The position numbers and the translations under genes are program-made. DNA of 64,000 bases from Candidatus Dadabacteria bacterium. GTDB taxonomy: Bacteria; Desulfobacterota_D; UBA1144; Nemesobacterales; CSP1-2. The notes beneath the pieces are model-generated. The model saw only the letters and a program-made list of their open reading frames with translations, searched no databases and was not told the DNA's origin. Shown here piece after piece: positions 1-64,000 of this stretch (its first letter is position 1; each line of letters opens with the position of its first letter). Where the stretch lies: NCBI GenBank assembly GCA_963805855.1, contig CAWDVW010000002.1, forward strand, positions 384,001 through 448,000, written 5' to 3'.

Positions 1-201
1 ACCGGCAATCTGGTCGATGTTTGGCATGCTCGGTGGTGTCTCCCCGCCGTAGCCGAAGACCTGCATCTGGTCGATGCCGACATCATCCATGATGACGAGC
101 AGGATGTTTGGCGTTTTGCTCGTCGCGGCGTTGTCATCGCTTCCGTCACAGCCCGACAATGCCAAGACCAGAAGTCCCACCAGCGCCGACGCGATCTTCA
201 T
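1..201 (-). CDS. Sulfatase-family lipoprotein, N-terminal part (runs off window)
   Basis: Manual translation MKIASALVGLLVLALSGCDG...TPNILLVIMDDVGIDQ...PNIDQIA: lipobox LSGC plus sulfatase PNILL..DD motif; AGGAGG-like RBS upstream. Not in the ORF track. Confidence 0.85.
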   Translation of the reverse strand, partial: MKIASALVGLLVLALSGCDGSDDNAATSKTPNILLVIMDDVGIDQMQVFGYGGETPPSMPNIDQIAG

Positions 202-586
202 GGTTATACTCCTCCTATTGGCTGAGCCGTTCTCTGGAAAGCCCTTCGGCCCGGGGTCAATCATCTGTCGCCGCAGCCACCTCGTTGTTGCGCCTCAAGC
301 GTGAGCGACCGGACATTCCTCCCCGTCTAACTACTGGCTATGCGGAAATCTTTGTGCGCCCCTAGTCGTATGGGAAACATAAATCCATTTATGCATAAAA
401 CTTCTTTATCAATTTTCATACCGTATCAAGAAAATAGATTTGTGTCAAGTATTGTTTCTAACATATACGTATTAAAAATCCACCGAGGGCAATATCATCC
501 ACAATCTACGAATTGAGTAGGTTTAAATCTTATAGACTAACTCATAACCCCATTTTCAATTTTCACTTTAGATATATATTTTAATC

Positions 587-742
587 ATGAGACAAAGATC
601 GGCGCAATTCCTTGTAAGGCTTGATGAAAATATTCTTGATAGGCTAAGGGTACTAGCAAAGAAAGAGCGTAGAACTGCCAACGAGTTATTGAGGGAAGCG
701 GTGGCAGACTTATTAAAAGAGAGGGAAATGCATAAATCTTAA
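587..742 (+). CDS. Small ribbon-helix-helix (Arc/CopG-like) DNA-binding protein
   Basis: Manual translation MRQRSAQFLVRLDENILDRLRVLAKKERRTANELLREAVADLLKEREMHKS (51 aa) fits the RHH pattern; lies directly upstream of the integrase remnant. Confidence 0.75.
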   Translation: MRQRSAQFLVRLDENILDRLRVLAKKERRTANELLREAVADLLKEREMHKS

Positions 743-774
743 GAAATCAAAATTTAAAAGGGGGGTAAATTGAT

Positions 775-1341
775 ATGGCTGTGTATAAAAAAGATAGTCG
801 ATGGTATACGGTATATAGATTATTATTTGCCAAATGGCAAAAGGAAAAGGTATTAGACAGGGTGAGATATTCGATCTTAAATGGCAAAACCTACATTTCA
901 AAGAAGGTTATATCTTAGTGAGAGAGAGCAGGAACAATCACTCAAGGGTAATACCTATCAACAAAGTATTGATGGACACTTTAAAATCAGTTAAAAATAA
1001 TGGCTCAGGCAAATATATATTTTCCCACAATTACGGGAACGACCCTGTTAAGACTTTCAAAACAGCATTTAATTCAGCAATCAGAGGATCAGGGGTAGAG
1101 AAGTTTAGATTTTATGCTCTGAGATATGCCTTTGCAAGTAAATTGATTATGGCCGGCGTAGACATTGTTACGGTTCAAGAGCTAATGGGACATAAGAGTG
1201 TTAACATGACAAAGAGATATTCTCAACCCTACCCCTGAGCACAAAAAACAGGCTGTAGAGAGGTTAAATTGGTCTGCTATGGACACCTATTTGGACACTG
1301 ATTATACTAATAAGAGTGTCCGAGGGATTGTAAGTATCTGA
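775..1341 (+). pseudogene. Decayed tyrosine recombinase/integrase
   Basis: N-terminus MAVYKKDSRWY/IDYYLPNGKRKR broken by a 7-nt duplication and joined directly to catalytic GIRQGEIFDLKW; YALR replaces HxLR; LMGH and RY retained; frameshift near 1225 continues as HPTPEHKKQAVERL. Confidence 0.85.
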
Positions 1342-1353
1342 AATTATTAGATT

Positions 1354-1427
<74 letters not shown>

Positions 1428-1439
1428 GAAAAAATCAAT

Positions 1440-1515
1440 GGTGGGTGTAGCTCAGGCTGGTTAGAGCACTGGGTTGTGGCCCCAGAGGTCGCCGGTTCAA
1501 GTCCGGTCACCCACC
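1440..1515 (+). tRNA. tRNA-His (GTG)
   Basis: G-1, acceptor GTGGGTG/CACCCAC with C discriminator, anticodon arm CTGGG-TTGTGGC-CCCAG, T loop TTCAAGT. Confidence 0.97.
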
Positions 1516-1567
1516 CTCTTTTCGCTAGTATTTTCAGAGAGTTATCCAATAATTAAAGGATATTCCG

Positions 1568-2236
1568 TCACGTAGGAATCAAATCACAATAATAAAAGCG
1601 GTTATTCCTCAGGACGACTCCCCCCTTAGCAAATATTATGGGAATTTCAAAAATATGCCCGGCATATACGAATGTATGGAATTCTCCGTTTTCTCCACAA
1701 GGATCGACCCCAGCAGGAAGGTCAGATAAAAATTGCTCATCGTATTCTCTGCCTGCGAATGATTTGTCTAATGCTTCTGCATCTACGCATGTGATAACCG
1801 CCTTGAATCCCGACGCTATAAACGTGTTGGCGAGGTCAATGGAATTTTTCCCCCAAATAGGGAATAAGCCCCTCATGCCTATTCCGCTTAGAAAATCTTC
1901 CCGGTACGTTCTTATATCTTGTAGGAAGATATCCCCAAATGCTACAGAACTAATGCCCATTTTCTTATATTCAAGGACTACTTCACTGAACTTTGATTCA
2001 TATTCCTCATTTGAAGCCTTGTGTGAGATAAAAATCTTTTCCAAGGGTATACCAATGGAATCTGCCTGCTGTTCGAGAAGGATTCTTCTTATACCGTGCA
2101 TGCTGACCCTGTCATAATCTTTGGTGATAGTCGTTATCAAGGCGACTATCTCAAAATTGTCGTTTTTTCGAAGCTCACGTAGAGCTAATACACTATCTTT
2201 TCCACCACTCCAGGATAGAAGAACTTTTTCGGCCAT
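1568..2236 (-). CDS. PP-loop ATP-binding protein, diphthamide synthase (DUF71/Dph6)-like
   Basis: SWSGGKDS PP-loop, FGDI and DPCGENGEFHTFV motifs. Confidence 0.9.
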   Translation of the reverse strand: MAEKVLLSWSGGKDSVLALRELRKNDNFEIVALITTITKDYDRVSMHGIRRILLEQQADSIGIPLEKIFISHKASNEEYESKFSEVVLEYKKMGISSVAFGDIFLQDIRTYREDFLSGIGMRGLFPIWGKNSIDLANTFIASGFKAVITCVDAEALDKSFAGREYDEQFLSDLPAGVDPCGENGEFHTFVYAGHIFEIPIIFAKGGVVLRNNRFYYCDLIPT

Positions 2237-2420
2237 TGCGATTCTCCAAATTTAAGTATTGATCATTAGAGGATAAATCATTAAGAAAAGCGCGTCACCT
2301 TTTTAGGAGTCGGAAGTCAGAATTGAATGTATAATTATATAGGCAGGTTTGGAGATTGAAAGTAAGAATTTCAAATCGATTATGCCTTCATTCTCCGGGC
2401 TCCGATTTTCCACCTAATCT

Positions 2421-2443
2421 GTAGGAGCGGCTTCCAGCCGCGA
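2421..2443 (+). repeat. GTAG-type REP upstream of RAYT
   Basis: GTAGGAGCGGCTTCCAGCCGCGA: GTAG foot plus GCGGCT/AGCCGC hairpin. Confidence 0.85.
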
Positions 2444-2455
2444 GAAAGGAAATAC

Positions 2456-2920
2456 ATGAGAAATACGCAACCCCATCAAAAAAGCCTTCGAAACGGTCGC
2501 TATATCGAGGAAGGTCTTTTCTACTTTGTTACTTCAGTAACAAAAGACCGTAGTGCCTAGTTTCTTAAATCTCACGCCGCGCTAACCGTGCTGGATGCCC
2601 TGAAATGGCTGGACCAAAAAGATCGAATAATCTTGGTGGTTGCGGTGGTTATGCCTGACCATCTTCACTTCATTGCTCAACTTAAGGACAAAACACTGTC
2701 TCGGCTGATGCATTCACTGAAAAGCTACACGGCAAATGAAATTAATAAAATCTTGGGTAGACGAGGTCATGTTTGGGAACACCAGTATTACGAAAGCGGC
2801 ATAAGATCTGAGCGGGCCTTGAAAGAGAAAGTCGAATATTGCTTAAAGAACCCCGAAAGAAGAGGTTTGGTGGAAGACTTCAGGAAGTATCCATATTGGT
2901 ATTGCAGGTATCAAGTCTGA
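2456..2920 (+). pseudogene. REP-associated tyrosine transposase (RAYT, Y1 HUH) with in-frame TAG at 2558-2560
   Basis: ATG at 2456 gives MRNTQPHQKSLRNGRY...YFVTSVTKDR, in frame with VVMPDHLH (HUH), LKSYTA, VWEHQYY and YCLKNP motifs. Confidence 0.88.
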
Positions 2921-2990
2921 TCGCGCCAAGATGGCGCTCCTACGGAAGGGGCGGAACTTGGATTGTTGTAGGAGCAGCTCCCAGCCGCGA
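2921..2990. repeat. Pair of REPs downstream of RAYT (inverted 2921-2943, direct 2968-2990)
   Basis: TCGCGCCAAGATGGCGCTCCTAC (reverse complement starts GTAGGAGCG) and GTAGGAGCAGCTCCCAGCCGCGA. Confidence 0.85.
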
Positions 2991-3107
2991 TAATCAGATC
3001 GCACAAACGGTAACCCTGAATAAATCATTGGATTACAAACGAGGGTAGCTTCGTTTATTATTGGGTAATATATATCGTTCATTGAAAATTAAGCGCTATT
3101 TACTTAA

Positions 3108-4211
3108 ATGTATAAACAAATAATAAGACCGATACTAGATCGGTTGGACTCAGAGACATGGCATGATATAGCCCGCGAATCATTGCACTTTGCAGAGGTG
3201 TCTCCCTTTACCCTTAAATTATTGGAGAAATTTGCTTACAGAGGAAGTCGATTTGTCGATGATAGGCTTCGAGTTTCACTGGGCGGGGTAGAATTGGAAA
3301 ACCCCCTTATAGTGGGCGCAGGATGGGATAAAGCCGGCCGTGCCGTGAAGGGACTATGGCAATTCGGGTTTGCCGGCGTAGAGGTCGGGTCGGTCCTCGA
3401 GTATCCACAGGCTGGAAATCCTAAACCCAGGATGTTCATGCTGTCATCGGGTGTTGCTCTAAATTGGCTAGCCTTTAACAGCCCTGGGGTTGATCTTGTC
3501 GCAAGAAATCTCGAGAAGTATAAGGATAGCGGCATACCCATTGGAATAAGTATAGGCATCAACCGGGACGTTGACGCGAAGGATGCCCCAATTGCCCATG
3601 CTGTAGTGGCAGAGGAGTTATACGATCATGCGAGTTATTTTGTCATTAATATTAGCTCGCCAAATACACCGGGGCTCAGACGACTCCAGGTCAAAAATTC
3701 TGTTACAGATATAGCGCGAGCCGTTAACCGAGAAATGGATGAGAAGGGCGAAAGAAAACCCCTGTTCGTAAAAATAGCTCCTGACCTCAATCAGAATGAC
3801 CTGGATGGCATTATTGACGCAGTCGTTGATAATGGTTTGACAGGAATAATAGCGGCAAACACCGCCGATATTCCTGAGCTAAGAGCGAAGTACGGTGAAA
3901 GATGGAGGAATGTTAGTGGCGGAATAAGCGGTGACGATGAGGATTATAGGAGGATGACGACCGAAAAAATCACCCATATCTACAGGCAAGCTGGCAAATC
4001 GGTGGAAATTATAGGGGTCGGAGGCGTAAACGATACCGAGACAGCCATTGAAAAAATCAAAGCAGGGGCAAAAGCGCTTCAAATCGTTACAGGCATCAGG
4101 GGAGAAGGCCCCACCCTGCCCGGCAGGATCAACCGCGGGCTTGTCGAGTATATGGAGAAAGAGGGCATCAAAAACCTTGATGAGATAGTGGGAATTGATG
4201 TTAGGAAATAA
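3108..4211 (+). CDS. pyrD: Dihydroorotate dehydrogenase (quinone, class 2)
   Basis: AGWDK, GNPKPRMF, INISSPNTPGLR, VKIAPD, IIGVGG motifs. Confidence 0.95.
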   Translation: MYKQIIRPILDRLDSETWHDIARESLHFAEVSPFTLKLLEKFAYRGSRFVDDRLRVSLGGVELENPLIVGAGWDKAGRAVKGLWQFGFAGVEVGSVLEYPQAGNPKPRMFMLSSGVALNWLAFNSPGVDLVARNLEKYKDSGIPIGISIGINRDVDAKDAPIAHAVVAEELYDHASYFVINISSPNTPGLRRLQVKNSVTDIARAVNREMDEKGERKPLFVKIAPDLNQNDLDGIIDAVVDNGLTGIIAANTADIPELRAKYGERWRNVSGGISGDDEDYRRMTTEKITHIYRQAGKSVEIIGVGGVNDTETAIEKIKAGAKALQIVTGIRGEGPTLPGRINRGLVEYMEKEGIKNLDEIVGIDVRK

Positions 4212-4363
4212 TATAATCAACGATAGACGGGACTTTTCCAGCCCCCTCTTTCGTTCCCCCCCAATTCATTGGGGGAGAGTATGATTGTATGATTCGAGGT
4301 GATTTCTGAATGTAGCGGCGACCTTAAGGTCGCCATGCTGGATTGGAGAACACTTGCCGTACC

Positions 4364-5542
4364 TTAGGTCCTATAATGGGCATTTAGCTTCAAGTATTCC
4401 ATCGTTATATCGCTGGCTATGACAAAAGAACTTGCCTTGCCACTTTTGATGTCTAGGGTAACTGTAAAATTTGGCTGTCTTATAACATGCTCAAATTTAT
4501 TTCCATCCATAACCTCGACACCGTTTCTGACTACCTTATAATTTCCAAAATAAAGGTCCACCTTCTCAGGATCGAATTTAACCCCTGCCCTTCCAGCGGC
4601 GGCAATTATTCTGCCCCAATTCGGGTCTTCGCCATAAAAAGCGGTCTTGACCAGCAATGAGGACCCGAGTGTTCTGGCAATGAGATTTGCTTGACTCTCG
4701 GTTTTCGCATTCTTAATTATGATCTTTACAACCTTGGTAGCCCCTTCCCCATCTCTCACAATCATCTCTGCGATCTCAGTGCTAAGTTCGGTCAATGCCC
4801 TTTCAAACTTCTTATACATCCTATCTCCCTCAGCGATTGCCTTGTTTCCCAGTATCCCGTTTGAAAGCATGATCACAGCATCATTAGTTGAGGTGTCACC
4901 ATCTACAATTATCCGATTAAACGATGTTTCAACTGACCTCTTCAGAGATTTCACCATGGCCCTTCTTGTTAGGTTGATATCAGTTAGGATAAAACACAGC
5001 ATGGTAGCCATCTGAGGGGCAATCATTCCCGCCCCTTTTCCAATTGCGCATATTGTCCCCAATTTCCCATCTACCTTTAACCTTGAAGATGCGTATTTAG
5101 GAAACTGATCCGTCGTCATTATTGCCTCAGCCATATCTACCAGTCCATCGTGCCTTAAACTAGAAATCAGATTCGGGACTGCTTTCTCTATCTTTTCCAC
5201 GGGCAGAAACTCGCCTATTACCCCTGTCGAAGAAGGTATTACTAGTGATTCCTCAATCTTGAGCCTATTTGCGACTATTCTCGTTGTAAGTTCAGCATCC
5301 TTGATACCTCTTTTAGCAGTGCAGGCATTTGCATTGCCGCTGTTTACGATTACTGCCTGACAGAACCCGCCCTTAACGCGCTCCATAGCAATTACTACAG
5401 GTGCAGCTTTTACAACGTTGGTTGTAAAAACCGCCGCAACTCTTGCCGGAATCTCAGAAAAAATCAGACCCAAATCTTTCTTCTCTTTCTTCTTTATTCC
5501 TGCATATATTCCCGAGCTAAGAAATCCTGGCACCTCGATCAT
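4364..5542 (-). CDS. argJ: Bifunctional ornithine acetyltransferase / N-acetylglutamate synthase
   Basis: NSGNANACT, KGAGMIAPQMATML, DTSTND, DGEGATK, DPNWGRI. Confidence 0.97.
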   Translation of the reverse strand: MIEVPGFLSSGIYAGIKKKEKKDLGLIFSEIPARVAAVFTTNVVKAAPVVIAMERVKGGFCQAVIVNSGNANACTAKRGIKDAELTTRIVANRLKIEESLVIPSSTGVIGEFLPVEKIEKAVPNLISSLRHDGLVDMAEAIMTTDQFPKYASSRLKVDGKLGTICAIGKGAGMIAPQMATMLCFILTDINLTRRAMVKSLKRSVETSFNRIIVDGDTSTNDAVIMLSNGILGNKAIAEGDRMYKKFERALTELSTEIAEMIVRDGEGATKVVKIIIKNAKTESQANLIARTLGSSLLVKTAFYGEDPNWGRIIAAAGRAGVKFDPEKVDLYFGNYKVVRNGVEVMDGNKFEHVIRQPNFTVTLDIKSGKASSFVIASDITMEYLKLNAHYRT

Positions 5543-6252
5543 TTACAAAGCTCCTCGACTAATTTAAATGACTTAAATTCTTTCCCAGTATGATATTCGG
5601 TGAATTTTCGAAATAGATTTATATACTTAAAAGCCCTTCCATGGTCCTCATCTATTAATCGTGAATCTAGCAAAAAATCCCTCGATAAAACAAGTCCAAC
5701 GGTCTTACTCGAATTACAACTTGAGCAAATAAATCCTCCCATTTTGATGCTGAAGGACGATCTTTCATCAATAACCTGACCACATTCAGCACAGGAAGTG
5801 AGGTTAGGCATTAACCCTGACAATTTAAGAATAGAGAGTTGAAACCTCAAAAGTTCTGGAAGAGCGGATGTCCCGGAATCAAGAGACGAGAATGTATCCA
5901 CCAAGAGGCTAAAAGTTTTTTCGTTGGGTTCTTCTTTTGGCACGAGGATTTCTATATTCTCCATAATGAAACTCCCCAGAGCAAAGAGGTCTAAATTCCG
6001 CATTAAACTAGAAAAAACATTTATAGTCTCGCAGTCCTCAACGAAACTCATTCTGCCCGATCTTTCCCGAAAACGAATGCGAAGATGTATAAATGGCTCG
6101 AGCCTTCCACCAAACCGCCTACTGCTCTTCTTAGCATTCTTTGCAAACCCGGTAATTTTCCCGTAATCCCTGGTGAAAATCGAGAGTATGAAATCCGCTT
6201 CACCGTAGATATTCTTCTTAAGTATAAATGACTCAGAGAGCTGCATTAACAA
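5539..6252 (-). CDS. recO: DNA repair protein RecO
   Basis: YGEAD..L..FT..YGKI, RFGGRLEPF, C-terminal CxxC...CxxC zinc site. Confidence 0.93.
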   Translation of the reverse strand: MLMQLSESFILKKNIYGEADFILSIFTRDYGKITGFAKNAKKSSRRFGGRLEPFIHLRIRFRERSGRMSFVEDCETINVFSSLMRNLDLFALGSFIMENIEILVPKEEPNEKTFSLLVDTFSSLDSGTSALPELLRFQLSILKLSGLMPNLTSCAECGQVIDERSSFSIKMGGFICSSCNSSKTVGLVLSRDFLLDSRLIDEDHGRAFKYINLFRKFTEYHTGKEFKSFKLVEELCK

Positions 6253-6261
6253 TATTATTGT

Positions 6262-7614
6262 CTAAAAAATCATCATAGCAATAAAGAGATAAACAACCGA
6301 ACCAAATAAATCATTAAACATCGTCAGAAACGGACCAGAAGCGGCGGCGGGATCAAACTTTAATTTGTACAGGGTAAGGGGTCCGGCCACCCCAATGAAT
6401 GAGGTAGCGATGGTCGCCGTAACCATCGCTACGAAAACCGCAATGGCTAGTTTTCCAACTTGTGGCTCGTTCATGCTAATTACCGAGCCAACAACCGCCG
6501 CAACTGAACCACAAATCAAACCAATAATCAATCCCACTTTTAATTCTGCAAGAATCAACGTTATCATTTCTCCAAAGTGTATCGTTCCCATGCCGAGACC
6601 CCTGATGACAATCGTTACGGTCTGAAGCCCGACATTTCCACCGGTAGCCATTATAGCAGGCATAAATGCAGCTAGGATCGCAACCTTTTGTAGCGTCGGT
6701 TTGAATGTATGAATTATCACCAAGGCTATCATAAGCTCTCCAAAGAGTGTTAAGATAAGCCAAGGTGTCCTCAATCTTACTCTTGTGGCCGTTGGTGTGT
6801 ATATTGGATGAAGATATTCTTGAACGCCTGCTAATTGATACATGTCTTCAGAAGCTTCTTCTGTTATGACATCGATGATATCGTCTGCAGTGATCCGTCC
6901 AATCAGTTCTCCGTTTTCTCCTACCACCGGGAGAGAGAAAATATCGTACTTTTCGAACAGATTGCCAACCGCTTCCTGATCCATAGACGGGGTAGCCGTT
7001 ATTTCAACAGGCTCCATTATACTCTTTACCGTTGCTCTGGGATTTGAAAGAAGCAGTTTCTTTGGCGTGACTACTCCGAGGAGTTTTTCATTGTCATCTA
7101 CCACGTATATTTCATGAAAATCTTCCACATCTTCAGCAATCAGACGAATCCAATTTATTGCTTCTGCGACGGTGGAATCCTCTTGTACCTCGACCAGTTC
7201 CTTCTGCATAATACCACCGGCGGAATCTTCAGCATATTTGAGAAGAGTCTCTACCTCTTCTACCTCTCGAGGCGGTAACTTTTCAAGTACCAATCTTGCA
7301 GTTTCATCGGGTAATTCTCCAATCAGGTCAGCAGCGTCATCTGAATCCATTTCTTCAACCAATTCAGCTATTTCACCTAGGTCAAGTGTCTTTAGAACCT
7401 CCTGCCGAACCTCTGGCTCGATCTCTAAAATCACTTCAGAGGCCGTTTTCTTATCTAGGCTATTGATTACCCTCGATTGATCTTCAGGTTCAAGAGCTTG
7501 GATCAAGTCAGAAATTTCGAATGGTTGAAGCTTTGAGAGCAATTCCTCAATCTCCTCTGCTTTTCCCTTCAAAATTAAATTGGAAAATTCCTCTTTATAC
7601 TTTTGTTCTTCCAT
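6262..7614 (-). CDS. mgtE: Magnesium transporter MgtE
   Basis: Acidic N-terminal domain, CBS pair, GGNVGLQ and DPAAASGPFLTMFND transmembrane motifs. Confidence 0.96.
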   Translation of the reverse strand: MEEQKYKEEFSNLILKGKAEEIEELLSKLQPFEISDLIQALEPEDQSRVINSLDKKTASEVILEIEPEVRQEVLKTLDLGEIAELVEEMDSDDAADLIGELPDETARLVLEKLPPREVEEVETLLKYAEDSAGGIMQKELVEVQEDSTVAEAINWIRLIAEDVEDFHEIYVVDDNEKLLGVVTPKKLLLSNPRATVKSIMEPVEITATPSMDQEAVGNLFEKYDIFSLPVVGENGELIGRITADDIIDVITEEASEDMYQLAGVQEYLHPIYTPTATRVRLRTPWLILTLFGELMIALVIIHTFKPTLQKVAILAAFMPAIMATGGNVGLQTVTIVIRGLGMGTIHFGEMITLILAELKVGLIIGLICGSVAAVVGSVISMNEPQVGKLAIAVFVAMVTATIATSFIGVAGPLTLYKLKFDPAAASGPFLTMFNDLFGSVVYLFIAMMIF

Positions 7615-7960
7615 GATGCCGATTTGACATTTTAGGGTCTAATCAAGCTAGTCTAAGTGAGAAACCTAAAATGTAAAGCAATATATGTTCTATTCAATAC
7701 AAAAGAATAATAACTGCATTATGCTCCTTTAAAATTCATGATATCAGATATTGATTCTGCATATGTCAAAGCCAGTGATCCAACATCTAAACAACTACTT
7801 ATTCGAATAATAATATTTAGCCACCCGAAGAATTTCTTTATTTTATAATTCATTAAGATAATATAAATAGATCGAGAAACAGACGGTGTAAATCATTTGA
7901 AACTTGGTATAGTTAAGAAATAGTCAAACAAAGCAATCATTTGTTGTTAATGGAGGTAGT

Positions 7961-8374
7961 TTGATGAATGTGGAACAAAACAAGTCTATTGCCCTGCGTT
8001 ATATAGAAGAGATGCACAATAAAAGGAATCTAGACGTAGCGGATGAGTTATTCTCGGATGAATGTAAAATCCATTTGGGACAAGCATCATTCAATAGCGA
8101 AAATTATAAGAATATCATACTCAGATCCTCATCTACTTTTTCAGATATAACAACAACCGTAGACGACCTCATTGCTGAGGGAGATAAGGTTGTAACAAGA
8201 TGGACGAGTCGATTTACTCATCAAGATAAATTCATGGGGGTTGATGCTACATATCAGCAAATCAAGATATCTGGTATCTCCATATACAGGATTAACCAAG
8301 GCAAAATTGCCGAAATCTGGATCAGCTGGGACAGGTTATCATTGATGCAGCAAGTGGGCATTATTCATCCCTAG
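7961..8374 (+). CDS. SnoaL-like ester cyclase / NTF2-fold protein
   Basis: DLIAEGDKVVTRW...TH...FMGV..T and GKIAEIW pattern. Confidence 0.88.
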   Translation: MMNVEQNKSIALRYIEEMHNKRNLDVADELFSDECKIHLGQASFNSENYKNIILRSSSTFSDITTTVDDLIAEGDKVVTRWTSRFTHQDKFMGVDATYQQIKISGISIYRINQGKIAEIWISWDRLSLMQQVGIIHP

Positions 8375-8623
8375 ACAGTCCATGATTCCGATCGGATCTT
8401 TTTATTTTTCCTGATTATTACTAGTAAAAGCCCCGTTGGGAGTTTGTTAAACCTAATGACTTTCCGATGATCCTATCTCTGGCACCGAAAATTATTTTTA
8501 TTGAACGGGACAGGAATGTCCCACCTATCGTATGAACTTATGGTTTGGTCGTTTCGTAATACCAAATATCATATTATAATATATTGTTGATGGATGTATT
8601 TTAAACTTTAAGATAAATTATCC

Positions 8624-9181
8624 ATGTCTAGTAATAAATATGATTTAATTATTTTCTTGTCTCTATCTTGTCTCATAGCTCTTAACATTGCATCCAAAAT
8701 AAATACATTTGCTTCGGGAGGAAATAGTATGGAACTTAAAAGCCCTGCGTTCGAAGAAGGGAGTATGATTCCCCAAAAATACACCTGTGATGGTCAGGAT
8801 ATATCTCCTCCTTTAACATGGACATCAGTGATAGATGGCACGAAGACTCTTGCTCTAATATGTGATGACCCAGATGCTCCGGGTGGAACATGGGTTCACT
8901 GGGTTATTTTTAATATACCCGGCGACACAAGAGGCTTGGCCGAGAACATACCCCCTCAGAAAGAACTTCCCAACGGTGCTAAACAGGGAACTAATGATTT
9001 TAGAAAGATTGGCTATGGAGGGCCTTGCCCTCCCGGGGGGACTCACAGATATTATTTCAAAATTTATTCCCTCGATACAGATCTTGATCTAGAAGCCGGT
9101 GCTACCAAGGCTCAATTACTCCAAGCAATGAAAGGTCACGTTCTTGGAGAGGACCAATTGATTGGTAAATACAAGAGATAA
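8624..9181 (+). CDS. YbhB/YbcL (PEBP, Raf kinase inhibitor-like) protein; alternative start 8729
   Basis: SPPLTW, DDPDAP, WVHW, GYGGPCPP, HRYYF motifs; GGAGG before ATG 8729. Confidence 0.95.
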   Translation: MSSNKYDLIIFLSLSCLIALNIASKINTFASGGNSMELKSPAFEEGSMIPQKYTCDGQDISPPLTWTSVIDGTKTLALICDDPDAPGGTWVHWVIFNIPGDTRGLAENIPPQKELPNGAKQGTNDFRKIGYGGPCPPGGTHRYYFKIYSLDTDLDLEAGATKAQLLQAMKGHVLGEDQLIGKYKR

Positions 9182-9267
9182 TAGTTCTATATAACATTCT
9201 AGCCACTCAATTAGAGACGAGAGCAATAAAGAATATAAGCTTTGCCGGTAGCTTAAATAATACTGTT

Positions 9268-10407
9268 TTAGTGAAGTTCCTCACAAGTTCTACTTATTAC
9301 ATCGACAGCACGATCCACTTCTTCCATAGTGTTTTCAATGGAAAAGCTAAATCGAATACTCGAATAAGCTTCCTCGTCTGTACGACCCATTGCCGTTAAC
9401 ACGAAAGAGGGATCAGGCTGTGAATTGGTGCATGCAGAGCTTTGCGAGCACCTTATTCCCTTTGCGTCTAGTTTCTTTAATAATATTCTTCCGTCTATGC
9501 CTCCAAATAAAATGTTTGTTGTGTTGCAAATCCTATTTGAAGGATCCCCGTTTATACTCGTATTTGGCACCATTTCAAGTACTTTAGACTCAAAGTAGTC
9601 GCGCAGTTCTCGCATCTTCCCAATATGCTCCTTAAGATTCTTCCGTCTGAGTTCCGCTGCCTTACCCATTCCCACAATTCCAGAAACGTTCTCGGTACCG
9701 GGACGGAAGCCGTTCTCTTGAAAGCCCCCGAAGAAAATGGGCGCTAACAAGAACTTATCCCTACAGAATATCGCCCCTATCCCCTGGGGCGAGTGAAATT
9801 TGTGCCCAGTCAAAGAGAGAAAATCTACCGCAGTTTCATCCATGTTTACCTCTAACTTTCCCACGGCCTGGGCTGCGTCCGTATGAATGACTTTTCCATG
9901 TTCATGGCATATAGCGACAATTTCTGCCAATGGCTGAATTACTCCCGTTTCATTATTCACCCATTGTATCGATACAAGGTCTATGTCCTCGCTAACAAGT
10001 CGTCTCAGTTCCTCAAGGTCTATATGTCCCCTTGAATCAACGGGGAGCAAAATAATATCAACACCCTTAATCCTTAGATGACTGCACATCTTTCGGATCG
10101 AGGAATGCTCAATGGTAGTCGTCAGTATACGACAACGCTCATATTTGCCACGTGTAGCGGAGTAGAAAGCCATGTTATTAGCTTCTGTGCCAGAGCTTGT
10201 GAAGACAACATTGTTAGGATCAGCTCCTATCAATTGTCCCAGTTGCTTTCTAGCTTCTTTAATACACCCTCTGACCCTCTCCCCTGCCGAATGAGAGCTA
10301 GACGGATTCCCAAAGCCACTGCTGAGGATCGGAAGCATTAATTTAATCACATCCGGTAATGGCCTTGTGGTTGCATTATTGTCTAAATAAATTTCTATGT
10401 TTGCCAT
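9268..10407 (-). CDS. Cysteine desulfurase (NifS/IscS class)
   Basis: YLDNNATT, GNPSS, SGTEANN, HTDAAQAVGK, GHKF, SSACT catalytic Cys. Confidence 0.93.
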   Translation of the reverse strand: MANIEIYLDNNATTRPLPDVIKLMLPILSSGFGNPSSSHSAGERVRGCIKEARKQLGQLIGADPNNVVFTSSGTEANNMAFYSATRGKYERCRILTTTIEHSSIRKMCSHLRIKGVDIILLPVDSRGHIDLEELRRLVSEDIDLVSIQWVNNETGVIQPLAEIVAICHEHGKVIHTDAAQAVGKLEVNMDETAVDFLSLTGHKFHSPQGIGAIFCRDKFLLAPIFFGGFQENGFRPGTENVSGIVGMGKAAELRRKNLKEHIGKMRELRDYFESKVLEMVPNTSINGDPSNRICNTTNILFGGIDGRILLKKLDAKGIRCSQSSACTNSQPDPSFVLTAMGRTDEEAYSSIRFSFSIENTMEEVDRAVDVISRTCEELH

Positions 10408-10619
10408 AGCCTCTTACATTACATAAACAGTATAATATACAAACCTATAACCTGTACAGTAAATATTAATCGCTAAAGAACAACGGATGAATCATAAGCA
10501 ATAGGCATTCGGATAGGTAGTCCTCGTTCGGTTGATAAGGTCAGGATTGACTTGTGTTTACGCTCTTACGGATATTATTTTTCTGCTCATAAGCAAGTTA
10601 TAATAAACATTCAAATAAT

Positions 10620-11531
10620 ATGGCTATCATCACAATTTCAGAAAATCTGGATGGCTTGGGTGGCGAAATTGCAACTAAGGTGTCACAAAGACTGGGTTTT
10701 TCTTTAGTCGACAGTACCTTAATACTCAGGGATTTGATCGAGACGGGCTCTATAGACAGTATGAGCTTATTCGATTATGTGGCAAGGGAAAAAATCCCGC
10801 CCGAAATAATAAAAAATCTAATCATAGAAAAAGCACTTAGGGACAATGTCATCATACTTAATCTAGGCGGAGAAGTCTTGTTTCGGAAATTGCCAGGGAC
10901 ATTACACGTAAAGGTGCGGGATATTAACAGCTATAGGGCAGGCAAAAGGGCTTTAAGGCAAACGAGAAAAAATTATTTAAACTTCATGAGAACACTTTTT
11001 CGAAAAGTAACAATAGGAGCTGAATTTTATGATTTACAGATAATGTTAAAGAGACTGGATACCGATTTTGCAGTGGATCTAATACTCACTGCAGTTGAAA
11101 CCAAAGGTATAACCCTGAAGGCTGGAATTACGTGGAAGGCTCTTCAGCTACTTAAGTCAAGCCTGAGAAAAAAAGAAAAGCGTTCCAATACAGCCAAATA
11201 TGTTAAAAAATTGACAATGCCTTCATTTGCCCACCCTAGCGAAAAAGAATTTGCAAAGGTTCTGGATTTTTACAGGATAAAATGGGAGTATGAGCCTAGA
11301 AGCTTTCTTCTTAAAGCCGACAAAAACGGGATGGTTAAAGAGGAGTTCACACCTGATTTTTATCTTCCTGAGCTAGACCTTTACATAGAACTCACAACCC
11401 TTAAGCAAAAGCTTGTTACAAAGAAGAATAGAAAATTGAGAAGATTAAAAAAGCTCTATCCCGATGTAAACATTAAGTTATTCTATGGAAGGGATTATAA
11501 TAAGTTACTGCAGAGGTTCGGAATTAGATAA
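10620..11531 (+). CDS. Cytidylate-kinase-like N-terminal domain fused to a PD-(D/E)xK-like C-terminal domain
   Basis: N-terminal IITISENLDGLGGEIA...YDLQI pattern; C-terminal WEYEP...FTPDFYLPELDLYIELT. Confidence 0.7.
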   Translation: MAIITISENLDGLGGEIATKVSQRLGFSLVDSTLILRDLIETGSIDSMSLFDYVAREKIPPEIIKNLIIEKALRDNVIILNLGGEVLFRKLPGTLHVKVRDINSYRAGKRALRQTRKNYLNFMRTLFRKVTIGAEFYDLQIMLKRLDTDFAVDLILTAVETKGITLKAGITWKALQLLKSSLRKKEKRSNTAKYVKKLTMPSFAHPSEKEFAKVLDFYRIKWEYEPRSFLLKADKNGMVKEEFTPDFYLPELDLYIELTTLKQKLVTKKNRKLRRLKKLYPDVNIKLFYGRDYNKLLQRFGIR

Positions 11532-11776
11532 AAAAATGCGACCCCAAGTGACCTTGTTCCTCCATTGAAAACCCCTTTCTCTACTCGAGTCTCCTCTTTC
11601 GATACTCTTTTTAATTAGTTTTCAAAGTAGCCTCAGCCCCTTGGAATCGCTTACTTATATTTATACAAAATATAATTCCCCGTGTCAAGAGAAAATTTTT
11701 ATACATAAAAAATTACTGAAACTCAGCAAGTTATGATACACTTAATCCTGGTAATTAACGATAACTCTCGTATGGG

Positions 11777-12337
11777 ATGATCCAATCCTCTCCATTAACA
11801 GTGCTTGAAGATATACAAAAAATACTAATTACTGAAAAAGAGATTGACGATAGGGTAAAGCAGCTGGGCGCCAAGATTTCACAAGATTATAAAGGAACAA
11901 ATCCTGTTTTAGTCTGCGTGCTTAGGGGTTCAATCGTATTTATCTGTGATTTAATAAGACAGATTTCCATACCTATCACCCTGGATTTCTTATCTATTTC
12001 AGGTTACACAGGTAACAAACCGACCGGAATCGTACGAATATTAAAGGACCTAGATGAGAACATTGAAAATAAAAGCGTCATCTTGGTTGAGGATATTATC
12101 GATACGGGTTTAACCCTCAACTATATACTGAGGACTCTAAAAGCAAAGAAACCGGACAATGTCCGGGTATGCGCTCTACTTGATAAAAAGGTAAGACGAA
12201 TCGTCGATATACCTATTGATTATCGTGGCTTTGAAATACCAGATGAGTTTGTTATAGGTTATGGAATGGATTACAGGCAGCGATACAGGAATCTACCATT
12301 CATCGGCGTTCTTAAGGAAGAAATTTTAGGAAGTTGA
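11777..12337 (+). CDS. hpt: Hypoxanthine phosphoribosyltransferase
   Basis: VILVEDIIDTGLT PRPP motif, LLDK, FVIGYGMDY, YRNLPFI. Confidence 0.96.
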   Translation: MIQSSPLTVLEDIQKILITEKEIDDRVKQLGAKISQDYKGTNPVLVCVLRGSIVFICDLIRQISIPITLDFLSISGYTGNKPTGIVRILKDLDENIENKSVILVEDIIDTGLTLNYILRTLKAKKPDNVRVCALLDKKVRRIVDIPIDYRGFEIPDEFVIGYGMDYRQRYRNLPFIGVLKEEILGS

Positions 12338-12469
12338 GCAGCTAAAAGCGTCAACTTTACAAAAAGTTGCGAAATTCGCCCATAGGGACCGGATTGGAAA
12401 CAATTTTTAGGTGACTTACGATCTCATAGGATCATATATCCCCGATTGAAACCATAGACTTGTTTTCAA

Positions 12470-13327
12470 ATGAAAAGGGTAATTTTGTTAACTTCACTTT
12501 CCGTTGTAATTATTTCATACGGGTTATTTACGCTAAATTCTTCGGCTCAGTCTGGCGTACTCACTTTTAAGCGACATGGAAATGATTTCAGAACGATACC
12601 TCTTGAAAAACTGAAAAAACTTATTCCACCACTTAACGTAGAAGTGTTAGAACCTCTAGAATCTGTAAAACGAGAGTACGTTGGGTTTCCCGTAAACCAA
12701 CTCCTGACGATAGTTTATGGTGATAGCTGGAAAGATGCCGATGATATTTTGTTTACATGCAAGGACGGCTATCAGGCATCTATTCCCACCGAAAACTTTA
12801 TAAGATTCAGTAGCTATCTTGTATATGATCGTCCTGACAATAAAGGATTTACATTAATAAATAAACTACAGGGCGATGAGTTTGTGAGGCTTGGGCCGTT
12901 TTACCTCATATGGGATGATATTAAATTTCCCGAGGTCCTAAAAATGGGTGCTGTGCATTGGCCTTATCAAATAACAACAATTGACCTTATAGACTTCTCC
13001 GACCGTTTTCCCGGTATGGCTCCTCCGAAAAATAGCTCACATGATGTAAAGAGCGGATTCAACTTCTTCCGAACGTACTGCTCGAGTTGCCACACTATAA
13101 ACGGGGAAGGCGGAAAGAAGGCCAAGGAGCTTAATTACCCGGTTAACGTCACTGAATATTTCAAAGAACCCTGGCTAAAGAAATGGATCAACAACCCAAG
13201 AGACATCAGCTACGATTCAACTATGCCAGCACTAGATGCCGAGGCTAAGGACAGGGAAAGAATCATTGAGAACATTATTTCGTATCTTAAAGTCATGAAG
13301 GATTACAAACATAAACCCGAAACGTGA
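12470..13327 (+). CDS. Exported c-type cytochrome with an extra N-terminal domain
   Basis: Signal peptide; single CSSCH heme motif and a downstream TMP Met-ligand candidate. Confidence 0.8.
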   Translation: MKRVILLTSLSVVIISYGLFTLNSSAQSGVLTFKRHGNDFRTIPLEKLKKLIPPLNVEVLEPLESVKREYVGFPVNQLLTIVYGDSWKDADDILFTCKDGYQASIPTENFIRFSSYLVYDRPDNKGFTLINKLQGDEFVRLGPFYLIWDDIKFPEVLKMGAVHWPYQITTIDLIDFSDRFPGMAPPKNSSHDVKSGFNFFRTYCSSCHTINGEGGKKAKELNYPVNVTEYFKEPWLKKWINNPRDISYDSTMPALDAEAKDRERIIENIISYLKVMKDYKHKPET

Positions 13328-13366
13328 TATAAATACAGCAGACAGGGAATAACCCATACTGCCAAT

Positions 13367-14170
13367 TTAATTTTTATGAGGGATGAGAGCGACGATCCGG
13401 AGCGGTCCTCCGCTACCACCTTTGATCTTCATAGGCAAGGCAAAAACGATTGCCCCTTTCGCCGGCAATTTATCCAGATTAGCCACGTTTTCAAATGCCG
13501 GCACGCTGTCTTTAAATAATGTGACGTGTGATTCAAATAACTGCGATTGACCATAATCGATGCTCGCCGTATCCAGTCCTATTGCCTTTAGTCTTCGATT
13601 TTCAATCAACCACTTTGCCGCTTCCGGATCCAATCCTGGGAAGTGAAGATTCTTCACGGCTTCTTCACCGCGATTTTCTGTTCCCAGATATTTAACCTTA
13701 TCCGGCCAATACTTTGAGTAACCGGTGTACAATAAGATAATCGAATGATCCGGAATCCGACCATTTTCATCCTCCCATTCCTTGAAATCATCTATCCCAA
13801 TCTCGTAATCGGGATTCTCGTCTGCCTTCCTGGAAACATCTACGACGACGGCTGTGCCGATTAGCCGATTTAAGGGTATTTCATCCAACGTTTCTTTACC
13901 TTCAGCAAAATGAATTGGCGCGTCAACATGTGTCCCACCATGTTCAGCAGCTGAATAATTTTTCGCTTCATAAAAGAACCCCTTATCTGTGATGCCCTCA
14001 AATACGACTTCGGATTTGAAGGTTTCAGAAGTTGGCCAGTAGATCGTTTCCGATGAGAAATTATGTGTGAGGTCGACCCATTCCCCTTGGGGAAATGAGT
14101 CTGATTTAGAACACCCTAGAATAGTAATTAGGGTTGATAACAATAAAGCCGGTAAATTATAACTGGACAT
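13367..14170 (-). CDS. Cyclase / kynurenine formamidase-family metal hydrolase (probable lipoprotein)
   Basis: HGGTHVDAP, GLDTASID, ENVANL, GSGGPLR motifs; LGC lipobox. Confidence 0.92.
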   Translation of the reverse strand: MSSYNLPALLLSTLITILGCSKSDSFPQGEWVDLTHNFSSETIYWPTSETFKSEVVFEGITDKGFFYEAKNYSAAEHGGTHVDAPIHFAEGKETLDEIPLNRLIGTAVVVDVSRKADENPDYEIGIDDFKEWEDENGRIPDHSIILLYTGYSKYWPDKVKYLGTENRGEEAVKNLHFPGLDPEAAKWLIENRRLKAIGLDTASIDYGQSQLFESHVTLFKDSVPAFENVANLDKLPAKGAIVFALPMKIKGGSGGPLRIVALIPHKN

Positions 14171-14264
14171 CTTTTCTTCCTCTGTATGTGTAAGTTATTG
14201 ACAAGATTATATAGTGGGTGTGATAATATCAAGAAATCACCGGCCAGAATGGAGGAATAATTTT

Positions 14265-15212
14265 ATGACAAGAGCGTGGAGCAGAATAATACTAGCTTTT
14301 TCTTTCGCCATATTTATATTGCTGAATATTTCATGCCAAGACCAGACTACAGACACCAGGATACTAATATTTCCCGGTGGGTTGGCAGTGGCAGAAGATG
14401 GCAATATTTTTTTAACCACGGTAAATCCACCAACAGTATTACGAGTCGATCCCGAATCAGGCGAGGTTACAACAATCTCGGGAGCTGGCGTTGGTAACGG
14501 CCCTGCATTTTCTGCTCCAAGGGGTCTTACAATTGACGATGCAGGAATTCTATTTGTCACAGACTCCGATCTCAGGGCTGTTTTTAGCGTAGACCCCATT
14601 ACCGGTAATCGGAATATCATATCCAGTTCCAGCGTGGGCTCTGGTGATGATTTAAGAAATCCTGTCGATGTTACGGTAGTGTTCGATGGAAATCTAGTAG
14701 TTGCCGATCCAAATCTTAAGGCAATCGTCATGGTAAATCCCATAGATGGCAACCGAAGCATAATATCCGATAGCAACACCGGGAGCGGAACAGAGTTCAA
14801 GGCACCGGTGGGTGTGACCGTCGATGACCAAGGAATATTATTGGTGGCGGATGAGTTCCGTAGAGCAGTTTTTGCAGTCGATCCCGATACGGGAGACCGA
14901 ACTGTGATATCGAACAGGAAGACCGGCAACGGTCCGTCATTCGTTCAAATCACGGGTCTAGCCCTTGATCAAGATGGAAATATCGTGGTTATGGACACAG
15001 GCGGTAATAGTGTAATTGGTGTAGAAATTCTGACTGGAGATCGTGTTACGATTTCATCAATTCTAAAAGGTTCGGGTCCATTTTTTCAGTTTCCCAGGGC
15101 AATTGCTGTGGAGGATGATGGAAATATTCTGGTTTTAGACAGCGCTAATTTTAGACTCTTGCGCGTTAACCCAGTAAACGGCAATCGTACGGTACTGGTA
15201 CAGGCTGGGTAA
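14265..15212 (+). CDS. NHL-repeat beta-propeller protein
   Basis: Repeated P.G..VD..G...V.D......VDP.TG.R units; GGAGG before ATG 14265. Confidence 0.85.
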   Translation: MTRAWSRIILAFSFAIFILLNISCQDQTTDTRILIFPGGLAVAEDGNIFLTTVNPPTVLRVDPESGEVTTISGAGVGNGPAFSAPRGLTIDDAGILFVTDSDLRAVFSVDPITGNRNIISSSSVGSGDDLRNPVDVTVVFDGNLVVADPNLKAIVMVNPIDGNRSIISDSNTGSGTEFKAPVGVTVDDQGILLVADEFRRAVFAVDPDTGDRTVISNRKTGNGPSFVQITGLALDQDGNIVVMDTGGNSVIGVEILTGDRVTISSILKGSGPFFQFPRAIAVEDDGNILVLDSANFRLLRVNPVNGNRTVLVQAG

Positions 15213-15280
15213 TAAATGTGCATTGTATGTAGAATAAATTCACAGTTGCTTAGTTAATCCATAACCAAAGAAAACAATTA

Positions 15281-15808
15281 TTATTCACGGAACAATTTTA
15301 TGTACTCTTTTTCGGTAATCACCTCACTTACTCTCTCCAAACGGTCGAGAAATACTATCCCCTTAAGATGATCGTATTCGTGTTGAAATATCCTCGCTAT
15401 GAAATCAGATAATTCTTCTGTCTTCTTATCCCCATTCCTGTTGGTATATTCAACAGCGATGGATTTGTGACGCGATACCAATCCCCTTATTCCTGGGATG
15501 CTTAAACATCCTTCCCAGTCCTTAATCATTTGATCGGAGCTAGATAAAATCTTCGGGTTGATTACTTCTATCGGTTCCATTTTCGGTGCATCCGGATATC
15601 GAGGGTTTGGACTGGAGGCAACTATAAAAATTTGATAGGATTCATTTACCTGTGGAGCAGCAATCCCCACACCATTTACCGCTCTAACAGTCTCGATCAA
15701 ATTGTCGATTAGTACCTGAATATATTCATCACCGATATTCTCCACATGTTTGGCATTCTCCCTTAATATGGGATTGCCCAGCTCTTCAATTTCCAATATC
15801 TTTGCCAT
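15281..15808 (-). CDS. def: Peptide deformylase
   Basis: GVGIAAPQV, EGCLS, QHEYDH motifs. Confidence 0.97.
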   Translation of the reverse strand: MAKILEIEELGNPILRENAKHVENIGDEYIQVLIDNLIETVRAVNGVGIAAPQVNESYQIFIVASSPNPRYPDAPKMEPIEVINPKILSSSDQMIKDWEGCLSIPGIRGLVSRHKSIAVEYTNRNGDKKTEELSDFIARIFQHEYDHLKGIVFLDRLERVSEVITEKEYIKLFRE

Positions 15809-16066
15809 TTCCCCCAATTATAATATTAAAATGAATTTAATAAAGGACTCATTCTTAACTGTCTGAATAGATCCACCAATAATGGGAGAATCTTTTGAAT
15901 GGATTTAGTTTTCCGTAAATAGTAATTAAACTCTAATATCTAACTTAAAAAAACTCAATTATGTTGACAAAGGCTTTCCAATTGTGAGATAATTGGGGTT
16001 GCTTAAGTAGTTGGCTTTATAGTTCTTGTCACTTTACCAGAATCCTGAAGGGGTCTCAAGCACGGT

Positions 16067-16240
16067 ATGATGACAGCAGTTCCACCTTCCCAAGCTGCGC
16101 CCACGGAGTCTATGCCAACGCACGACGAGGGTGGACACATATCCATGTCGAAAGCGGCTGGAGTTTTTATCATTACCTTTGCTTTCCTTGCAATATCAGT
16201 CTGGTTTACCAACCTTTTTGTGGAACTCAGGCTCTGGTAG
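16067..16240 (+). CDS. Putative 57-aa single-pass membrane protein
   Basis: Manual translation ends in hydrophobic GVFIITFAFLAISVWFTNLFVELRLW; stops 6 nt before the VOC gene. Confidence 0.45.
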   Translation: MMTAVPPSQAAPTESMPTHDEGGHISMSKAAGVFIITFAFLAISVWFTNLFVELRLW

Positions 16241-16246
16241 GAAATC

Positions 16247-16684
16247 ATGAAATGGATAAAAAATCTGGTGAGTAGCGACAACATGATCACGGGAATAGAC
16301 CACGTTGCGATAGTTGTAAGCGATATGGACAGGTCTATTGAGTTTTACAATGAGGTGTTAGGGCTGAGAATACTGAAAGACGGACGAAATGAAGGAGGGA
16401 AGAAAAAGTCCTTCCTCGGAACTAAAGACCACACTTTAATCGCTTTAACAGAAGATAAAAAGCTCAATAGTGATAAATCTCAAATTGTGGAGAGTGTTGC
16501 TCACGTGGCTTTTAAAGTAAATGATGTGGAAAAATCGAGCAAAGCCCTTAAGGGCAAAGGGGTCACATTCATAGAAGAAAAGGTCGAAAAGGACGGAAAG
16601 ATAAAAGCATATCACTTCCTTGATCCAGATGGTCTCGAACTAGAGATCTATGGCGAAACGGGAGAATCTGTCCCGCCTTACTAA
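16247..16684 (+). CDS. VOC / glyoxalase family protein
   Basis: IDHVAIVVSD...FY..VLG, HVAF, DPDG..LE motifs. Confidence 0.92.
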   Translation: MKWIKNLVSSDNMITGIDHVAIVVSDMDRSIEFYNEVLGLRILKDGRNEGGKKKSFLGTKDHTLIALTEDKKLNSDKSQIVESVAHVAFKVNDVEKSSKALKGKGVTFIEEKVEKDGKIKAYHFLDPDGLELEIYGETGESVPPY

Positions 16685-16890
16685 ATTAAAGTTGAGCCTT
16701 AACACATCATTTTCTGACCTCAAACGTTAAATTGCTCACAACGCGTACAGTAGTTATGAAAGGTGACCGGGTCATTGATGAGCATATTCCCTTAAACCGC
16801 AAAACTAGTAAAATCAGTCGATCAGGTTAACCGACTTAATTTGCGAGCCGGAGAGATTTTGGGTATAAATTCCTGACTTCACAACCACTC

Positions 16891-17949
16891 ATGAGGTTTT
16901 GGATGAACCTGAAAAAACTCGCCCAACAAGTGTCAAATAAATCAAAGATCAAGGTTACCTTAAATGATATAGAAAGGTTGCTGGGTACGCTAAGAAAGAG
17001 CAAGAATCCCTGGGATGTTATAGACAAGTCTGATTTTCCGGTTCCCGCAGTATTCGAATCCATTAAGGCACTGGAAAAAATCAGACTTGTTTCAGTATCG
17101 GGAAATGGATTTTACCTCACGGATGAAGGAAAAAATGTCGCAAAACGTTTACATCCGGTGGACGATCTCTCATGTAAAACTTGCGAAGGAAGGGGAATCA
17201 TTCTGGAAAAATTCTCGGAAATCAAAAATAAATTCCTCAAGATTCAGAAGAGACGTCCGGCTCCATTGAGAAAGTTTGACCAAGGATACGTAACCCCTTC
17301 CACTACTCTCTCACGTTTTGCCCTTGCCTATGAAAGGGGCGACATACATGGAAAGGAAATATTCGTCCTTGGAGACGATGATCTGATAAGTATAGTTCTT
17401 GGAATCAGCCGTCTACCGAAGAGAATAACAGTAGTGGAAATTGACAACAGACTAACAGATTTCATTCAGGAAATCGGTGTAATAGAAGGGTTCAAAGTGG
17501 ACGTTCACACTTTCGATCTACGACGTTCTATTCCCCGCGATCATAGGAATAAATATGATACCTTTTTCACCGATCCTCCTGAGACATTGAAGGCGGCGGA
17601 CGCTTTTATTGGCAGGGGAATTGCGACACTTAGTCAACCTGGTTCCGCTGGATACTTTGGTTTTACAAGGAGGGAAGCGTCTCTCACGAAGTGGTATGAG
17701 CTCCAGAAAATGCTACTTAAATACAAGATCGTATTCACTGATATAATTCATAATTTTAACGAATATATAAACTGGGGTTACGAAGAGGAAACAAGGGCTT
17801 GGAGACTGTCTCCCTCAAAAGTCAAGCCCAATAAGAACTGGTACAGATCGGCGCTATATAGACTTGAAACTCTTGAGGGCTTCAGGGGTAATCACAAGGA
17901 ATACATCAAAGAAAATATATATGAGGACCATGAGAGCTCGACAACCTGA
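16891..17949 (+). CDS. bpsA: Branched-chain polyamine synthase (N4-bis(aminopropyl)spermidine synthase)-like
   Basis: CxxCxGRG, FDQG, LGDDDL, EID.RL, TDPPET motifs typical of the DUF43/BpsA family. Confidence 0.85.
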   Translation: MRFWMNLKKLAQQVSNKSKIKVTLNDIERLLGTLRKSKNPWDVIDKSDFPVPAVFESIKALEKIRLVSVSGNGFYLTDEGKNVAKRLHPVDDLSCKTCEGRGIILEKFSEIKNKFLKIQKRRPAPLRKFDQGYVTPSTTLSRFALAYERGDIHGKEIFVLGDDDLISIVLGISRLPKRITVVEIDNRLTDFIQEIGVIEGFKVDVHTFDLRRSIPRDHRNKYDTFFTDPPETLKAADAFIGRGIATLSQPGSAGYFGFTRREASLTKWYELQKMLLKYKIVFTDIIHNFNEYINWGYEEETRAWRLSPSKVKPNKNWYRSALYRLETLEGFRGNHKEYIKENIYEDHESSTT

Positions 17950-18013
17950 ATATGTTAAATCATACTCCTTAGCTAAGAATCTAACATAGATTAGCCGGAC
18001 TGAAGTTAACTTA

Positions 18014-18116
18014 GATGCAAGATACATGATGCATGATACAGGATATAAAAGGCCAAATAATCTTGCATCTTGTATCCTGGATCATGGATCCTGCATCCTG
18101 CATCATGCATCATGAA
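18014..18116. repeat. Heptamer (GATRCAN)n / (TSNTGCA)n inverted-repeat element, copy 1
   Basis: GATGCAA GATACAT GATGCAT GATACAG, AT-rich spacer, then TCTTGCA TCTTGTA TCCTGGA TCATGGA TCCTGCA... Confidence 0.9.
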
Positions 18117-18119
18117 TAA

Positions 18120-21100
18120 ATGCCTAAGCGAACCGACATCAAAAAGATACTCCTGATTGGCTCAGGGCCCATTGTTATCGGGCAGGCCTGTGAGTTTGAT
18201 TATTCCGGAACGCAAGCCTGTAAAGCACTTCGAGAAGAAGGCTATCAGATCGTACTCGTAAACAGCAATCCAGCAACAATAATGACAGATCCAACAGTCG
18301 CGGAAAGAACCTATATAGAACCGCTCGTACCCGAAATTGTTGAAAAGATCATCGCGAAGGAACTTCCTCAAGCATTGCTGCCAACCCTTGGAGGACAGAC
18401 AGCCCTGAACCTCGCCGTTCAGCTTTCCGAGACAGGGGTTCTGGATAGATTCGGAGTCGAATTAATTGGGGCGAAACTAAGCGCAATAAAGAAAGCCGAG
18501 AACAGGAATCTATTCAAAGAATCAATTAATAAAATCGGGCTAAAGGTTCCACCAAGCGGAGTTGCTCATTCCATAAACCAAGCATGGGATATTGTAAGCG
18601 ATATTGGATTCCCCGTTATCATTCGCCCTTCATTCACGCTGGGAGGTACTGGAGGAAGCGTAGCCTATAACAGAGAGGAGTTTGAGGAATATGCAAAAGC
18701 CGGCCTAGATTTAAGCCCAGTAAGCGAGATCCTGATAGAACAATCAGTATTGGGCTGGAAGGAGTTTGAGCTTGAGGTCATGAGGGATGGAGAGGACAAC
18801 GTAGCCATAATATGTTCGATTGAAAATTTTGACCCAATGGGTGTTCATACCGGAGATAGCATTACTGTCGCGCCGGCCCAAACCCTGACTGATAAGGAGT
18901 ATCAGAGGATGAGAGACGCCGCTATCGCGATAATCAGGGAGATAGGGGTTGATACCGGTGGGTCAAATATTCAATTCGCAATTAACCCAGAGGATGGCGA
19001 AATCGTCGTGATTGAAATGAACCCGAGAGTCTCAAGGAGCTCAGCGCTTGCTTCCAAAGCGACCGGGTATCCAATCGCTAAGATCGCAGCCAAGCTTGCT
19101 ATTGGATATACACTCGATGAGATTCCCAATGATATAACTCGTTATACCCCTGCTTCGTTCGAACCCACAATTGACTATGCTGTAGTAAAAATACCTAGAT
19201 TCGCGTTCGAAAAATTTCCACAGACCGAGCCTTTACTGACGACCCAGATGAAATCCGTCGGCGAGGTTATGGCGATCGGAAGAACATTCAAGGAAGCGCT
19301 ACAAAAAGCTATCCGTTCTCTAGAAATCGATTCTTCAGGGTTGGAGCCAATCACCACCAACTTGGAGTTGATTAGAGAAAAATTATTAATACCTAATCCT
19401 GAAAGATTATGGTATATAGCAGACGCAATCAGGTGTGGACTTGATATCCAGGAAATTAACTATCTAACTAAGATCGACCCGTGGTTCCTTGAAAATATAA
19501 ACCATATCGTTGAAACGGAAAATCAGATAAGGATATTCAATTCAGATGATTTGCCAGGTCCCATGCTGCGACATGCAAAGGAAATTGGGTTTTCAGATAT
19601 AAGATTGGCCGAGCTTACGAATACGAGCCAGGACGAAATCCGAAAAAAGTCCGAAGAGCTCAAAATCAAAAAGGCATACAAAATGGTGGATACATGCGCC
19701 GCCGAATTTGAGGCATACACTCCATATCTTTACTCAACTTACGAAGGGGAAGACGAAGCACTTCCAGACCAGAAAAGAAAGATTGTCATTTTTGGAGGGG
19801 GCCCAAACAGGATAGGACAGGGTATAGAATTCGATTATAGCTGTGTTCATGCATCCATGTGTTTAAAGGAAGAAGGATTCGAATCCATAATGGTCAATTG
19901 TAATCCAGAAACCGTGAGTACAGATTACGACACCTCAGATAGATTATATTTTGAACCCCTGACTTTAGAAGACACATTATCGATTATCCAAAAGGAAAAA
20001 CCATCGGGTGTGATTGTACAGCTCGGGGGTCAAACACCTCTTAAGCTCGCAATTCCACTTGCGAGTAGGGGCGTAAATGTAATCGGGACATCTCCTCAAG
20101 ACATTGATCTTGCAGAAGATCGGGAAAGATTCAGAGATCTAATAATAGATTTAGGTCTCAAGCAGCCTAAAAGCGGTATCGCGAGAAGTGTGGATGAAGC
20201 GAAACGTATCGCTTTCGAAATTGGATTCCCCGTAATGGTTAGACCCTCCTATGTACTTGGCGGCCGAGCCATGGAAATTGTCTATAGTGAGGGAGCCCTA
20301 ATAAGTTACACGAATGCAGCTGTAAAGGTATCGCCCAATCAACCGATACTCATAGACGAATTTATAAAGGATGCCAAGGAACTGGATGTGGACGCCATTT
20401 CTGACGGGGAACTAGTAGTTGTAGGAGGTATTTTGGAGCACATAGAAGAGGCCGGTGTCCATTCTGGGGATAGCGCCATGGTGCTCCCCCCCTTTTCTGT
20501 AGAAGCTCCTCTCATCGAGGAAATCATTCGTCAGACTAAAACTCTTGCATTAGCCCTCAATGTAAAAGGCTTGATGAACATCCAATTCGCGATTAAAGAT
20601 CAAGATGTCTATGTGCTCGAAGTAAATCCGAGGGCAAGCCGCACAATTCCATTTGTTAGTAAGGCCATAGGAATTCCACTCGCTAAACTGGGAACAAAGG
20701 TAATGCTAGGGAAAAGTCTGAATCGACTAGGCTTCACAAAGGAAATTGTGCCAAAACACATATGTATAAAAGAATCGGTTTTCCCCTTCATAAAATTTCC
20801 AGGCGTAGATACTATTCTGGGCCCTGAAATGAAGTCAACCGGGGAAGTGATGGGGATAGACACCGAACTCAGACGTACATTTGCAAAGGCGCAGATCGCA
20901 GCAGGCACGTTCCTCCCCCTCGAGGGCACAGCTTTCGTAAGTGTCAAGGATGAGGACAAACCTAAGGTAATATCCATAGCTAAGAAGCTAAAGGATCTTG
21001 GTTTTAAGCTGATGTGCACAATGGGTACTGCTTTATATCTAGAGAAGCATAAAATTAATTGCGATACGGTAAACAAGGTCATAGAAGGAAGACCTCACAT

Positions 21101-21356
21101 CGTCGACCACATAAAAAATGGCGATGTACAACTAGTTGTCAACACTACCTTTGGCGAAAAGGAGATTTCACAGTCTTACTCAATAAGAAGGGAATCTCTT
21201 ATCAAGAACGTTCCTTACTTTACAACAATCGCAGCCTCAAGGGCTGCAGTAGACGCTATAGAAGTATTAAAAACGGAGGGATTAGAGGTAAGAGCACTTC
21301 AGGATTACTATAACGATACTACAAATCCCAAATTACAAGCACCAAATTTCAAATAA
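18120..21356 (+). CDS. carB: Carbamoyl-phosphate synthase large subunit
   Basis: [30 protein letters not shown], two ATP-grasp halves, MGS domain. Confidence 0.99.
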
Positions 21357-21450
21357 ATTTAAAGCACCAAACTCCAAATCAGAAGTATTTATATCTGGAA
21401 TTTGAAATTTTGGGTTTGTTTGGGATTCGTAATTTGATCATTGGTGCTTG
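21322..21450. repeat. Heptamer (AAATYCC/AAGCACC-type) inverted-repeat element
   Basis: AAATCCC AAATTAC AAGCACC AAATTTC ... TTTGAAA TTTTGGG ... TTTGATC ATTGGTGCTTG. Confidence 0.75.
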
Positions 21451-21481
21451 TTAATTTAAAGTAAAAGGAGGAAAAGATAAT

Positions 21482-21958
21482 ATGTCTTCTGATAGGGTCC
21501 CAATAACACCGGACGGCTTTAGGAAGCTTCAAGAAGAGCTAAATAGGTTAATTTCTGAAGAGCGGCCACGGGTCATAAAGATGATAGAACATGCGAGATC
21601 ACTGGGGGACCTCTCCGAAAACGCCGAATATGATACTGCAAAGGATCGACAGGGTTTCATCGAGGCAAGGATACAGGAGCTAAAGAGCAAGGTAGCACGG
21701 GCTGAAGTAATAGACCCTGAAAAACTTCCTCGGAAAGACAGAGTTATGTTTGGCGTTCGCGTGAGGCTTGAGGATATTGAAACCGGGAATACCGTTGCAT
21801 ACCAACTCGTAGGACCGGATGAATCAGAACCCGAGAGAGGGCTTATTTCCGTAGCGTCCCCCATCGGTAGAGCATTACTTGGAAAGCGAGTTGACGACGA
21901 GGCCCGGGTTCACACACCCGGGGGCATACGGGAATTTGTGATCCTGGAGATCGAATGA
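21482..21958 (+). CDS. greA: Transcription elongation factor GreA
   Basis: GDLSENAEY, ISVASPIGRALLGK. Confidence 0.97.
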   Translation: MSSDRVPITPDGFRKLQEELNRLISEERPRVIKMIEHARSLGDLSENAEYDTAKDRQGFIEARIQELKSKVARAEVIDPEKLPRKDRVMFGVRVRLEDIETGNTVAYQLVGPDESEPERGLISVASPIGRALLGKRVDDEARVHTPGGIREFVILEIE

Positions 21959-22367
21959 TTTACCCCCTAATTTCTGCTGAATCGGCAAGACCTTCGGTTG
22001 AAAGTGATCGCGCGGCTTAAATGCCCACAGGCAACCCCGATCATGACCAGACGGTGCTTGGGAGTCGATCGTAATGGCAATTTGTCGCATATCATCTTCA
22101 AAGCCAATTCTGTTTTCTATATCAGTTCCATTTTCGACCCGATCGTGCTGAGCCAGGTTGAAGCACGTAAACGGTAGTCTTATCATCTTTTGAGGATTCC
22201 CGATTCACTAAATCCAATCTAGCCTTTTGCCATTTAAGCTAATTAAGATTCGGTCTTGACATATTTGTTTTATCTTCTCGTTGTGAACCTAAAATCGTTT
22301 GATTTTTCCTATTTGTAGAGGAAAAAATCTATGATAAGGTAATACACCCAAAAAAAGGAGTTAATGA

Positions 22368-23726
22368 GTGATGCAGGATAATCTAGTAAAAACGCTTTCC
22401 GACATAAGCGGCCTTATCTGGGGCATGCCTCTAATCATACTTCTTCTGGGCACCGGAATATATCTCACGATAATACTAAGAGGGATTCAATTTCGGGCTC
22501 TAATACCCTCATTATATCTAGCTCTTATCAAAAGGAAAGAGAAGGAATCATCAGAGGGAGATATTACACACTTCCAGGCGCTCATGACCGCCCTTTCCGC
22601 CACAGTCGGAGTTGGAAACATTGCCGGTGTTGCTACGGCTATCGCGTTAGGTGGGCCAGGCGCACTTTTCTGGATGTGGGTAACCGGTCTATTCGGAATG
22701 GCTACCAAATACTCTGAGGCCGTGTTAGCGATTAAATATAGAGAGGTAGACAAGTTCAACACTATGAGCGGCGGCCCGATGTACTATATATCTAAAGGGC
22801 TGGGAATCAAATGGCTCGGAGTAATTTTTGCAGTTTTTGCTTCAATCGCCGCCTTCGGAATTGGCAACATGGTCCAATCAAACTCAGTGGCAAAGGGACT
22901 GGAGTCAACTTTTGGGATTTCACCATGGGCTACAGGGGCTGTATTGTCTATTGCAACTGGGATGGTGATTCTCGGAGGGATTAGAAGTATAGCAAGGACT
23001 GCAAGTGCTATTGTCCCGTTCATGATAATCCTGTATATCGTTGGCGCGATTTTGACGCTGATCGCACACTATACAAACATTCCACAGGCTTTTAAATTGA
23101 TTTTCGTTCATGCATTCAGCCCCACTGCCGTAACTGGCGGATTTTTAGGAACAGCTTTGTCACAAACGGTCAGGATCGGGGTCGCAAGGGGAATATTCTC
23201 AAATGAATCCGGGCTTGGAAGCTCTCCCATAGTCGCCGCCGCGGCAAAGACCCGTAACCCCGTCGCACAGGGCCTAGTTTCTATGACACAAACCTTCATT
23301 GACACAATCGTAGTATGCACATTTACCGGGCTCGTCATTATCTCCAGCGGCGCATGGACAAGCGGAGAGACGGGAGCCGCGCTTTCAACGCTTGCTTTCG
23401 AAAAGGGTGTGCCATATAAATTAGGTGCTAAAATAGTTTCACTAAGTCTTGCATTCTTTGCTTATTCCACTCTACTTGGATGGTCTTATTACGGAGAGAA
23501 ATCTATAGAGTATCTGTTTAAAGAGCGTGCTGTGAAACCGTATAGAGTAATTTTCACGGTTGTAGTTTTAATTGGTGCAGTCGTTCAACTTGATTTAGTC
23601 TGGACTTTCGCAGATATCATGAACGGACTCATGGCATTCCCAAACCTTATCGGCCTCCTCGGGCTCTCGAAGGTTGTTGTGGAGGAGACAAAGAAATATC
23701 TGGATCTCGAGATATCAGGAAAGTAG
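22368..23726 (+). CDS. Sodium:alanine symporter (AGCS/AlsT family)
   Basis: [39 protein letters not shown]. Confidence 0.95.
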
Positions 23727-23950
23727 GATCACTTCCTTTTTAATCAACAATGCATGAAGAATGTTGCCGTTGCTAACGATAGCGAAGTAACCTCTATTTT
23801 CTAGATTGCTTCGCCACGGAGCTTGCCGCTCACCCTGAGTGATGTCGAAGGGTGAACGGTTCTTTTTATTAAAACAATGCTCTTCCTCCGAAGTAGCCAT
23901 TAATAAGAAATCAAAGTGAATTATTCTTAACCATTTTTCTAAAAACCTAT

Positions 23951-23979
23951 TTGACTTTATTTCCTAAAGTTAATAAAAT
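23951..23979 (+). promoter_or_regulatory. Sigma70-like promoter for the GNAT-led operon
   Basis: TTGACT-17 nt-TAAAAT, 33 nt upstream of ATG 24013. Confidence 0.65.
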
Positions 23980-24012
23980 GTGGAATATAGTTAACGCCTA
24001 ATCGGGGAAAGA

Positions 24013-24462
24013 ATGTCGAAATATATCATTAAAATCGCTGAAACTGATGATGAACTAAAAGAATATTTTCGTGTTCGCAACGAGGTTTTTGTAAAGGAGC
24101 AAGGGATATTTACCGAGACAGATGTTGACGAACATGATCCGAGCGCAACTCACATAATCGCAGTCGAAGCCTCAAGCAGTAATGTAGTAGGCGTTGTCAG
24201 ATGCTACAGTAAGGATGGAAACACATGGTTTGGCGGCAGACTGGGAGCCTTACCAGATTACCGCAATGGCAGGGTTGGGTCTCGTCTTGTGCGATTTGCT
24301 GTGAGTACTGCTAAATCAAAGGGCTGCAAAAAATTCCTGGCATACATACAGCCCAACAATGTGAGATTCTTCCAGAGACTTGATTGGGAAAAAATAGGAG
24401 AGCCAATTATCTATGAAGGCATGCCACACCAATTGATGGAAGCGAATTTGGATTCGTACTAA
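24013..24462 (+). CDS. GNAT N-acetyltransferase, MSMEG_0567 N-terminal / NitE-like
   Basis: R.EVFV.EQGIF, WFGGRL, LVRFAVSTA...GC..FLAYIQ..NV.FF.RL.W, PH.LM.A.L pattern; cluster context. Confidence 0.85.
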   Translation: MSKYIIKIAETDDELKEYFRVRNEVFVKEQGIFTETDVDEHDPSATHIIAVEASSSNVVGVVRCYSKDGNTWFGGRLGALPDYRNGRVGSRLVRFAVSTAKSKGCKKFLAYIQPNNVRFFQRLDWEKIGEPIIYEGMPHQLMEANLDSY

Positions 24463-24465
24463 TAT

Positions 24466-24563
24466 CACGATGCACGATGCAGGATTCAGGATGCAACTAT
24501 GAAAAAAAAGAACTTACATCGTGCATCATGCATCATGGATCATGTATGGTGAATCGTGCATCC
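24466..24563. repeat. Heptamer GATRCAN inverted-repeat element, copy 2
   Basis: CACGATG CACGATG CAGGATT CAGGATG ... CATCGTG CATCATG CATCATG GATCATG. Confidence 0.9.
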
Positions 24564-24610
24564 GCAATTGTTGACGATACCGTGTTATTAAAAAAGAATG
24601 GGAATCCACT

Positions 24611-25600
24611 ATGGATGAGCTAATAACTGCTTTACGCAGCTCCACACGTTTAGCCGAAAAGGTAAATTTAAGGAACCTCTGGGACATCATACCGGGTGTC
24701 TGCGAAGTTGACGGTAGAAATGTGATTCTTGGTGACGATGCGGCTGCTATAGAGACAAACGATGGTTATCTATTGGCGGCGGCTGAAGGCGTTTACCCCG
24801 AACTTCTGAAATCAAATCCCTACCTTGCAGGGCGCACCTCAGTCCTCACAAATGTGAGCGATATTTACGCTATGGGTGGAAGACCAATAGCGATCCTGGA
24901 TGTACTATTTTCACCCAATTTAGAAGAAGTCAATGATATAGTGCGAGGTATAAAGGATAATGCGTACCGATATCATGTACCACTTGTAGGAGGTCATTTA
25001 AATCGCCGAACAAATTTCTCTTCCCTCTCAGTCTTTATCATAGGTAGGGCTACAAGCCTACTCTCCAGTTTTAATGCCCAAGAAGGCGATGACTTGGTTT
25101 TCGTTTGCAGCCTAGATGGAAAATTCTATTCGGGATTTAATTTCTGGGATTCCTCCAGCGAATTGAGTAGTGAAGACGCTCTCAGACAATTGGAATTGTT
25201 TCCGCGACTTGCGGAAGAAGGAAAGGTTGATACCGCGAAGGACGTTAGCATGGCAGGTTTAATTGGATCAGTACTGATGCTTTTGGAGTGTTCCGGAAAA
25301 GGTGCGGAGATACAAATAGAGAGGATTCCGAAGCCTGATGAGATCCCATTGAGGGATTGGTTGATTACCTTCCCGAGTTACGGATTTATTCTATCGATAA
25401 GACCGCAATACACCGCAGACGTTAAGAAGATATTCGATTCCATTAATCTCACGTGCGAAGTGATCGGTAAGATTATCGGCGGCAGTAATGTCTCATTTGT
25501 AAAAAATGGCGCTGAGAAAAGACTATTCTGGGACACCGAAGTCCAGCCCTTAATTGGTATTGGAAAAGATAGATTTAATAAGGTGAAAAATGGGAAATGA
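24611..25600 (+). CDS. AIR synthase (PurM/SelD-fold)-related protein, sll0787/NitF-like
   Basis: GDDAAAI, NVSDIYAMGGRP, VGGH, AKDVSMAG, FPSYGF motifs. Confidence 0.88.
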   Translation: MDELITALRSSTRLAEKVNLRNLWDIIPGVCEVDGRNVILGDDAAAIETNDGYLLAAAEGVYPELLKSNPYLAGRTSVLTNVSDIYAMGGRPIAILDVLFSPNLEEVNDIVRGIKDNAYRYHVPLVGGHLNRRTNFSSLSVFIIGRATSLLSSFNAQEGDDLVFVCSLDGKFYSGFNFWDSSSELSSEDALRQLELFPRLAEEGKVDTAKDVSMAGLIGSVLMLLECSGKGAEIQIERIPKPDEIPLRDWLITFPSYGFILSIRPQYTADVKKIFDSINLTCEVIGKIIGGSNVSFVKNGAEKRLFWDTEVQPLIGIGKDRFNKVKNGK

Positions 25601-26177
25601 ACAGAATCAGATAGAGGACATAGTTTCCAAACTAGGTGAAAAAATCAAACGAATCCGATTGGATAGGGGCCTGTCCCTTAAAGACTTGTCGGTAAAATCG
25701 GGGATCTCCGCAGCAGCCATCCACAAGATAGAGTCTAATGGAATAATCCCGACTATAACGACCATGATGAAGATCTCCGACGCCCTGGGAAAAGAAGTAA
25801 GCTATTTCATCGAAGAAAAACGGGGGAAAAAAGATGTCTTTTACGTACCTGCTCGAAAACGTGAAAGCATTTTCACATTTAAGAAGGGATTAAAGCTTCG
25901 TGGCATTTCCGCAAAGAAATACGGAGATTTCATGATGACGGCCGCCTATGCGGTGGTTGATGTAGGGGCCTCAAGCGGTAGAAAACCAATGAAACATAGA
26001 GGAGAAGAGCTCGTATATTGCCTTAAAGGAAAAATGGAACTGCGAATAGGTAATGAAACATATACCCTTGGACCCGGCGACAGCATTCACTTCAGGACTG
26101 ACATCAATCATAGCTGGAAAAATACCGCCGACACTCAAGCAGAGTTAATTTGGGTGCTAGCCGTCGAGCCTTCATGA
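25590..26177 (+). CDS. XRE-family HTH regulator with C-terminal cupin
   Basis: LSLKDLS..SGIS...IHKIE HTH; H.GEELVY.L.G and GDSIHF...INH cupin motifs. Confidence 0.93.
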   Translation: MGNEQNQIEDIVSKLGEKIKRIRLDRGLSLKDLSVKSGISAAAIHKIESNGIIPTITTMMKISDALGKEVSYFIEEKRGKKDVFYVPARKRESIFTFKKGLKLRGISAKKYGDFMMTAAYAVVDVGASSGRKPMKHRGEELVYCLKGKMELRIGNETYTLGPGDSIHFRTDINHSWKNTADTQAELIWVLAVEPS

Positions 26178-26179
26178 GG

Positions 26180-26286
26180 CAAGATACATGATGCAAGATG
26201 CAGGATACAGGATACAAGACAGTAGAAGAAAATATAAGTTAATCGTTAATCGTGAATCGTGAATCATGGATCGTGGATCATGCATC
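26180..26286. repeat. Heptamer GATRCAN inverted-repeat element, copy 3
   Basis: CAAGATA CATGATG CAAGATG CAGGATA CAGGATA ... AATCGTG AATCGTG AATCATG GATCGTG GATCATG CATC. Confidence 0.9.
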
Positions 26287-26299
26287 TCTTATTAAGAAC

Positions 26300-27602
26300 A
26301 TGGTTGCTAAAATAAAAAGTCAGAAAAAAACAGAAACTAGGACATTAACGTATCTAGGTCAGCGAATTAATGAAGCCAACACACTTGCGGTAGACAGGAT
26401 CTTATCGGTTGAACCGGTTCTTCATTGATGTTGATACCGCAGTTAATGTAATACCGGGCATGACTCCCGATACTGTACTACATGCAGGTCCTCCGATTGA
26501 ATGGGAAAGAATGTGCGATCCGATGAAGAGGGCAGTTAGAGGAGCTTTAGTGCTCGAGGGCCTTGCGGAAAATGACGAGGCCGCGGACCAACTACTAAAA
26601 AGAAAAAAGGTAAAGCTCTCGCCAAATCATCACCATGACGCAGTGGGGCCTATGACCGGAATTATCTCGTCTTCAATGCCTGTTATTGTTACAAAAGACT
26701 CAACCTTCGGCAATAAAGTCTATTCCACGTTTAATGAGGGCGCAGGCAAAGTCCTATGGTTTGGGTCATTCGGAAAAGAGACCCTTGAGCGTCTCAAGTG
26801 GATTCGGGACATTTTTGGTCCCGTAATGAAGAAGGTTATCAAAAAAGCACAAGGCATCCCAATATGGAGCATCCTGGCCCAGGGAATTCAGATGGGAGAT
26901 GAGTGCCATAATCGTCACGCGGCATCATCAAATCTTTTTCTTAAAAGAATCCTAGAACCACTCGTTTCAATCGATCTTTCAAAAAAAGTCTTGTTGCAGG
27001 TCTATAACTTTATTGCCGGAAATAGCCATTTCTTTCTGAACATGACCATGACTGCATGTAAACTCTCGATGGACGCGGCAAGGGATATAAGAGAATCAAC
27101 CGTTGTCACAGCAATGTCTAGAAACGGGACTGATTTTGGTATTCGAATAAGTGGACTTGGGAATGAATGGTTCACGGCACCTGCTCCTTATCTCAAGGAT
27201 GCCCTTTATAACCCTGGATATAACTTCAATGACGGAGCCCCAGATATAGGCGATAGCTCAATCATAGAAACAATGGGACTTGGAGGGTTCGCCATCGCAG
27301 CCGCACCTGCAATGGCATCGTTTACCGGAGGAGGCTTTCAAGAGTCCATAAGAATTACAAAGGAGATGGGTCTAATAACTCTCGTAAAGAATCAGAAGTT
27401 CGGGATCCCGGTTTTGGATTTCGAGGGAACTCCCACAGGCATTGATTTACGAAAGGTCGTCGAAATTGGCATTAGTCCAAGTATAAACAGCGCCGTAGTA
27501 CATAAAAGCTCAGGCGCCGGTCAGATAGGCGCGGGAATCGTAAAGGCCCCATATGAATGTTTTTCGAAGGCGCTAAAGGCTTTTGGAAGGAAATACAGAT
27601 GA
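26300..27602 (+). CDS. DUF1116 / YlbE (AllG)-like protein, with an apparent single-base insertion near 26423
   Basis: LHAGPP, AVGPM.G, MGDECHNRH, RNG.DFGI, DIGDS motifs; upstream frame from ATG 26300 (...INEANTLAVDRILSVEPVL) joins IDVDTA if one base is removed. Confidence 0.85.
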
Positions 27603-27684
27603 TGCACGATACAGGATGCAAGATGCAGGATAATAAAAGAAAGTATGGGTTCATCGTGAATCATGCGTCATGAATCTTGAATCA
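27598..27684. repeat. Heptamer GATRCAN inverted-repeat element, copy 4
   Basis: GATGCAC GATACAG GATGCAA GATGCAG ... CATCGTG AATCATG CGTCATG AATCTTG AATC. Confidence 0.9.
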
Positions 27685-27697
27685 TTAAGAGAAAACC

Positions 27698-29257
27698 ATG
27701 GCTATAGTCAGCACGGTTAAGAAAAACTTCTATCAGGATTCGATGAAGCTTATGCAGATTAGCCAAAAGCTAAGCAATCTTAGCGGAATCAAAAAGGCGG
27801 CAGCAATCATGGCAACTAAAGCTAATCTAGCTATGCTGAAGGAGACGGGATTACTTAAGAAAGAAACTGATTCAGCCAGTCCTAACGATCTTATAGTAGC
27901 AATTGAAGCAGAATCTGAAAAAGAAGCAAATGAAGCTCTAAAGATGTTGGACACCCTTCTTGCCCCTCATCAAGCCGGCATTACCGCAAAATTTGAATAT
28001 AAGGATCTTGATTCAGCCCAAAATGATTTGCCTCAGTCGAATATTGCAGTCATTTCCGTTCCCGGAGAATATGCAAAGTTGGAGGTCGCGAAGGCTGTTG
28101 ACAGGGATCTCCATGTCTTTCTGTTTAGCGATAACGTATCAATCGGTGAAGAGATTGAGCTCAAGCTTAGGGCAAAAGAGAAGGGCTTACTAATGATGGG
28201 TCCTGGTTGTGGAACCGCGATCATCAATGGAGTAGGACTTGGATTTGCAAATGTCGTCAATCGGGGTCCAATAGGGGTTATCGCAGCCGCCGGGACTGGA
28301 ATGCAAGAAGTTACTAGCCTGATAAACAATTGGGGATCAGGAATTTCGCACGCAATCGGAGTCGGCGGTAGAGACCTGTCTGACAAGGTGGGGGGAATAA
28401 TGACGATAGAGGCAATAAGGATGCTTCAGGGCGATGAAGGAACAAAAGCCCTTCTTCTGGTTTCCAAGCCCCCTTCAGATAAGGTAGCAAGAAGGGTCAT
28501 AGATTTTATTCGCAAAGGTGGCCTACCAGCTGTTATATGCTTTCTCGGAATGAAAAACATTAAGGCTAAAGATTCAAAAACGCAGTTTGCCACAAATTTG
28601 GACCAATCCGCGCTTGACGCAATTAAACTGGTGGGAGCAGGGAATACCGCTCCCAAGGTTCTTTCTCACAACAAGTGGAAAAAAGCCGCTCAGAAGTGTC
28701 AAAGCCTTTTAAATACCGATCAGATTTATCTTCGCGGTTTATTCTCTGGTGGAACCCTTTGCTATGAAGCCCAGCAAATCCTGACGCCAATGCTCGGCAA
28801 AATATATTCCAATGCCCCACTCGATAAGCAAAACAAATTAAGACATTCAAACGTTAGCAAGCAGCACACATGTATTGATCTGGGCGAGGAAGAGTTTACG
28901 AAGGGACGCCCTCATCCGATGATTGATGCGACACAGCGAAATGAACGGTTACTACAAGAGGCATCCAAGCCCGATGTTGCCGTGATCCTATTCGACGTGG
29001 TACTTGGATATGGTGCAAGCTCTGACCCTGCCGGTGATCTGATTCCGGCTATAGATGAATCAAACAGATTAGCGAAAAAGAAAGGCCGTTCTATCGCATT
29101 TGTAGCACATGTTTGTGGTACAGAGCAAGACCCTCAGGATCTAAAATCGCAGGTCAAGAAGCTGGAAAAAGCCGGAGTCATTGTTCTTCCCACAAACGCT
29201 TTAGCGTCCAGAGTAGCAGGGTTAATAGCAAAAGGCATGAAGACTAAAATATCCTAA
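27698..29257 (+). CDS. fdrA: FdrA (AllF)-like acyl-CoA-synthetase-fold protein lacking the short C-terminal domain
   Basis: YQDSMKLM, ISVPGEYA, FSDNV, MGPGCGT, GVGGRDLS, GLFSGGTL, GRPHPMID, GTEQDPQ. Confidence 0.92.
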   Translation: MAIVSTVKKNFYQDSMKLMQISQKLSNLSGIKKAAAIMATKANLAMLKETGLLKKETDSASPNDLIVAIEAESEKEANEALKMLDTLLAPHQAGITAKFEYKDLDSAQNDLPQSNIAVISVPGEYAKLEVAKAVDRDLHVFLFSDNVSIGEEIELKLRAKEKGLLMMGPGCGTAIINGVGLGFANVVNRGPIGVIAAAGTGMQEVTSLINNWGSGISHAIGVGGRDLSDKVGGIMTIEAIRMLQGDEGTKALLLVSKPPSDKVARRVIDFIRKGGLPAVICFLGMKNIKAKDSKTQFATNLDQSALDAIKLVGAGNTAPKVLSHNKWKKAAQKCQSLLNTDQIYLRGLFSGGTLCYEAQQILTPMLGKIYSNAPLDKQNKLRHSNVSKQHTCIDLGEEEFTKGRPHPMIDATQRNERLLQEASKPDVAVILFDVVLGYGASSDPAGDLIPAIDESNRLAKKKGRSIAFVAHVCGTEQDPQDLKSQVKKLEKAGVIVLPTNALASRVAGLIAKGMKTKIS

Positions 29258-29274
29258 TAAGCGGAGGAAATGTA

Positions 29275-30213
29275 ATGAAGGTAGCTGTAGTAGCATTTGG
29301 CGGAAACGCCCTCATGGGGCACGAGGGTAAAAGCAATTATGCAGACCAGATTAGGAGAACAGATACAATATGTAGAAAACTACTCGGCCTGTTTCAATTG
29401 GGATATAGGATTATAATCACCCACGGTAATGGTCCGCAGGTAGGAAATATCCTGATGCAGCAGGAATGTCTAATAGATTCTCTACCGCCAATGCCACTTG
29501 ACGTATGCAACGCAATGACACAGGGACAGATTGGATATATGATAGAACAGAGGTTACGAAACATATTGGAGGAAAAAAAGATCAAGAGGTCCGTTATAGT
29601 TTTAGCTACACAGGTAGTAGTGTCAGAAAATGATCCCGCATTTAAAAATCCAACAAAGTTCATCGGGCCTTTTTTCAGACAAGAGGAAACCGAAAGACTC
29701 GAAAAGGAGAAAGGTTGGGATATGAAAGAGGATTCAGGTCGGGGTTACAGACGTGTAGTTCCATCTCCAAGACCAATAGATATAGTAGAAAAGGACGAAA
29801 TCTCAGACATGGCAAACAGAGATTTAGTCGTAGTAGCATGTGGGGGTGGAGGAATTCCAGTGCTTAGAGACAAAAAAGGGAAACTAAAGGGCGTTGCCGC
29901 CGTCATTGATAAAGATTATGCAGCTGAAAGACTCGCGAGTCTCATAGGCGCGGATTCGCTGATTTTAATAACGCCCGTCGACAAGGTATCAATATTCTAC
30001 GGAACATCAAAACAGAAAGACCTTGGAAGAATATCACTCGAAGAATTGAAAGGTTACTACGATGAAGGGCATTTCCCGGCAGGGAGCATGGGGCCTAAGA
30101 TCGAGGCCACTATGAAGTTTATCAGCGAAGGCGGAAAAAGGACGATTATTACCTCGATAAAAGGTCTCGATGATGCGATAAAAGGCAAAGATGGTACAGT
30201 AATAACGCAATGA
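29275..30213 (+). CDS. arcC: Carbamate kinase
   Basis: GGNAL, HGNGPQVG, PTKFIG, RRVVPSP, GGGGIPV, VIDKD, GSMGPK. Confidence 0.96.
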   Translation: MKVAVVAFGGNALMGHEGKSNYADQIRRTDTICRKLLGLFQLGYRIIITHGNGPQVGNILMQQECLIDSLPPMPLDVCNAMTQGQIGYMIEQRLRNILEEKKIKRSVIVLATQVVVSENDPAFKNPTKFIGPFFRQEETERLEKEKGWDMKEDSGRGYRRVVPSPRPIDIVEKDEISDMANRDLVVVACGGGGIPVLRDKKGKLKGVAAVIDKDYAAERLASLIGADSLILITPVDKVSIFYGTSKQKDLGRISLEELKGYYDEGHFPAGSMGPKIEATMKFISEGGKRTIITSIKGLDDAIKGKDGTVITQ

Positions 30214-30403
30214 AACAATGTCAAAAACCAGGAGCAGTTTGTAGAGGATTAATCTATAGAAATAATCTAAAATCGTTATTTGAAATGAATTTGGTAATCG
30301 ACTAAAGAGCTTCAGGGAATTTGCGAGTTTTCGGAATCTACGAGATGATTTGCTTTATGGGACATCTAATTACCGAGATTCTTATTCATTAAAAATTTAC
30401 TTG

Positions 30404-30432
30404 TTGCTTTTGTTGAACTTTTGTAATATGAT
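30404..30432 (+). promoter_or_regulatory. Putative sigma70-like promoter for the amidohydrolase-NitB-radical SAM unit
   Basis: TTGCTT-17 nt-TATGAT; AGGAGGT RBS before GTG 30507. Confidence 0.5.
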
Positions 30433-30506
30433 GGGATAATAAGGGGTATGAGTGAACCGATTAAGCATCAGAATTAACTACACAACAACATTAGGAGGTG
30501 ATCTAA

Positions 30507-31352
30507 GTGAAAGTAAACAGAAAGGTTTTTGATGCCCATTCACATATAGGCGAGCTAGCAGCATATAAATTCTATGATTTGGCAGAACCTGTTAAACCCA
30601 CCGTAATCGAGTATCCAACTTATAAAGAATATCTAAAACATATGGACGAGTATGGAGTTGATCGAGCGATGGTGATTTCTAATTATGGAGTGCCGGACTC
30701 AGGTCAACCATTTACATTGAATCCAATTGTGATTGATGGTGTCCATCAGGCAGACCGCCTTGTTGGAGCTATTTGGGTTTCTGGTCTTGCAAAAGACAAA
30801 GAACGGACGGCTGAGGCATTAAAACACGTTAAAGAAAAAGGTATAGTTGCTCTAAAATCTACATGCCTTCTTGGGGGCACATACAATCCTGGAGAATGGG
30901 ATGATGAAGCGCGAGCATTATGGGAAAGCATCATTAACGCCGCCGAGCAAAATCACCTTGTATTACATATTCATACAAGCCCTGGCGGAGGTTCAGACAT
31001 CTCAAACGCACTCGAGCTAGTTAAACAGTATGGGAAAAGAATCAAAATACATCTGGTACACATGGGTGGATTTGTCAGCGGACATATAAAGCTGGTGCCA
31101 AAATTTATTAATTTGGTGAAAGAAGGTTTTATGGTTTATACGGATACAACTTGGGCAGTTGGCTTTGGGTCACGCTGGTTACTCAATGAGATTGAGAAAA
31201 CCGGAGTTGGTTCTGATAACGTCCTTTTTGCATCCGACACTCCGTGGAGTGACTTTCCTTCGGAGTTCTGGAAGATTGAAGGCGCAAGTATTTCTGAGGA
31301 ATTGAAAAATAAGATCTTTTGGGAAAATGCCCAGAAACTTTATTCTAGATAA
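30507..31352 (+). CDS. TIM-barrel metal-dependent amidohydrolase (Amidohydro_2-like)
   Basis: DAHSH, HIHT, HMGG, FASDTP and ENA..L motifs. Confidence 0.88.
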   Translation: MKVNRKVFDAHSHIGELAAYKFYDLAEPVKPTVIEYPTYKEYLKHMDEYGVDRAMVISNYGVPDSGQPFTLNPIVIDGVHQADRLVGAIWVSGLAKDKERTAEALKHVKEKGIVALKSTCLLGGTYNPGEWDDEARALWESIINAAEQNHLVLHIHTSPGGGSDISNALELVKQYGKRIKIHLVHMGGFVSGHIKLVPKFINLVKEGFMVYTDTTWAVGFGSRWLLNEIEKTGVGSDNVLFASDTPWSDFPSEFWKIEGASISEELKNKIFWENAQKLYSR

Positions 31353-31379
31353 AAAATATCATATAAGGAGGTAGTAAAA

Positions 31380-31871
31380 ATGGCAGTCGACAGAGTAAAA
31401 GGAGAGAAACCAACTAAAGGAAAGGCGTTGGTAGATTATGAGGAGAAAGTATTTCCAGATCATAAAGCAAAGGAAGGGGAAAAGGCGTTATTCCTTATCC
31501 ACTCGGTGCCCTATGAAGGATCTGTGGCTGGTATTAACATGCTTACAGCTATAAGGGCTAAAAAGAAGGGTTATGATGTTAGTGTACTGTTTTACGGCCC
31601 CGCTTCCGGCATACCAGTATATCGGGGCTGGCCCAACGTTGGGGACGACGGCTATGGTGCTGGGATACAGTTATACCCAAACCTTGTCGCAAGATTGATT
31701 AATGAAGGAATAACGGTCTATGCATGTCGCTTCTCAGCTGCTTCGCTTTGCGGTCTCAGAGAAGATGACTTTCTGGAGGGTGTAAGGCCGATACATCCGA
31801 CCGACATTTTGGACATAGTAATCGAACACCATAGAGCCGGTGCAATGATGTTCAGCACTTGGACTGTTTGA
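31380..31871 (+). CDS. MSMEG_0572 / sll0783 / NitB-family DsrE-like protein
   Basis: LVDYEEKVFPD.KA..GEKAL, H.V.YEGS, YGP, VYACRFS, terminal TWTV. Confidence 0.88.
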   Translation: MAVDRVKGEKPTKGKALVDYEEKVFPDHKAKEGEKALFLIHSVPYEGSVAGINMLTAIRAKKKGYDVSVLFYGPASGIPVYRGWPNVGDDGYGAGIQLYPNLVARLINEGITVYACRFSAASLCGLREDDFLEGVRPIHPTDILDIVIEHHRAGAMMFSTWTV

Positions 31872-32005
31872 GAACAATTTATTTATTAGCAGTTAGCTGT
31901 TTTAATATTGATTTTTAGAGATACAATAAAACGATCATTCTTTGGTATGCAAGGCCATAGAGTGGTTGAGTGGGTAATATTGCCAAACTTATCCGGGGGT
32001 GATAA

Positions 32006-33136
32006 ATGGATCCTAGATCCCTGAAAGTGGAGTTGCAGAGTTACGGCGTTAGAATTCCTGATACCAAAGATATAAGGAGGGGTGGAGCAGGACCTACGGG
32101 CGGATTACATCTAAAGATTCTTCCCGACAGTGAAGCGAACATTCCAGTGGTTGGAGGTTTCCTGGATTCCTCGCCCTATTATCTCGACCAGATTAATGGA
32201 GAGTACTGGGTGTTTCGAGATGATGTAGCTCTAGCTCAGGTCGAGCTGATGAAGGACGCTAATTTTTATAACCACAAAACGTCAAACGGAATTCCGATGC
32301 AGAAAATTGGGCTACTTCACTGCCCGACAACCTTCGCGACTACCCTTCTTCAGACCTGCGACTTCTGGGTAGATGAGCGGAGATGTAAGTTCTGCGGTAT
32401 CGAGCTTACACTTAAGGATAGGAGCACAGTTGGTTTCAAGAATGCAAAAAGCCTTGTTGAGACGATTTTGCTTGCCAGGGAACTAGATGGAGTTTCGAAT
32501 ATCGTTTTTACCTCGGGAGTTGCTCCGGATGAGGAAAAGGCATTACGAAAGTATGCCGAAATCTGTTCGGAAGTGAAGAGATTCACGGGTCTGCCAATAC
32601 AGCTTCAAATTATTCCCCCTGAGGATCTGACCTGGCTTAAAAGACTAAAGGAATCCGGAGTTGACGCCTTGGGGGTTCATATAGAGACATTTGACCCAGA
32701 TGTATTTGAAAACGTTACCCCTGGTAAAGCGAGAATTGGAGTTGACAAGTATGTGGAGACATGGAAGGAAGCGGTGAATGTTTTTGGCAGGTGGCAGGTA
32801 AGTACATATGTTTTAGTAGGGCTCGGGGAGAGGATAGAAACAATAATCGAAGGAGCGTCATTATGCGCTGATTTGGGAGTGTATCCCTTTATAGTCCCGT
32901 TCCGACCAATTGCCGGAACGCCAATGGAGAATGTAAAACCCCCAGAGCCAGAGATTATGAACTACGTTTATACAGAAGTCGCGAAGGTTCTCGCAAAATA
33001 CGATGGGGGGTCAAAGAGCAGCGGTGCGGGCTGTGTGAGCTGCGGAGAGTGCTCTGCACTTCCCGAGTTTGAAAGGGACTTCAAACCTAGCAATGTAAGT
33101 TTTAAAAAATTTATGAAATCAACTAAGGTAAGCTGA
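32006..33136 (+). CDS. Radical SAM protein, MSMEG_0568 / NitD-like
   Basis: RRGGAGP, CX8CX2C (CDFWVDERRCKFC), QVSTY...GLGE, VYPF.VPF.PI.GTP, C-terminal GCVSCGECS. Confidence 0.9.
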   Translation: MDPRSLKVELQSYGVRIPDTKDIRRGGAGPTGGLHLKILPDSEANIPVVGGFLDSSPYYLDQINGEYWVFRDDVALAQVELMKDANFYNHKTSNGIPMQKIGLLHCPTTFATTLLQTCDFWVDERRCKFCGIELTLKDRSTVGFKNAKSLVETILLARELDGVSNIVFTSGVAPDEEKALRKYAEICSEVKRFTGLPIQLQIIPPEDLTWLKRLKESGVDALGVHIETFDPDVFENVTPGKARIGVDKYVETWKEAVNVFGRWQVSTYVLVGLGERIETIIEGASLCADLGVYPFIVPFRPIAGTPMENVKPPEPEIMNYVYTEVAKVLAKYDGGSKSSGAGCVSCGECSALPEFERDFKPSNVSFKKFMKSTKVS

Positions 33137-33185
33137 TTTGTTCTGAAGACTTAATCGGCTAGTGAGCACATGGTAATCGAAGATC

Positions 33186-33213
33186 GTAGGGAACGCATAT
33201 ATGCGTTCCCTAC
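33186..33213. repeat. Perfect GTAG-ended palindrome (REP-like)
   Basis: GTAGGGAACGCATATATGCGTTCCCTAC. Confidence 0.85.
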
Positions 33214-33270
33214 TTTTACCTGTTGAGCAAATCAAAGTTGGATTTATGACTTGAGTGAGGTAACTATATA

Positions 33271-34647
33271 ATGGCTCAAAACAAGTTACGTATTATTGTT
33301 GTAGGAGGAGGCGCCGGTGGGATTTCGTCTGCCTCAACCTCCAAGGTTATCGCCCCGGATTCCAAAGTTACTCTATTCACAGAATATGAAGATGTAGCCT
33401 ACAGTCCGTGCGGTATCCCTTTCGTACATGGAAGAGAAATTCCAGATTTCAAAAATCTGTTTCTCCAGACCTCAGAGCACTATGCAGAGGTAGGGATTGA
33501 TCTAAAACTCGAAACTACTGTTACGGGCATAGATGTAAAAGATAGGACTGTCAACGTCGGTTCAGATGTCTTCGAATGGGATAGGCTGATTCTCGCAACC
33601 GGTTTTGAATATGAAAAGCCGGAAATTCCAGGTGTGGGACTCCAAGGGCTTCACTATGTTAAGAACATCCGTAGCGCAATGGAATTTGACAAGGTTCTTG
33701 ATCAGCTAAAGAAGGCCGTTGTAATGTCTGCAACTCCTCTAGGTATTGAAATGACCGGGGCTCTCGCCCAGAGGGGTCTCGAGACTCATCTTGTGGAGGA
33801 GGGTGCATGGATAATGTCTGATGTGGCTGATCCTGATATAGTCGAACCAGTACAGCAGTCTCTCGAAGAGCTCGGTGCAAAACTCCACTTTGGCACTAAG
33901 GTCTTGGAGTTTAAAGGCTCTAATGGAAAGGTAACATCTGTAGTTACAAACAATGGCGACATCGACTGCGATGTTGTAATCGTCGCAACTCATAAGGTGC
34001 CAAACAACAGACTCGCTAAGGCTGCAGGCTTAGACATTGGAGCAAGCGGGGGAATCCTCGTAGATGATCATATGCGCACATCCGTCAAAGATGTCTATGC
34101 AGCAGGAGATTGCATAGAAGTCGTCCATGGCGTAACTGATTTACCAATACAGGGCCTTTCCGGGAGCCACGCCTATTCTCAGGGAAGGGTTGCAGGTGCT
34201 AACGCCGCGGGTGATGACCGGGCTTATGATCCGGTCTACATACCCTGGGGTATGGTAGGAGGGCACGTTCAGTTAGGGGGTGTTTCCCTTGGCGAAACGC
34301 TTCATAAGGCTTTAGGAATTCCTCACTTCGTTGCCTTTGCTCAAGGAATATCCAGAGCCAGATACTATCCGGGAGTTAGCAGAATACGTGTTAAGCTCAT
34401 CGCTGATCCGAAAACACTTCGAGTCATGGGTGCGCAGATGTCGGGCGGCGAGGGAATAAAGGAACGAGCAGACTTCCTCGCATTCACGATCAAACGCGGA
34501 GCCACACTGCATGACTATGCCTGGATGGAAAATGTTTATTCACCCCCGATTGGAGCGCTGATGGAGCCAATAGCGCTCGCAGCCCAAGCGGGACTGGCAG
34601 AATTGGCAAAGAGAAGATACGAAGCCCCCGAATTTGCCGGTACATAG
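33271..34647 (+). CDS. FAD-dependent pyridine nucleotide-disulfide oxidoreductase (CoA-disulfide reductase / NADH oxidase family)
   Basis: GGGAGG FAD motif, YSPCGIP single redox Cys, LATG, YAAGDC, YSPP dimerisation motif. Confidence 0.88.
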   Translation: MAQNKLRIIVVGGGAGGISSASTSKVIAPDSKVTLFTEYEDVAYSPCGIPFVHGREIPDFKNLFLQTSEHYAEVGIDLKLETTVTGIDVKDRTVNVGSDVFEWDRLILATGFEYEKPEIPGVGLQGLHYVKNIRSAMEFDKVLDQLKKAVVMSATPLGIEMTGALAQRGLETHLVEEGAWIMSDVADPDIVEPVQQSLEELGAKLHFGTKVLEFKGSNGKVTSVVTNNGDIDCDVVIVATHKVPNNRLAKAAGLDIGASGGILVDDHMRTSVKDVYAAGDCIEVVHGVTDLPIQGLSGSHAYSQGRVAGANAAGDDRAYDPVYIPWGMVGGHVQLGGVSLGETLHKALGIPHFVAFAQGISRARYYPGVSRIRVKLIADPKTLRVMGAQMSGGEGIKERADFLAFTIKRGATLHDYAWMENVYSPPIGALMEPIALAAQAGLAELAKRRYEAPEFAGT

Positions 34648-34663
34648 ACAAGAGGTAACAAAA

Positions 34664-34924
34664 TTGGCAGAAAATAAGTCGTTCAGTCAATGGTTGAGAA
34701 AAAACGCTGAAAAGTACCTGCTGGAGGCAGCGGCTGATGATCTAATAGCCCGCTATCCCAATCTTTGTGCAAAGCCTTACCGCGAAGAAGGGCTTGGTCC
34801 ACTTTTTTGGAGGAAGGTATTCGTTCCACTCTATACCTCTATTCCCTGGAGCGTACGTAAAAAAATTATTCTTCTTACCTCATACCCTGGTGGAAAACGC
34901 CCGCACTGGAAGAGTTTTACTTAA
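34664..34924 (+). CDS. Small hypothetical protein inside the cluster
   Basis: TTG start after AGAGGT; tightly packed between flanking co-directional genes. Confidence 0.7.
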   Translation: MAENKSFSQWLRKNAEKYLLEAAADDLIARYPNLCAKPYREEGLGPLFWRKVFVPLYTSIPWSVRKKIILLTSYPGGKRPHWKSFT

Positions 34925-34929
34925 TTCCG

Positions 34930-35910
34930 ATGCTATTAATTGCAGAATCCGTAGGTTATAAGGCCAAGAAGGCCCTACAGAATCCCGGCACAAAATCTAA
35001 GATACATAGCGTATTCGATCATGCGTTTTATATAGAAGTTAATGAGAACAAATTGATTAATGTCATAACGACTATATCGTACATGAGTTCAACCTCTGTT
35101 CTGATAAAGAATACAAAAATGAAGAGTTTTAAACTATTGAATATTAAAAAAGGTATGCAAGTTACCTTAGACGATCGTCATATTGTGATCGGAGACAGTC
35201 TTGCAGCTATAAAACTTGATGGCTCCTCCACATATTCAAAACCCCCAGTCCCAAAAAAGGAATCAATAGAAAGTTTAGGTATGATAAGTTTGAATCTCAG
35301 GGTGCTTCGAGATGAAATATATAAATGCAGGAGCAGGGACGGTCTGGTCGATGTGTTAGAAAAGGTGGAAGTCACGGGCCCGCTCAACCTTTTTCTAAAA
35401 CCTCAAGAGATAAACCTTTCAGAGAGAGCAAGGCCTTATATTGAAAGGCTAATGTGGGGCCTCCACTGGGGCAATCCCGAGATGGTATTATCGAATGCGC
35501 AGTTGCTTCTAGGATTAGGCCCGGGACTAACACCTTCATGTGATGACTTTTTAGCAGGTTTGCTAATGAGTTTAAACTTCGCGGGCAAAGCTATCTTAAA
35601 AGATATTAAGCAGGAAACGGAGTTTTATAAGCTGATTTCTAACCAAATCTACAGGTCCGCAAAATCAAAAACAACTATATACAGCCTAAATAATTTAGAA
35701 GGTGCTTGTCATGGTGAAGGACCTAATGCAGCTGTGGATTTAATGCTCAGTCTACTAACAAAGGATGCAAATCAAGTTGCAAAGTGTACTCGTATCGTGC
35801 TGAAGATCGGAGAGACAACGGGCGCCGATATCGCAATTGGAGTTTACTATGGAATACGTTATTTGATTTCGCGATTAGAAGGTATAGAAGGCTATGATGA
35901 GATCGCTTAA
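34930..35910 (+). CDS. DUF2877 / YlbF (AllH)-like protein
   Basis: IHSVF, LLGLGPGLTPSCDDFLAG, TT.YS, IGETTGADI..G motifs. Confidence 0.88.
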   Translation: MLLIAESVGYKAKKALQNPGTKSKIHSVFDHAFYIEVNENKLINVITTISYMSSTSVLIKNTKMKSFKLLNIKKGMQVTLDDRHIVIGDSLAAIKLDGSSTYSKPPVPKKESIESLGMISLNLRVLRDEIYKCRSRDGLVDVLEKVEVTGPLNLFLKPQEINLSERARPYIERLMWGLHWGNPEMVLSNAQLLLGLGPGLTPSCDDFLAGLLMSLNFAGKAILKDIKQETEFYKLISNQIYRSAKSKTTIYSLNNLEGACHGEGPNAAVDLMLSLLTKDANQVAKCTRIVLKIGETTGADIAIGVYYGIRYLISRLEGIEGYDEIA

Positions 35911-37078
35911 GATAGCCTTATTTACATATTCAACTAAGCCGAGAGGAGGCGTCGTACATACGCTCAGATTGGCCGAGGAATTAATCGGTCTAAAACATGA
36001 CGTACATGTTTATACCCTATCCACCGGGAATGGTTTTTATAGAAACGTAGACGTTCCCCATACACTTATCCCCTGCCCGGTGGTGAACTATCCAAGCATC
36101 GATGAAAAGATAGAAAGCTACATCCGAATCTACTACGAATATCTCTCGTCCGTAAGAGATCTTTACGATATCTACCACGCTGAGGATTGTATCTCAGCAA
36201 ATGCACTATTAGAACTGCGCGATAACGGATTTATCAAGTCGTTTGTAAGGACCGTCCATCACCTGGATGATTTCACTTCTAAATCCTTGATTGAATGCCA
36301 GTCGAAAAGTATATTGAAACCGGATTTTGTTATGGTTGTTAGCAGATACTGGGAAAGAGAACTGCGCTCGCTATACTCCTTAAACCCTATACTAACTCAA
36401 AATGGAGTGGATCTCGACAGGTTTTCAAAAGCTAAAGGAGACAAATATTCAAAAGAGTTAGCGAAAAATAGGTTTTCGGTCAATGGTTACAGGGTAATTT
36501 TGAGTATAGGGGGAATCGAACCCCGGAAGAATACGTTAACCACGCTCAGGGCGTTTAACATTGCAAGATCGCATTTTATGAAAAAGGGTGAGCGGGTGAT
36601 ATGGTTAATCGGAGGCGGAGAAACACTCTTTGATTACAGGGCATATCGCGAGGAATTCTTTTCTCAAGTCGAGAGGCTAGGACTCAAAATGGATCAAGAC
36701 ATAAGAGTTCTTGGGAATATACCAGAAGTGAATATGCCATACCTTTACGACGCGGGAGATATATTTGTATTTCCGTCCCTCAAAGAAGGATGGGGACTCG
36801 TGGTGCTTGAGGCCATGGCATCAGGAGTTCCGGTTATCGCTTCCAATATTGAACCGCTGACCGAGTATTTAAAGGATAGTGAGAACGCTGTTCTTATTCC
36901 TCCCATGGACCATGAAGCTCTGGCTCAAAAGATAATAAGTGTTTTGGAAAACGAAGACCTTCGAGAAAAACTGGCAACAAATGGACTGAGAACTGCCAAC
37001 TCCTATAGCTGGAGCAAGACAGCGTTAATGCACTCGGAGTTTTACCACCGAATTTCCAGACCCGTCATACCAGTTTAA
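35894..37078 (+). CDS. GT4 glycosyltransferase, MSMEG_0565 family
   Basis: TYSTKPRGGVVHT, HAEDCISANAL, RTVHH, GGIEPRKN, GGETLFDY, EGWGLVVLEAMASG. Confidence 0.92.
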   Translation: MMRSLKIALFTYSTKPRGGVVHTLRLAEELIGLKHDVHVYTLSTGNGFYRNVDVPHTLIPCPVVNYPSIDEKIESYIRIYYEYLSSVRDLYDIYHAEDCISANALLELRDNGFIKSFVRTVHHLDDFTSKSLIECQSKSILKPDFVMVVSRYWERELRSLYSLNPILTQNGVDLDRFSKAKGDKYSKELAKNRFSVNGYRVILSIGGIEPRKNTLTTLRAFNIARSHFMKKGERVIWLIGGGETLFDYRAYREEFFSQVERLGLKMDQDIRVLGNIPEVNMPYLYDAGDIFVFPSLKEGWGLVVLEAMASGVPVIASNIEPLTEYLKDSENAVLIPPMDHEALAQKIISVLENEDLREKLATNGLRTANSYSWSKTALMHSEFYHRISRPVIPV

Positions 37079-37237
37079 TCTTCTGGCTAAAATGTGAGGT
37101 AACGAATCTCGCGTGGAACGAGATAAATGGCATCGACTTCTACGGATGGCCTCCATTCTTTATAGCCCGGCCATCAAGAATATCTCGCCGACCGTGTATA
37201 AGACTGCACCTCCATTTAGCGGATGCGCATTAACCAG

Positions 37238-37684
37238 CTAGGAAGCTGCGATCTGCTGCATCGACCAGATTAGCGCGAGTACTTCTGTGACATTGACAGG
37301 CGGTCCGCCGCCGATATCTGCCGCGTGGACCTCAATGGTCTCACCGAATATGTTGTAAACGTGGCGCTCCCCAACCCCGCTCAGGCTGTCGCTGACCAGA
37401 TCTATGGCTCGCTCAGCATCTGAAAAGTCCTCGTGCCAGGAGTTAAATGCAACTAAGTCCCTTGTCGTCACATGCTGAACAATTGCTCGAGCCCTGTATT
37501 TATTTTGATCAACTACCCATTCGATCGTTGAAAATGGCCATAGCTGATACACGGTCACACCCGGTTGAAGATTGTAATTTTTCTTCTCACCGATAACTCC
37601 AACGGAAAACCTCAAACCACCTATCGCAAGCTCGGTGCCTGGGATGATCTTAGGTGGCTTTCGTGCGGGATTCTTTTTTTTCAT
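37238..37684 (-). CDS. Hypothetical protein inserted antisense within the cluster
   Basis: 148-aa ORF with AAGGAGG RBS; no motif recognised. Confidence 0.6.
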   Translation of the reverse strand: MKKKNPARKPPKIIPGTELAIGGLRFSVGVIGEKKNYNLQPGVTVYQLWPFSTIEWVVDQNKYRARAIVQHVTTRDLVAFNSWHEDFSDAERAIDLVSDSLSGVGERHVYNIFGETIEVHAADIGGGPPVNVTEVLALIWSMQQIAAS

Positions 37685-38311
37685 ATCGACCCTCCTTAAA
37701 GATCGGTGTTGTTCCGATCAATGACGTTGTAAAATATGAACAAATGGTTGCGCATCCACGTTTTAAAGAACACTAATCAATAACTCTTTCAGCAAGCTGC
37801 AGAGAATCTTCGAGTTAACACGCTTAGGACATTCATCATCTATTTCAAGTTTAATCAAACACTAGTTCTCAAGTCAATAGGGAAAGTAAAATAGTGGAAA
37901 ACCCGCTGAAGAAGAATATTCTTATTATATAGAAAGAGCAGTTAGTCAAACAACCTAATTAATATTTACCGTTCAACAGGCTCGCGGCTCGGTGTGAAAG
38001 GATTTATACACTCTTAATATTATAATGTAAGTCCAGACCGTACATCCTGAGTCGAGTCGAAGGATGATATCTAAGAAATTAAATCTGAGAAAATCGCCCT
38101 TCAATCATGTCCTTCAACAGGCTCAGGACGAACGGGTTTTTGACCACGCTCAGTAAGTTTCTTTTTCTTTAAAATAAAGCTACTGATTGACCGGATTCGG
38201 CATCACGGCTAAACTAGAACGAGCATTTAGGTTAGAATTAAGTAAAAATCATGTACTTAACGATTGTTCTTATTGATTGAGGCTAATAAACGAGTTCTAT
38301 GGTGAAACTTC

Positions 38312-38761
38312 ATGGAAGTTCAGGCTGTCTGGAAAAGAAATTATCAGGTCGAGGTAAAGGCAAGGCAATTCAACGTACCCATAGATGAAGCGCCGGAGTT
38401 CAATGGTGAGGACACAGGTATGATGCCGACTGAACTATTCCTCTGCTCGCTAGCTTCTTGCTATTGTCTTTCTCTCGTATATGTTGCTAAAAAAAAACAA
38501 TTGAAGCTTAAGGATATGCGGGTGAATGTAATAGGCAAAAAGGACAAAAAACATTTCACGTTCTCAAGACTGATCGTAGAGGTTGAGAGTTCGTTACCAT
38601 CACGGGATATAGAAGAAATTATCGATCCTGCGATAAAATATTGCTATGTGAGTAATACGGTGTCCAAATCATGTCCGATTGAATACGTAGTTAGTAAGAA
38701 GACAGGGGACAGAATGCAGGAGACAGGAGACAGGAGAAAAAAATCTCTTCGTAACTTGTAA
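38312..38761 (+). CDS. OsmC-family protein
   Basis: D.P...GED.G..P.ELFL.SLASC and KYC.VSNT motifs; C-terminal tail is repeat-derived. Confidence 0.88.
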   Translation: MEVQAVWKRNYQVEVKARQFNVPIDEAPEFNGEDTGMMPTELFLCSLASCYCLSLVYVAKKKQLKLKDMRVNVIGKKDKKHFTFSRLIVEVESSLPSRDIEEIIDPAIKYCYVSNTVSKSCPIEYVVSKKTGDRMQETGDRRKKSLRNL

Positions 38762-38797
38762 CTTGTGTATTCTGAATACTTTTGGAGGAGAAATATC

Positions 38798-39256
38798 TTG
38801 GCGATAAAGTTCAAAATCAAAAAAGGCTATTTTCAAGATGCGCTGCGTTTGATGCGAATTTCCAAGAATATAAGTGACATCGAAGGAGTCGAAAAGGCCG
38901 TTGCAGTAATGGCCACGGAAAAGGCCAAATTTGCGCTGAAAGACGCCGGTCTGATGACCGCAGAAATAAATGAGGCAAGTGGAAGCGATCTGGCGATGGT
39001 CGTCCAGGGTAAATCTGTAGAAATTGCAGAGAAAACGTTAGAAAAGATGGAAGAGATGGTATCCTCGGGTGGTGCTCAGGCCAGGAGGCCGTCCTCATCT
39101 AATATACTTAACGATGAGATTCAAGCCATAAATATCGGACTTGAGACCTTTAAGGACGCATTAGAAGCTCAGGGGGTAAAGGTAAAGCACGTCGACTGGC
39201 AAGTCCCCGCAAAGGGAGACGTGAAATTAATAAACATTCTGAAGAAGTTATATTAA
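38798..39256 (+). CDS. Second FdrA-related protein: FdrA N-terminal domain fused to the FdrA C-terminal domain
   Basis: YFQDALRLM...VMATE resembles the N-terminus of 27698; C-terminal INIGLETF..AL..QGV.V.HVDW..PA.G; TTG start after GGAGG. Confidence 0.8.
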   Translation: MAIKFKIKKGYFQDALRLMRISKNISDIEGVEKAVAVMATEKAKFALKDAGLMTAEINEASGSDLAMVVQGKSVEIAEKTLEKMEEMVSSGGAQARRPSSSNILNDEIQAINIGLETFKDALEAQGVKVKHVDWQVPAKGDVKLINILKKLY

Positions 39257-39283
39257 TTTTTGAACCACGACGAGAAAATACTA

Positions 39284-39352
39284 AGAATTCAGAAGGCAGA
39301 AGTCAGAATTCAGAAGAAAAAATTTTGGCACATGGATTCTGACTTCCAAATC
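39284..39352. repeat. Heptamer (AGAANTC-type) inverted-repeat element
   Basis: AGAATTC AGAAGGC AGAAGTC AGAATTC ... GATTCT GACTTCC. Confidence 0.65.
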
Positions 39353-39387
39353 CTAGTTAAAGCTTTGGCGCCGCTGCGGTATAAATA

Positions 39388-39954
39388 ATGAGCATTAGAA
39401 ATCCTGAGAGATTAAGAGAGGTTCTGTCTAACCCTAAGGGGCTTGCACGGGCGTTTAGCCGTCACACCTATGGGATGCTTTCCTGGGTGGATTTGTTCGG
39501 AGCAAAGTTAAAGTCAATAAGAGGGATCGAAATGAAGCTGATCACGTCTAGGATAATTGCCGACAATGCGAAGCACGCGAAGCTCTTTTCCGAAAGAGCC
39601 AGAGAACTGGGCGAGAATCCTGAAAAATATAAGCCGCCTCAAATCGGGCAAAAGATATATGATATCCTCGAATCCTATACCGATCCAATTGACGAATTTG
39701 CTTACGCCTGGGGATCCCTGATACATTTTTCTGCCTTACTAGAGATATATCGCAGCGTCGCAGATCCAAGGAGTCGAGAAATAATTGAGGAGATTCAAAG
39801 GGATGTTAAAGAGCACTTAACCGTACTTGAGAGATATTTTGAAAAAGAATTACTCACACCTGAAAGGCAAAAACGCGCCGAAGAGGTTAAAATGATAGCT
39901 GACAAAATCTACACCGATAGAGAAGATGAGGAGATAATTTGGTATGCAGCATAG
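39388..39954 (+). CDS. Ferritin-like four-helix protein with atypical metal-ligand motifs
   Basis: I.AD-NAKH...R..ELG and I..D-VKEH helix pattern of the ferritin-like fold. Confidence 0.6.
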   Translation: MSIRNPERLREVLSNPKGLARAFSRHTYGMLSWVDLFGAKLKSIRGIEMKLITSRIIADNAKHAKLFSERARELGENPEKYKPPQIGQKIYDILESYTDPIDEFAYAWGSLIHFSALLEIYRSVADPRSREIIEEIQRDVKEHLTVLERYFEKELLTPERQKRAEEVKMIADKIYTDREDEEIIWYAA

Positions 39955-40798
39955 GTTGACGCCAACTTTGGAGGAGTTGCTTACAAACCTGCCCTTCTAT
40001 AGTCCAAGGAGATGGTATTTTGACTTGGCTTCTCTTTTTCTAAGGTCAATCGGGACGTGTTCCGAAGGGATAAAACTAGGGTTTAAACATGGTTTCGATT
40101 CAGGAATGATCATGAACTATATTTACAATAATACGCCGACTGGTAGATTCTACGTGGGTAAACTCATAGACAGCATTTTTTTAAATCAGATTACCTGCAA
40201 GGCTTTCAGAGCGACAAAAGATATACAGAAGAATATGATCAAGGATTACATTCAAGAGAGAAATGGCAACTCGACCTTTGTAGTTGATTTGGCATCGGGA
40301 AAGGCCGACTACGTCTACGACGTTCTCCGTGACACTGACGCATCTGTTAAGGTTCTTCTTCGTGACATTGATAAAAGCGCGTTAATGGAAAGCAGAGAAA
40401 TCGCTAAAAATTTTGATTTAGAAAACGTTGTTAGCTATGAACTTGCAAATGCTCTCGACTCTCACAGTCTGAGCAGGATTAGTCCGAAACCCAATCTTGT
40501 AATCGAGGTAGGACTTTATGGAATTATCCACGATGACGAGCAAATAAGATCGCATCTCAAGGACCTTAAAAATATACTTGATCCAGATGCAGTTCTTTTT
40601 AACGTTCAAACGTACAATCCCCAGATCGAACTGATAGCTAGGACGCTTAAGAATCAAGCTGGAGAAAGATGCGTATGGCATCTACGTTCTGCAGGTCTTG
40701 TGATAGATTGGGCAGAGGAGGCCGGATTCAAAGATCCGAATGTCATCATGGATCCATATGGAATTTACGCGGTTGTCATGATGAGAAACGGCAATTAA
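39944..40798 (+). CDS. Class I SAM-dependent methyltransferase
   Basis: GFKHGFDSG, VVDLASGKADYV motif I, acidic RDID motif II, PQIELIAR. Confidence 0.8.
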   Translation: MQHRLTPTLEELLTNLPFYSPRRWYFDLASLFLRSIGTCSEGIKLGFKHGFDSGMIMNYIYNNTPTGRFYVGKLIDSIFLNQITCKAFRATKDIQKNMIKDYIQERNGNSTFVVDLASGKADYVYDVLRDTDASVKVLLRDIDKSALMESREIAKNFDLENVVSYELANALDSHSLSRISPKPNLVIEVGLYGIIHDDEQIRSHLKDLKNILDPDAVLFNVQTYNPQIELIARTLKNQAGERCVWHLRSAGLVIDWAEEAGFKDPNVIMDPYGIYAVVMMRNGN

Positions 40799-40809
40799 GA
40801 AGAAATTCC

Positions 40810-40867
40810 AGCCACAGAGTTCACTGAGAAAAAAATATTTAAGTAAATACTCTGTGTCCTCTGTGGC
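40810..40867. repeat. 9-mer-type inverted repeat (GCCACAGAG...CTCTGTGGC)
   Basis: GCCACAGAGTTCACTGAG ... CTCTGTGTCCTCTGTGGC. Confidence 0.75.
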
Positions 40868-40888
40868 TAAAGAATAAAGGAGATCAAG

Positions 40889-42292
40889 GTGGGCAAAGAG
40901 AGATTCGTACTAGGATGGGAAGGTGGAAGCGAAGATTCATTTGATATCAAAGATATTGTATCTGATAGGGTAAGATCTGTTATAGAAAGTCCGCATGGAA
41001 TGTGGAACTACATGACATACAGGGATGCAATAGGGATATTGGGCTTAGATGCCGGGGAGATATACAGAGAAGGAAGGATTGATTTAGATCCCAAAGAATG
41101 GGCTGATTTTGGCTGGATGTCTTGCTACGCTGGACCTCCCAAGAGCGCCATCAAAGAAATGAAATCCAGAACAAAGGCATCAAACATTAATCCCTATTCA
41201 CCTGATCTTATTAATCCGCTCAGGGATGCGTGTGCTTTATTGAAATTCAAACGACCTAGAGGAGAAGAATTTGAAGTCATAGGAACGGAGGGAGGACAGG
41301 CAGGAATTTCTTACTTTCTCCAATCTACTCTAAATCCCGGAGATGAAGTCATTATCACCGATCCGGGATATTTCCATTTTGAATCTGCAATTCTTATGGC
41401 CAGGGGCGTGCCGGTGAGGATTCCTCTTGATTCTAAAAATGGGTTCTGTTTAGACCCCGACGAGGTCAAAGATTGTATCACTCCCAGGACAAAAGTTTTG
41501 ATTATCTGTGACCCGATTAATCCTTTCGGAACCATTCAGTCCAGAGAGAGTCTATTAGATCTAATCGAGCTTGCGAATAAATCCAATATTTTGATCCTTA
41601 ATGATATTACCCATAACACGCATCAAATCGACCCGACTGCACAACATTACGCGATGAGTTCACTGTGGAGGGAAATTAATGTTGACAGGGTGGTTTCGGT
41701 CTTCAGCGTGTCGCATGGGTATGGAATGGCGGGTGTCCGCATCGGATTCCTGGCCGGCCATCCCAAGCTTATGAGAACATGTTTGTTGACTAAAATTTCT
41801 TTAACCAGGCTTAATACCAATTTAATTGCTCAGTACGGCGCCATTGCAGCATTAAATGATCATGCATACATTCAGAAATCAGAAAAGATTATAAGACGCA
41901 ACTACCGGGTCATAAAGGGCATAATCGATAATACCGAAGGGTTATCGATTCCGGTAGAACCCAAGTACGGATTTTCAATGGTCTTGGATGTTTCTGGAAC
42001 CGGGGTAACTGCCCAGGAATTGACCGTGGCTTTATTTAAACACCGAGTAGCTGTATATCCCGGAGACGGGCTGGGAGATATTGGTGCAACTGACTACATA
42101 AGGCTTAATATTTCCCGTCCGGACATTTGGGCATTTAGGCATTTTCGCAATGTTCTGCCGATGGCTGTCGAGGAAGCGAAATCGGGTATTTATCGCAACA
42201 GCGTCGCCCAATTTTTTAAGGGTAAGAAAACAAAGCGTGCTCGCAATATCTTACAGAAAATGAATGATTTGCATCTGGCTCGAGAACCTTAG
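40889..42292 (+). CDS. Class I/II aminotransferase-fold PLP enzyme with His in place of the catalytic Lys
   Basis: NPGDEVI..DPGY, P.NP.G, ILND, SVSHGYGMAGVRIG, YIRL motifs. Confidence 0.85.
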   Translation: MGKERFVLGWEGGSEDSFDIKDIVSDRVRSVIESPHGMWNYMTYRDAIGILGLDAGEIYREGRIDLDPKEWADFGWMSCYAGPPKSAIKEMKSRTKASNINPYSPDLINPLRDACALLKFKRPRGEEFEVIGTEGGQAGISYFLQSTLNPGDEVIITDPGYFHFESAILMARGVPVRIPLDSKNGFCLDPDEVKDCITPRTKVLIICDPINPFGTIQSRESLLDLIELANKSNILILNDITHNTHQIDPTAQHYAMSSLWREINVDRVVSVFSVSHGYGMAGVRIGFLAGHPKLMRTCLLTKISLTRLNTNLIAQYGAIAALNDHAYIQKSEKIIRRNYRVIKGIIDNTEGLSIPVEPKYGFSMVLDVSGTGVTAQELTVALFKHRVAVYPGDGLGDIGATDYIRLNISRPDIWAFRHFRNVLPMAVEEAKSGIYRNSVAQFFKGKKTKRARNILQKMNDLHLAREP

Positions 42293-42365
42293 ATCGGTAG
42301 TCGGCTATCAGAAAGGATTAACAAGTTATAGAATAATTGATAGATATAACTTACGACGACGTTCT

Positions 42366-42417
42366 GTAGGTAACGCATGCCTGCCCTGAGCGCGGTCGAA
42401 GGGGATGCGTTCCCTAC
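42366..42417. repeat. GTAG palindrome with a second element nested in its loop
   Basis: GTAGGTAACGCAT + GCCTGCCCTGAGCGCGGTCGAAGGGG + ATGCGTTCCCTAC. Confidence 0.8.
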
Positions 42418-42475
42418 GCAATAATTACCCGATTAGGTTCTTAAAAATCATTCGAGACGATCAATCTCATCACAA

Positions 42476-43729
42476 ATGGAAAAGATAGAAGGAGTTTCAG
42501 TAGAAAAGCTTGTCAATGATTTCGGTTCCCCCCTTTTCATTGTTTCTGCTAAGACTATCAGAGAGAATCTAAAGAGGTTTCGTAGCGAATTTTCAACTAG
42601 GTATCCAAAAGTTGAAGTAGCCTATTCCTATAAAGTTAACTGTCTGAGTGGGGTGCTGGAGATAATACACAATGAAGGGGCATGGGCCGAAGTAGCCTCT
42701 GGCTTTGAATATGAATTAGCAAGAAAGATCGGAGTTCCTGGTAAATCCATTGTTTTTAACGGTCCCTACAAGAAAAAAGAGGAAATTAACAAGGCAATTG
42801 AAGAAGGCGCCTTAATTAATGTTGACAACGAAATTGAATTAAAGCTGTTGGAGGAAATTGCATCCGAATTTCAAAAGCCAATTGAGGTGGGTATCAGACT
42901 AAATACCGATGTTGGGATAAAGCAGTTGCCTGATAGATTTGGATTTAACATTGAATCAGGCAGAGCCTTGGAGATCGTAAGCTACTGTACAACGAAAACG
43001 CCAATCAGGATAGTAGGGGTCCACATCCATCTGACAAGCTACATCATTTCCCCTGAAGTCTTCAATAGTCAGACCCCTGCAAAGAGTATAGAACTTATCT
43101 GGCCGAAAGACTCAAATTTGTACAGGCTAGCGGCGGATAAAATAACTGATTTTGCCGACGAAATAAGAAAGAGATTTGGCATAAGCTTAAAGTACATTGA
43201 CATGGGAGGCGGGTACCCGACACTTGATTCTATCACAGCCTATGCAGACGCGATAGCTGAGCCGATTCTGGAGGCTTTCAATCACATCCACCCCCTATTG
43301 ATACTGGAACCTGGAAGAGCAATTGTAAAGGATGCTGTACAGATGATAACAACAGTAGTAGGCGCTAAAGAACTCATGAACGGAATTAGGTCAATCGTGG
43401 TTGATGCGGGAATTAACATGATTCCGACATCTTCTTGGAAGTTTCAGGAGATCGAACCCGTGGCTAAAGGTCGCGGCAACCTACGAGAAACGATTGTCTA
43501 TGGGCCACTTTGCCTTCAGACAGACATTTTGGGTATAACAAAACTCCCACATCTGAACGTGGGAGACAGGCTTGTTATAAAAAACGTCGGCGCATATAAC
43601 ATTTCTCAATCTAGTTCGTTTATATTCCCGCGCCCTATTATAATTCTTATTGATAAAAACAAGGTAACAGTTCTAAGACGTTCAGAAACAATAAAGGAGA
43701 TTTTATCTTACGAAGACCGCATATCGTAA
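42476..43729 (+). CDS. Fold-type III PLP decarboxylase (LysA/ornithine decarboxylase family)
   Basis: YSYKVN (PLP Lys), VASGFE, FNGP.K, HIH, MGGG, EPGR, GPLC, GAY motifs. Confidence 0.9.
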   Translation: MEKIEGVSVEKLVNDFGSPLFIVSAKTIRENLKRFRSEFSTRYPKVEVAYSYKVNCLSGVLEIIHNEGAWAEVASGFEYELARKIGVPGKSIVFNGPYKKKEEINKAIEEGALINVDNEIELKLLEEIASEFQKPIEVGIRLNTDVGIKQLPDRFGFNIESGRALEIVSYCTTKTPIRIVGVHIHLTSYIISPEVFNSQTPAKSIELIWPKDSNLYRLAADKITDFADEIRKRFGISLKYIDMGGGYPTLDSITAYADAIAEPILEAFNHIHPLLILEPGRAIVKDAVQMITTVVGAKELMNGIRSIVVDAGINMIPTSSWKFQEIEPVAKGRGNLRETIVYGPLCLQTDILGITKLPHLNVGDRLVIKNVGAYNISQSSSFIFPRPIIILIDKNKVTVLRRSETIKEILSYEDRIS

Positions 43730-44014
43730 ACTTTTATGAGGGATCACCAATCAAGTACATTTCACCTGTAAGTTGTGGTGCGCCGCTGGCATGGTCAAGG
43801 GTAAACGCGAATTCTTTTATCTGACCGGCGGCAGGAAGTGTTCCCAAATTCATAACGTTGTCTTCCATTATATTCCACAGTAAGAAGACCAATTCTCTCT
43901 TTGTCCCGGACCAATCTATTCAGCATCCCAGGATCAATTAAGTTATAATAAATTTTGCTAACTCCAAAATATTATCTACTCGAGGGTTATTAATTTATCC
44001 AGAAGTTAGCAAGG

Positions 44015-44806
44015 ATGAAAAAAATCAGACTGAGAACTTTCGTAATATTATCTTTGGTCTTGCATATTATCCTTATAACTGCTTTAGTGGCAATTTTTCT
44101 ACCAGAGCGAGGAATATTGAGAAATGCGCAAACTCCGATTTCGGTCGGTATTCTGACTCAAAGCAATGGAATTGATAACGCAAAGGATAACTCTTTAGAT
44201 TCTATTGCACGCAATGTTTCAAAACGAAAAGAAACCCAGAAAACAAACGAGCCTAGAGAAAAGGGGAGCTTCCAAAGAGATGATAATGAAAAAACAATCA
44301 AAAAGATTGATCAGGAAAAAGAAAAAACAACCGCAAAAGAACACGTCAAAGAAAAAGCTAGCGTATCTTCTGGTTCAAGTGCAATAGACACTGAAACTGC
44401 CAGTAATGAAATTGCTTTTAGTGACACTGACAAGGAAACAAATAATCAAAGGACAGCTAGATTAAGCGGTAACGAGAATATGAATCTTGAAAGAGATTTT
44501 GGCACCGATTCTCTAAGTCGAAATATTGAGCGCGCTTTTCCCGATTATAAGGTAAATCCTAAACCCAGGTATCCAACGTTAGCCAGGAGGAAGGGATATG
44601 AAGGAACCATTCTCTTGAGAGTGTTCGTACTAGAGACCGGCGGGGTAGGAAAAGTAGAATTAGAGAAATCCTCTGGGTATGAGATTCTGGATGAGTCAGC
44701 GCTTAAAGCCGTAAAGAAGTGGGTTTTCATTCCGGGGAAAAACGACGGAAAACCAGTTCCAAGCTGGGTAACAGTTCCGATTAAGTTTCAACTAAATAGC
44801 GGTTAA
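44015..44806 (+). CDS. tonB: TonB family energy transducer
   Basis: N-terminal S...H anchor; P.YP..ARR.G.EG, SSG..ILD.SA..AV.KW.F.PG. Confidence 0.9.
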   Translation: MKKIRLRTFVILSLVLHIILITALVAIFLPERGILRNAQTPISVGILTQSNGIDNAKDNSLDSIARNVSKRKETQKTNEPREKGSFQRDDNEKTIKKIDQEKEKTTAKEHVKEKASVSSGSSAIDTETASNEIAFSDTDKETNNQRTARLSGNENMNLERDFGTDSLSRNIERAFPDYKVNPKPRYPTLARRKGYEGTILLRVFVLETGGVGKVELEKSSGYEILDESALKAVKKWVFIPGKNDGKPVPSWVTVPIKFQLNSG

Positions 44807-44821
44807 TCATCCAGCAACGTT

Positions 44822-45454
44822 CTAAATTTCTTGACAGACCCACCTGTAGCTATAGGAAATTTCATAATTATTGTCTTTTTTATCTCTAGCCTGTCCGCAA
44901 ACCACTTCTGCATTAAGAATTAACTTATTATCTTGGCTCGAGATGATATTTTTATACTGTGGGCTGCATTGGCCGCTGCACCTCTCGTACAGATTTTTAC
45001 CATCTTCTCCCTTACCCTGCGAAAATTTAGACAACCAATTCTCGAGAGCTTGCATCGTGTCAAATTCCTTTTCACTGTACGTAAACGGAGTTTTTTCAGT
45101 TTCACCCTGCAACGTTTGGCACTTTTCTTGTTGATCATAACCAGTTAAGAAATTATTCGGTATAGATTGGAAAACAATCAGAGGCTTATCGGGAAGTTGG
45201 CAATCAGATGGGCAAAGATCAGTCGGTTTTTCCGCATTCGCTAAATTGGTCTCGGCTTTGTTTAACATCTCTTTCGTTTCAAAGCGAATCGATCCTTTTT
45301 TATTTTGAGCGTTTGCCAACATGGAAGCTGAAGCGAGGCTTGACTCTATTTTAGCATCTCTGATATAAGACGAGCAATCTTTATCCGCTTCGGCTTTTAC
45401 GAGGATTGAAATAGACATTATAACCATTAGATAAAGTGATATTTTGAATCTCAT
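44822..45454 (-). CDS. Exported Cys-rich hypothetical protein
   Basis: Signal peptide; eight Cys including CPSDC and C.G.CSPQY. Confidence 0.7.
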   Translation of the reverse strand: MRFKISLYLMVIMSISILVKAEADKDCSSYIRDAKIESSLASASMLANAQNKKGSIRFETKEMLNKAETNLANAEKPTDLCPSDCQLPDKPLIVFQSIPNNFLTGYDQQEKCQTLQGETEKTPFTYSEKEFDTMQALENWLSKFSQGKGEDGKNLYERCSGQCSPQYKNIISSQDNKLILNAEVVCGQARDKKDNNYEISYSYRWVCQEI

Positions 45455-45614
45455 ATCATCCTCCTGAATGTTTTTACAATTACTTATGCCTTTATTTACA
45501 GAACTGACGATCTCTTAAATTGTAAGATACTTTCCTTTTTGGCGAAACGGAACTTTAAGAAAATTTTAACAAAGATAATATTCACTCTAAAGGATCAATT
45601 AGCACACAATTTCT

Positions 45615-45836
45615 TTAATAAATTCGTTTAACTTCTACCATATCACCAACCCCCTCTACCTCAATAAGAAACTTATCACCTTCCTGCCATATTGTCACCT
45701 TAGGACGATAATCATATACATACTTGTATTTGTCTTTGATCTGTTGCCACTTCTCTCCGTTTTCCAGCGAAAATATTTTTTTAATCTCAAACCCTTCAAA
45801 AACGTCTTCCATACGACTTTCAGTTACTTTCTTCAT
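45615..45836 (-). CDS. Small hypothetical protein
   Basis: 73 aa; IF.L.NG.KWQQ...Y.Y.PKV pattern; AAAGGT RBS-like element. Confidence 0.65.
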   Translation of the reverse strand: MKKVTESRMEDVFEGFEIKKIFSLENGEKWQQIKDKYKYVYDYRPKVTIWQEGDKFLIEVEGVGDMVEVKRIY

Positions 45837-46130
45837 AAGATTTGTGCTACCTTTACCGAAAGGCTCTTCCTATATTCAGTGAATTAAATTAATTAAAGAG
45901 TACAAAGATTTTAGCATAAAAAAAAGGTAATTAAAGAACGGATATCAAATTAAAATCTAAGCGGGTCGTAAGATTATGAGCAGGCTCGACTCTCGGGCAC
46001 TTGCGTTTATTTCTGAGAATCGTTTTATCAGATAAAAGGTGCCCGGTATCAGAAAACCAAAATTCCCGAAGATTTATTACCTATCGAGGCGGCCCGACTG
46101 CACTATCGATATATAGGTAGACGCGCAATA

Positions 46131-46547
46131 TTACTTTAAAACCGGAACGGCGCCCAGCACCTCTATTTCCTTCGGATACATGAACATCGAGGCCGCACCC
46201 AAAGTGCTTCCATTTCTCAAGTACGTGTCATTGCTATGGGGAGGCAACGTTACGGGTAAAACACCGGTCTCCTGAGCGATTTGAGTTCCAGCCCGTGGGG
46301 CAGAAGTCTGGTAGTAACGCACCCTTACCATGACATCCTTATAGGGTATATCGCTGGTGTTTTCAATTGTAACGTGATGTATGATTGCCACAGCACTCCA
46401 GGTTGAGTAAATCGCCCAGTCAGTGATCTTAATGTACCACTCCGGATGATCAAGCATCTGTCTATTGTAGCTAAATGAGTTAGCGCTCGGACTGAGAAGC
46501 ATAATGGCAATCAAAGTAATAGTAGTTGCTATCTTGGAAATTCGCAT
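46131..46547 (-). CDS. Exported hypothetical beta-rich protein
   Basis: Signal peptide; VTIENTSD..YKD..VRV.Y pattern. Confidence 0.7.
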   Translation of the reverse strand: MRISKIATTITLIAIMLLSPSANSFSYNRQMLDHPEWYIKITDWAIYSTWSAVAIIHHVTIENTSDIPYKDVMVRVRYYQTSAPRAGTQIAQETGVLPVTLPPHSNDTYLRNGSTLGAASMFMYPKEIEVLGAVPVLK

Positions 46548-46729
46548 TATGACTCTCGGCCTTATCCGCGTGGGGTTGGACTTACAAGCAAAAGTACAGT
46601 CACATTATAGACCATTTAATCATCAATCTCCAATACTTTTGGTTTGTTCGGGTCAAATTTGAACTCAGATTTCATTGCGTTGCTAAAGAGCTCTCGGATT
46701 CACACTCCTCGAAAAAGACATCTCAGGTC

Positions 46730-47137
46730 TTACCACCAGCCCCACGGTCCACCCAACCAATCCCAGGAGTTCATTTCCATTGCTGCTTCTTCGTTCATCA
46801 ATGCAGCCTGCTGCTCCTCTTCTGCAATTGCAGCCTCCTGGGCTAACTTTGCGTAACGGTCGTAGGCAGTCTGATCGCCAGTATAAACACACTTACAGTT
46901 ATAAGGATCCGCATAGAAGTATAGTGGATTACCATCCTTCACACGGTAGTGAAGCTTAAGGGGCGGCAGTGAATTCAGCATCTCCTCCTTTTCAGGGGTG
47001 TCCGCTGGAAGTATCTTGAAGCCGGCCGCAGCTAACAGGCTATCAACTTGTTGCGCCTCGCTCGTTCGTATTGCGGCACAGCTCAAATGCATTAATATCA
47101 TCGTGCCAATTGTTATAAGAACTGTAATTCTCATCAT
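46730..47137 (-). CDS. Hypothetical lipoprotein
   Basis: LSCA lipobox; LAAAGF, YADP..C.C.Y.G, Trp-rich C-terminus; GGAGG RBS. Confidence 0.75.
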   Translation of the reverse strand: MMRITVLITIGTMILMHLSCAAIRTSEAQQVDSLLAAAGFKILPADTPEKEEMLNSLPPLKLHYRVKDGNPLYFYADPYNCKCVYTGDQTAYDRYAKLAQEAAIAEEEQQAALMNEEAAMEMNSWDWLGGPWGWW

Positions 47138-47430
47138 TAGCTGCCTCCTATTTCTATTAACTCAACCTCAATTCGATTTTAATTAACTATATAGAGAAAA
47201 TTATCAATTATCCAGAAATAAATGATTAGCAATTTACATATTCAATTGAACACTAGACGCCAAAGTAATCATAACAAAAAACTTTAACGTTCGTCCTCTG
47301 CACATTTTTCTATTGGTAAATTTATTCCGAGGTCTTGGGTCTGGGAAAGAAGTTAAGCGTAATCCAATTAGAATGATAACGCCAATTGAATAATGAACGA
47401 ACATGTAAGGAAGGTAAGGAAATTATGAAG

Positions 47431-48429
47431 TTAAGACTTGAATTGAGAAGATACTTCATCAAGATATTCCAGATCTTGCTTATTTAGAGCAAATCTCATA
47501 GAATCTGCGTTAGTTATTGCCTGTTCATCACTTGTTGCACCAGGTATAGCGACCACTCGATCTCCATTGAAATTTATCAACCAGTTGAGCGAGATTTGAG
47601 ACATCGATACCCGATACTTCCCGGCCAAACCTCTGATCACACTAATTACAGGATAGCTTTTTTCAAGCCCCTTGCGCTTGAAGGCACTTTGGTATTTTCT
47701 AAAGCCTTGCCGCGTGTTGATTAGATCAGGATCATCATGAAACTTGCCAGTTAACAATCCCCTGGCTAAAGGTGTATGAGCTATAATAGTAATGTTAAGA
47801 TCTCTAGCCGCATCTAAAATGCCATTGGTCTCAATCTTCCTATTCAATAGGCTGTAGTTTACTTGATTCGAGACAAGGCCCAGTCCATGTTTTAAAAGTT
47901 CCCGATGAGCTCTTTTCATTTGATTTGCCGAAAAATTGCTTACCCCTATGTAACGGATCTTCCCGTCTTGTACAAGTCCTGCCATAGCATTAACTTCGGA
48001 CTCAATCGAAGAAAATGAAAAGGGGTTATGTATTTGATATAGATCGATACAATTGGTCTTCAGTGCATCTAATCTTTTTCCAATCGTCCTGGTGATTGAT
48101 CGAGCTGTCCTAAGCACAGGCCACCACTTAGTGGCAACAATTACATCATCACATGATTTACCGCAATTCTTTAGAGCGTCAGAAAGCGCTTTCTCGGATT
48201 CCCCCCATCCATATACCTCGGCGGTATCAAACCAATTTATACCACGATTCAAGCTTTCTTCCACAATTCTTGATATTTCATCATCATCTAACGTCCCCCA
48301 ATACTTGCCCGATAGGCCCTTCCTCTTACTAAATTGCCAACTACCGAGCCCAATCGGTGAAACCATCAATTCCGAATATCCAACTCTTCTGAAAGCGAAT
48401 TCAGTTTCCAAGTTATTATCAACCCACAA
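47431..48429 (-). CDS. Aldo/keto reductase
   Basis: IGLGSW, DTAEVYG, ATK, IDLYQIH, IGVSNF, NQV.YSLL, IPGA. Confidence 0.95.
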   Translation of the reverse strand: MWVDNNLETEFAFRRVGYSELMVSPIGLGSWQFSKRKGLSGKYWGTLDDDEISRIVEESLNRGINWFDTAEVYGWGESEKALSDALKNCGKSCDDVIVATKWWPVLRTARSITRTIGKRLDALKTNCIDLYQIHNPFSFSSIESEVNAMAGLVQDGKIRYIGVSNFSANQMKRAHRELLKHGLGLVSNQVNYSLLNRKIETNGILDAARDLNITIIAHTPLARGLLTGKFHDDPDLINTRQGFRKYQSAFKRKGLEKSYPVISVIRGLAGKYRVSMSQISLNWLINFNGDRVVAIPGATSDEQAITNADSMRFALNKQDLEYLDEVSSQFKS

Positions 48430-48498
48430 TTGTAAAAAGAATCAACGGATAATTAATTGCTATTTTATACAATCTCCACAGGGCAGTGTGACTTTTGA

Positions 48499-49185
48499 TC
48501 AACTTTCACCAGCCCAACTCCCCTTTTTCGTCTTCCTTTTCAATGTAAGTTTTAGCATAGCTAAGAATGATTCACGGTCGACCTCTCGTGCTCCAAGACT
48601 CTTCATGTGATTTGTCGGAATTTGAGAATCAATGAAATCGAATCCCCATGATTTTAATTTCTCCACCAAGCAATATAAGGAAACTTTCGAAGCGTTGCTC
48701 ATCGAGTAAAACATAGATTCTCCAAAAAAAGCGCCGCCTAAAGAAATTCCGTATAATCCTCCAACTAGCTCGTCTTGGTAGAACGTCTCAACTGAATGAG
48801 CAAAACCCTCATTGTATAATTGTACAAATGCATCAGTCATATCATCTGTAATCCATGTCGCATCCTGATTTTTCCGTTTAACCGTGGCGCATTTCATTAT
48901 CACCTCTTCAAAGCAGTTATCAAATCTTATTTCAAAATCTTCTGAATTTATAATCCTTCTTAAGCTTTTGGAAACTCTCATTTCATCGGGGAATAATAAT
49001 AATCGCGGATCAGGTGAAAACCACATAATCGGATTCCCCTCAGAATACCACGGGAAAATGCCATTTTGATAAGCTAATATCAACCGCTCCATTCTTAAGT
49101 CACCCCCAACTGCAACCAAACCATCGGGTTCAGCACATCTCGGATCCGGAAATACCAACGAGTTATTAAGTAGAAACACAGTCAT
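48499..49185 (-). CDS. aat: Leucyl/phenylalanyl-tRNA--protein transferase
   Basis: GGDL...RL..AY..GIFPW, SPDPR, AHSVE, GGLYG, FFGESMF, ASK. Confidence 0.97.
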   Translation of the reverse strand: MTVFLLNNSLVFPDPRCAEPDGLVAVGGDLRMERLILAYQNGIFPWYSEGNPIMWFSPDPRLLLFPDEMRVSKSLRRIINSEDFEIRFDNCFEEVIMKCATVKRKNQDATWITDDMTDAFVQLYNEGFAHSVETFYQDELVGGLYGISLGGAFFGESMFYSMSNASKVSLYCLVEKLKSWGFDFIDSQIPTNHMKSLGAREVDRESFLAMLKLTLKRKTKKGSWAGES

Positions 49186-49273
49186 TAATATACGAAAACA
49201 ATATAGGGGTCAACGAATATATTGACCTTACGATTAATCGTGGATTAAAATTACCATGGGCATTATCAAAGTT

Positions 49274-49552
49274 TTATCCATCCGTGTGGCCCAGGTCCTT
49301 TCCGGGAGCAACATGGTCCCTAATCAACTGTTTTAACTCCTTAATATCGGGAAATCGCCCTCGATCTTTACGAGACCAGATCGTTGTCTCGCTTACTCTA
49401 ACTTCGAATATGCCGCCCGTTCCCGGTATAAGAGAAACACCCCCTATCTCCATCTCGAAGGTTGACAGAAGCTCTTGTGCCATCCAAGCCGCTCTTAACA
49501 GCCATCGACACTGAGTACAATATTTAATCTCGACAATTTTCGGCTTTGTCAT
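49274..49552 (-). CDS. SelT/SelW/SelH (Rdx) family protein
   Basis: YCTQCRWLLRAAWMAQELL.TF, GGIFEV, GFP-like motif, DLGH. Confidence 0.93.
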   Translation of the reverse strand: MTKPKIVEIKYCTQCRWLLRAAWMAQELLSTFEMEIGGVSLIPGTGGIFEVRVSETTIWSRKDRGRFPDIKELKQLIRDHVAPGKDLGHTDG

Positions 49553-49849
49553 GACTAAGATACGCCGCAGTAATGAACCTGCGTAAAAAATTAAATATTA
49601 TTTTACATAATTAGAATATAATGTCTCTGAACTTAAATTATTTTGTCGTGCTCCAAACTTCAAAATTCTAACAGTTTCAATAATGATAAATAATGAATAA
49701 TAAGCGATTAATACGTCACGGAGAATAATTTATTGACAAAGGATGAAAGAGTATTAGTATATAGAAGGTAAGTTGCCACACTTCCTGCCAAGACCTATCA
49801 AAGGCTCAGAAATAAATATTAAAACAACCCATGCCATAGGAGGGGAAAA

Positions 49850-50653
49850 ATGAGATATGTAATTTTACTGTTAAGTGCAGTTATGATTTTTATAGCTAGA
49901 TTTCCTGCCATCGCGGAAATAAAAGGGGAAGAAGTTCAGTATAGTGATAATGGCACCACGCTCAAGGGATACCTCGCGTATGATGACAGCATCGAGGGTA
50001 AACGTCCGGGGGTTCTTGTGGTTCATGAGTGGTGGGGACACAACGATTATGCCAGGAAGAGAGCAAACATGCTTGCAGAATTAGGGTATACCGCGCTGGC
50101 TGTAGACATGTATGGTAATGGTCAGCAAGCAGATCATCCTGAGAAAGCGGGCGAGCTGTCGAGCAATGTAATGAAAAATCTTGATAATGCCCAGAAAAGG
50201 TTTGAAGCTGCTATGAATCTTTTAAAAAAACAAAATACAGTTAATCCAGAGCAAATTGCCGCCATAGGATATTGCTTCGGAGGCGCTGTGGTATTGAACA
50301 TGGCTCTCCGAGGTGTAGACCTTGACGGTGTCGCAAGCTTTCATGGTATTCTTCCCACAGCGGCGCCCGAAAATGCAGATATAAAATCCAAGGTCATAGT
50401 ATTCCAGGGAGCGAAAGACCCATTCGTCAAAGATGAGCAGGTAGAGGAGTTTAAAAAAGCGATGGACAGTACCAATGCTGATTATGAAATCATTATCTAT
50501 TCCAATGCAAAACACAGCTTTACAAATCCTAAGGCCGATGAGTATGGAAAAAAATTCGACCTTCCCTTGGAATATAACGCTGAGGCTGACCAAAAGTCAT
50601 GGGATAGGACACAGGAATTTTTGAAGACAGTATTTGCGGAAGAGAAAAAGTAA
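49850..50653 (+). CDS. Dienelactone hydrolase family protein (exported)
   Basis: HEWWG, GYCFGG nucleophile, FHG, HSF.NP. Confidence 0.93.
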   Translation: MRYVILLLSAVMIFIARFPAIAEIKGEEVQYSDNGTTLKGYLAYDDSIEGKRPGVLVVHEWWGHNDYARKRANMLAELGYTALAVDMYGNGQQADHPEKAGELSSNVMKNLDNAQKRFEAAMNLLKKQNTVNPEQIAAIGYCFGGAVVLNMALRGVDLDGVASFHGILPTAAPENADIKSKVIVFQGAKDPFVKDEQVEEFKKAMDSTNADYEIIIYSNAKHSFTNPKADEYGKKFDLPLEYNAEADQKSWDRTQEFLKTVFAEEKK

Positions 50654-50667
50654 CATTTACTGACGAC

Positions 50668-50695
50668 TCCTGGAGGTTATTACCTCCAGGGGTTT
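50668..50695. terminator. Hairpin between convergent genes, probable intrinsic terminator
   Basis: CCTGGAGGT-TATT-ACCTCCAGG followed by GGTTT. Confidence 0.6.
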
Positions 50696-50740
50696 ATGTC
50701 GGTAATTTTATAACGAACGGCCGTCTCGCTTAACCTGGCT

Positions 50741-51430
50741 TTACTTCAGCCTTATCAATTCAAACGCCTTTTTGGCTTCGGATAAAAATGCCTTTACGAA
50801 TTCCGTAGATTTTCGCCCGTTTTTTAGTTCTACACCGGTATGGACGTCAACCCCTGACGGTCTGACCCCCGTAATCGCGCTGTAAACATTATCTGGCTTT
50901 AGCCCCCCCGCTAAAATCAAAGGTTTAGGCGATATCTCAACAAGGGTCCGGCTTATGTCCCAATTATGTGTCTTACCTGTTGCTCCATAGGCGCCCGTAA
51001 GCGGCTCGTATGTATCGGTTAGAAAGGCATCAACATAAGGACTGAAAATTTTCATCTTACCTTCTAGTTCCACCATATTATCATCTTGTACTATCAGGCT
51101 TTTTATAATTAACAGATTTGGCGAGATTCTCCTTAGTTTTGATAGCTCCGGCTCATCGATTTCACCATGGACTTGAACAATATTAGTTCCAACAAACTTG
51201 CAAAGTGCTGAAATATCTGCAGCATCTCTTAGATATGTTATCAAAACCCCGCAAACTGCAGTGGGGAGATTTCGAATAATATTTGCCGTCATGTTCTCGG
51301 AAAGATCTTCTTCATCGGATGAAAGCTTGAGTGGAAATCCTATAAACCTTACACCACACTCGATAAGCATCCTTGTTTCTTCTTCATCAATGACCCCAGC
51401 TATCTGGATATAATCCTTAAAGATTTCCAT
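50741..51430 (-). CDS. trpF: Phosphoribosylanthranilate isomerase-like
   Basis: VQVHG, GATGKTHNW, ILAGGL..DNV, GVDV.TGVE. Confidence 0.85.
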   Translation of the reverse strand: MEIFKDYIQIAGVIDEEETRMLIECGVRFIGFPLKLSSDEEDLSENMTANIIRNLPTAVCGVLITYLRDAADISALCKFVGTNIVQVHGEIDEPELSKLRRISPNLLIIKSLIVQDDNMVELEGKMKIFSPYVDAFLTDTYEPLTGAYGATGKTHNWDISRTLVEISPKPLILAGGLKPDNVYSAITGVRPSGVDVHTGVELKNGRKSTEFVKAFLSEAKKAFELIRLK

Positions 51431-51437
51431 ATCACAA

Positions 51438-51923
51438 TCATATTGGCTGCAAACATATAACGGGTAGGAATGCCGCTAACTTTTCAAAGCTGGTCTTCGT
51501 AATTTTCAGATCCGCCCCGAGTATTCTCTTCGAAAGAATTCGAAATGCCTTCGGGTGTTGAAAAGCGTATTTTGAAATCACACTCTCAGCCTCCTCAGAC
51601 GTGATTTGAAACGCTATTGCTTCAAACCTCTTACCTCCGATATTGACGACGACTTCGGGGTTTTTCCGAATATTCATAAACCAGTCAGATTTATCTCCCC
51701 AACCGGACAATACATAATATTCGCCGGATGTTTTGTTATGGTAAAGTACCTCCAATACCACCTGGCGCTTGAGTCCGCTCTTACGTCCTATGTTTGTCAA
51801 CATTAAGAACCGACCGCCAAATAGCCAACCCAATCCGATCTTATAAAGCAGTGTTGGAAAACGAAAGATAAGACTTAATAGACGACTCGGTCTTTTCCTA
51901 TTTTTCTTCCATAGGGTAGACAT
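51438..51923 (-). CDS. Deazaflavin (F420)-dependent nitroreductase-family (DDN) protein
   Basis: LT..GRKSG..R, SGWG.KSDW..NI..NP.V motifs; start placed at ATG 51923 to avoid overlap with the SDR gene. Confidence 0.82.
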   Translation of the reverse strand: MSTLWKKNRKRPSRLLSLIFRFPTLLYKIGLGWLFGGRFLMLTNIGRKSGLKRQVVLEVLYHNKTSGEYYVLSGWGDKSDWFMNIRKNPEVVVNIGGKRFEAIAFQITSEEAESVISKYAFQHPKAFRILSKRILGADLKITKTSFEKLAAFLPVICLQPI

Positions 51924-51936
51924 GATTTTCGGACAC

Positions 51937-52623
51937 CTAAAATTTTTCCAACCACGGACGCAACTCAACTTTGAAAGACCAACTGCTTCGATGCTGCCGA
52001 TGGACCTGAAGGTATGTTTCAGCGATGGCATCGGGATCTAATTTGCTATCTTTCGAGTCACGCCCTATAACACCATCTATAATGAAATGGGCAACATGAA
52101 TGCCCTTAGGCTGTAGCTCTCGAGCCATACTTTCAGCGAGAGCTAACAAACCAAATTTCCCCACGGCAAATGCTGCCGAACTCGGAAACCCTTTAATACT
52201 CGCAGTAGCACCGGTAAAAAAGATGCTACCTTTTCCTCTTGGAATCATGTATTTCGCGGCCTCCCGACCCACGAGAAATCCGCCATAACATGAAAGCTTC
52301 CAGGCATTTATAAACTCATCGGAAGAGATTTTAAGGACTGGCTTTCTAATCCTGAGACTGGCATTGTATACGACGATCCTAATAAGCCCGAGTTCTTTTT
52401 CTGTCCTTGCAAATAACCTTTTGACATCCGATTCGCCAGTCGCATCCGCTTTAATCGCAATCGCTTTTGTACCAAGAGACTGAATCTCACCAACAAGCGG
52501 TAACAACTTTTCCCGGTTTCGAGCAACAAGTGATACCGAGAATCCCGATTTTGCAAAGCGTCTTGCTAAAGACGTTCCGAGCCCGGAACCTACACCAACT
52601 ATGACTACACTTTCATCGTGCAT
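51937..52623 (-). CDS. Short-chain dehydrogenase/reductase
   Basis: GVGSGLG, YNA, FTGATAS, F...K, IHVAH.IIDG. Confidence 0.93.
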   Translation of the reverse strand: MHDESVVIVGVGSGLGTSLARRFAKSGFSVSLVARNREKLLPLVGEIQSLGTKAIAIKADATGESDVKRLFARTEKELGLIRIVVYNASLRIRKPVLKISSDEFINAWKLSCYGGFLVGREAAKYMIPRGKGSIFFTGATASIKGFPSSAAFAVGKFGLLALAESMARELQPKGIHVAHFIIDGVIGRDSKDSKLDPDAIAETYLQVHRQHRSSWSFKVELRPWLEKF

Positions 52624-53006
52624 GCTTTGAATCCATATATACGAATTAAAAATGCTTGAACTAAAATCGACACATAAACCTCAACAATCCCCACGCAGGT
52701 TAGAGAAACACCGCAATGCTTTAATCCTTATAAGTCCTTTTCACACTGCTAATATGTCATATCATTCATAGACTTTCAAGCTTATCATGAGAACTGATTA
52801 CTAGAAGTGTCTCTCTTTTTCGAATTCTGAACGCATCCTTACCCCATGGTAATTTCTTCTGTCTTCCGGTAGGTCACGAGTCCCTTCGACCATGCTCAGG
52901 GCAGACTTGCGCGTGACAGAAACGAGTGCATCGGTCATTACACAACTGGACTCGGAATATAAAACTTGTTAGTATTTACCCTGAAGATCTTTAGGAGGAT
53001 AAGCCT

Positions 53007-53519
53007 ATGAAAATTCAATTTGTCAAACTATCATTCATATCAGCCTTATTTGGGGGCTTATTGTTTTTTGGATTAAATATTGAAACCCTAGATACCTTAG
53101 CTTGCGGCAATATAGAGTCATGCGACAAGCTTATAGCACAAATGGATCCGGTGGAATCTGAATCGGTTGAGCCAGAAACCGAATCACTGGATTCCGTCTT
53201 TGAAACGGCGGAGGAAGCCTCAGAACCAATTGGAGACGAAATTGAGCCTACCGAGCCACTAGATGCTGTTTCGGAAACGGCAGGAGAGGCAACTGAGTCA
53301 GTTAATTCATTGACGGAACCTACGGAATCACTCGGATCAGTGTCGGAAACCGATGATGAGGTTTCAGAACCGATAGGCGCGGTATCAGAAACAGCAGACG
53401 AGGCTTCTGAAGACTTACCGTTTGCCCCTGAAGGAGAAGAAACAACCGAACAATTGGGAGCACCCCAAGAACTGCCTCTCGGGGATAGAGAAGCAGAGGG
53501 AAGAGGTATAGGAGAATAA
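53007..53519 (+). CDS. Exported acidic low-complexity repeat protein
   Basis: N-terminal hydrophobic segment; imperfect E(S/P)L.(S/A)V.ET..E.(S/T)E repeats; AGGAGG RBS. Confidence 0.7.
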   Translation: MKIQFVKLSFISALFGGLLFFGLNIETLDTLACGNIESCDKLIAQMDPVESESVEPETESLDSVFETAEEASEPIGDEIEPTEPLDAVSETAGEATESVNSLTEPTESLGSVSETDDEVSEPIGAVSETADEASEDLPFAPEGEETTEQLGAPQELPLGDREAEGRGIGE

Positions 53520-53571
53520 TATCGGTCGATTGCTTGTTTGATTCGTGATCTAGAAATTATCACACATGTTG

Positions 53572-54318
53572 TTACCTGGAAGGAAGTCTGTGCCTCCTCT
53601 GCTTGTTTCCAAAATTCTTAATGAATTCGCCGAACACGATGTCGCTCAACTTTTCAAGGCGGTCGATGCGTAAGATAGTCTCGTTCCTTATATTCTGAGG
53701 ATCAATCTTTCCTTTAGTTTTCTCAATCTCCACTTTGTGATGAGGAACCCGTAACCAACGTTCTATCATTTTTTGGTCGACTTCGAGATGAAATTGAAAC
53801 CCGTATACGTTGCCTTTATATCTGAAAGCCTGATTGCTGCATAATGGTGAGCTTGCAAGATGAACCGCCCCATGTGGGATATTAAACGTATCGCCATGCC
53901 ATTGAAATATTCTCTCACTTTTCCCAAAGTAACCGATCAACGGATCCTTTTTCCCATCTTCGGTTGGCGAAACATCGTACCAACCAATTTCTACTTCTCT
54001 GTTCTTCCTGATCTTTGAGCCTAGCGCCTTGGCTATCAACTGCGCTCCAAGACAAATACCCAATACTGGAAGTCCCCTTTTTATGGCTTCTTCTATTACA
54101 TTTATCTCAGTCACTAAATGCTTGTACTGGTCGACCTGATCGACATTCATCGGCCCGCCGAGAATAATGAGACCGCGATAACCGTCAAGGCTTGGCTGTG
54201 AATCGGGAAATCTTCCAAAATTTACGTACTTTATGCGGATTCCGGAACTTCTTAAGAGTGGATCGAGCGTTCCTAGAACCTCATAAGCTACATGCTGAAA
54301 AACCAGAATCTTACTCAT
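53572..54318 (-). CDS. Type 1 glutamine amidotransferase (GMP-synthase-like GATase)
   Basis: LGGPM, GICLGAQL, QWHGD, QFHLE. Confidence 0.93.
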   Translation of the reverse strand: MSKILVFQHVAYEVLGTLDPLLRSSGIRIKYVNFGRFPDSQPSLDGYRGLIILGGPMNVDQVDQYKHLVTEINVIEEAIKRGLPVLGICLGAQLIAKALGSKIRKNREVEIGWYDVSPTEDGKKDPLIGYFGKSERIFQWHGDTFNIPHGAVHLASSPLCSNQAFRYKGNVYGFQFHLEVDQKMIERWLRVPHHKVEIEKTKGKIDPQNIRNETILRIDRLEKLSDIVFGEFIKNFGNKQRRHRLPSR

Positions 54319-54731
54319 GTTCCGAAAACCCCGCTTAGAACCCTGCCGAAAATTGACACAGATTTTACTCAACTTTGATCAACGAATAGAAATAATATTA
54401 TCTTATTCCATGTGAGTCAACATAAAGCAGCAAAGTCACAACAATGAGGGAAGGGTCAAGCGCAATTGCCGTTAGCCCTGAGTCCTCCGATCCCGCGCCC
54501 AAGCTCAGGATAGTCGGAATTTGGAGTTTAAATATTGTGATTTGTGTTAAACCGTGAACTCCGAAACGATAGGCGGGGTTTTCCAATCCCGCATGAATGC
54601 TGATTCACCCCAACCCCTTCGCCCTCAGTAAATCGAAGGGGCAAACGACGATGAAGACAAAGACTTGAAACGAATTTTGTCACCCTTCGACTTTGCTAAG
54701 GACAAGGCTCGGGGTGATCGGGAATTCCTAT

Positions 54732-57700
54732 TCACACAATACCTTTACCCAAATAAGCCCTAAGCTTGGGTGAAACCCTTCTTTGAACAAGGGTCTTATG
54801 GATATGCCATCTTTCCTCAGCCCCGAACTCTTTCAAAAACCTCAATTCTTTCCCTTCTTTGATTGCCACGGGCTCGCCGTCTCTGTAAAGAATGCGGTTG
54901 TTGAAAAGTGAGGGCACACGCCTGCCCGGCGTTATGATGCCCGTAAGATTGACTGGATCTGCTGCACTGATTGAAATAAGCTCCCCGGTTTTGGGCTGTC
55001 TTCTTATTGCGCGAAGCTTCCCCACCGCCTCGGGCAAAGCGAATTGCTCTCCCCAAACCCCCTCAACAAACCTACCCCCTCTTATTTCACCCCGTGCTTC
55101 AAGTATCCTAAAGACCCTGACCAGGTCTCTCCACGGGGGTACCAGATTCTCACGGTCAACGAGTCTTCTAAAGACAACCCCATACCTCCGTAGTAACGCT
55201 CTGGCTACCACTATCAAGGACTCCCCGTCAGTTTTGATATCATCTTCAGTAGTTGTTCCGTAATGAATCAGAGACCAGCGTCCAGCCTCTTCCATTCCAA
55301 AGCTGATACCCTGTCTCCGTCGCCTGCCCTTACCCGTCCGGTATTTCGACTCTACCAGAAGTGACCTTAGCCCAGAAAAGCTATCGGATGTCAACAATCC
55401 GACTGCAACCAGCTCCGCCAAAGCTACTTCGACCTTTGACCTCAAGAGGCCTGTCTTTGAAACTACATCCTCGAAAAATGATGCCCCCCTGGTTCTTAGA
55501 AGCGCCAAAACCTTCACCGTGTCGTTTGACAGCTTGTCGATGTTCTTGGCGGACGAGAAATTCAGTTTCTTCCAATAATCAAAGTTTGATCTTGTTACAA
55601 AGGTAATGGGACTGCTTTTTACAGGGCTAGGATTCCTATCACCATTCTTTTCAGCAGCTCGATTTCTGAATCTCCCCCATACCATATAGCCCGATAGACA
55701 TAACATATCCAGCCAAAGATGATCATAATCCGTCATACGAGAGGGTAGTAACTCACCCTCCCACGAAGCCGCAGGAGCCTCAAACCCTTCGAGCTGATTC
55801 AGCACTTCCTTCAAAGCCTCCGGCCCCTCGGGCTTTTCATCTGATCCCAGTGCGTGCCACGAAAACAAGAACCGCATAAAGTCTACGGCTGGTACTGGTT
55901 CTATCTCCTTCCTTAGGCTTTTCAACGTGTATTTATGAATTCGCGCTAAAAGCCTCCGCTCACACCATTCAAGATCATCGATGCCAGGGGTAAAATGTCC
56001 TCTGAAGACAAAACCCTCATTCTCCAGCGTAATCAAAGCCATTTCTATCTCCGATACTGGCATCCCCATTGAACTGGAAAGGTCGATGGATCGGATGGGC
56101 CCGAGTGCTTCCAATCTTCCCCTCACAACTTCAACCAGAGCCCTCTCCTTCGAAGTAATGCCCTCTGACAATTTGTCAGGTATTTGCAGCAACGGATCCA
56201 TATCCGAATTCGGAAAGATTAAATTCATCTGCGGGATTCTCTCTACCGCCACCCAGAACTCGTAACCACTCTCCGTACTTAAAACGCAAGCTCTCTTTTC
56301 ATTCTTCAATTCGGTAAAATATTCCTCCCAACCACCGTAACCATCCCCTCTTATCCCTTCTTCAGCAGTCAGAAAACCCGACAAAACCAATGCGTCGTGC
56401 AGCTCATCTGCATTTCCTACCTGTGGCCATGCCTCGTTTTTCACAGCATTTATCGCGTCGGCACTCAATTTGCCCAAATCCGCTGCTTCAACTGGGTCAA
56501 GCCATCTTCGGTTCTGCACAGCATTTGAGCGACGTTCTTCCAGCGGGGCGTCATCCAAGAATGAGTATGGACGAGCGCTTAATATCTGGCCTGCAAGCGG
56601 TGAAGGTTCCTTTAGATCCATTGTTACAAGCTTTCTTTCACCGTTATGTATCGAAGTAAATAGATTCTCAATTTCGTCAATATCCATCGCCTCATAAAGA
56701 CAGTCGTGAATGGTTTGATTCACCAACGGATGATCGGGAATCTCTCTTTCCCCCGTGATGTTTTCTTGACACGCTAATTGATCGGGAAAAACCAGAGCGA
56801 GAAGGTCTTCCGACTGGATCCGCTGGATCGCCGGGGGCACTTTACTTCCTGCTCGACGCCTCAGCACTGCAAGCGCTCTTGATGCATTCCAGCGCCAGCG
56901 TACCCCAAACATAGGAGAGTCAAGAAGTGCCTGGGTTAAAACATGTCGAACAGTGTTAGGGCTTAGATAATAAAAGACCTCATCCAGAGGGAAACTATGA
57001 GTCGCTCCCAGTGATAGAATTATTGAATCTTCTGTTGCAGCCGCCTGAAGCTCAAAATTGAATTTCCTGCAAAATCGCTTTCGAAGGGCCAGTCCCCATG
57101 CGCGGTTGAGCCTGTTCCCGAATGGGGAATGAATGACTAGATGCATCGCTCCAGCCTCATCAAAAAAACGCTCCATGACTAATGTATCTTGTGAAGGCAT
57201 TACTCCGAAAGTAGCCTTCACAGCCGCAAGATAGGTCACCAATTGATCGGCTGCTTCTTGACTCAAGCCGACTGCGGGCACGAGCCAATCGATAGGTTCT
57301 TTTTTCCACTCATCATTTATCGGTCTCTCCGCATTGTCACGGGTATTATTTAACTTATCCAAATCCCCGACACGACCTGAGATTTCTTCCCTAAATCTGG
57401 ACACTGCAAATGAGAGTTCAGCAGTCCTCGCAGGCGCTTCCCCAAACCAGAACGGAATCGTCGGAGGCTGACCCTGTGCATCTTCAACACGCACCTTGCC
57501 CCCCTGGACGCCTAAGATCCTCCACGAGTTATTGCCCAGGAGGAATATATCTCCCGCCACGCTTTCGATCGCGAAGTCCTCATTAACCGTTCCGATAAAT
57601 GTATCCGTCGGTTCGAGAATCACATCGTAATCGAAGTTATCCGGAATGGCCCCACCTGAAACGAGCGCCGTGAGCCGTGCTCCCCGTCGAGCCCTCAGCC

Positions 57701-59141
57701 TCCCATTTACAATGTCACGATGAAGGTACGCACCTCTTCTTCCCCTCTGCGTGGCGTAGCCTTTGGAAAGCATATCAATCACGGCGTCAAACTCTTCACG
57801 CGATAGGTTTCTGAATGGATAAGCACGGCAAACCAGATCAAACAACTCCGATTCTTCGCACTCCCTTGAAGAAACCTCCGCGACGATCTGCTGGGCAAGA
57901 ATATCAAGAGGCTTCTCAGGCATGACTGTGCTGTCCAGCTCCCCACGCCTTATGGCATCCAGAAGGGCCACGCACTCAACCAGCTCATCCAGCGACAGTG
58001 GAAAGAGTCTCCCCTTTGGAATTCCTTTTACGGTGTGACCAGAGCGCCCCACTCGCTGTAATAATATGGCTATAGATCTGGGTGAGCCAATCTGGCATAC
58101 GAGGTCTATCGAGCCAATATCTATCCCAAGCTCTAATGATGAAGTCGCGACCAACGCCCTAAGCGAGCCTGATTTCAACCGCTGTTCCGCATCCAAACGG
58201 ATTTCTTTTGATATGCTTCCGTGATGCGCCGCTACGATCTCGGTGCTAAGCCTCTCCGTTAAATTATGAGTCATCCTTTCAGCTAAGCGCCTTGTATTAA
58301 CAAATATCAGTGTGGTATTGTGCCCATTGATTAGCTCCTCCAGCCTTTCATAAATTTCACCCCAAACCTCATTCGACATTACCGCGTTAAGTGGTGAGGC
58401 AGGAACTTCAATCTTAAGATCTAAATCTCTCTTGTGTCCAGCATCAAGGATGCTGCAATTCAAACCCTCGATATTCTTTGCAGGTCCGTTTCCTATTAAA
58501 AAGCGTGCCACCTTTTCAATCGGCTTTTGGGTCGCCGAGAGTCCTATCCTGATCAGATCCTTTTTAGTTAAAGCATCCAACCTTTCAAGCGATAGTGAAA
58601 GGTGTGACCCGCGCTTATTCCCAAACAGAGCGTGAATCTCGTCAATAATTGCCGTGTCAACATTGGAAAGCATATTTCTTCCATTTTCACTGGTAAGTAG
58701 CAGGTACAGAGATTCCGGCGTGGTCACGAGTATGTGAGGCGGGTGCTTGATCATCGCTGTTCTTTCAGAGGTTGAAGTATCGCCTGTGCGGACCAAAACC
58801 TTTATCGTTATCTCGGGCAAACCTGATTTTTTCAACTCCTCGCCGATCCCTCTGAGTGGCATTTGAAGGTTACGTTCAATATCATTACTGAGTGCTTTAA
58901 GTGGCGAGACATAGACGACCTGTGTTTTCTCCTCGAGTCGCCCTTCGAGACCCTGCTTAACCAGATCATCGATCGTAGATAAGAAAGCGGCAAGCGTTTT
59001 CCCTGAACCTGTAGGAGCCGATATCAGTATATTTCGACGCTTCTGAATCTCAGGCCAGGCCCTAACCTGAATATCGGTAGGCTCCTCAAACGTATTTCTA
59101 AACCAATTTGCAACAGAGGAATGGAATCTTTCTAAAGGCAT
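54732..59141 (-). CDS. lhr: Lhr-family DEAD/DEAH helicase
   Basis: [43 protein letters not shown]; long C-terminal region. Confidence 0.95.
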
Positions 59142-60143
59142 GATATTTCAAATTGTATGATAGATATGTGAATCTTTTCCAACATTATAAATGAATATTT
59201 CTTTTTCGCTTATTATTGAAATCACGGTGCCCAAAATCTGTCCAACATCCTGCCAATTTTTTTGCAGGATTGCCTGTAATGTACCTATACAACATGTCAT
59301 CTCTGTAGATGTTAGATATTTCGTGGACAAAAATGCAAAAACTAAAAAAGTTCGCGAAAATATGCTATCCGTCATCCTCGAATGTTTCTATCGGGGATCC
59401 ATAGCTTAATTCTTTTATTTTCTTTGTCTTGATACAAAGAAACAAAAATCAAGGGCTGCAAAAAATTAGGAATTATTAAATCAATTCCTTCAGCTAAAAA
59501 TATTTAATCCAACCGCCACCCCAAATCTTTTTCTAACGCTTCCGGAATTGATTTTGGCAATTTTTTGAATGCCCATTTAAAATCTAAAAAACTGCCCTCG
59601 AATTACTTGACATCTACAGAAATGACAACCTTCTCCTGTCGTCCTGATACCAAAGTCTGTCATCTCGAACCTTGTCCTGAGCTACCGCGAAGGAGCAGTG
59701 AGAGATCTTGTAGTTAGGTCGGTCAAGGCAAGAGGGAAAGGAAAGATTTCTCCTTGCAGTCGAAATGACACAAGTGGTCGAAATTGCGAGGGACCCAAAA
59801 AGTACCGGAAACCTTCAGGTTTCCATTCCATTTCTTTATGGAGGACTAAAGTCCTCCGCTACATTTATGTCGAAATATAAATATCCTTAACACCCTCTAG
59901 GAAGCCAACCAGTGGGCTCGGGGCAGCCATAGTCGCTCCTACTTAAATACTCGAAGTAATAGGAAACCGAGGGCTCCGAAACTCTCGAAGGACATACGCT
60001 TTTATAAAAAGGTAGCTTGCGCCACTTCTCTTATATAATAAAAAATTTGCACATTGATCTTTTTTATGATATTTAAGGATACTGTTCTACCTTCTTTCAA
60101 TTCTTCGAAGTACCGAAAATACAACCTACAGAGAGGTGCCAAA

Positions 60144-61364
60144 ATGTCGGAGCTAAAACGTAGTAAGACTCGGGTCAAGGGCTTCAATGATGCCGAGATG
60201 GACTTTCAGTTAATACGTCAGCTCGGTTCTTCGAGTTACGGTGGGGCATCGGTTGGTGAGTGCTTATCTACCGCCGCTCGCATTGAAGATGGCGATCCCT
60301 CAAGTTGGGTGAGTGAATTTACGAAGCTGGCTGAACATCAGGAAAATGACGCGTTAAAGCGCGCCTCCAGGGGTCATTTTATAAGCGCGCGTGACCAGTT
60401 CCTGAAGGCCGGTAATTCTTACCGGGCGGCTGAGTACTATAGCTATGCCTATGAACCAAAGCACCAGGATCTCGGCATGAAGTCCAGAGATTGTTTTCAG
60501 GAAGCCATGAAGTACGTGGGACATACGTTCGAAAGCATCTTGCTCCCGTACAAAGAGATGCGACTGCCCCTTTATTTCATGGCTCCGGAAAGTGAAGTCA
60601 AAAAGAGAAAGACGCTATTAATTGTGAGTGGGTATGACGGGACAACAGAAGAGGAGTATTTGATGAGAGGAAAGGCAGCCTTAGAGAGGGGTTTTAACGT
60701 AGTCCTATTCGCAGGACCCGGGCAGATGGATACGCTACGTTTTAACCCGGATGCACACTTCGAACCAGATTTTGAGAATCCCGTGAAGGTAATTATAGAC
60801 TTTTGCGCGAAACGTCCCGAAGTGGATCTGCAAAGGTTGGGACTATTGGGGATAAGCTTTGGAGGTTACTTCGCCATACGTGCGACCGCGTTCGAAAATA
60901 GGATCAAGGCGCTCATTGCCAATTCCCCGATCTTGAACCTTCATGACTATATGACCGCTTTCGGCGGAGAAGATTTCGCCAAAATGCCGGAAGAGGAGAA
61001 CTTTCGACTGGAGGATATACCCGACATCCCTGAGAAATTCATGTCAAAGCACGACAAGCTTATGTCAGCAAACTTGATAAAGCGATTCGGGCAACCGACC
61101 TTCAAGGATACCTTTGAATATCTTCGTGAATTCGCCGCTGAAGAAGCCGTAAGCAATATTCAGTGTGCGTGTCTTGCAATGGCAGGAACCGGAGAAGGCA
61201 GTGAGCCCGAAAAGCAGTTCAATTCCTTCTGCGAAAACGTGTCTGGCCCGGTCGAATCCCGCCTTTTCACCGAGCTTGAGGGTGCCGATACCCATTGCCA
61301 GGTTGGCAATGTATCCTTTGCTGCATCCGTCTATCTCGATTGGTTGGATGAGCAATTTGATTGA
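60144..61364 (+). CDS. Alpha/beta hydrolase (FrsA / S9-like)
   Basis: GYDGT.EE, GPGQ, GISFGGYFA nucleophile elbow, GADTHCQ; GAGG before ATG 60144. Confidence 0.88.
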   Translation: MSELKRSKTRVKGFNDAEMDFQLIRQLGSSSYGGASVGECLSTAARIEDGDPSSWVSEFTKLAEHQENDALKRASRGHFISARDQFLKAGNSYRAAEYYSYAYEPKHQDLGMKSRDCFQEAMKYVGHTFESILLPYKEMRLPLYFMAPESEVKKRKTLLIVSGYDGTTEEEYLMRGKAALERGFNVVLFAGPGQMDTLRFNPDAHFEPDFENPVKVIIDFCAKRPEVDLQRLGLLGISFGGYFAIRATAFENRIKALIANSPILNLHDYMTAFGGEDFAKMPEEENFRLEDIPDIPEKFMSKHDKLMSANLIKRFGQPTFKDTFEYLREFAAEEAVSNIQCACLAMAGTGEGSEPEKQFNSFCENVSGPVESRLFTELEGADTHCQVGNVSFAASVYLDWLDEQFD

Positions 61365-61552
61365 GCATCTGAAGATTCGGGTTGTTTTTGATCAATAATA
61401 ACGAATAACAGGTCAAGCCTTGGACTAACATATTAATTCATCACATCCAACCAAACTCCTGGAGATTCTGTCGTTAAAAATCTTGCCCCATGAAACGTTT
61501 ATCGCTTATAAGAGGTGTTGTCAAAGGCTTGACCCATCCTCCACTTTATTCA

Positions 61553-63119
61553 TTATGATGAACCTGGCGGCCACTGTTTCTTATGACCATTTTCGTCGAC
61601 GATCAGGCTATCAGTCCCTGGTGGCAAAACCTGAAGTGTCTTCAAGAACTCAATGACCGCATCCTGTTCATCTTCCTCCAACATTATAAATGCGTCAAGT
61701 GACGCCTGGGCTTCACCAGCGTGAGCCAGCACCGATTCCCGCAAAGTTGTAAACTGACCGTGGTGAAAAAAAGGCGGCTCATTTGCGACCCCCCAAAGCT
61801 TTCGTGTGATGAATTTTGAGTTTCCCGCAAAAAACATCGCAGATCCGGCAGCCTCATTCATATCGAGAGGCTCTATGTTTGGATCCCCCGGCCCACTCGT
61901 GATGTCGTGTAGCTTGAGATCTGTGTAGGCCGGCACATTCACAACACCATGCTTAGGTTTTAGACGCGGATGCGGAAGCTTTCGATCAGTTAGATCAACA
62001 CTCAGTGTCGGGGCATCACCCTCCTGCAGATTGCCGGGCGGATTAAAAGGATCAGGCTCCTTAAAGACCCAACCCTCGTTGTCAAGTGGCAAACTGGGCA
62101 CATGACACGACGTACACCCGATCTCGTCAAACTTCTGTTCTCCCAAAAGTACAGCCTCCTCAATCTCCGGATCATTAGGGATGACCCGTCCCGGTACAGC
62201 CAACGTCGCCTGGTGAATTGTACTCGCGGTCACGTCGGCCCGCGTAAGCTCGTTTTCAAAACCATCACCGTCGGGATCCGTATTAAGTCCGAACCGCTCC
62301 GTCGACTGAATACCATGATGATGGTTGAATGCATTATTGGTAAACTGACGGATTGACACCACAGCGCCAGCCTGATGGAAAGGCCGGATTATCAAACTTG
62401 GCGCATCGTCAGGACTAGTAGCTTCGAGGCTGGGCGCCGGAAGCCCCACAACTGACGACACGTCCCAGGTGCCGTCTAAATTCCGGGCTATTGTGCCAAA
62501 AGGGATTCCTTTAGAAATCAGCGGATTCTGCTGTCCCGGCGCCGTATCATCGCGAATAGCCTGTAAGTCAGCGGTCATCTGGCGAGCAAGCATCTCTATG
62601 AAGCCCGATCCAAACATACCTAATGTAGCTCGCCTATTGGCGATCGTCTGTTGCGTGACAGGTGTACCAGCTTCGTCCACCGCACCCTTCGTCGGAAGCG
62701 AGTCAGCCTGATCGAAGGTTGAGAAGTCAAAGCGCTGGCCAAGAACAAACACACTGGTCACAAAGTCGCCACCTCCCCCCGCAATACCGAAGGGTGCATT
62801 GTGGCATCCGGCACACGAGTTGGAGTCCGGCGCTGAGATACGGTTATTGTTCCTTGGGAAAACAAGTGGGTCACTAGGATCCGAAAGCGACGCGCCTGTT
62901 CCCTTAGTCAGAGGCCGTCCACCCCCTTCTTGACTCGTCCAATTAGCCTTAAACAGCTTTTCGCCGTGCACAATCAGGTCCTCTGATTGAAATCTCAAAT
63001 TCATCGCCATCCTGCAGATGATCGGGTACTGAAACCTCACGCCCGATTTCGGCGGCCACAGCACTATACAAAAATCCAAGCGAAAAAAACAATAAACCGA
63101 GTGTAACTAAGGTTTTCAT
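61553..63119 (-). CDS. Exported di-heme oxidoreductase-like protein, with an apparent single-base insertion near 62984
   Basis: CAGCH and CTSCH heme motifs, LWG, PFFHHG, H.GEA; signal-peptide frame from ATG 63119 (MKTLVTLGLLFF...AEIGREV) joins EDLIVHGEKLF if one base is removed. Confidence 0.82.
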
Positions 63120-63379
63120 AGTTGCCCCCTCTGTTTAGTATTAGAGATTTCTTCATTATAGCAAAACATAAAGTCTAAAATCAACATGAAATTTAGCTAC
63201 GTCCACAAAAATCAAAGATTTGTTATAGAACTGGTACCTGTGTAGAAACCGGGAACGCATACCAACGAACTTCCTCTTGATCAAAGTATTGTCAATTTTC
63301 CTTCGCGGAAAGATTAATCTTTTAGAAACTACTAATACTCGAGTGAATGCAGAATGCCAAAAAATGGCACCAATTTATT

Positions 63380-63598
63380 TCAGCCTTCGCTGTCGTCCGA
63401 ATTCTCGAAAGTTATCAAGTCACCCACATCACAATCCAATGCCTTACACAATGCATCTAAGGTTTCCCGTCTGATTCCTTTCCAGGTGTCATCGTAAAAG
63501 GGCTTCAGGCTTGTAAGAGAAATGCCGGACTTTCTCAATAATTTTGTTCTTGTCATCCTCTTCGAGCCGAGGATCGTTGACAAATTGCACTTAATCAA
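63380..63598 (-). CDS. Cro/C1-type HTH transcriptional regulator
   Basis: 72 aa; SGIS...L and TLDALC.AL.C.VGDL motifs. Confidence 0.88.
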   Translation of the reverse strand: MIKCNLSTILGSKRMTRTKLLRKSGISLTSLKPFYDDTWKGIRRETLDALCKALDCDVGDLITFENSDDSEG

Positions 63599-63626
63599 TT
63601 ATCACACCCCCTGAGATGATCGGGTA

Positions 63627-63655
63627 TTTATAATATATATCTGATGGTTTGTCAA
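63627..63655 (-). promoter_or_regulatory. Sigma70 promoter for the HTH gene
   Basis: Minus-strand TTGACA-17 nt-TATAAA. Confidence 0.65.
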
Positions 63656-63684
63656 ATATGTCTTGTAATAATAAAAAAAATACC

Positions 63685-63750
63685 TTGACTTTTAAAAAGG
63701 AAAGTTTTAATATGATTCTTCGAATAACTAAAAGATGTCTTTTAGTTATT
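63685..63750 (+). promoter_or_regulatory. Divergent promoter plus palindromic operator/hairpin
   Basis: TTGACT-17 nt-TAATAT; inverted repeat AATAACTAAAAGA-TG-TCTTTTAGTTATT at 63723-63750. Confidence 0.55.
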
Positions 63751-63775
63751 GTTTCTATTAAAGGAGGATGAAAGG

Positions 63776-64000
63776 ATGTCAAGCTATGCCATTGCGACGG
63801 CTAGTCCGTTTTTGCAATTTGTGTCAAAAGGCGACAACCCACTCCATATATTAACAACAGAGCTCCCCGGACAGTGTTATTTATGCAATCATGCATCCAG
63901 GTCATTATTCATATTGACGTTCAATAAGCTCGCCTGCCACGTATGCTTCGATTTCGCGCTAAGTTGCAATTTTTTCAACGACTTAAGTCCCATAGATCAT
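63776..64000 (+). CDS. Partial ORF with two CxxC pairs (putative zinc finger), runs off window
   Basis: AAGGAGG RBS; open to the window end: MSSYAIA...GQCYLCNH...KLACHVCFDF... Confidence 0.5.
   Translation, partial: MSSYAIATASPFLQFVSKGDNPLHILTTELPGQCYLCNHASRSLFILTFNKLACHVCFDFALSCNFFNDLSPIDH

What the first reader, a model, noticed from the sequence alone, without database searches (positions are those of the whole stretch)
24013..43729. ~20 kb hybrid cluster: nitrilase-less Nit1C/MSMEG_0565-0572 core joined to an AllFGH/carbamate kinase module and unusual tailoring enzymes
Seen: about 19 co-directional genes encoding GNAT, AIR-synthase-like, XRE-cupin, DUF1116, FdrA, carbamate kinase, amidohydrolase, NitB-like, radical SAM, flavoprotein, DUF2877, GT4, OsmC, mini-FdrA, ferritin-like, methyltransferase, PLP enzyme and decarboxylase. 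Known: NitB/D/E/F-type genes form the nitrogen-starvation Nit1C cluster, usually with a carbon-nitrogen hydrolase; FdrA/YlbE/YlbF plus carbamate kinase are the E. coli oxamate carbamoyltransferase step of anaerobic allantoin use. Inference: the two modules are interleaved (DUF2877 lies between the flavoprotein and GT4; mini-FdrA lies in the tail), so they may act as one pathway that turns an N-rich compound into a ureide and recovers carbamoyl phosphate, ATP and ammonia, possibly using a cofactor or modification made by the radical SAM/GNAT/AIRS/GT enzymes. I do not recognise this combination as a characterised system.
Basis: partly seen in the sequence, partly recalled or inferred. Interest (0 to 1): 0.88.

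Follow-up and report, generated by a model that had tools for sequence, protein, structure and literature searches.

The report
Nitrilase-free Nit1C cluster with carbamoyl-phosphate module
This is a real, widely conserved gene cluster that keeps five core genes of the still-unexplained "Nit1C" nitrogen-starvation cluster but has a metal hydrolase, an oxamate-carbamoyltransferase-like complex and a carbamate kinase instead of the nitrilase, which gives a testable chemical clue to what that old mystery cluster handles.

Summary
Five Nit1C signature families pass their curated cut-offs. The nitrilase, the NitH flavoprotein and the small ORF6 family are absent from the whole genome.

The two modules are inherited as one unit. 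Among 120 species genomes of the phylum, 50 have both NitB and AllG, 1 has NitB only and 3 have AllG only. In 42 of the 50 the genes lie 3.4-5.1 kb apart on one strand. The same gene set recurs in shuffled order on high-GC contigs, some with a nitrile hydratase beside NitB. None of 65 canonical loci carries AllG, AllH or carbamate kinase.

Best reading: one nitrogen-releasing pathway. A hydrolase makes a carbamoyl (ureido) intermediate, the AllFGH-like complex turns it into carbamoyl phosphate, and carbamate kinase yields ATP, NH3 and CO2. The substrate is unknown and the chemistry is inferred.

It is a new variant of a known kind. I found it in no paper. Earlier agents of this scan noted it on other genomes.

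The parts
24013..24462 (+). GNAT acyltransferase, MSMEG_0567/Sll0786 family (NitE-type)
   Evidence: TIGR04045 161.4 bits vs cut-off 68.45; Pfam Acetyltransf_1. Present in 13 of 14 Dada-type loci >=15 kb.
24611..25600 (+). sll0787-family AIR-synthase-like (PurM superfamily) protein (NitF-type)
   Evidence: TIGR04049 335.8 vs 321.3; AIRS and AIRS_C domains. The GDD motif D42/D43 is conserved in 82 rows.
25590..26177 (+). XRE-HTH plus cupin regulator (PuuR-like, below its cut-off)
   Evidence: HTH_3 and Cupin_2; NF007408 PuuR 64.8 bits vs 211. In 14 of 14 Dada-type loci and 6 of 9 high-GC loci >=15 kb.
26409..27602 (+). AllG (DUF1116) homologue, subunit of the oxamate-carbamoyltransferase-like complex
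   Evidence: PF06545 279.5 bits; 44% identical to E. coli YlbE/AllG over 391 aa.
27698..29257 (+). FdrA/AllF homologue that lacks the C-terminal tail of E. coli FdrA
   Evidence: NF004760 501.8 vs 433. 40% identical to E. coli FdrA residues 2-479, so the last ~75 residues of the E. coli protein are not matched.
29275..30213 (+). Carbamate kinase (arcC type)
   Evidence: TIGR00746 383.5 vs 358.25; 39% identical to E. coli YbcF/AllK.
30507..31352 (+). Amidohydro_2 (PF04909) metal-dependent hydrolase, hydratase or decarboxylase. It sits beside NitB where canonical clusters have the nitrilase.
   Evidence: PF04909 59.5 bits. D9, H11, H13, H154, H156, H185, H193 and D244 are invariant in 24 rows. 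AlphaFold model pLDDT 89, pTM 0.90. Foldseek finds ACMSD, LigI-like, IDCase and LigJ folds at 13-20% identity. In 12 of 14 Dada-type loci >=15 kb.
31380..31871 (+). NitB / MSMEG_0572 / Sll0783 DsrE-like protein with an invariant cysteine
   Evidence: TIGR04044 174.2 vs 109.85. Cys116 is present in 119 of 119 aligned sequences, 65 canonical and 54 hybrid.
32006..33136 (+). MSMEG_0568-family radical SAM enzyme (NitD-type)
   Evidence: TIGR04043 336.1 vs 303.7.
33271..34647 (+). CoA-disulfide-reductase/NADH-oxidase-like flavoprotein with one redox cysteine; not the NitH family
   Evidence: Pyr_redox_2 162 bits; TIGR03385 274.7 vs 578.8. Cys47 is invariant in 10 rows. TIGR04046 is absent from the genome.
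34634..34924 (+). Conserved 96-aa protein of no known family ('o96'), always directly after the flavoprotein
   Evidence: No Pfam or NCBIfam match even at E<=5. In 14 of 14 Dada-type and 9 of 9 high-GC loci >=15 kb, and in 0 of 53 canonical loci. hhalign against canonical ORF6 gives probability 1.5%.
34930..35910 (+). AllH (DUF2877) homologue
   Evidence: PF11392 73.9 bits; 29% identical to E. coli YlbF over 127 aa.
35894..37078 (+). MSMEG_0565-family GT4 glycosyltransferase
   Evidence: TIGR04047 387.6 vs 259.85.
38312..38761 (+). OsmC/Ohr-like protein with two conserved cysteines
   Evidence: PF02566 67.4 bits; C50 and C111 conserved in 38 rows. In 11 of 14 Dada-type and 4 of 9 high-GC loci >=15 kb.
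38765..39256 (+). mini-FdrA: N-terminal ~100 aa of FdrA joined to the C-terminal tail of E. coli-type FdrA, without the CoA-binding and ligase domains
   Evidence: BLASTP to E. coli FdrA residues 6-101 (31%, E 2e-12) and 497-554 (35%, E 4e-7). Full-length copies in 52 of 120 phylum genomes, including 49 of the 51 with NitB.
39388..39954 (+). Ferritin-like (possible di-iron) protein
   Evidence: Weak MiaE_2 match, 23.2 bits, below its cut-off of 25.2. PDB sequence hits to a ferritin-like fold and bacterioferritin at E 0.004. Atlas neighbours are ferritin/rubrerythrin/DUF455-like (a lead only).
39944..40798 (+). Methyltransf_20 family SAM methyltransferase
   Evidence: PF12147 191.5 bits.
40889..42292 (+). 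Class I/II PLP enzyme (aminotransferase or C-S lyase fold) of unknown specificity
   Evidence: PF00155 117.6 bits. Best NCBIfam matches are all below cut-off. PDB neighbours are aspartate aminotransferases.
42476..43729 (+). Fold-III PLP decarboxylase (DAP/ornithine decarboxylase-like)
   Evidence: Orn_Arg_deC_N 118.8 bits; lysA 223 vs 298 and FslC 200 vs 500, both below cut-off.
37238..37684 (-). Minus-strand 148-aa ORF of no family in the 1.2-kb gap; probably an insertion and not part of the system
   Evidence: No family. No tblastn hit in any of 160 related loci. A Shine-Dalgarno-like AAGGAGGG lies before its ATG.

Best explanation
The locus is one functional system: a nitrilase-free second type of the Nit1C/gpr cluster.

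Gene content:
- It keeps the Nit1C core: the NitB DsrE-like cysteine protein, the radical SAM enzyme, the GNAT, the AIR-synthase-like protein and the GT4.
- It lacks the nitrilase, the NitH flavoprotein and ORF6.
- In their place it has an Amidohydro_2 metal enzyme, a CoADR-like flavoprotein with its small partner o96, and an AllF/AllG/AllH-type carbamoyltransferase. Its FdrA has lost the C-terminal tail, which a separate mini-FdrA carries.
- It also has a carbamate kinase, an OsmC-like protein and a variable set of amino-acid-modifying enzymes.

Most likely mechanism (inferred):
1. A nitrogenous substrate handled by the core is converted by the hydrolase beside NitB into a carbamoyl (ureido or acyl-urea type) intermediate.
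2. The AllFGH-like complex phosphorolyses that intermediate to carbamoyl phosphate.
3. Carbamate kinase turns carbamoyl phosphate plus ADP into ATP, NH3 and CO2.
The module thus does in three steps, with energy gain, what the nitrilase does in one step in canonical clusters: it releases ammonia.

Shown: gene families, co-inheritance and rearranged synteny. Inferred: every reaction, the direction of flux and the substrate.
For: 1. Families pass curated cut-offs.

2. Co-inheritance across 120 species genomes of the phylum:
- NitB is in 51, AllG in 53, both in 50.
- In 42 of the 50 they share a contig and strand, with AllG 3.4-5.1 kb upstream.
- Mini-FdrA is in 49 of the 51 NitB genomes. It shares NitB's contig in 36 of those 49, 6.0-14.6 kb away in 35 of them.

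3. The same set in other lineages and other orders:
- 3 Actinomycetota loci.
- 9 high-GC loci >=15 kb: FdrA 7, GT4 7, CK 6, GNAT 5, AllG 4, OsmC 4 and nitrilase 0, in at least six arrangements.

4. Mutual exclusion with the nitrilase:
- A nitrilase directly follows NitB in 65 of 65 canonical loci and in 0 of 15 hybrid genome loci.
- AllG, AllH, CK and o96 are in 0 of 53 canonical loci >=15 kb.

5. The position beside NitB holds a C-N-acting enzyme in each type: nitrilase, nitrile hydratase alpha and beta (5 of 17 high-GC loci >=8 kb), or Amidohydro_2 (4 of 17, and 12 of 14 Dada-type loci).

6. On the NitB tree the hybrid types of both phyla fall on one side of a branch with SH-aLRT 98 (quick tree).

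7. Arguments for the catabolic direction:
- E. coli AllFGH with AllK is a catabolic, carbamoyl-phosphate-forming unit (PMC11326118, abstract).
- allFGHK is also collocated with biuret and triuret hydrolases in nitrifiers (PMC12625717, passages).
- The genome has its own CarB just upstream for biosynthetic carbamoyl phosphate.
- Canonical Nit1C is induced more than 500-fold by nitrogen starvation in M. smegmatis (PMC6039565, passages).

8. Contigs from two RNA libraries match genes of both modules at 99% or more: AllG, Amidohydro_2, NitB, radical SAM and the flavoprotein. This is weak, because DNA carry-over is not excluded.
Against: - No substrate is identified and no enzyme was assayed.
- Identity to the E. 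coli subunits is only 29-44%, so the specificity may differ.
- The genome lacks allantoinase (none over cut-off), AllC and AllD/Ldh_2. The known source of the AllFGH substrate is therefore missing.
- Seven of 17 high-GC loci >=8 kb show neither Amidohydro_2 nor nitrile hydratase within reach. The 'hydrolase slot' is thus not universal.
- GT4, GNAT, radical SAM, methyltransferase, PLP enzymes and a ferritin-like protein look more like biosynthesis than catabolism.
- No conserved transporter was found. The upstream AGCS symporter is not conserved in relatives.
- No riboswitch points to a ligand.
- The metagenome loci were selected through the flavoprotein. Only the best 80 of 504 NitB relatives and the best 80 of 473 flavoprotein relatives were examined, so overall frequencies are unknown.
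Confidence: 0.5

Rival explanations
1. Biosynthetic cluster. Carbamate kinase supplies carbamoyl phosphate and the AllFGH-like complex carbamoylates an acceptor. The AIR-synthase-like enzyme then activates the carbamoyl or amide oxygen, as PurM-family enzymes do. Together with the radical SAM, GNAT, GT4, methyltransferase, PLP enzymes and di-iron protein, a small N-rich metabolite or a low-molecular-weight thiol-type cofactor is built.
For: - The E. coli enzyme was assayed in the carbamoylating direction, carbamoyl phosphate plus oxamate (PMC11326118, abstract).
- After its own family, the GT4's best matches are the thiol-cofactor glycosyltransferases BshA (93 bits) and MshA (77 bits), both below cut-off.
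- The tail holds a methyltransferase, PLP enzymes, a decarboxylase and a ferritin-like protein.
- High-GC versions sit beside ComA, Lyase_1 and PALP genes of the bacterial coenzyme-M type (pathway from PMC9457059, abstract).
- A CoADR-like flavoprotein, OsmC and the invariant NitB cysteine fit thiol chemistry.
- The M. smegmatis cluster confers peroxide resistance and raises NADPH/NADP (PMC6039565).
Against: - From recall, bacterial carbamate kinases of the arcC type normally run towards ATP.
- The genome has CarB for biosynthetic carbamoyl phosphate.
- Nitrilase, nitrile hydratase and amidohydrolase at one position look degradative.
- The window and its genome lack ComA. The window also lacks Lyase_1 and PALP homologues of the extra genes.
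- The tail composition varies between lineages.
Confidence: 0.25
2. Two independent functions lie side by side: an oxalurate or ureide-degrading allFGHK-like operon and a Nit1C-like stress cluster. They are linked only by shared regulation or by common descent of the arrangement.
For: - Both modules are known separately elsewhere.
- Within the Dada-type group the order is nearly fixed, so synteny there could be inherited.
- Promoter-like and terminator-like sites are not enriched over shuffles, so they do not define the units.
Against: - Presence and absence coincide almost perfectly: 50 genomes with both, against 1 and 3 with one only, and those 4 are 77-90% complete.
- The genes are interleaved.
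- The association survives at least six rearranged orders in high-GC lineages.
- AllH and mini-FdrA are separated from AllG-FdrA-CK by Nit-type genes.
- The genome has no allantoin route.
- Canonical clusters never carry the module: 0 of 65.
Confidence: 0.08
3. Thiol-mediated capture of cyanide, cyanate or thiocyanate. A cysteine of NitB, or a thiol cofactor, carries an S-cyano or S-carbamoyl group. The hydrolase or hydratase makes the thiocarbamate, the AllFGH-like complex passes the carbamoyl group to phosphate, and the flavoprotein recycles the thiol or disulfide.
For: - NitB Cys116 is invariant.
- The flavoprotein is of the single-cysteine CoADR type.
- OsmC has two conserved cysteines.
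- Nitrile hydratase occupies the NitB-adjacent position in some lineages.
- The Foldseek neighbours of the amidohydrolase include a hydratase, LigJ.
- No cyanase is in the genome.
- The Nit1C nitrilase is tied to cyanide assimilation in Pseudomonas (PMC11049912, passages).
- From recall, HypF/HypE run the reverse chemistry, and HypE is a PurM-family enzyme like the AIR-synthase-like protein.
Against: - The idea is entirely inferential.
- No rhodanese was seen in the cluster.
- Amidohydro_2 enzymes are not known to hydrate S-cyano groups.
- The AIR-synthase-like protein has no HypE-like C-terminal cysteine.
Confidence: 0.1

Closest known systems
Nit1C cluster (Podar et al. 2005, PMC1199592; Pseudomonas nitBCDEFGH; Synechocystis sll0783-0787; M. 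smegmatis gpr MSMEG_0565-0572)
   Same: Five signature families are present above their curated cut-offs: NitB TIGR04044, radical SAM TIGR04043, GNAT TIGR04045, AIR-synthase-like TIGR04049 and GT4 TIGR04047. A flavoprotein followed by a ~100-aa protein is also present, as in the canonical cluster (passages).
   Different: - No nitrilase, NitH flavoprotein or ORF6 family anywhere in the genome.
- The flavoprotein is CoADR-like, and the small ORF is unrelated to ORF6 by profile comparison.
- Added genes: Amidohydro_2, AllF/G/H-like, carbamate kinase, XRE-cupin, OsmC, mini-FdrA and a variable tail.
- NitB is only 44-50% identical to canonical NitB and lies across a branch with SH-aLRT 98.
E. coli allFGHK: oxamic transcarbamylase AllF-AllG-AllH plus catabolic carbamate kinase AllK (PMC11326118; PMC9843812 seen only in a search listing)
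   Same: All four families are present. Identities to the K-12 proteins are 40% (AllF), 44% (AllG), 29% (AllH, C-terminal part) and 39% (AllK).
   Different: - The genes are not one contiguous operon. The order is AllG-FdrA-CK, then five genes, then AllH, and further on mini-FdrA.
- FdrA lacks the C-terminal tail, which sits on a separate 163-aa protein.
- No allECD-type neighbours and no allantoin route in the genome.
- The genes are embedded in Nit-type genes.
Nitrile-hydratase-bearing actinobacterial version of the same hybrid
   Same: It shares the flavoprotein-o96-NitB core, AllG/AllH, FdrA, CK, GT4, radical SAM, GNAT and XRE-cupin.
   Different: - Nitrile hydratase beta and alpha, plus an accessory gene, follow NitB instead of Amidohydro_2.
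- The gene order and strands differ.
- ComA, Lyase_1 and PALP genes are nearby. These are absent from the window and, for ComA, from its genome.
Carbamate-kinase-coupled ureide phosphorolysis (arginine deiminase and agmatine deiminase pathways; recalled, not searched)
   Same: The proposed logic is the same: ureido compound plus phosphate gives carbamoyl phosphate, which gives ATP plus NH3 plus CO2.
   Different: Those pathways use OTC/PTC-type transcarbamylases. Here the transferase is of the unrelated FdrA/DUF1116/DUF2877 type.

Membership tests
Nit1C / gpr cluster | NitB (MSMEG_0572/Sll0783, ~160 aa DsrE-like) gene | tested here: met
   TIGR04044 174.2 bits vs cut-off 109.85; the only copy in the genome.
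Nit1C / gpr cluster | Subfamily-1 nitrilase (nitrile_sll0784, TIGR04048) next to NitB | tested here: not met
   Best genome-wide score is 225.4 vs cut-off 502.6, on another contig in an unrelated context. A nitrilase is present in 65 of 65 canonical loci and 0 of 15 hybrid genome loci.
Nit1C / gpr cluster | MSMEG_0568 radical SAM, MSMEG_0567 GNAT and sll0787 AIR-synthase-like genes | tested here: met
   TIGR04043 336.1 vs 303.7; TIGR04045 161.4 vs 68.45; TIGR04049 335.8 vs 321.3.
Nit1C / gpr cluster | MSMEG_0569-type flavoprotein (NitH, TIGR04046) | tested here: not met
   Best genome-wide score is 22.9 vs cut-off 498. The cluster's flavoprotein matches CoA-disulfide reductase models instead.
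Nit1C / gpr cluster | ORF6 / MSMEG_0570 ~100-aa protein (TIGR04042) | tested here: not met
   No match in the genome. hhalign of o96 against ORF6 profiles gives probability 1.5%.
Nit1C / gpr cluster | MSMEG_0565 glycosyltransferase (present in part of the canonical clusters) | tested here: met
   TIGR04047 387.6 vs 259.85. Found in 38 of 53 canonical loci >=15 kb.
Nit1C / gpr cluster | Induction by nitrogen starvation | not testable with these tools
   Known for M. smegmatis (PMC6039565). Here only RNA-library contigs over some genes are available.
AllFGHK oxamic transcarbamylase plus carbamate kinase | FdrA/AllF, DUF1116/AllG and DUF2877/AllH subunits all present | tested here: met
   NF004760 501.8 vs 433; PF06545 279.5 vs 27; PF11392 73.9 vs 25.
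AllFGHK oxamic transcarbamylase plus carbamate kinase | Carbamate kinase encoded with them | tested here: met
   TIGR00746 383.5 vs 358.25. The gene starts 18 bases after the FdrA stop codon.
AllFGHK oxamic transcarbamylase plus carbamate kinase | Contiguous allF-allG-allH-allK operon next to allantoin genes (allECD) | tested here: not met
   AllH lies five genes away from CK. There is no AllC, no Ldh_2/AllD and no allantoinase over cut-off in the genome.
AllFGHK oxamic transcarbamylase plus carbamate kinase | Oxalurate plus phosphate to oxamate plus carbamoyl phosphate activity | not testable with these tools
   Only 29-44% identity to the characterised E. coli subunits.
Bacterial coenzyme-M (xcb-type) gene set beside the cluster (raised by an earlier scan note) | ComA (phosphosulfolactate synthase) and aspartase/fumarase-type lyases present | tested here: not met
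   No ComA in the genome. No homologue of the tested ASL-like (Lyase_1) gene or of the PALP gene in the window. Both kinds are present beside the actinobacterial version L018.

The most novel reading that the evidence does not exclude
The natural swap is nitrilase, versus nitrile hydratase or metal hydratase plus AllFGH-like transferase plus carbamate kinase. It would mean that the 20-year-old Nit1C core handles a cyano or carbamoyl group bound to a heteroatom. The most attractive carrier is the invariant cysteine of NitB or a thiol cofactor made by the GT4, GNAT, AIR-synthase-like and radical SAM enzymes. The hybrid would then be a previously unknown, ATP-conserving route. It would assimilate cyanide-, cyanate- or thiocyanate-type nitrogen through an S-carbamoyl intermediate and carbamoyl phosphate. 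That is the reverse of the HypF/HypE cyanide-ligand chemistry.
Probability: 0.1. Interest if true: 0.9.

Novelty: new variant of a known kind. Interest (0 to 1): 0.68.

Why it matters
The function of the Nit1C accessory genes has been open since 2005 (PMC1199592) and was still called unknown in a 2024 review (PMC11049912). This is despite strong phenotypes: cyanide assimilation in Pseudomonas (PMC11049912), and nitrogen-starvation induction with peroxide resistance in M. smegmatis (PMC6039565).

A second, widespread cluster type replaces the nitrilase with enzymes of defined chemistry: carbamoyl transfer to phosphate and carbamate kinase. That constrains what the shared core can be acting on and yields direct assays.

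It also widens the known contexts of the recently defined FdrA/DUF1116/DUF2877 transcarbamylase. It shows a split form of FdrA. And it points to a phylum-wide nitrogen and energy trait of uncultured Dadabacteria-like bacteria. Near-identical sequence occurs in salt-marsh, marsh, mangrove and soil metagenomes.

Tried and rejected
- **Complex prediction, AllG with mini-FdrA:** no verdict (score 0.01). It says nothing either way.
- **Rfam at gathering thresholds:** only two tRNAs far upstream. No riboswitch that could name a ligand.
- **Promoter and terminator scan:** 29 promoter-like sites against 39.3 expected and 15 terminator-like sites against 17.8 expected, so no more than chance.
- **Hairpin at 33186-33213:** I first took it for an attenuator between the radical SAM and flavoprotein genes. 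It is a palindrome found at 6 places in the genome, so it is a dispersed repeat and not a cluster-specific signal.
- **NCBIfam at E<=5 for o96, the ferritin-like protein, Amidohydro_2 and the minus-strand ORF:** nothing useful.
- **PDB sequence searches for Amidohydro_2, the ferritin-like protein and NitB:** only marginal hits.
- **Foldseek of the Amidohydro_2 model:** gives the PF04909 fold at 13-20% identity but no specific subfamily, so no substrate.
- **ESM Atlas for o96 and the ferritin-like protein:** unnamed or generic clusters only.
- **Is o96 a diverged ORF6/MSMEG_0570?** Rejected.
- **Coenzyme-M gene link for this window:** rejected.
- **Allantoin-derived oxalurate as substrate:** disfavoured.
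- **Radical SAM tree:** The NitB tree is the quick version only.
- **RNA-library contigs:** they cover no part of 34640-43900 or 24000-25991. That is no evidence about expression there.
- **Look-up of earlier findings near this place:** nothing.
- **Look-up by words:** failed on a malformed word and was not repeated.
- **Supplementary files of papers:** closed. Figures S12 and S15 of PMC12625717 and the additional files of PMC1199592 could show further allFGHK or Nit1C contexts that I did not see.

Full report
**What is there**

Between 24013 and 43729 the plus strand carries 19 ORFs.

Five are signature families of the Nit1C/gpr cluster, and all pass NCBI's curated cut-offs:
- GNAT, TIGR04045 (161 vs 68).
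- sll0787 AIR-synthase-like, TIGR04049 (336 vs 321).
- NitB/MSMEG_0572, TIGR04044 (174 vs 110).
- Radical SAM, TIGR04043 (336 vs 304).
- GT4, TIGR04047 (388 vs 260).

Four are the families of the E. coli allFGHK unit:
- AllG/DUF1116, PF06545 (279 bits).
- FdrA, NF004760 (502 vs 433).
- AllH/DUF2877, PF11392 (74 bits).
- Carbamate kinase, TIGR00746 (383.5 vs 358).

The rest are:
- an XRE-cupin regulator;
- an Amidohydro_2 enzyme;
- a CoA-disulfide-reductase-like flavoprotein;
- a 96-aa ORF without family ('o96', 34634-34924);
- OsmC;
- a 163-aa mini-FdrA;
- a weakly ferritin-like protein;
- a Methyltransf_20 enzyme;
- a class I/II PLP enzyme;
- a DAP-decarboxylase-like enzyme.

The row is not seamless. 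A 1.2-kb gap (37079-38311) holds a minus-strand 148-aa ORF of no family. That ORF has no counterpart in any related locus. There are therefore at least two transcription units.

The flanks are housekeeping genes. CarB, GreA and an alanine/sodium symporter lie upstream and TonB lies downstream.

**Nitrilase-less, and more than that**

The 3.1-Mb genome is 93.8% complete.
- It has no protein reaching the Nit1C nitrilase model. The best score is 225 against a cut-off of 503. The two CN_hydrolase genes behind that score lie on another contig among unrelated genes.
- It has no NitH-type flavoprotein (TIGR04046, best 23 bits).
- It has no ORF6/MSMEG_0570 family member.

Podar et al. defined Nit1C as seven genes (PMC1199592, passages): hypothetical protein 1, nitrilase, radical SAM, acetyltransferase, AIR synthase, a ~100-aa hypothetical protein, and a flavoprotein. 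A glycosyltransferase is inserted in some lineages.

The window therefore keeps the core and lacks three members. A flavoprotein followed by a ~100-aa protein is still present, but both are different families. The flavoprotein is CoADR-like with an invariant Cys47. The small o96 protein shows no profile similarity to ORF6 (hhalign probability 1.5%).

**Recurrence**

A scan of one genome per prokaryote species with the NitB protein found 504 relatives. The best 80 were kept.
- The 12 closest (79-88% identity) carry record titles naming Dadabacteria or Thermodesulfobacteriota. All 12 have the hybrid gene set in the window's order, as far as each contig reaches. Protein identities are 39-88%.
- The next three are Actinomycetota (48-49%). 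They hold AllG, AllH, FdrA, carbamate kinase, the flavoprotein, o96, NitB, GT4, radical SAM, GNAT and XRE-cupin in a different order and on both strands. Nitrile hydratase beta and alpha, plus an accessory gene, come directly after NitB.
- The other 65 are canonical. A nitrilase directly follows NitB in 65 of 65. None has a hit to AllG, FdrA, carbamate kinase, AllH or o96 at E<1e-6.
- One canonical locus (L057) also has a nitrile hydratase about 8 kb upstream.

**Co-inheritance in the phylum**

The window's GTDB phylum holds 120 species genomes.
- NitB is found in 51 and AllG in 53.
- 50 have both. One has NitB only, and three have AllG only. Those four genomes are 77-90% complete.
- In 42 of the 50, both genes lie on one contig and one strand, with AllG 3.4-5.1 kb upstream of NitB. 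In the other 8 they are on different contigs of fragmented assemblies.
- All 14 other genomes of the window's own family have both.
- Full-length mini-FdrA is found in 52 genomes, including 49 of the 51 with NitB. It shares NitB's contig in 36 of those 49. In 35 of those it is 6.0-14.6 kb away, and in one genome the two lie either side of the contig start.

The 'tail' therefore belongs to the same system.

**Wider spread**

A metagenome scan with an alignment of the flavoprotein found 473 relatives. The best 80 were kept. Of these, 22 are Dada-type contigs and 58 are high-GC contigs (GC 0.61-0.76).

I built profiles from the hits and applied them to six-frame ORFs. All counts below are for loci of at least 15 kb.

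| Gene family | Dada-type (n=14) | High-GC (n=9, includes L018) | Canonical (n=53) |
|---|---|---|---|
| XRE-cupin | 14 | 6 | 0 |
| Flavoprotein | 14 | 9* | 1 |
| o96 | 14 | 9 | 0 |
| NitB | 14 | 9 | 53 |
| Radical SAM | 14 | 4 | 53 |
| GT4 | 14 | 7 | 38 |
| AllG | 14 | 4 | 0 |
| FdrA | 14 | 7 | 1 |
| AllH | 14 | 2 | 0 |
| Carbamate kinase | 14 | 6 | 0 |
| GNAT | 13 | 5 | 53 |
| AIR-synthase-like | 13 | 2 | 53 |
| Amidohydro_2 | 12 | 3 | 0 |
| OsmC | 11 | 4 | 0 |
| Mini-FdrA | 10 | 1 | 0 |
| Ferritin-like | 10 | 0 | 0 |
| Methyltransferase | 9 | 0 | 0 |
| PLP enzyme | 8 | 2 | 2 |
| Decarboxylase | 5 | 2 | 0 |
| Nitrile hydratase | 0 | 2 | 1 |
| Nitrilase | 0 | 0 | 53 |

*Eight of the nine high-GC loci were selected through the flavoprotein, so its presence there is by construction.

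The high-GC loci show at least six different arrangements. Two examples:
- L125 and L129: NitB(-) CK PLP decarboxylase FdrA GT4 OsmC flavoprotein o96, followed by AllH in L125.
- L162: mini-FdrA AllG AllH GT4(-) FdrA(-) XRE(-) flavoprotein o96 NitB Amidohydro_2 radical-SAM GNAT AIR-synthase-like(-).

Shuffled order with a constant gene set is the classical sign of functional coupling.

Caveats:
- The metagenome loci were chosen through the flavoprotein.
- Each locus reaches only 10 kb to either side.
- Only the top 80 of each scan were seen.

**The position beside NitB**

- In canonical clusters the nitrilase sits there (65 of 65).
- Among the 17 high-GC loci of at least 8 kb, nitrile hydratase follows NitB in 5 and Amidohydro_2 is present in 4. 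In 7 neither was seen within reach, and in 1 NitB itself was not seen.
- In the window and its family the Amidohydro_2 gene lies just before NitB. In the other Dada-type loci it is divergent upstream of the GNAT, next to a Zn_ribbon_8 (FmdB-like) gene that the window lacks.
- The Amidohydro_2 protein keeps the metal ligands (D9, H11, H13, H154, H156, H185, H193, D244). It folds confidently (pLDDT 89). It resembles ACMSD, LigI-like, IDCase and LigJ enzymes only at 13-20% identity. That leaves hydrolysis, hydration or decarboxylation all open.

**The AllFGH-like module**

- Identities to E. coli K-12 are 40% (FdrA), 44% (AllG), 29% (AllH, C-terminal 127 aa) and 39% (carbamate kinase).
- The window's FdrA aligns to E. 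coli residues 2-479 only.
- The mini-FdrA matches E. coli FdrA residues 6-101 and 497-554. It is an FdrA without its catalytic middle, and it carries the tail that the full-length copy has lost.
- In actinobacterial loci the tail motif lies just upstream of AllG, and in L162 mini-FdrA precedes AllG.
- I infer that mini-FdrA is a fourth subunit. A complex prediction gave no verdict.
- The genome has no allantoinase over cut-off, no AllC and no Ldh_2/AllD. The E. coli source of oxalurate is therefore missing.

**How it most likely works**

E. coli AllFGH converts oxalurate to oxamate plus carbamoyl phosphate, and AllK then makes ATP (PMC11326118, abstract). The same four genes sit beside biuret and triuret hydrolases in nitrifier genomes (PMC12625717, passages). 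The module thus looks like a general outlet for carbamoyl groups.

The module appears in these clusters exactly where the nitrilase is missing. In some lineages it appears together with a nitrile hydratase. The simplest reading is therefore:
1. The enzyme beside NitB makes a carbamoyl-type intermediate.
2. The AllFGH-like complex phosphorolyses it to carbamoyl phosphate.
3. Carbamate kinase releases NH3 and CO2 and gains ATP.

A nitrilase would reach NH3 in one step.

If the intermediate made by the nitrile hydratase is to be a carbamoyl donor, the nitrile must be bound to a heteroatom (N-cyano or S-cyano type). This is inference. It is also the most useful prediction of the comparison.

Several features fit thiol chemistry:
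- NitB has an invariant Cys116 (119 of 119 sequences).
- The flavoprotein is of the single-cysteine CoADR type.
- OsmC has two conserved cysteines.
- In M. smegmatis the canonical cluster gives peroxide resistance and raises NADPH (PMC6039565, passages).

I put about 0.9 on 'one conserved system, a second type of Nit1C'. I put about 0.5 on the full catabolic scheme.

The main rival, at 0.25, is biosynthesis of a carbamoylated or thiol-type small molecule. The GT4, GNAT, radical SAM, methyltransferase, PLP and di-iron genes favour it. So do the coenzyme-M-type genes (ComA, Lyase_1, PALP) beside actinobacterial versions (pathway from PMC9457059, abstract). The window and its genome lack those genes.

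**Expression and habitat**

- Near-identical DNA is held by 13 runs at half or more of the sampled words. These are salt-marsh, marsh, mangrove, soil and unlabelled metagenomes.
- Contigs of two salt-marsh RNA libraries match at mostly 99% or more. In X19 they cover pieces of AllG, Amidohydro_2, radical SAM and the flavoprotein. In X20 they cover NitB and the flavoprotein.
- This is weak support for expression of both modules in one sample. DNA in the libraries is not excluded, and I laid no silent control stretch.

**Literature**

- Searches for Nit1C (29 papers), for the locus tags (47), for oxamate carbamoyltransferase/AllFGH/DUF1116/DUF2877 (15), for Nit1C cluster terms since 2022 (10) and for Dadabacteria with carbamate kinase (1, irrelevant) showed no description of this combination.
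- The 2024 review still lists NitB and NitG as proteins of unknown function (PMC11049912, passages).
- Within this scan, earlier agents reported the same hybrid on seven other genomes. Their core claims agree with what I tested independently here.

**Verdict**

The finding is real, non-random and conserved. It is a new variant of a known kind, with an unknown substrate. Its value is as a natural experiment on the unexplained Nit1C core.

Noticed in passing
window 37238-37684 (-), within the gap 37079-38311: A 148-aa minus-strand ORF with a good Shine-Dalgarno sequence and no family. It has no counterpart in any of 160 related loci. It looks like a lineage-specific insertion that splits the cluster from its OsmC-mini-FdrA tail.
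   Followed up: partly
window 33186-33213: A perfect 12-bp-stem palindrome followed by TTTT, between the radical SAM and flavoprotein genes. The same palindrome occurs at 6 places in the genome (one with a different loop). It is therefore a dispersed REP-like repeat rather than a cluster-specific terminator. RNA-library contigs break exactly at its edges.
   Followed up: yes
L101, L105, L107, L008 and others (e.g. L101:1564-1935, -): In Dada-type loci outside the window's own family, a ~124-aa Zn_ribbon_8 (FmdB-like CxxC...CxxC) gene lies between the divergent Amidohydro_2 gene and the GNAT. Homologues occur in 9 loci and none in the window.
   Followed up: partly
L100, L101, L105, L107, L008, L013 and others (e.g. 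L101:17583-18533): A PALP-family (cysteine-synthase fold) PLP enzyme sits between the class I/II PLP enzyme (or the ferritin-like gene) and the decarboxylase in 12 Dada-type loci. The window has no homologue, so the tail composition varies between families.
   Followed up: partly
L018:3-5510; L132:13943-18170; L155:14291-15799: Beside the high-GC versions lie ComA (phosphosulfolactate synthase), DUF7714, one or two Lyase_1/argininosuccinate-lyase-like genes and a PALP gene. This resembles the bacterial coenzyme-M gene set. An ASL-like gene next to AllG recurs in 5 high-GC loci.
   Followed up: partly
L057:1413-2703: One canonical Nit1C locus (Xanthobacteraceae MAG by its title) has a nitrile hydratase alpha/beta pair about 8 kb upstream of NitB, in addition to the nitrilase.
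   Followed up: no
window 834-1238, 1354-1515, 2588-2920: A truncated phage-integrase-family ORF lies next to two tRNA genes, with an IS200-like transposase fragment nearby. This is a possible old integration site, 20 kb from the cluster.
   Followed up: no
window 16891-17949: A BpsA_C (branched-chain polyamine synthase) homologue lies just upstream of CarB.
   Followed up: no
window 44822-45454 (-): A 210-aa cysteine-rich protein with an N-terminal hydrophobic segment and no family, convergent with TonB just after the cluster.
   Followed up: no
G093:C2:173114-173635 (phylum genome): The AllG match in one relative carries an in-frame TGA and is split into two matches, so it may be a decaying copy or an assembly error.
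   Followed up: no
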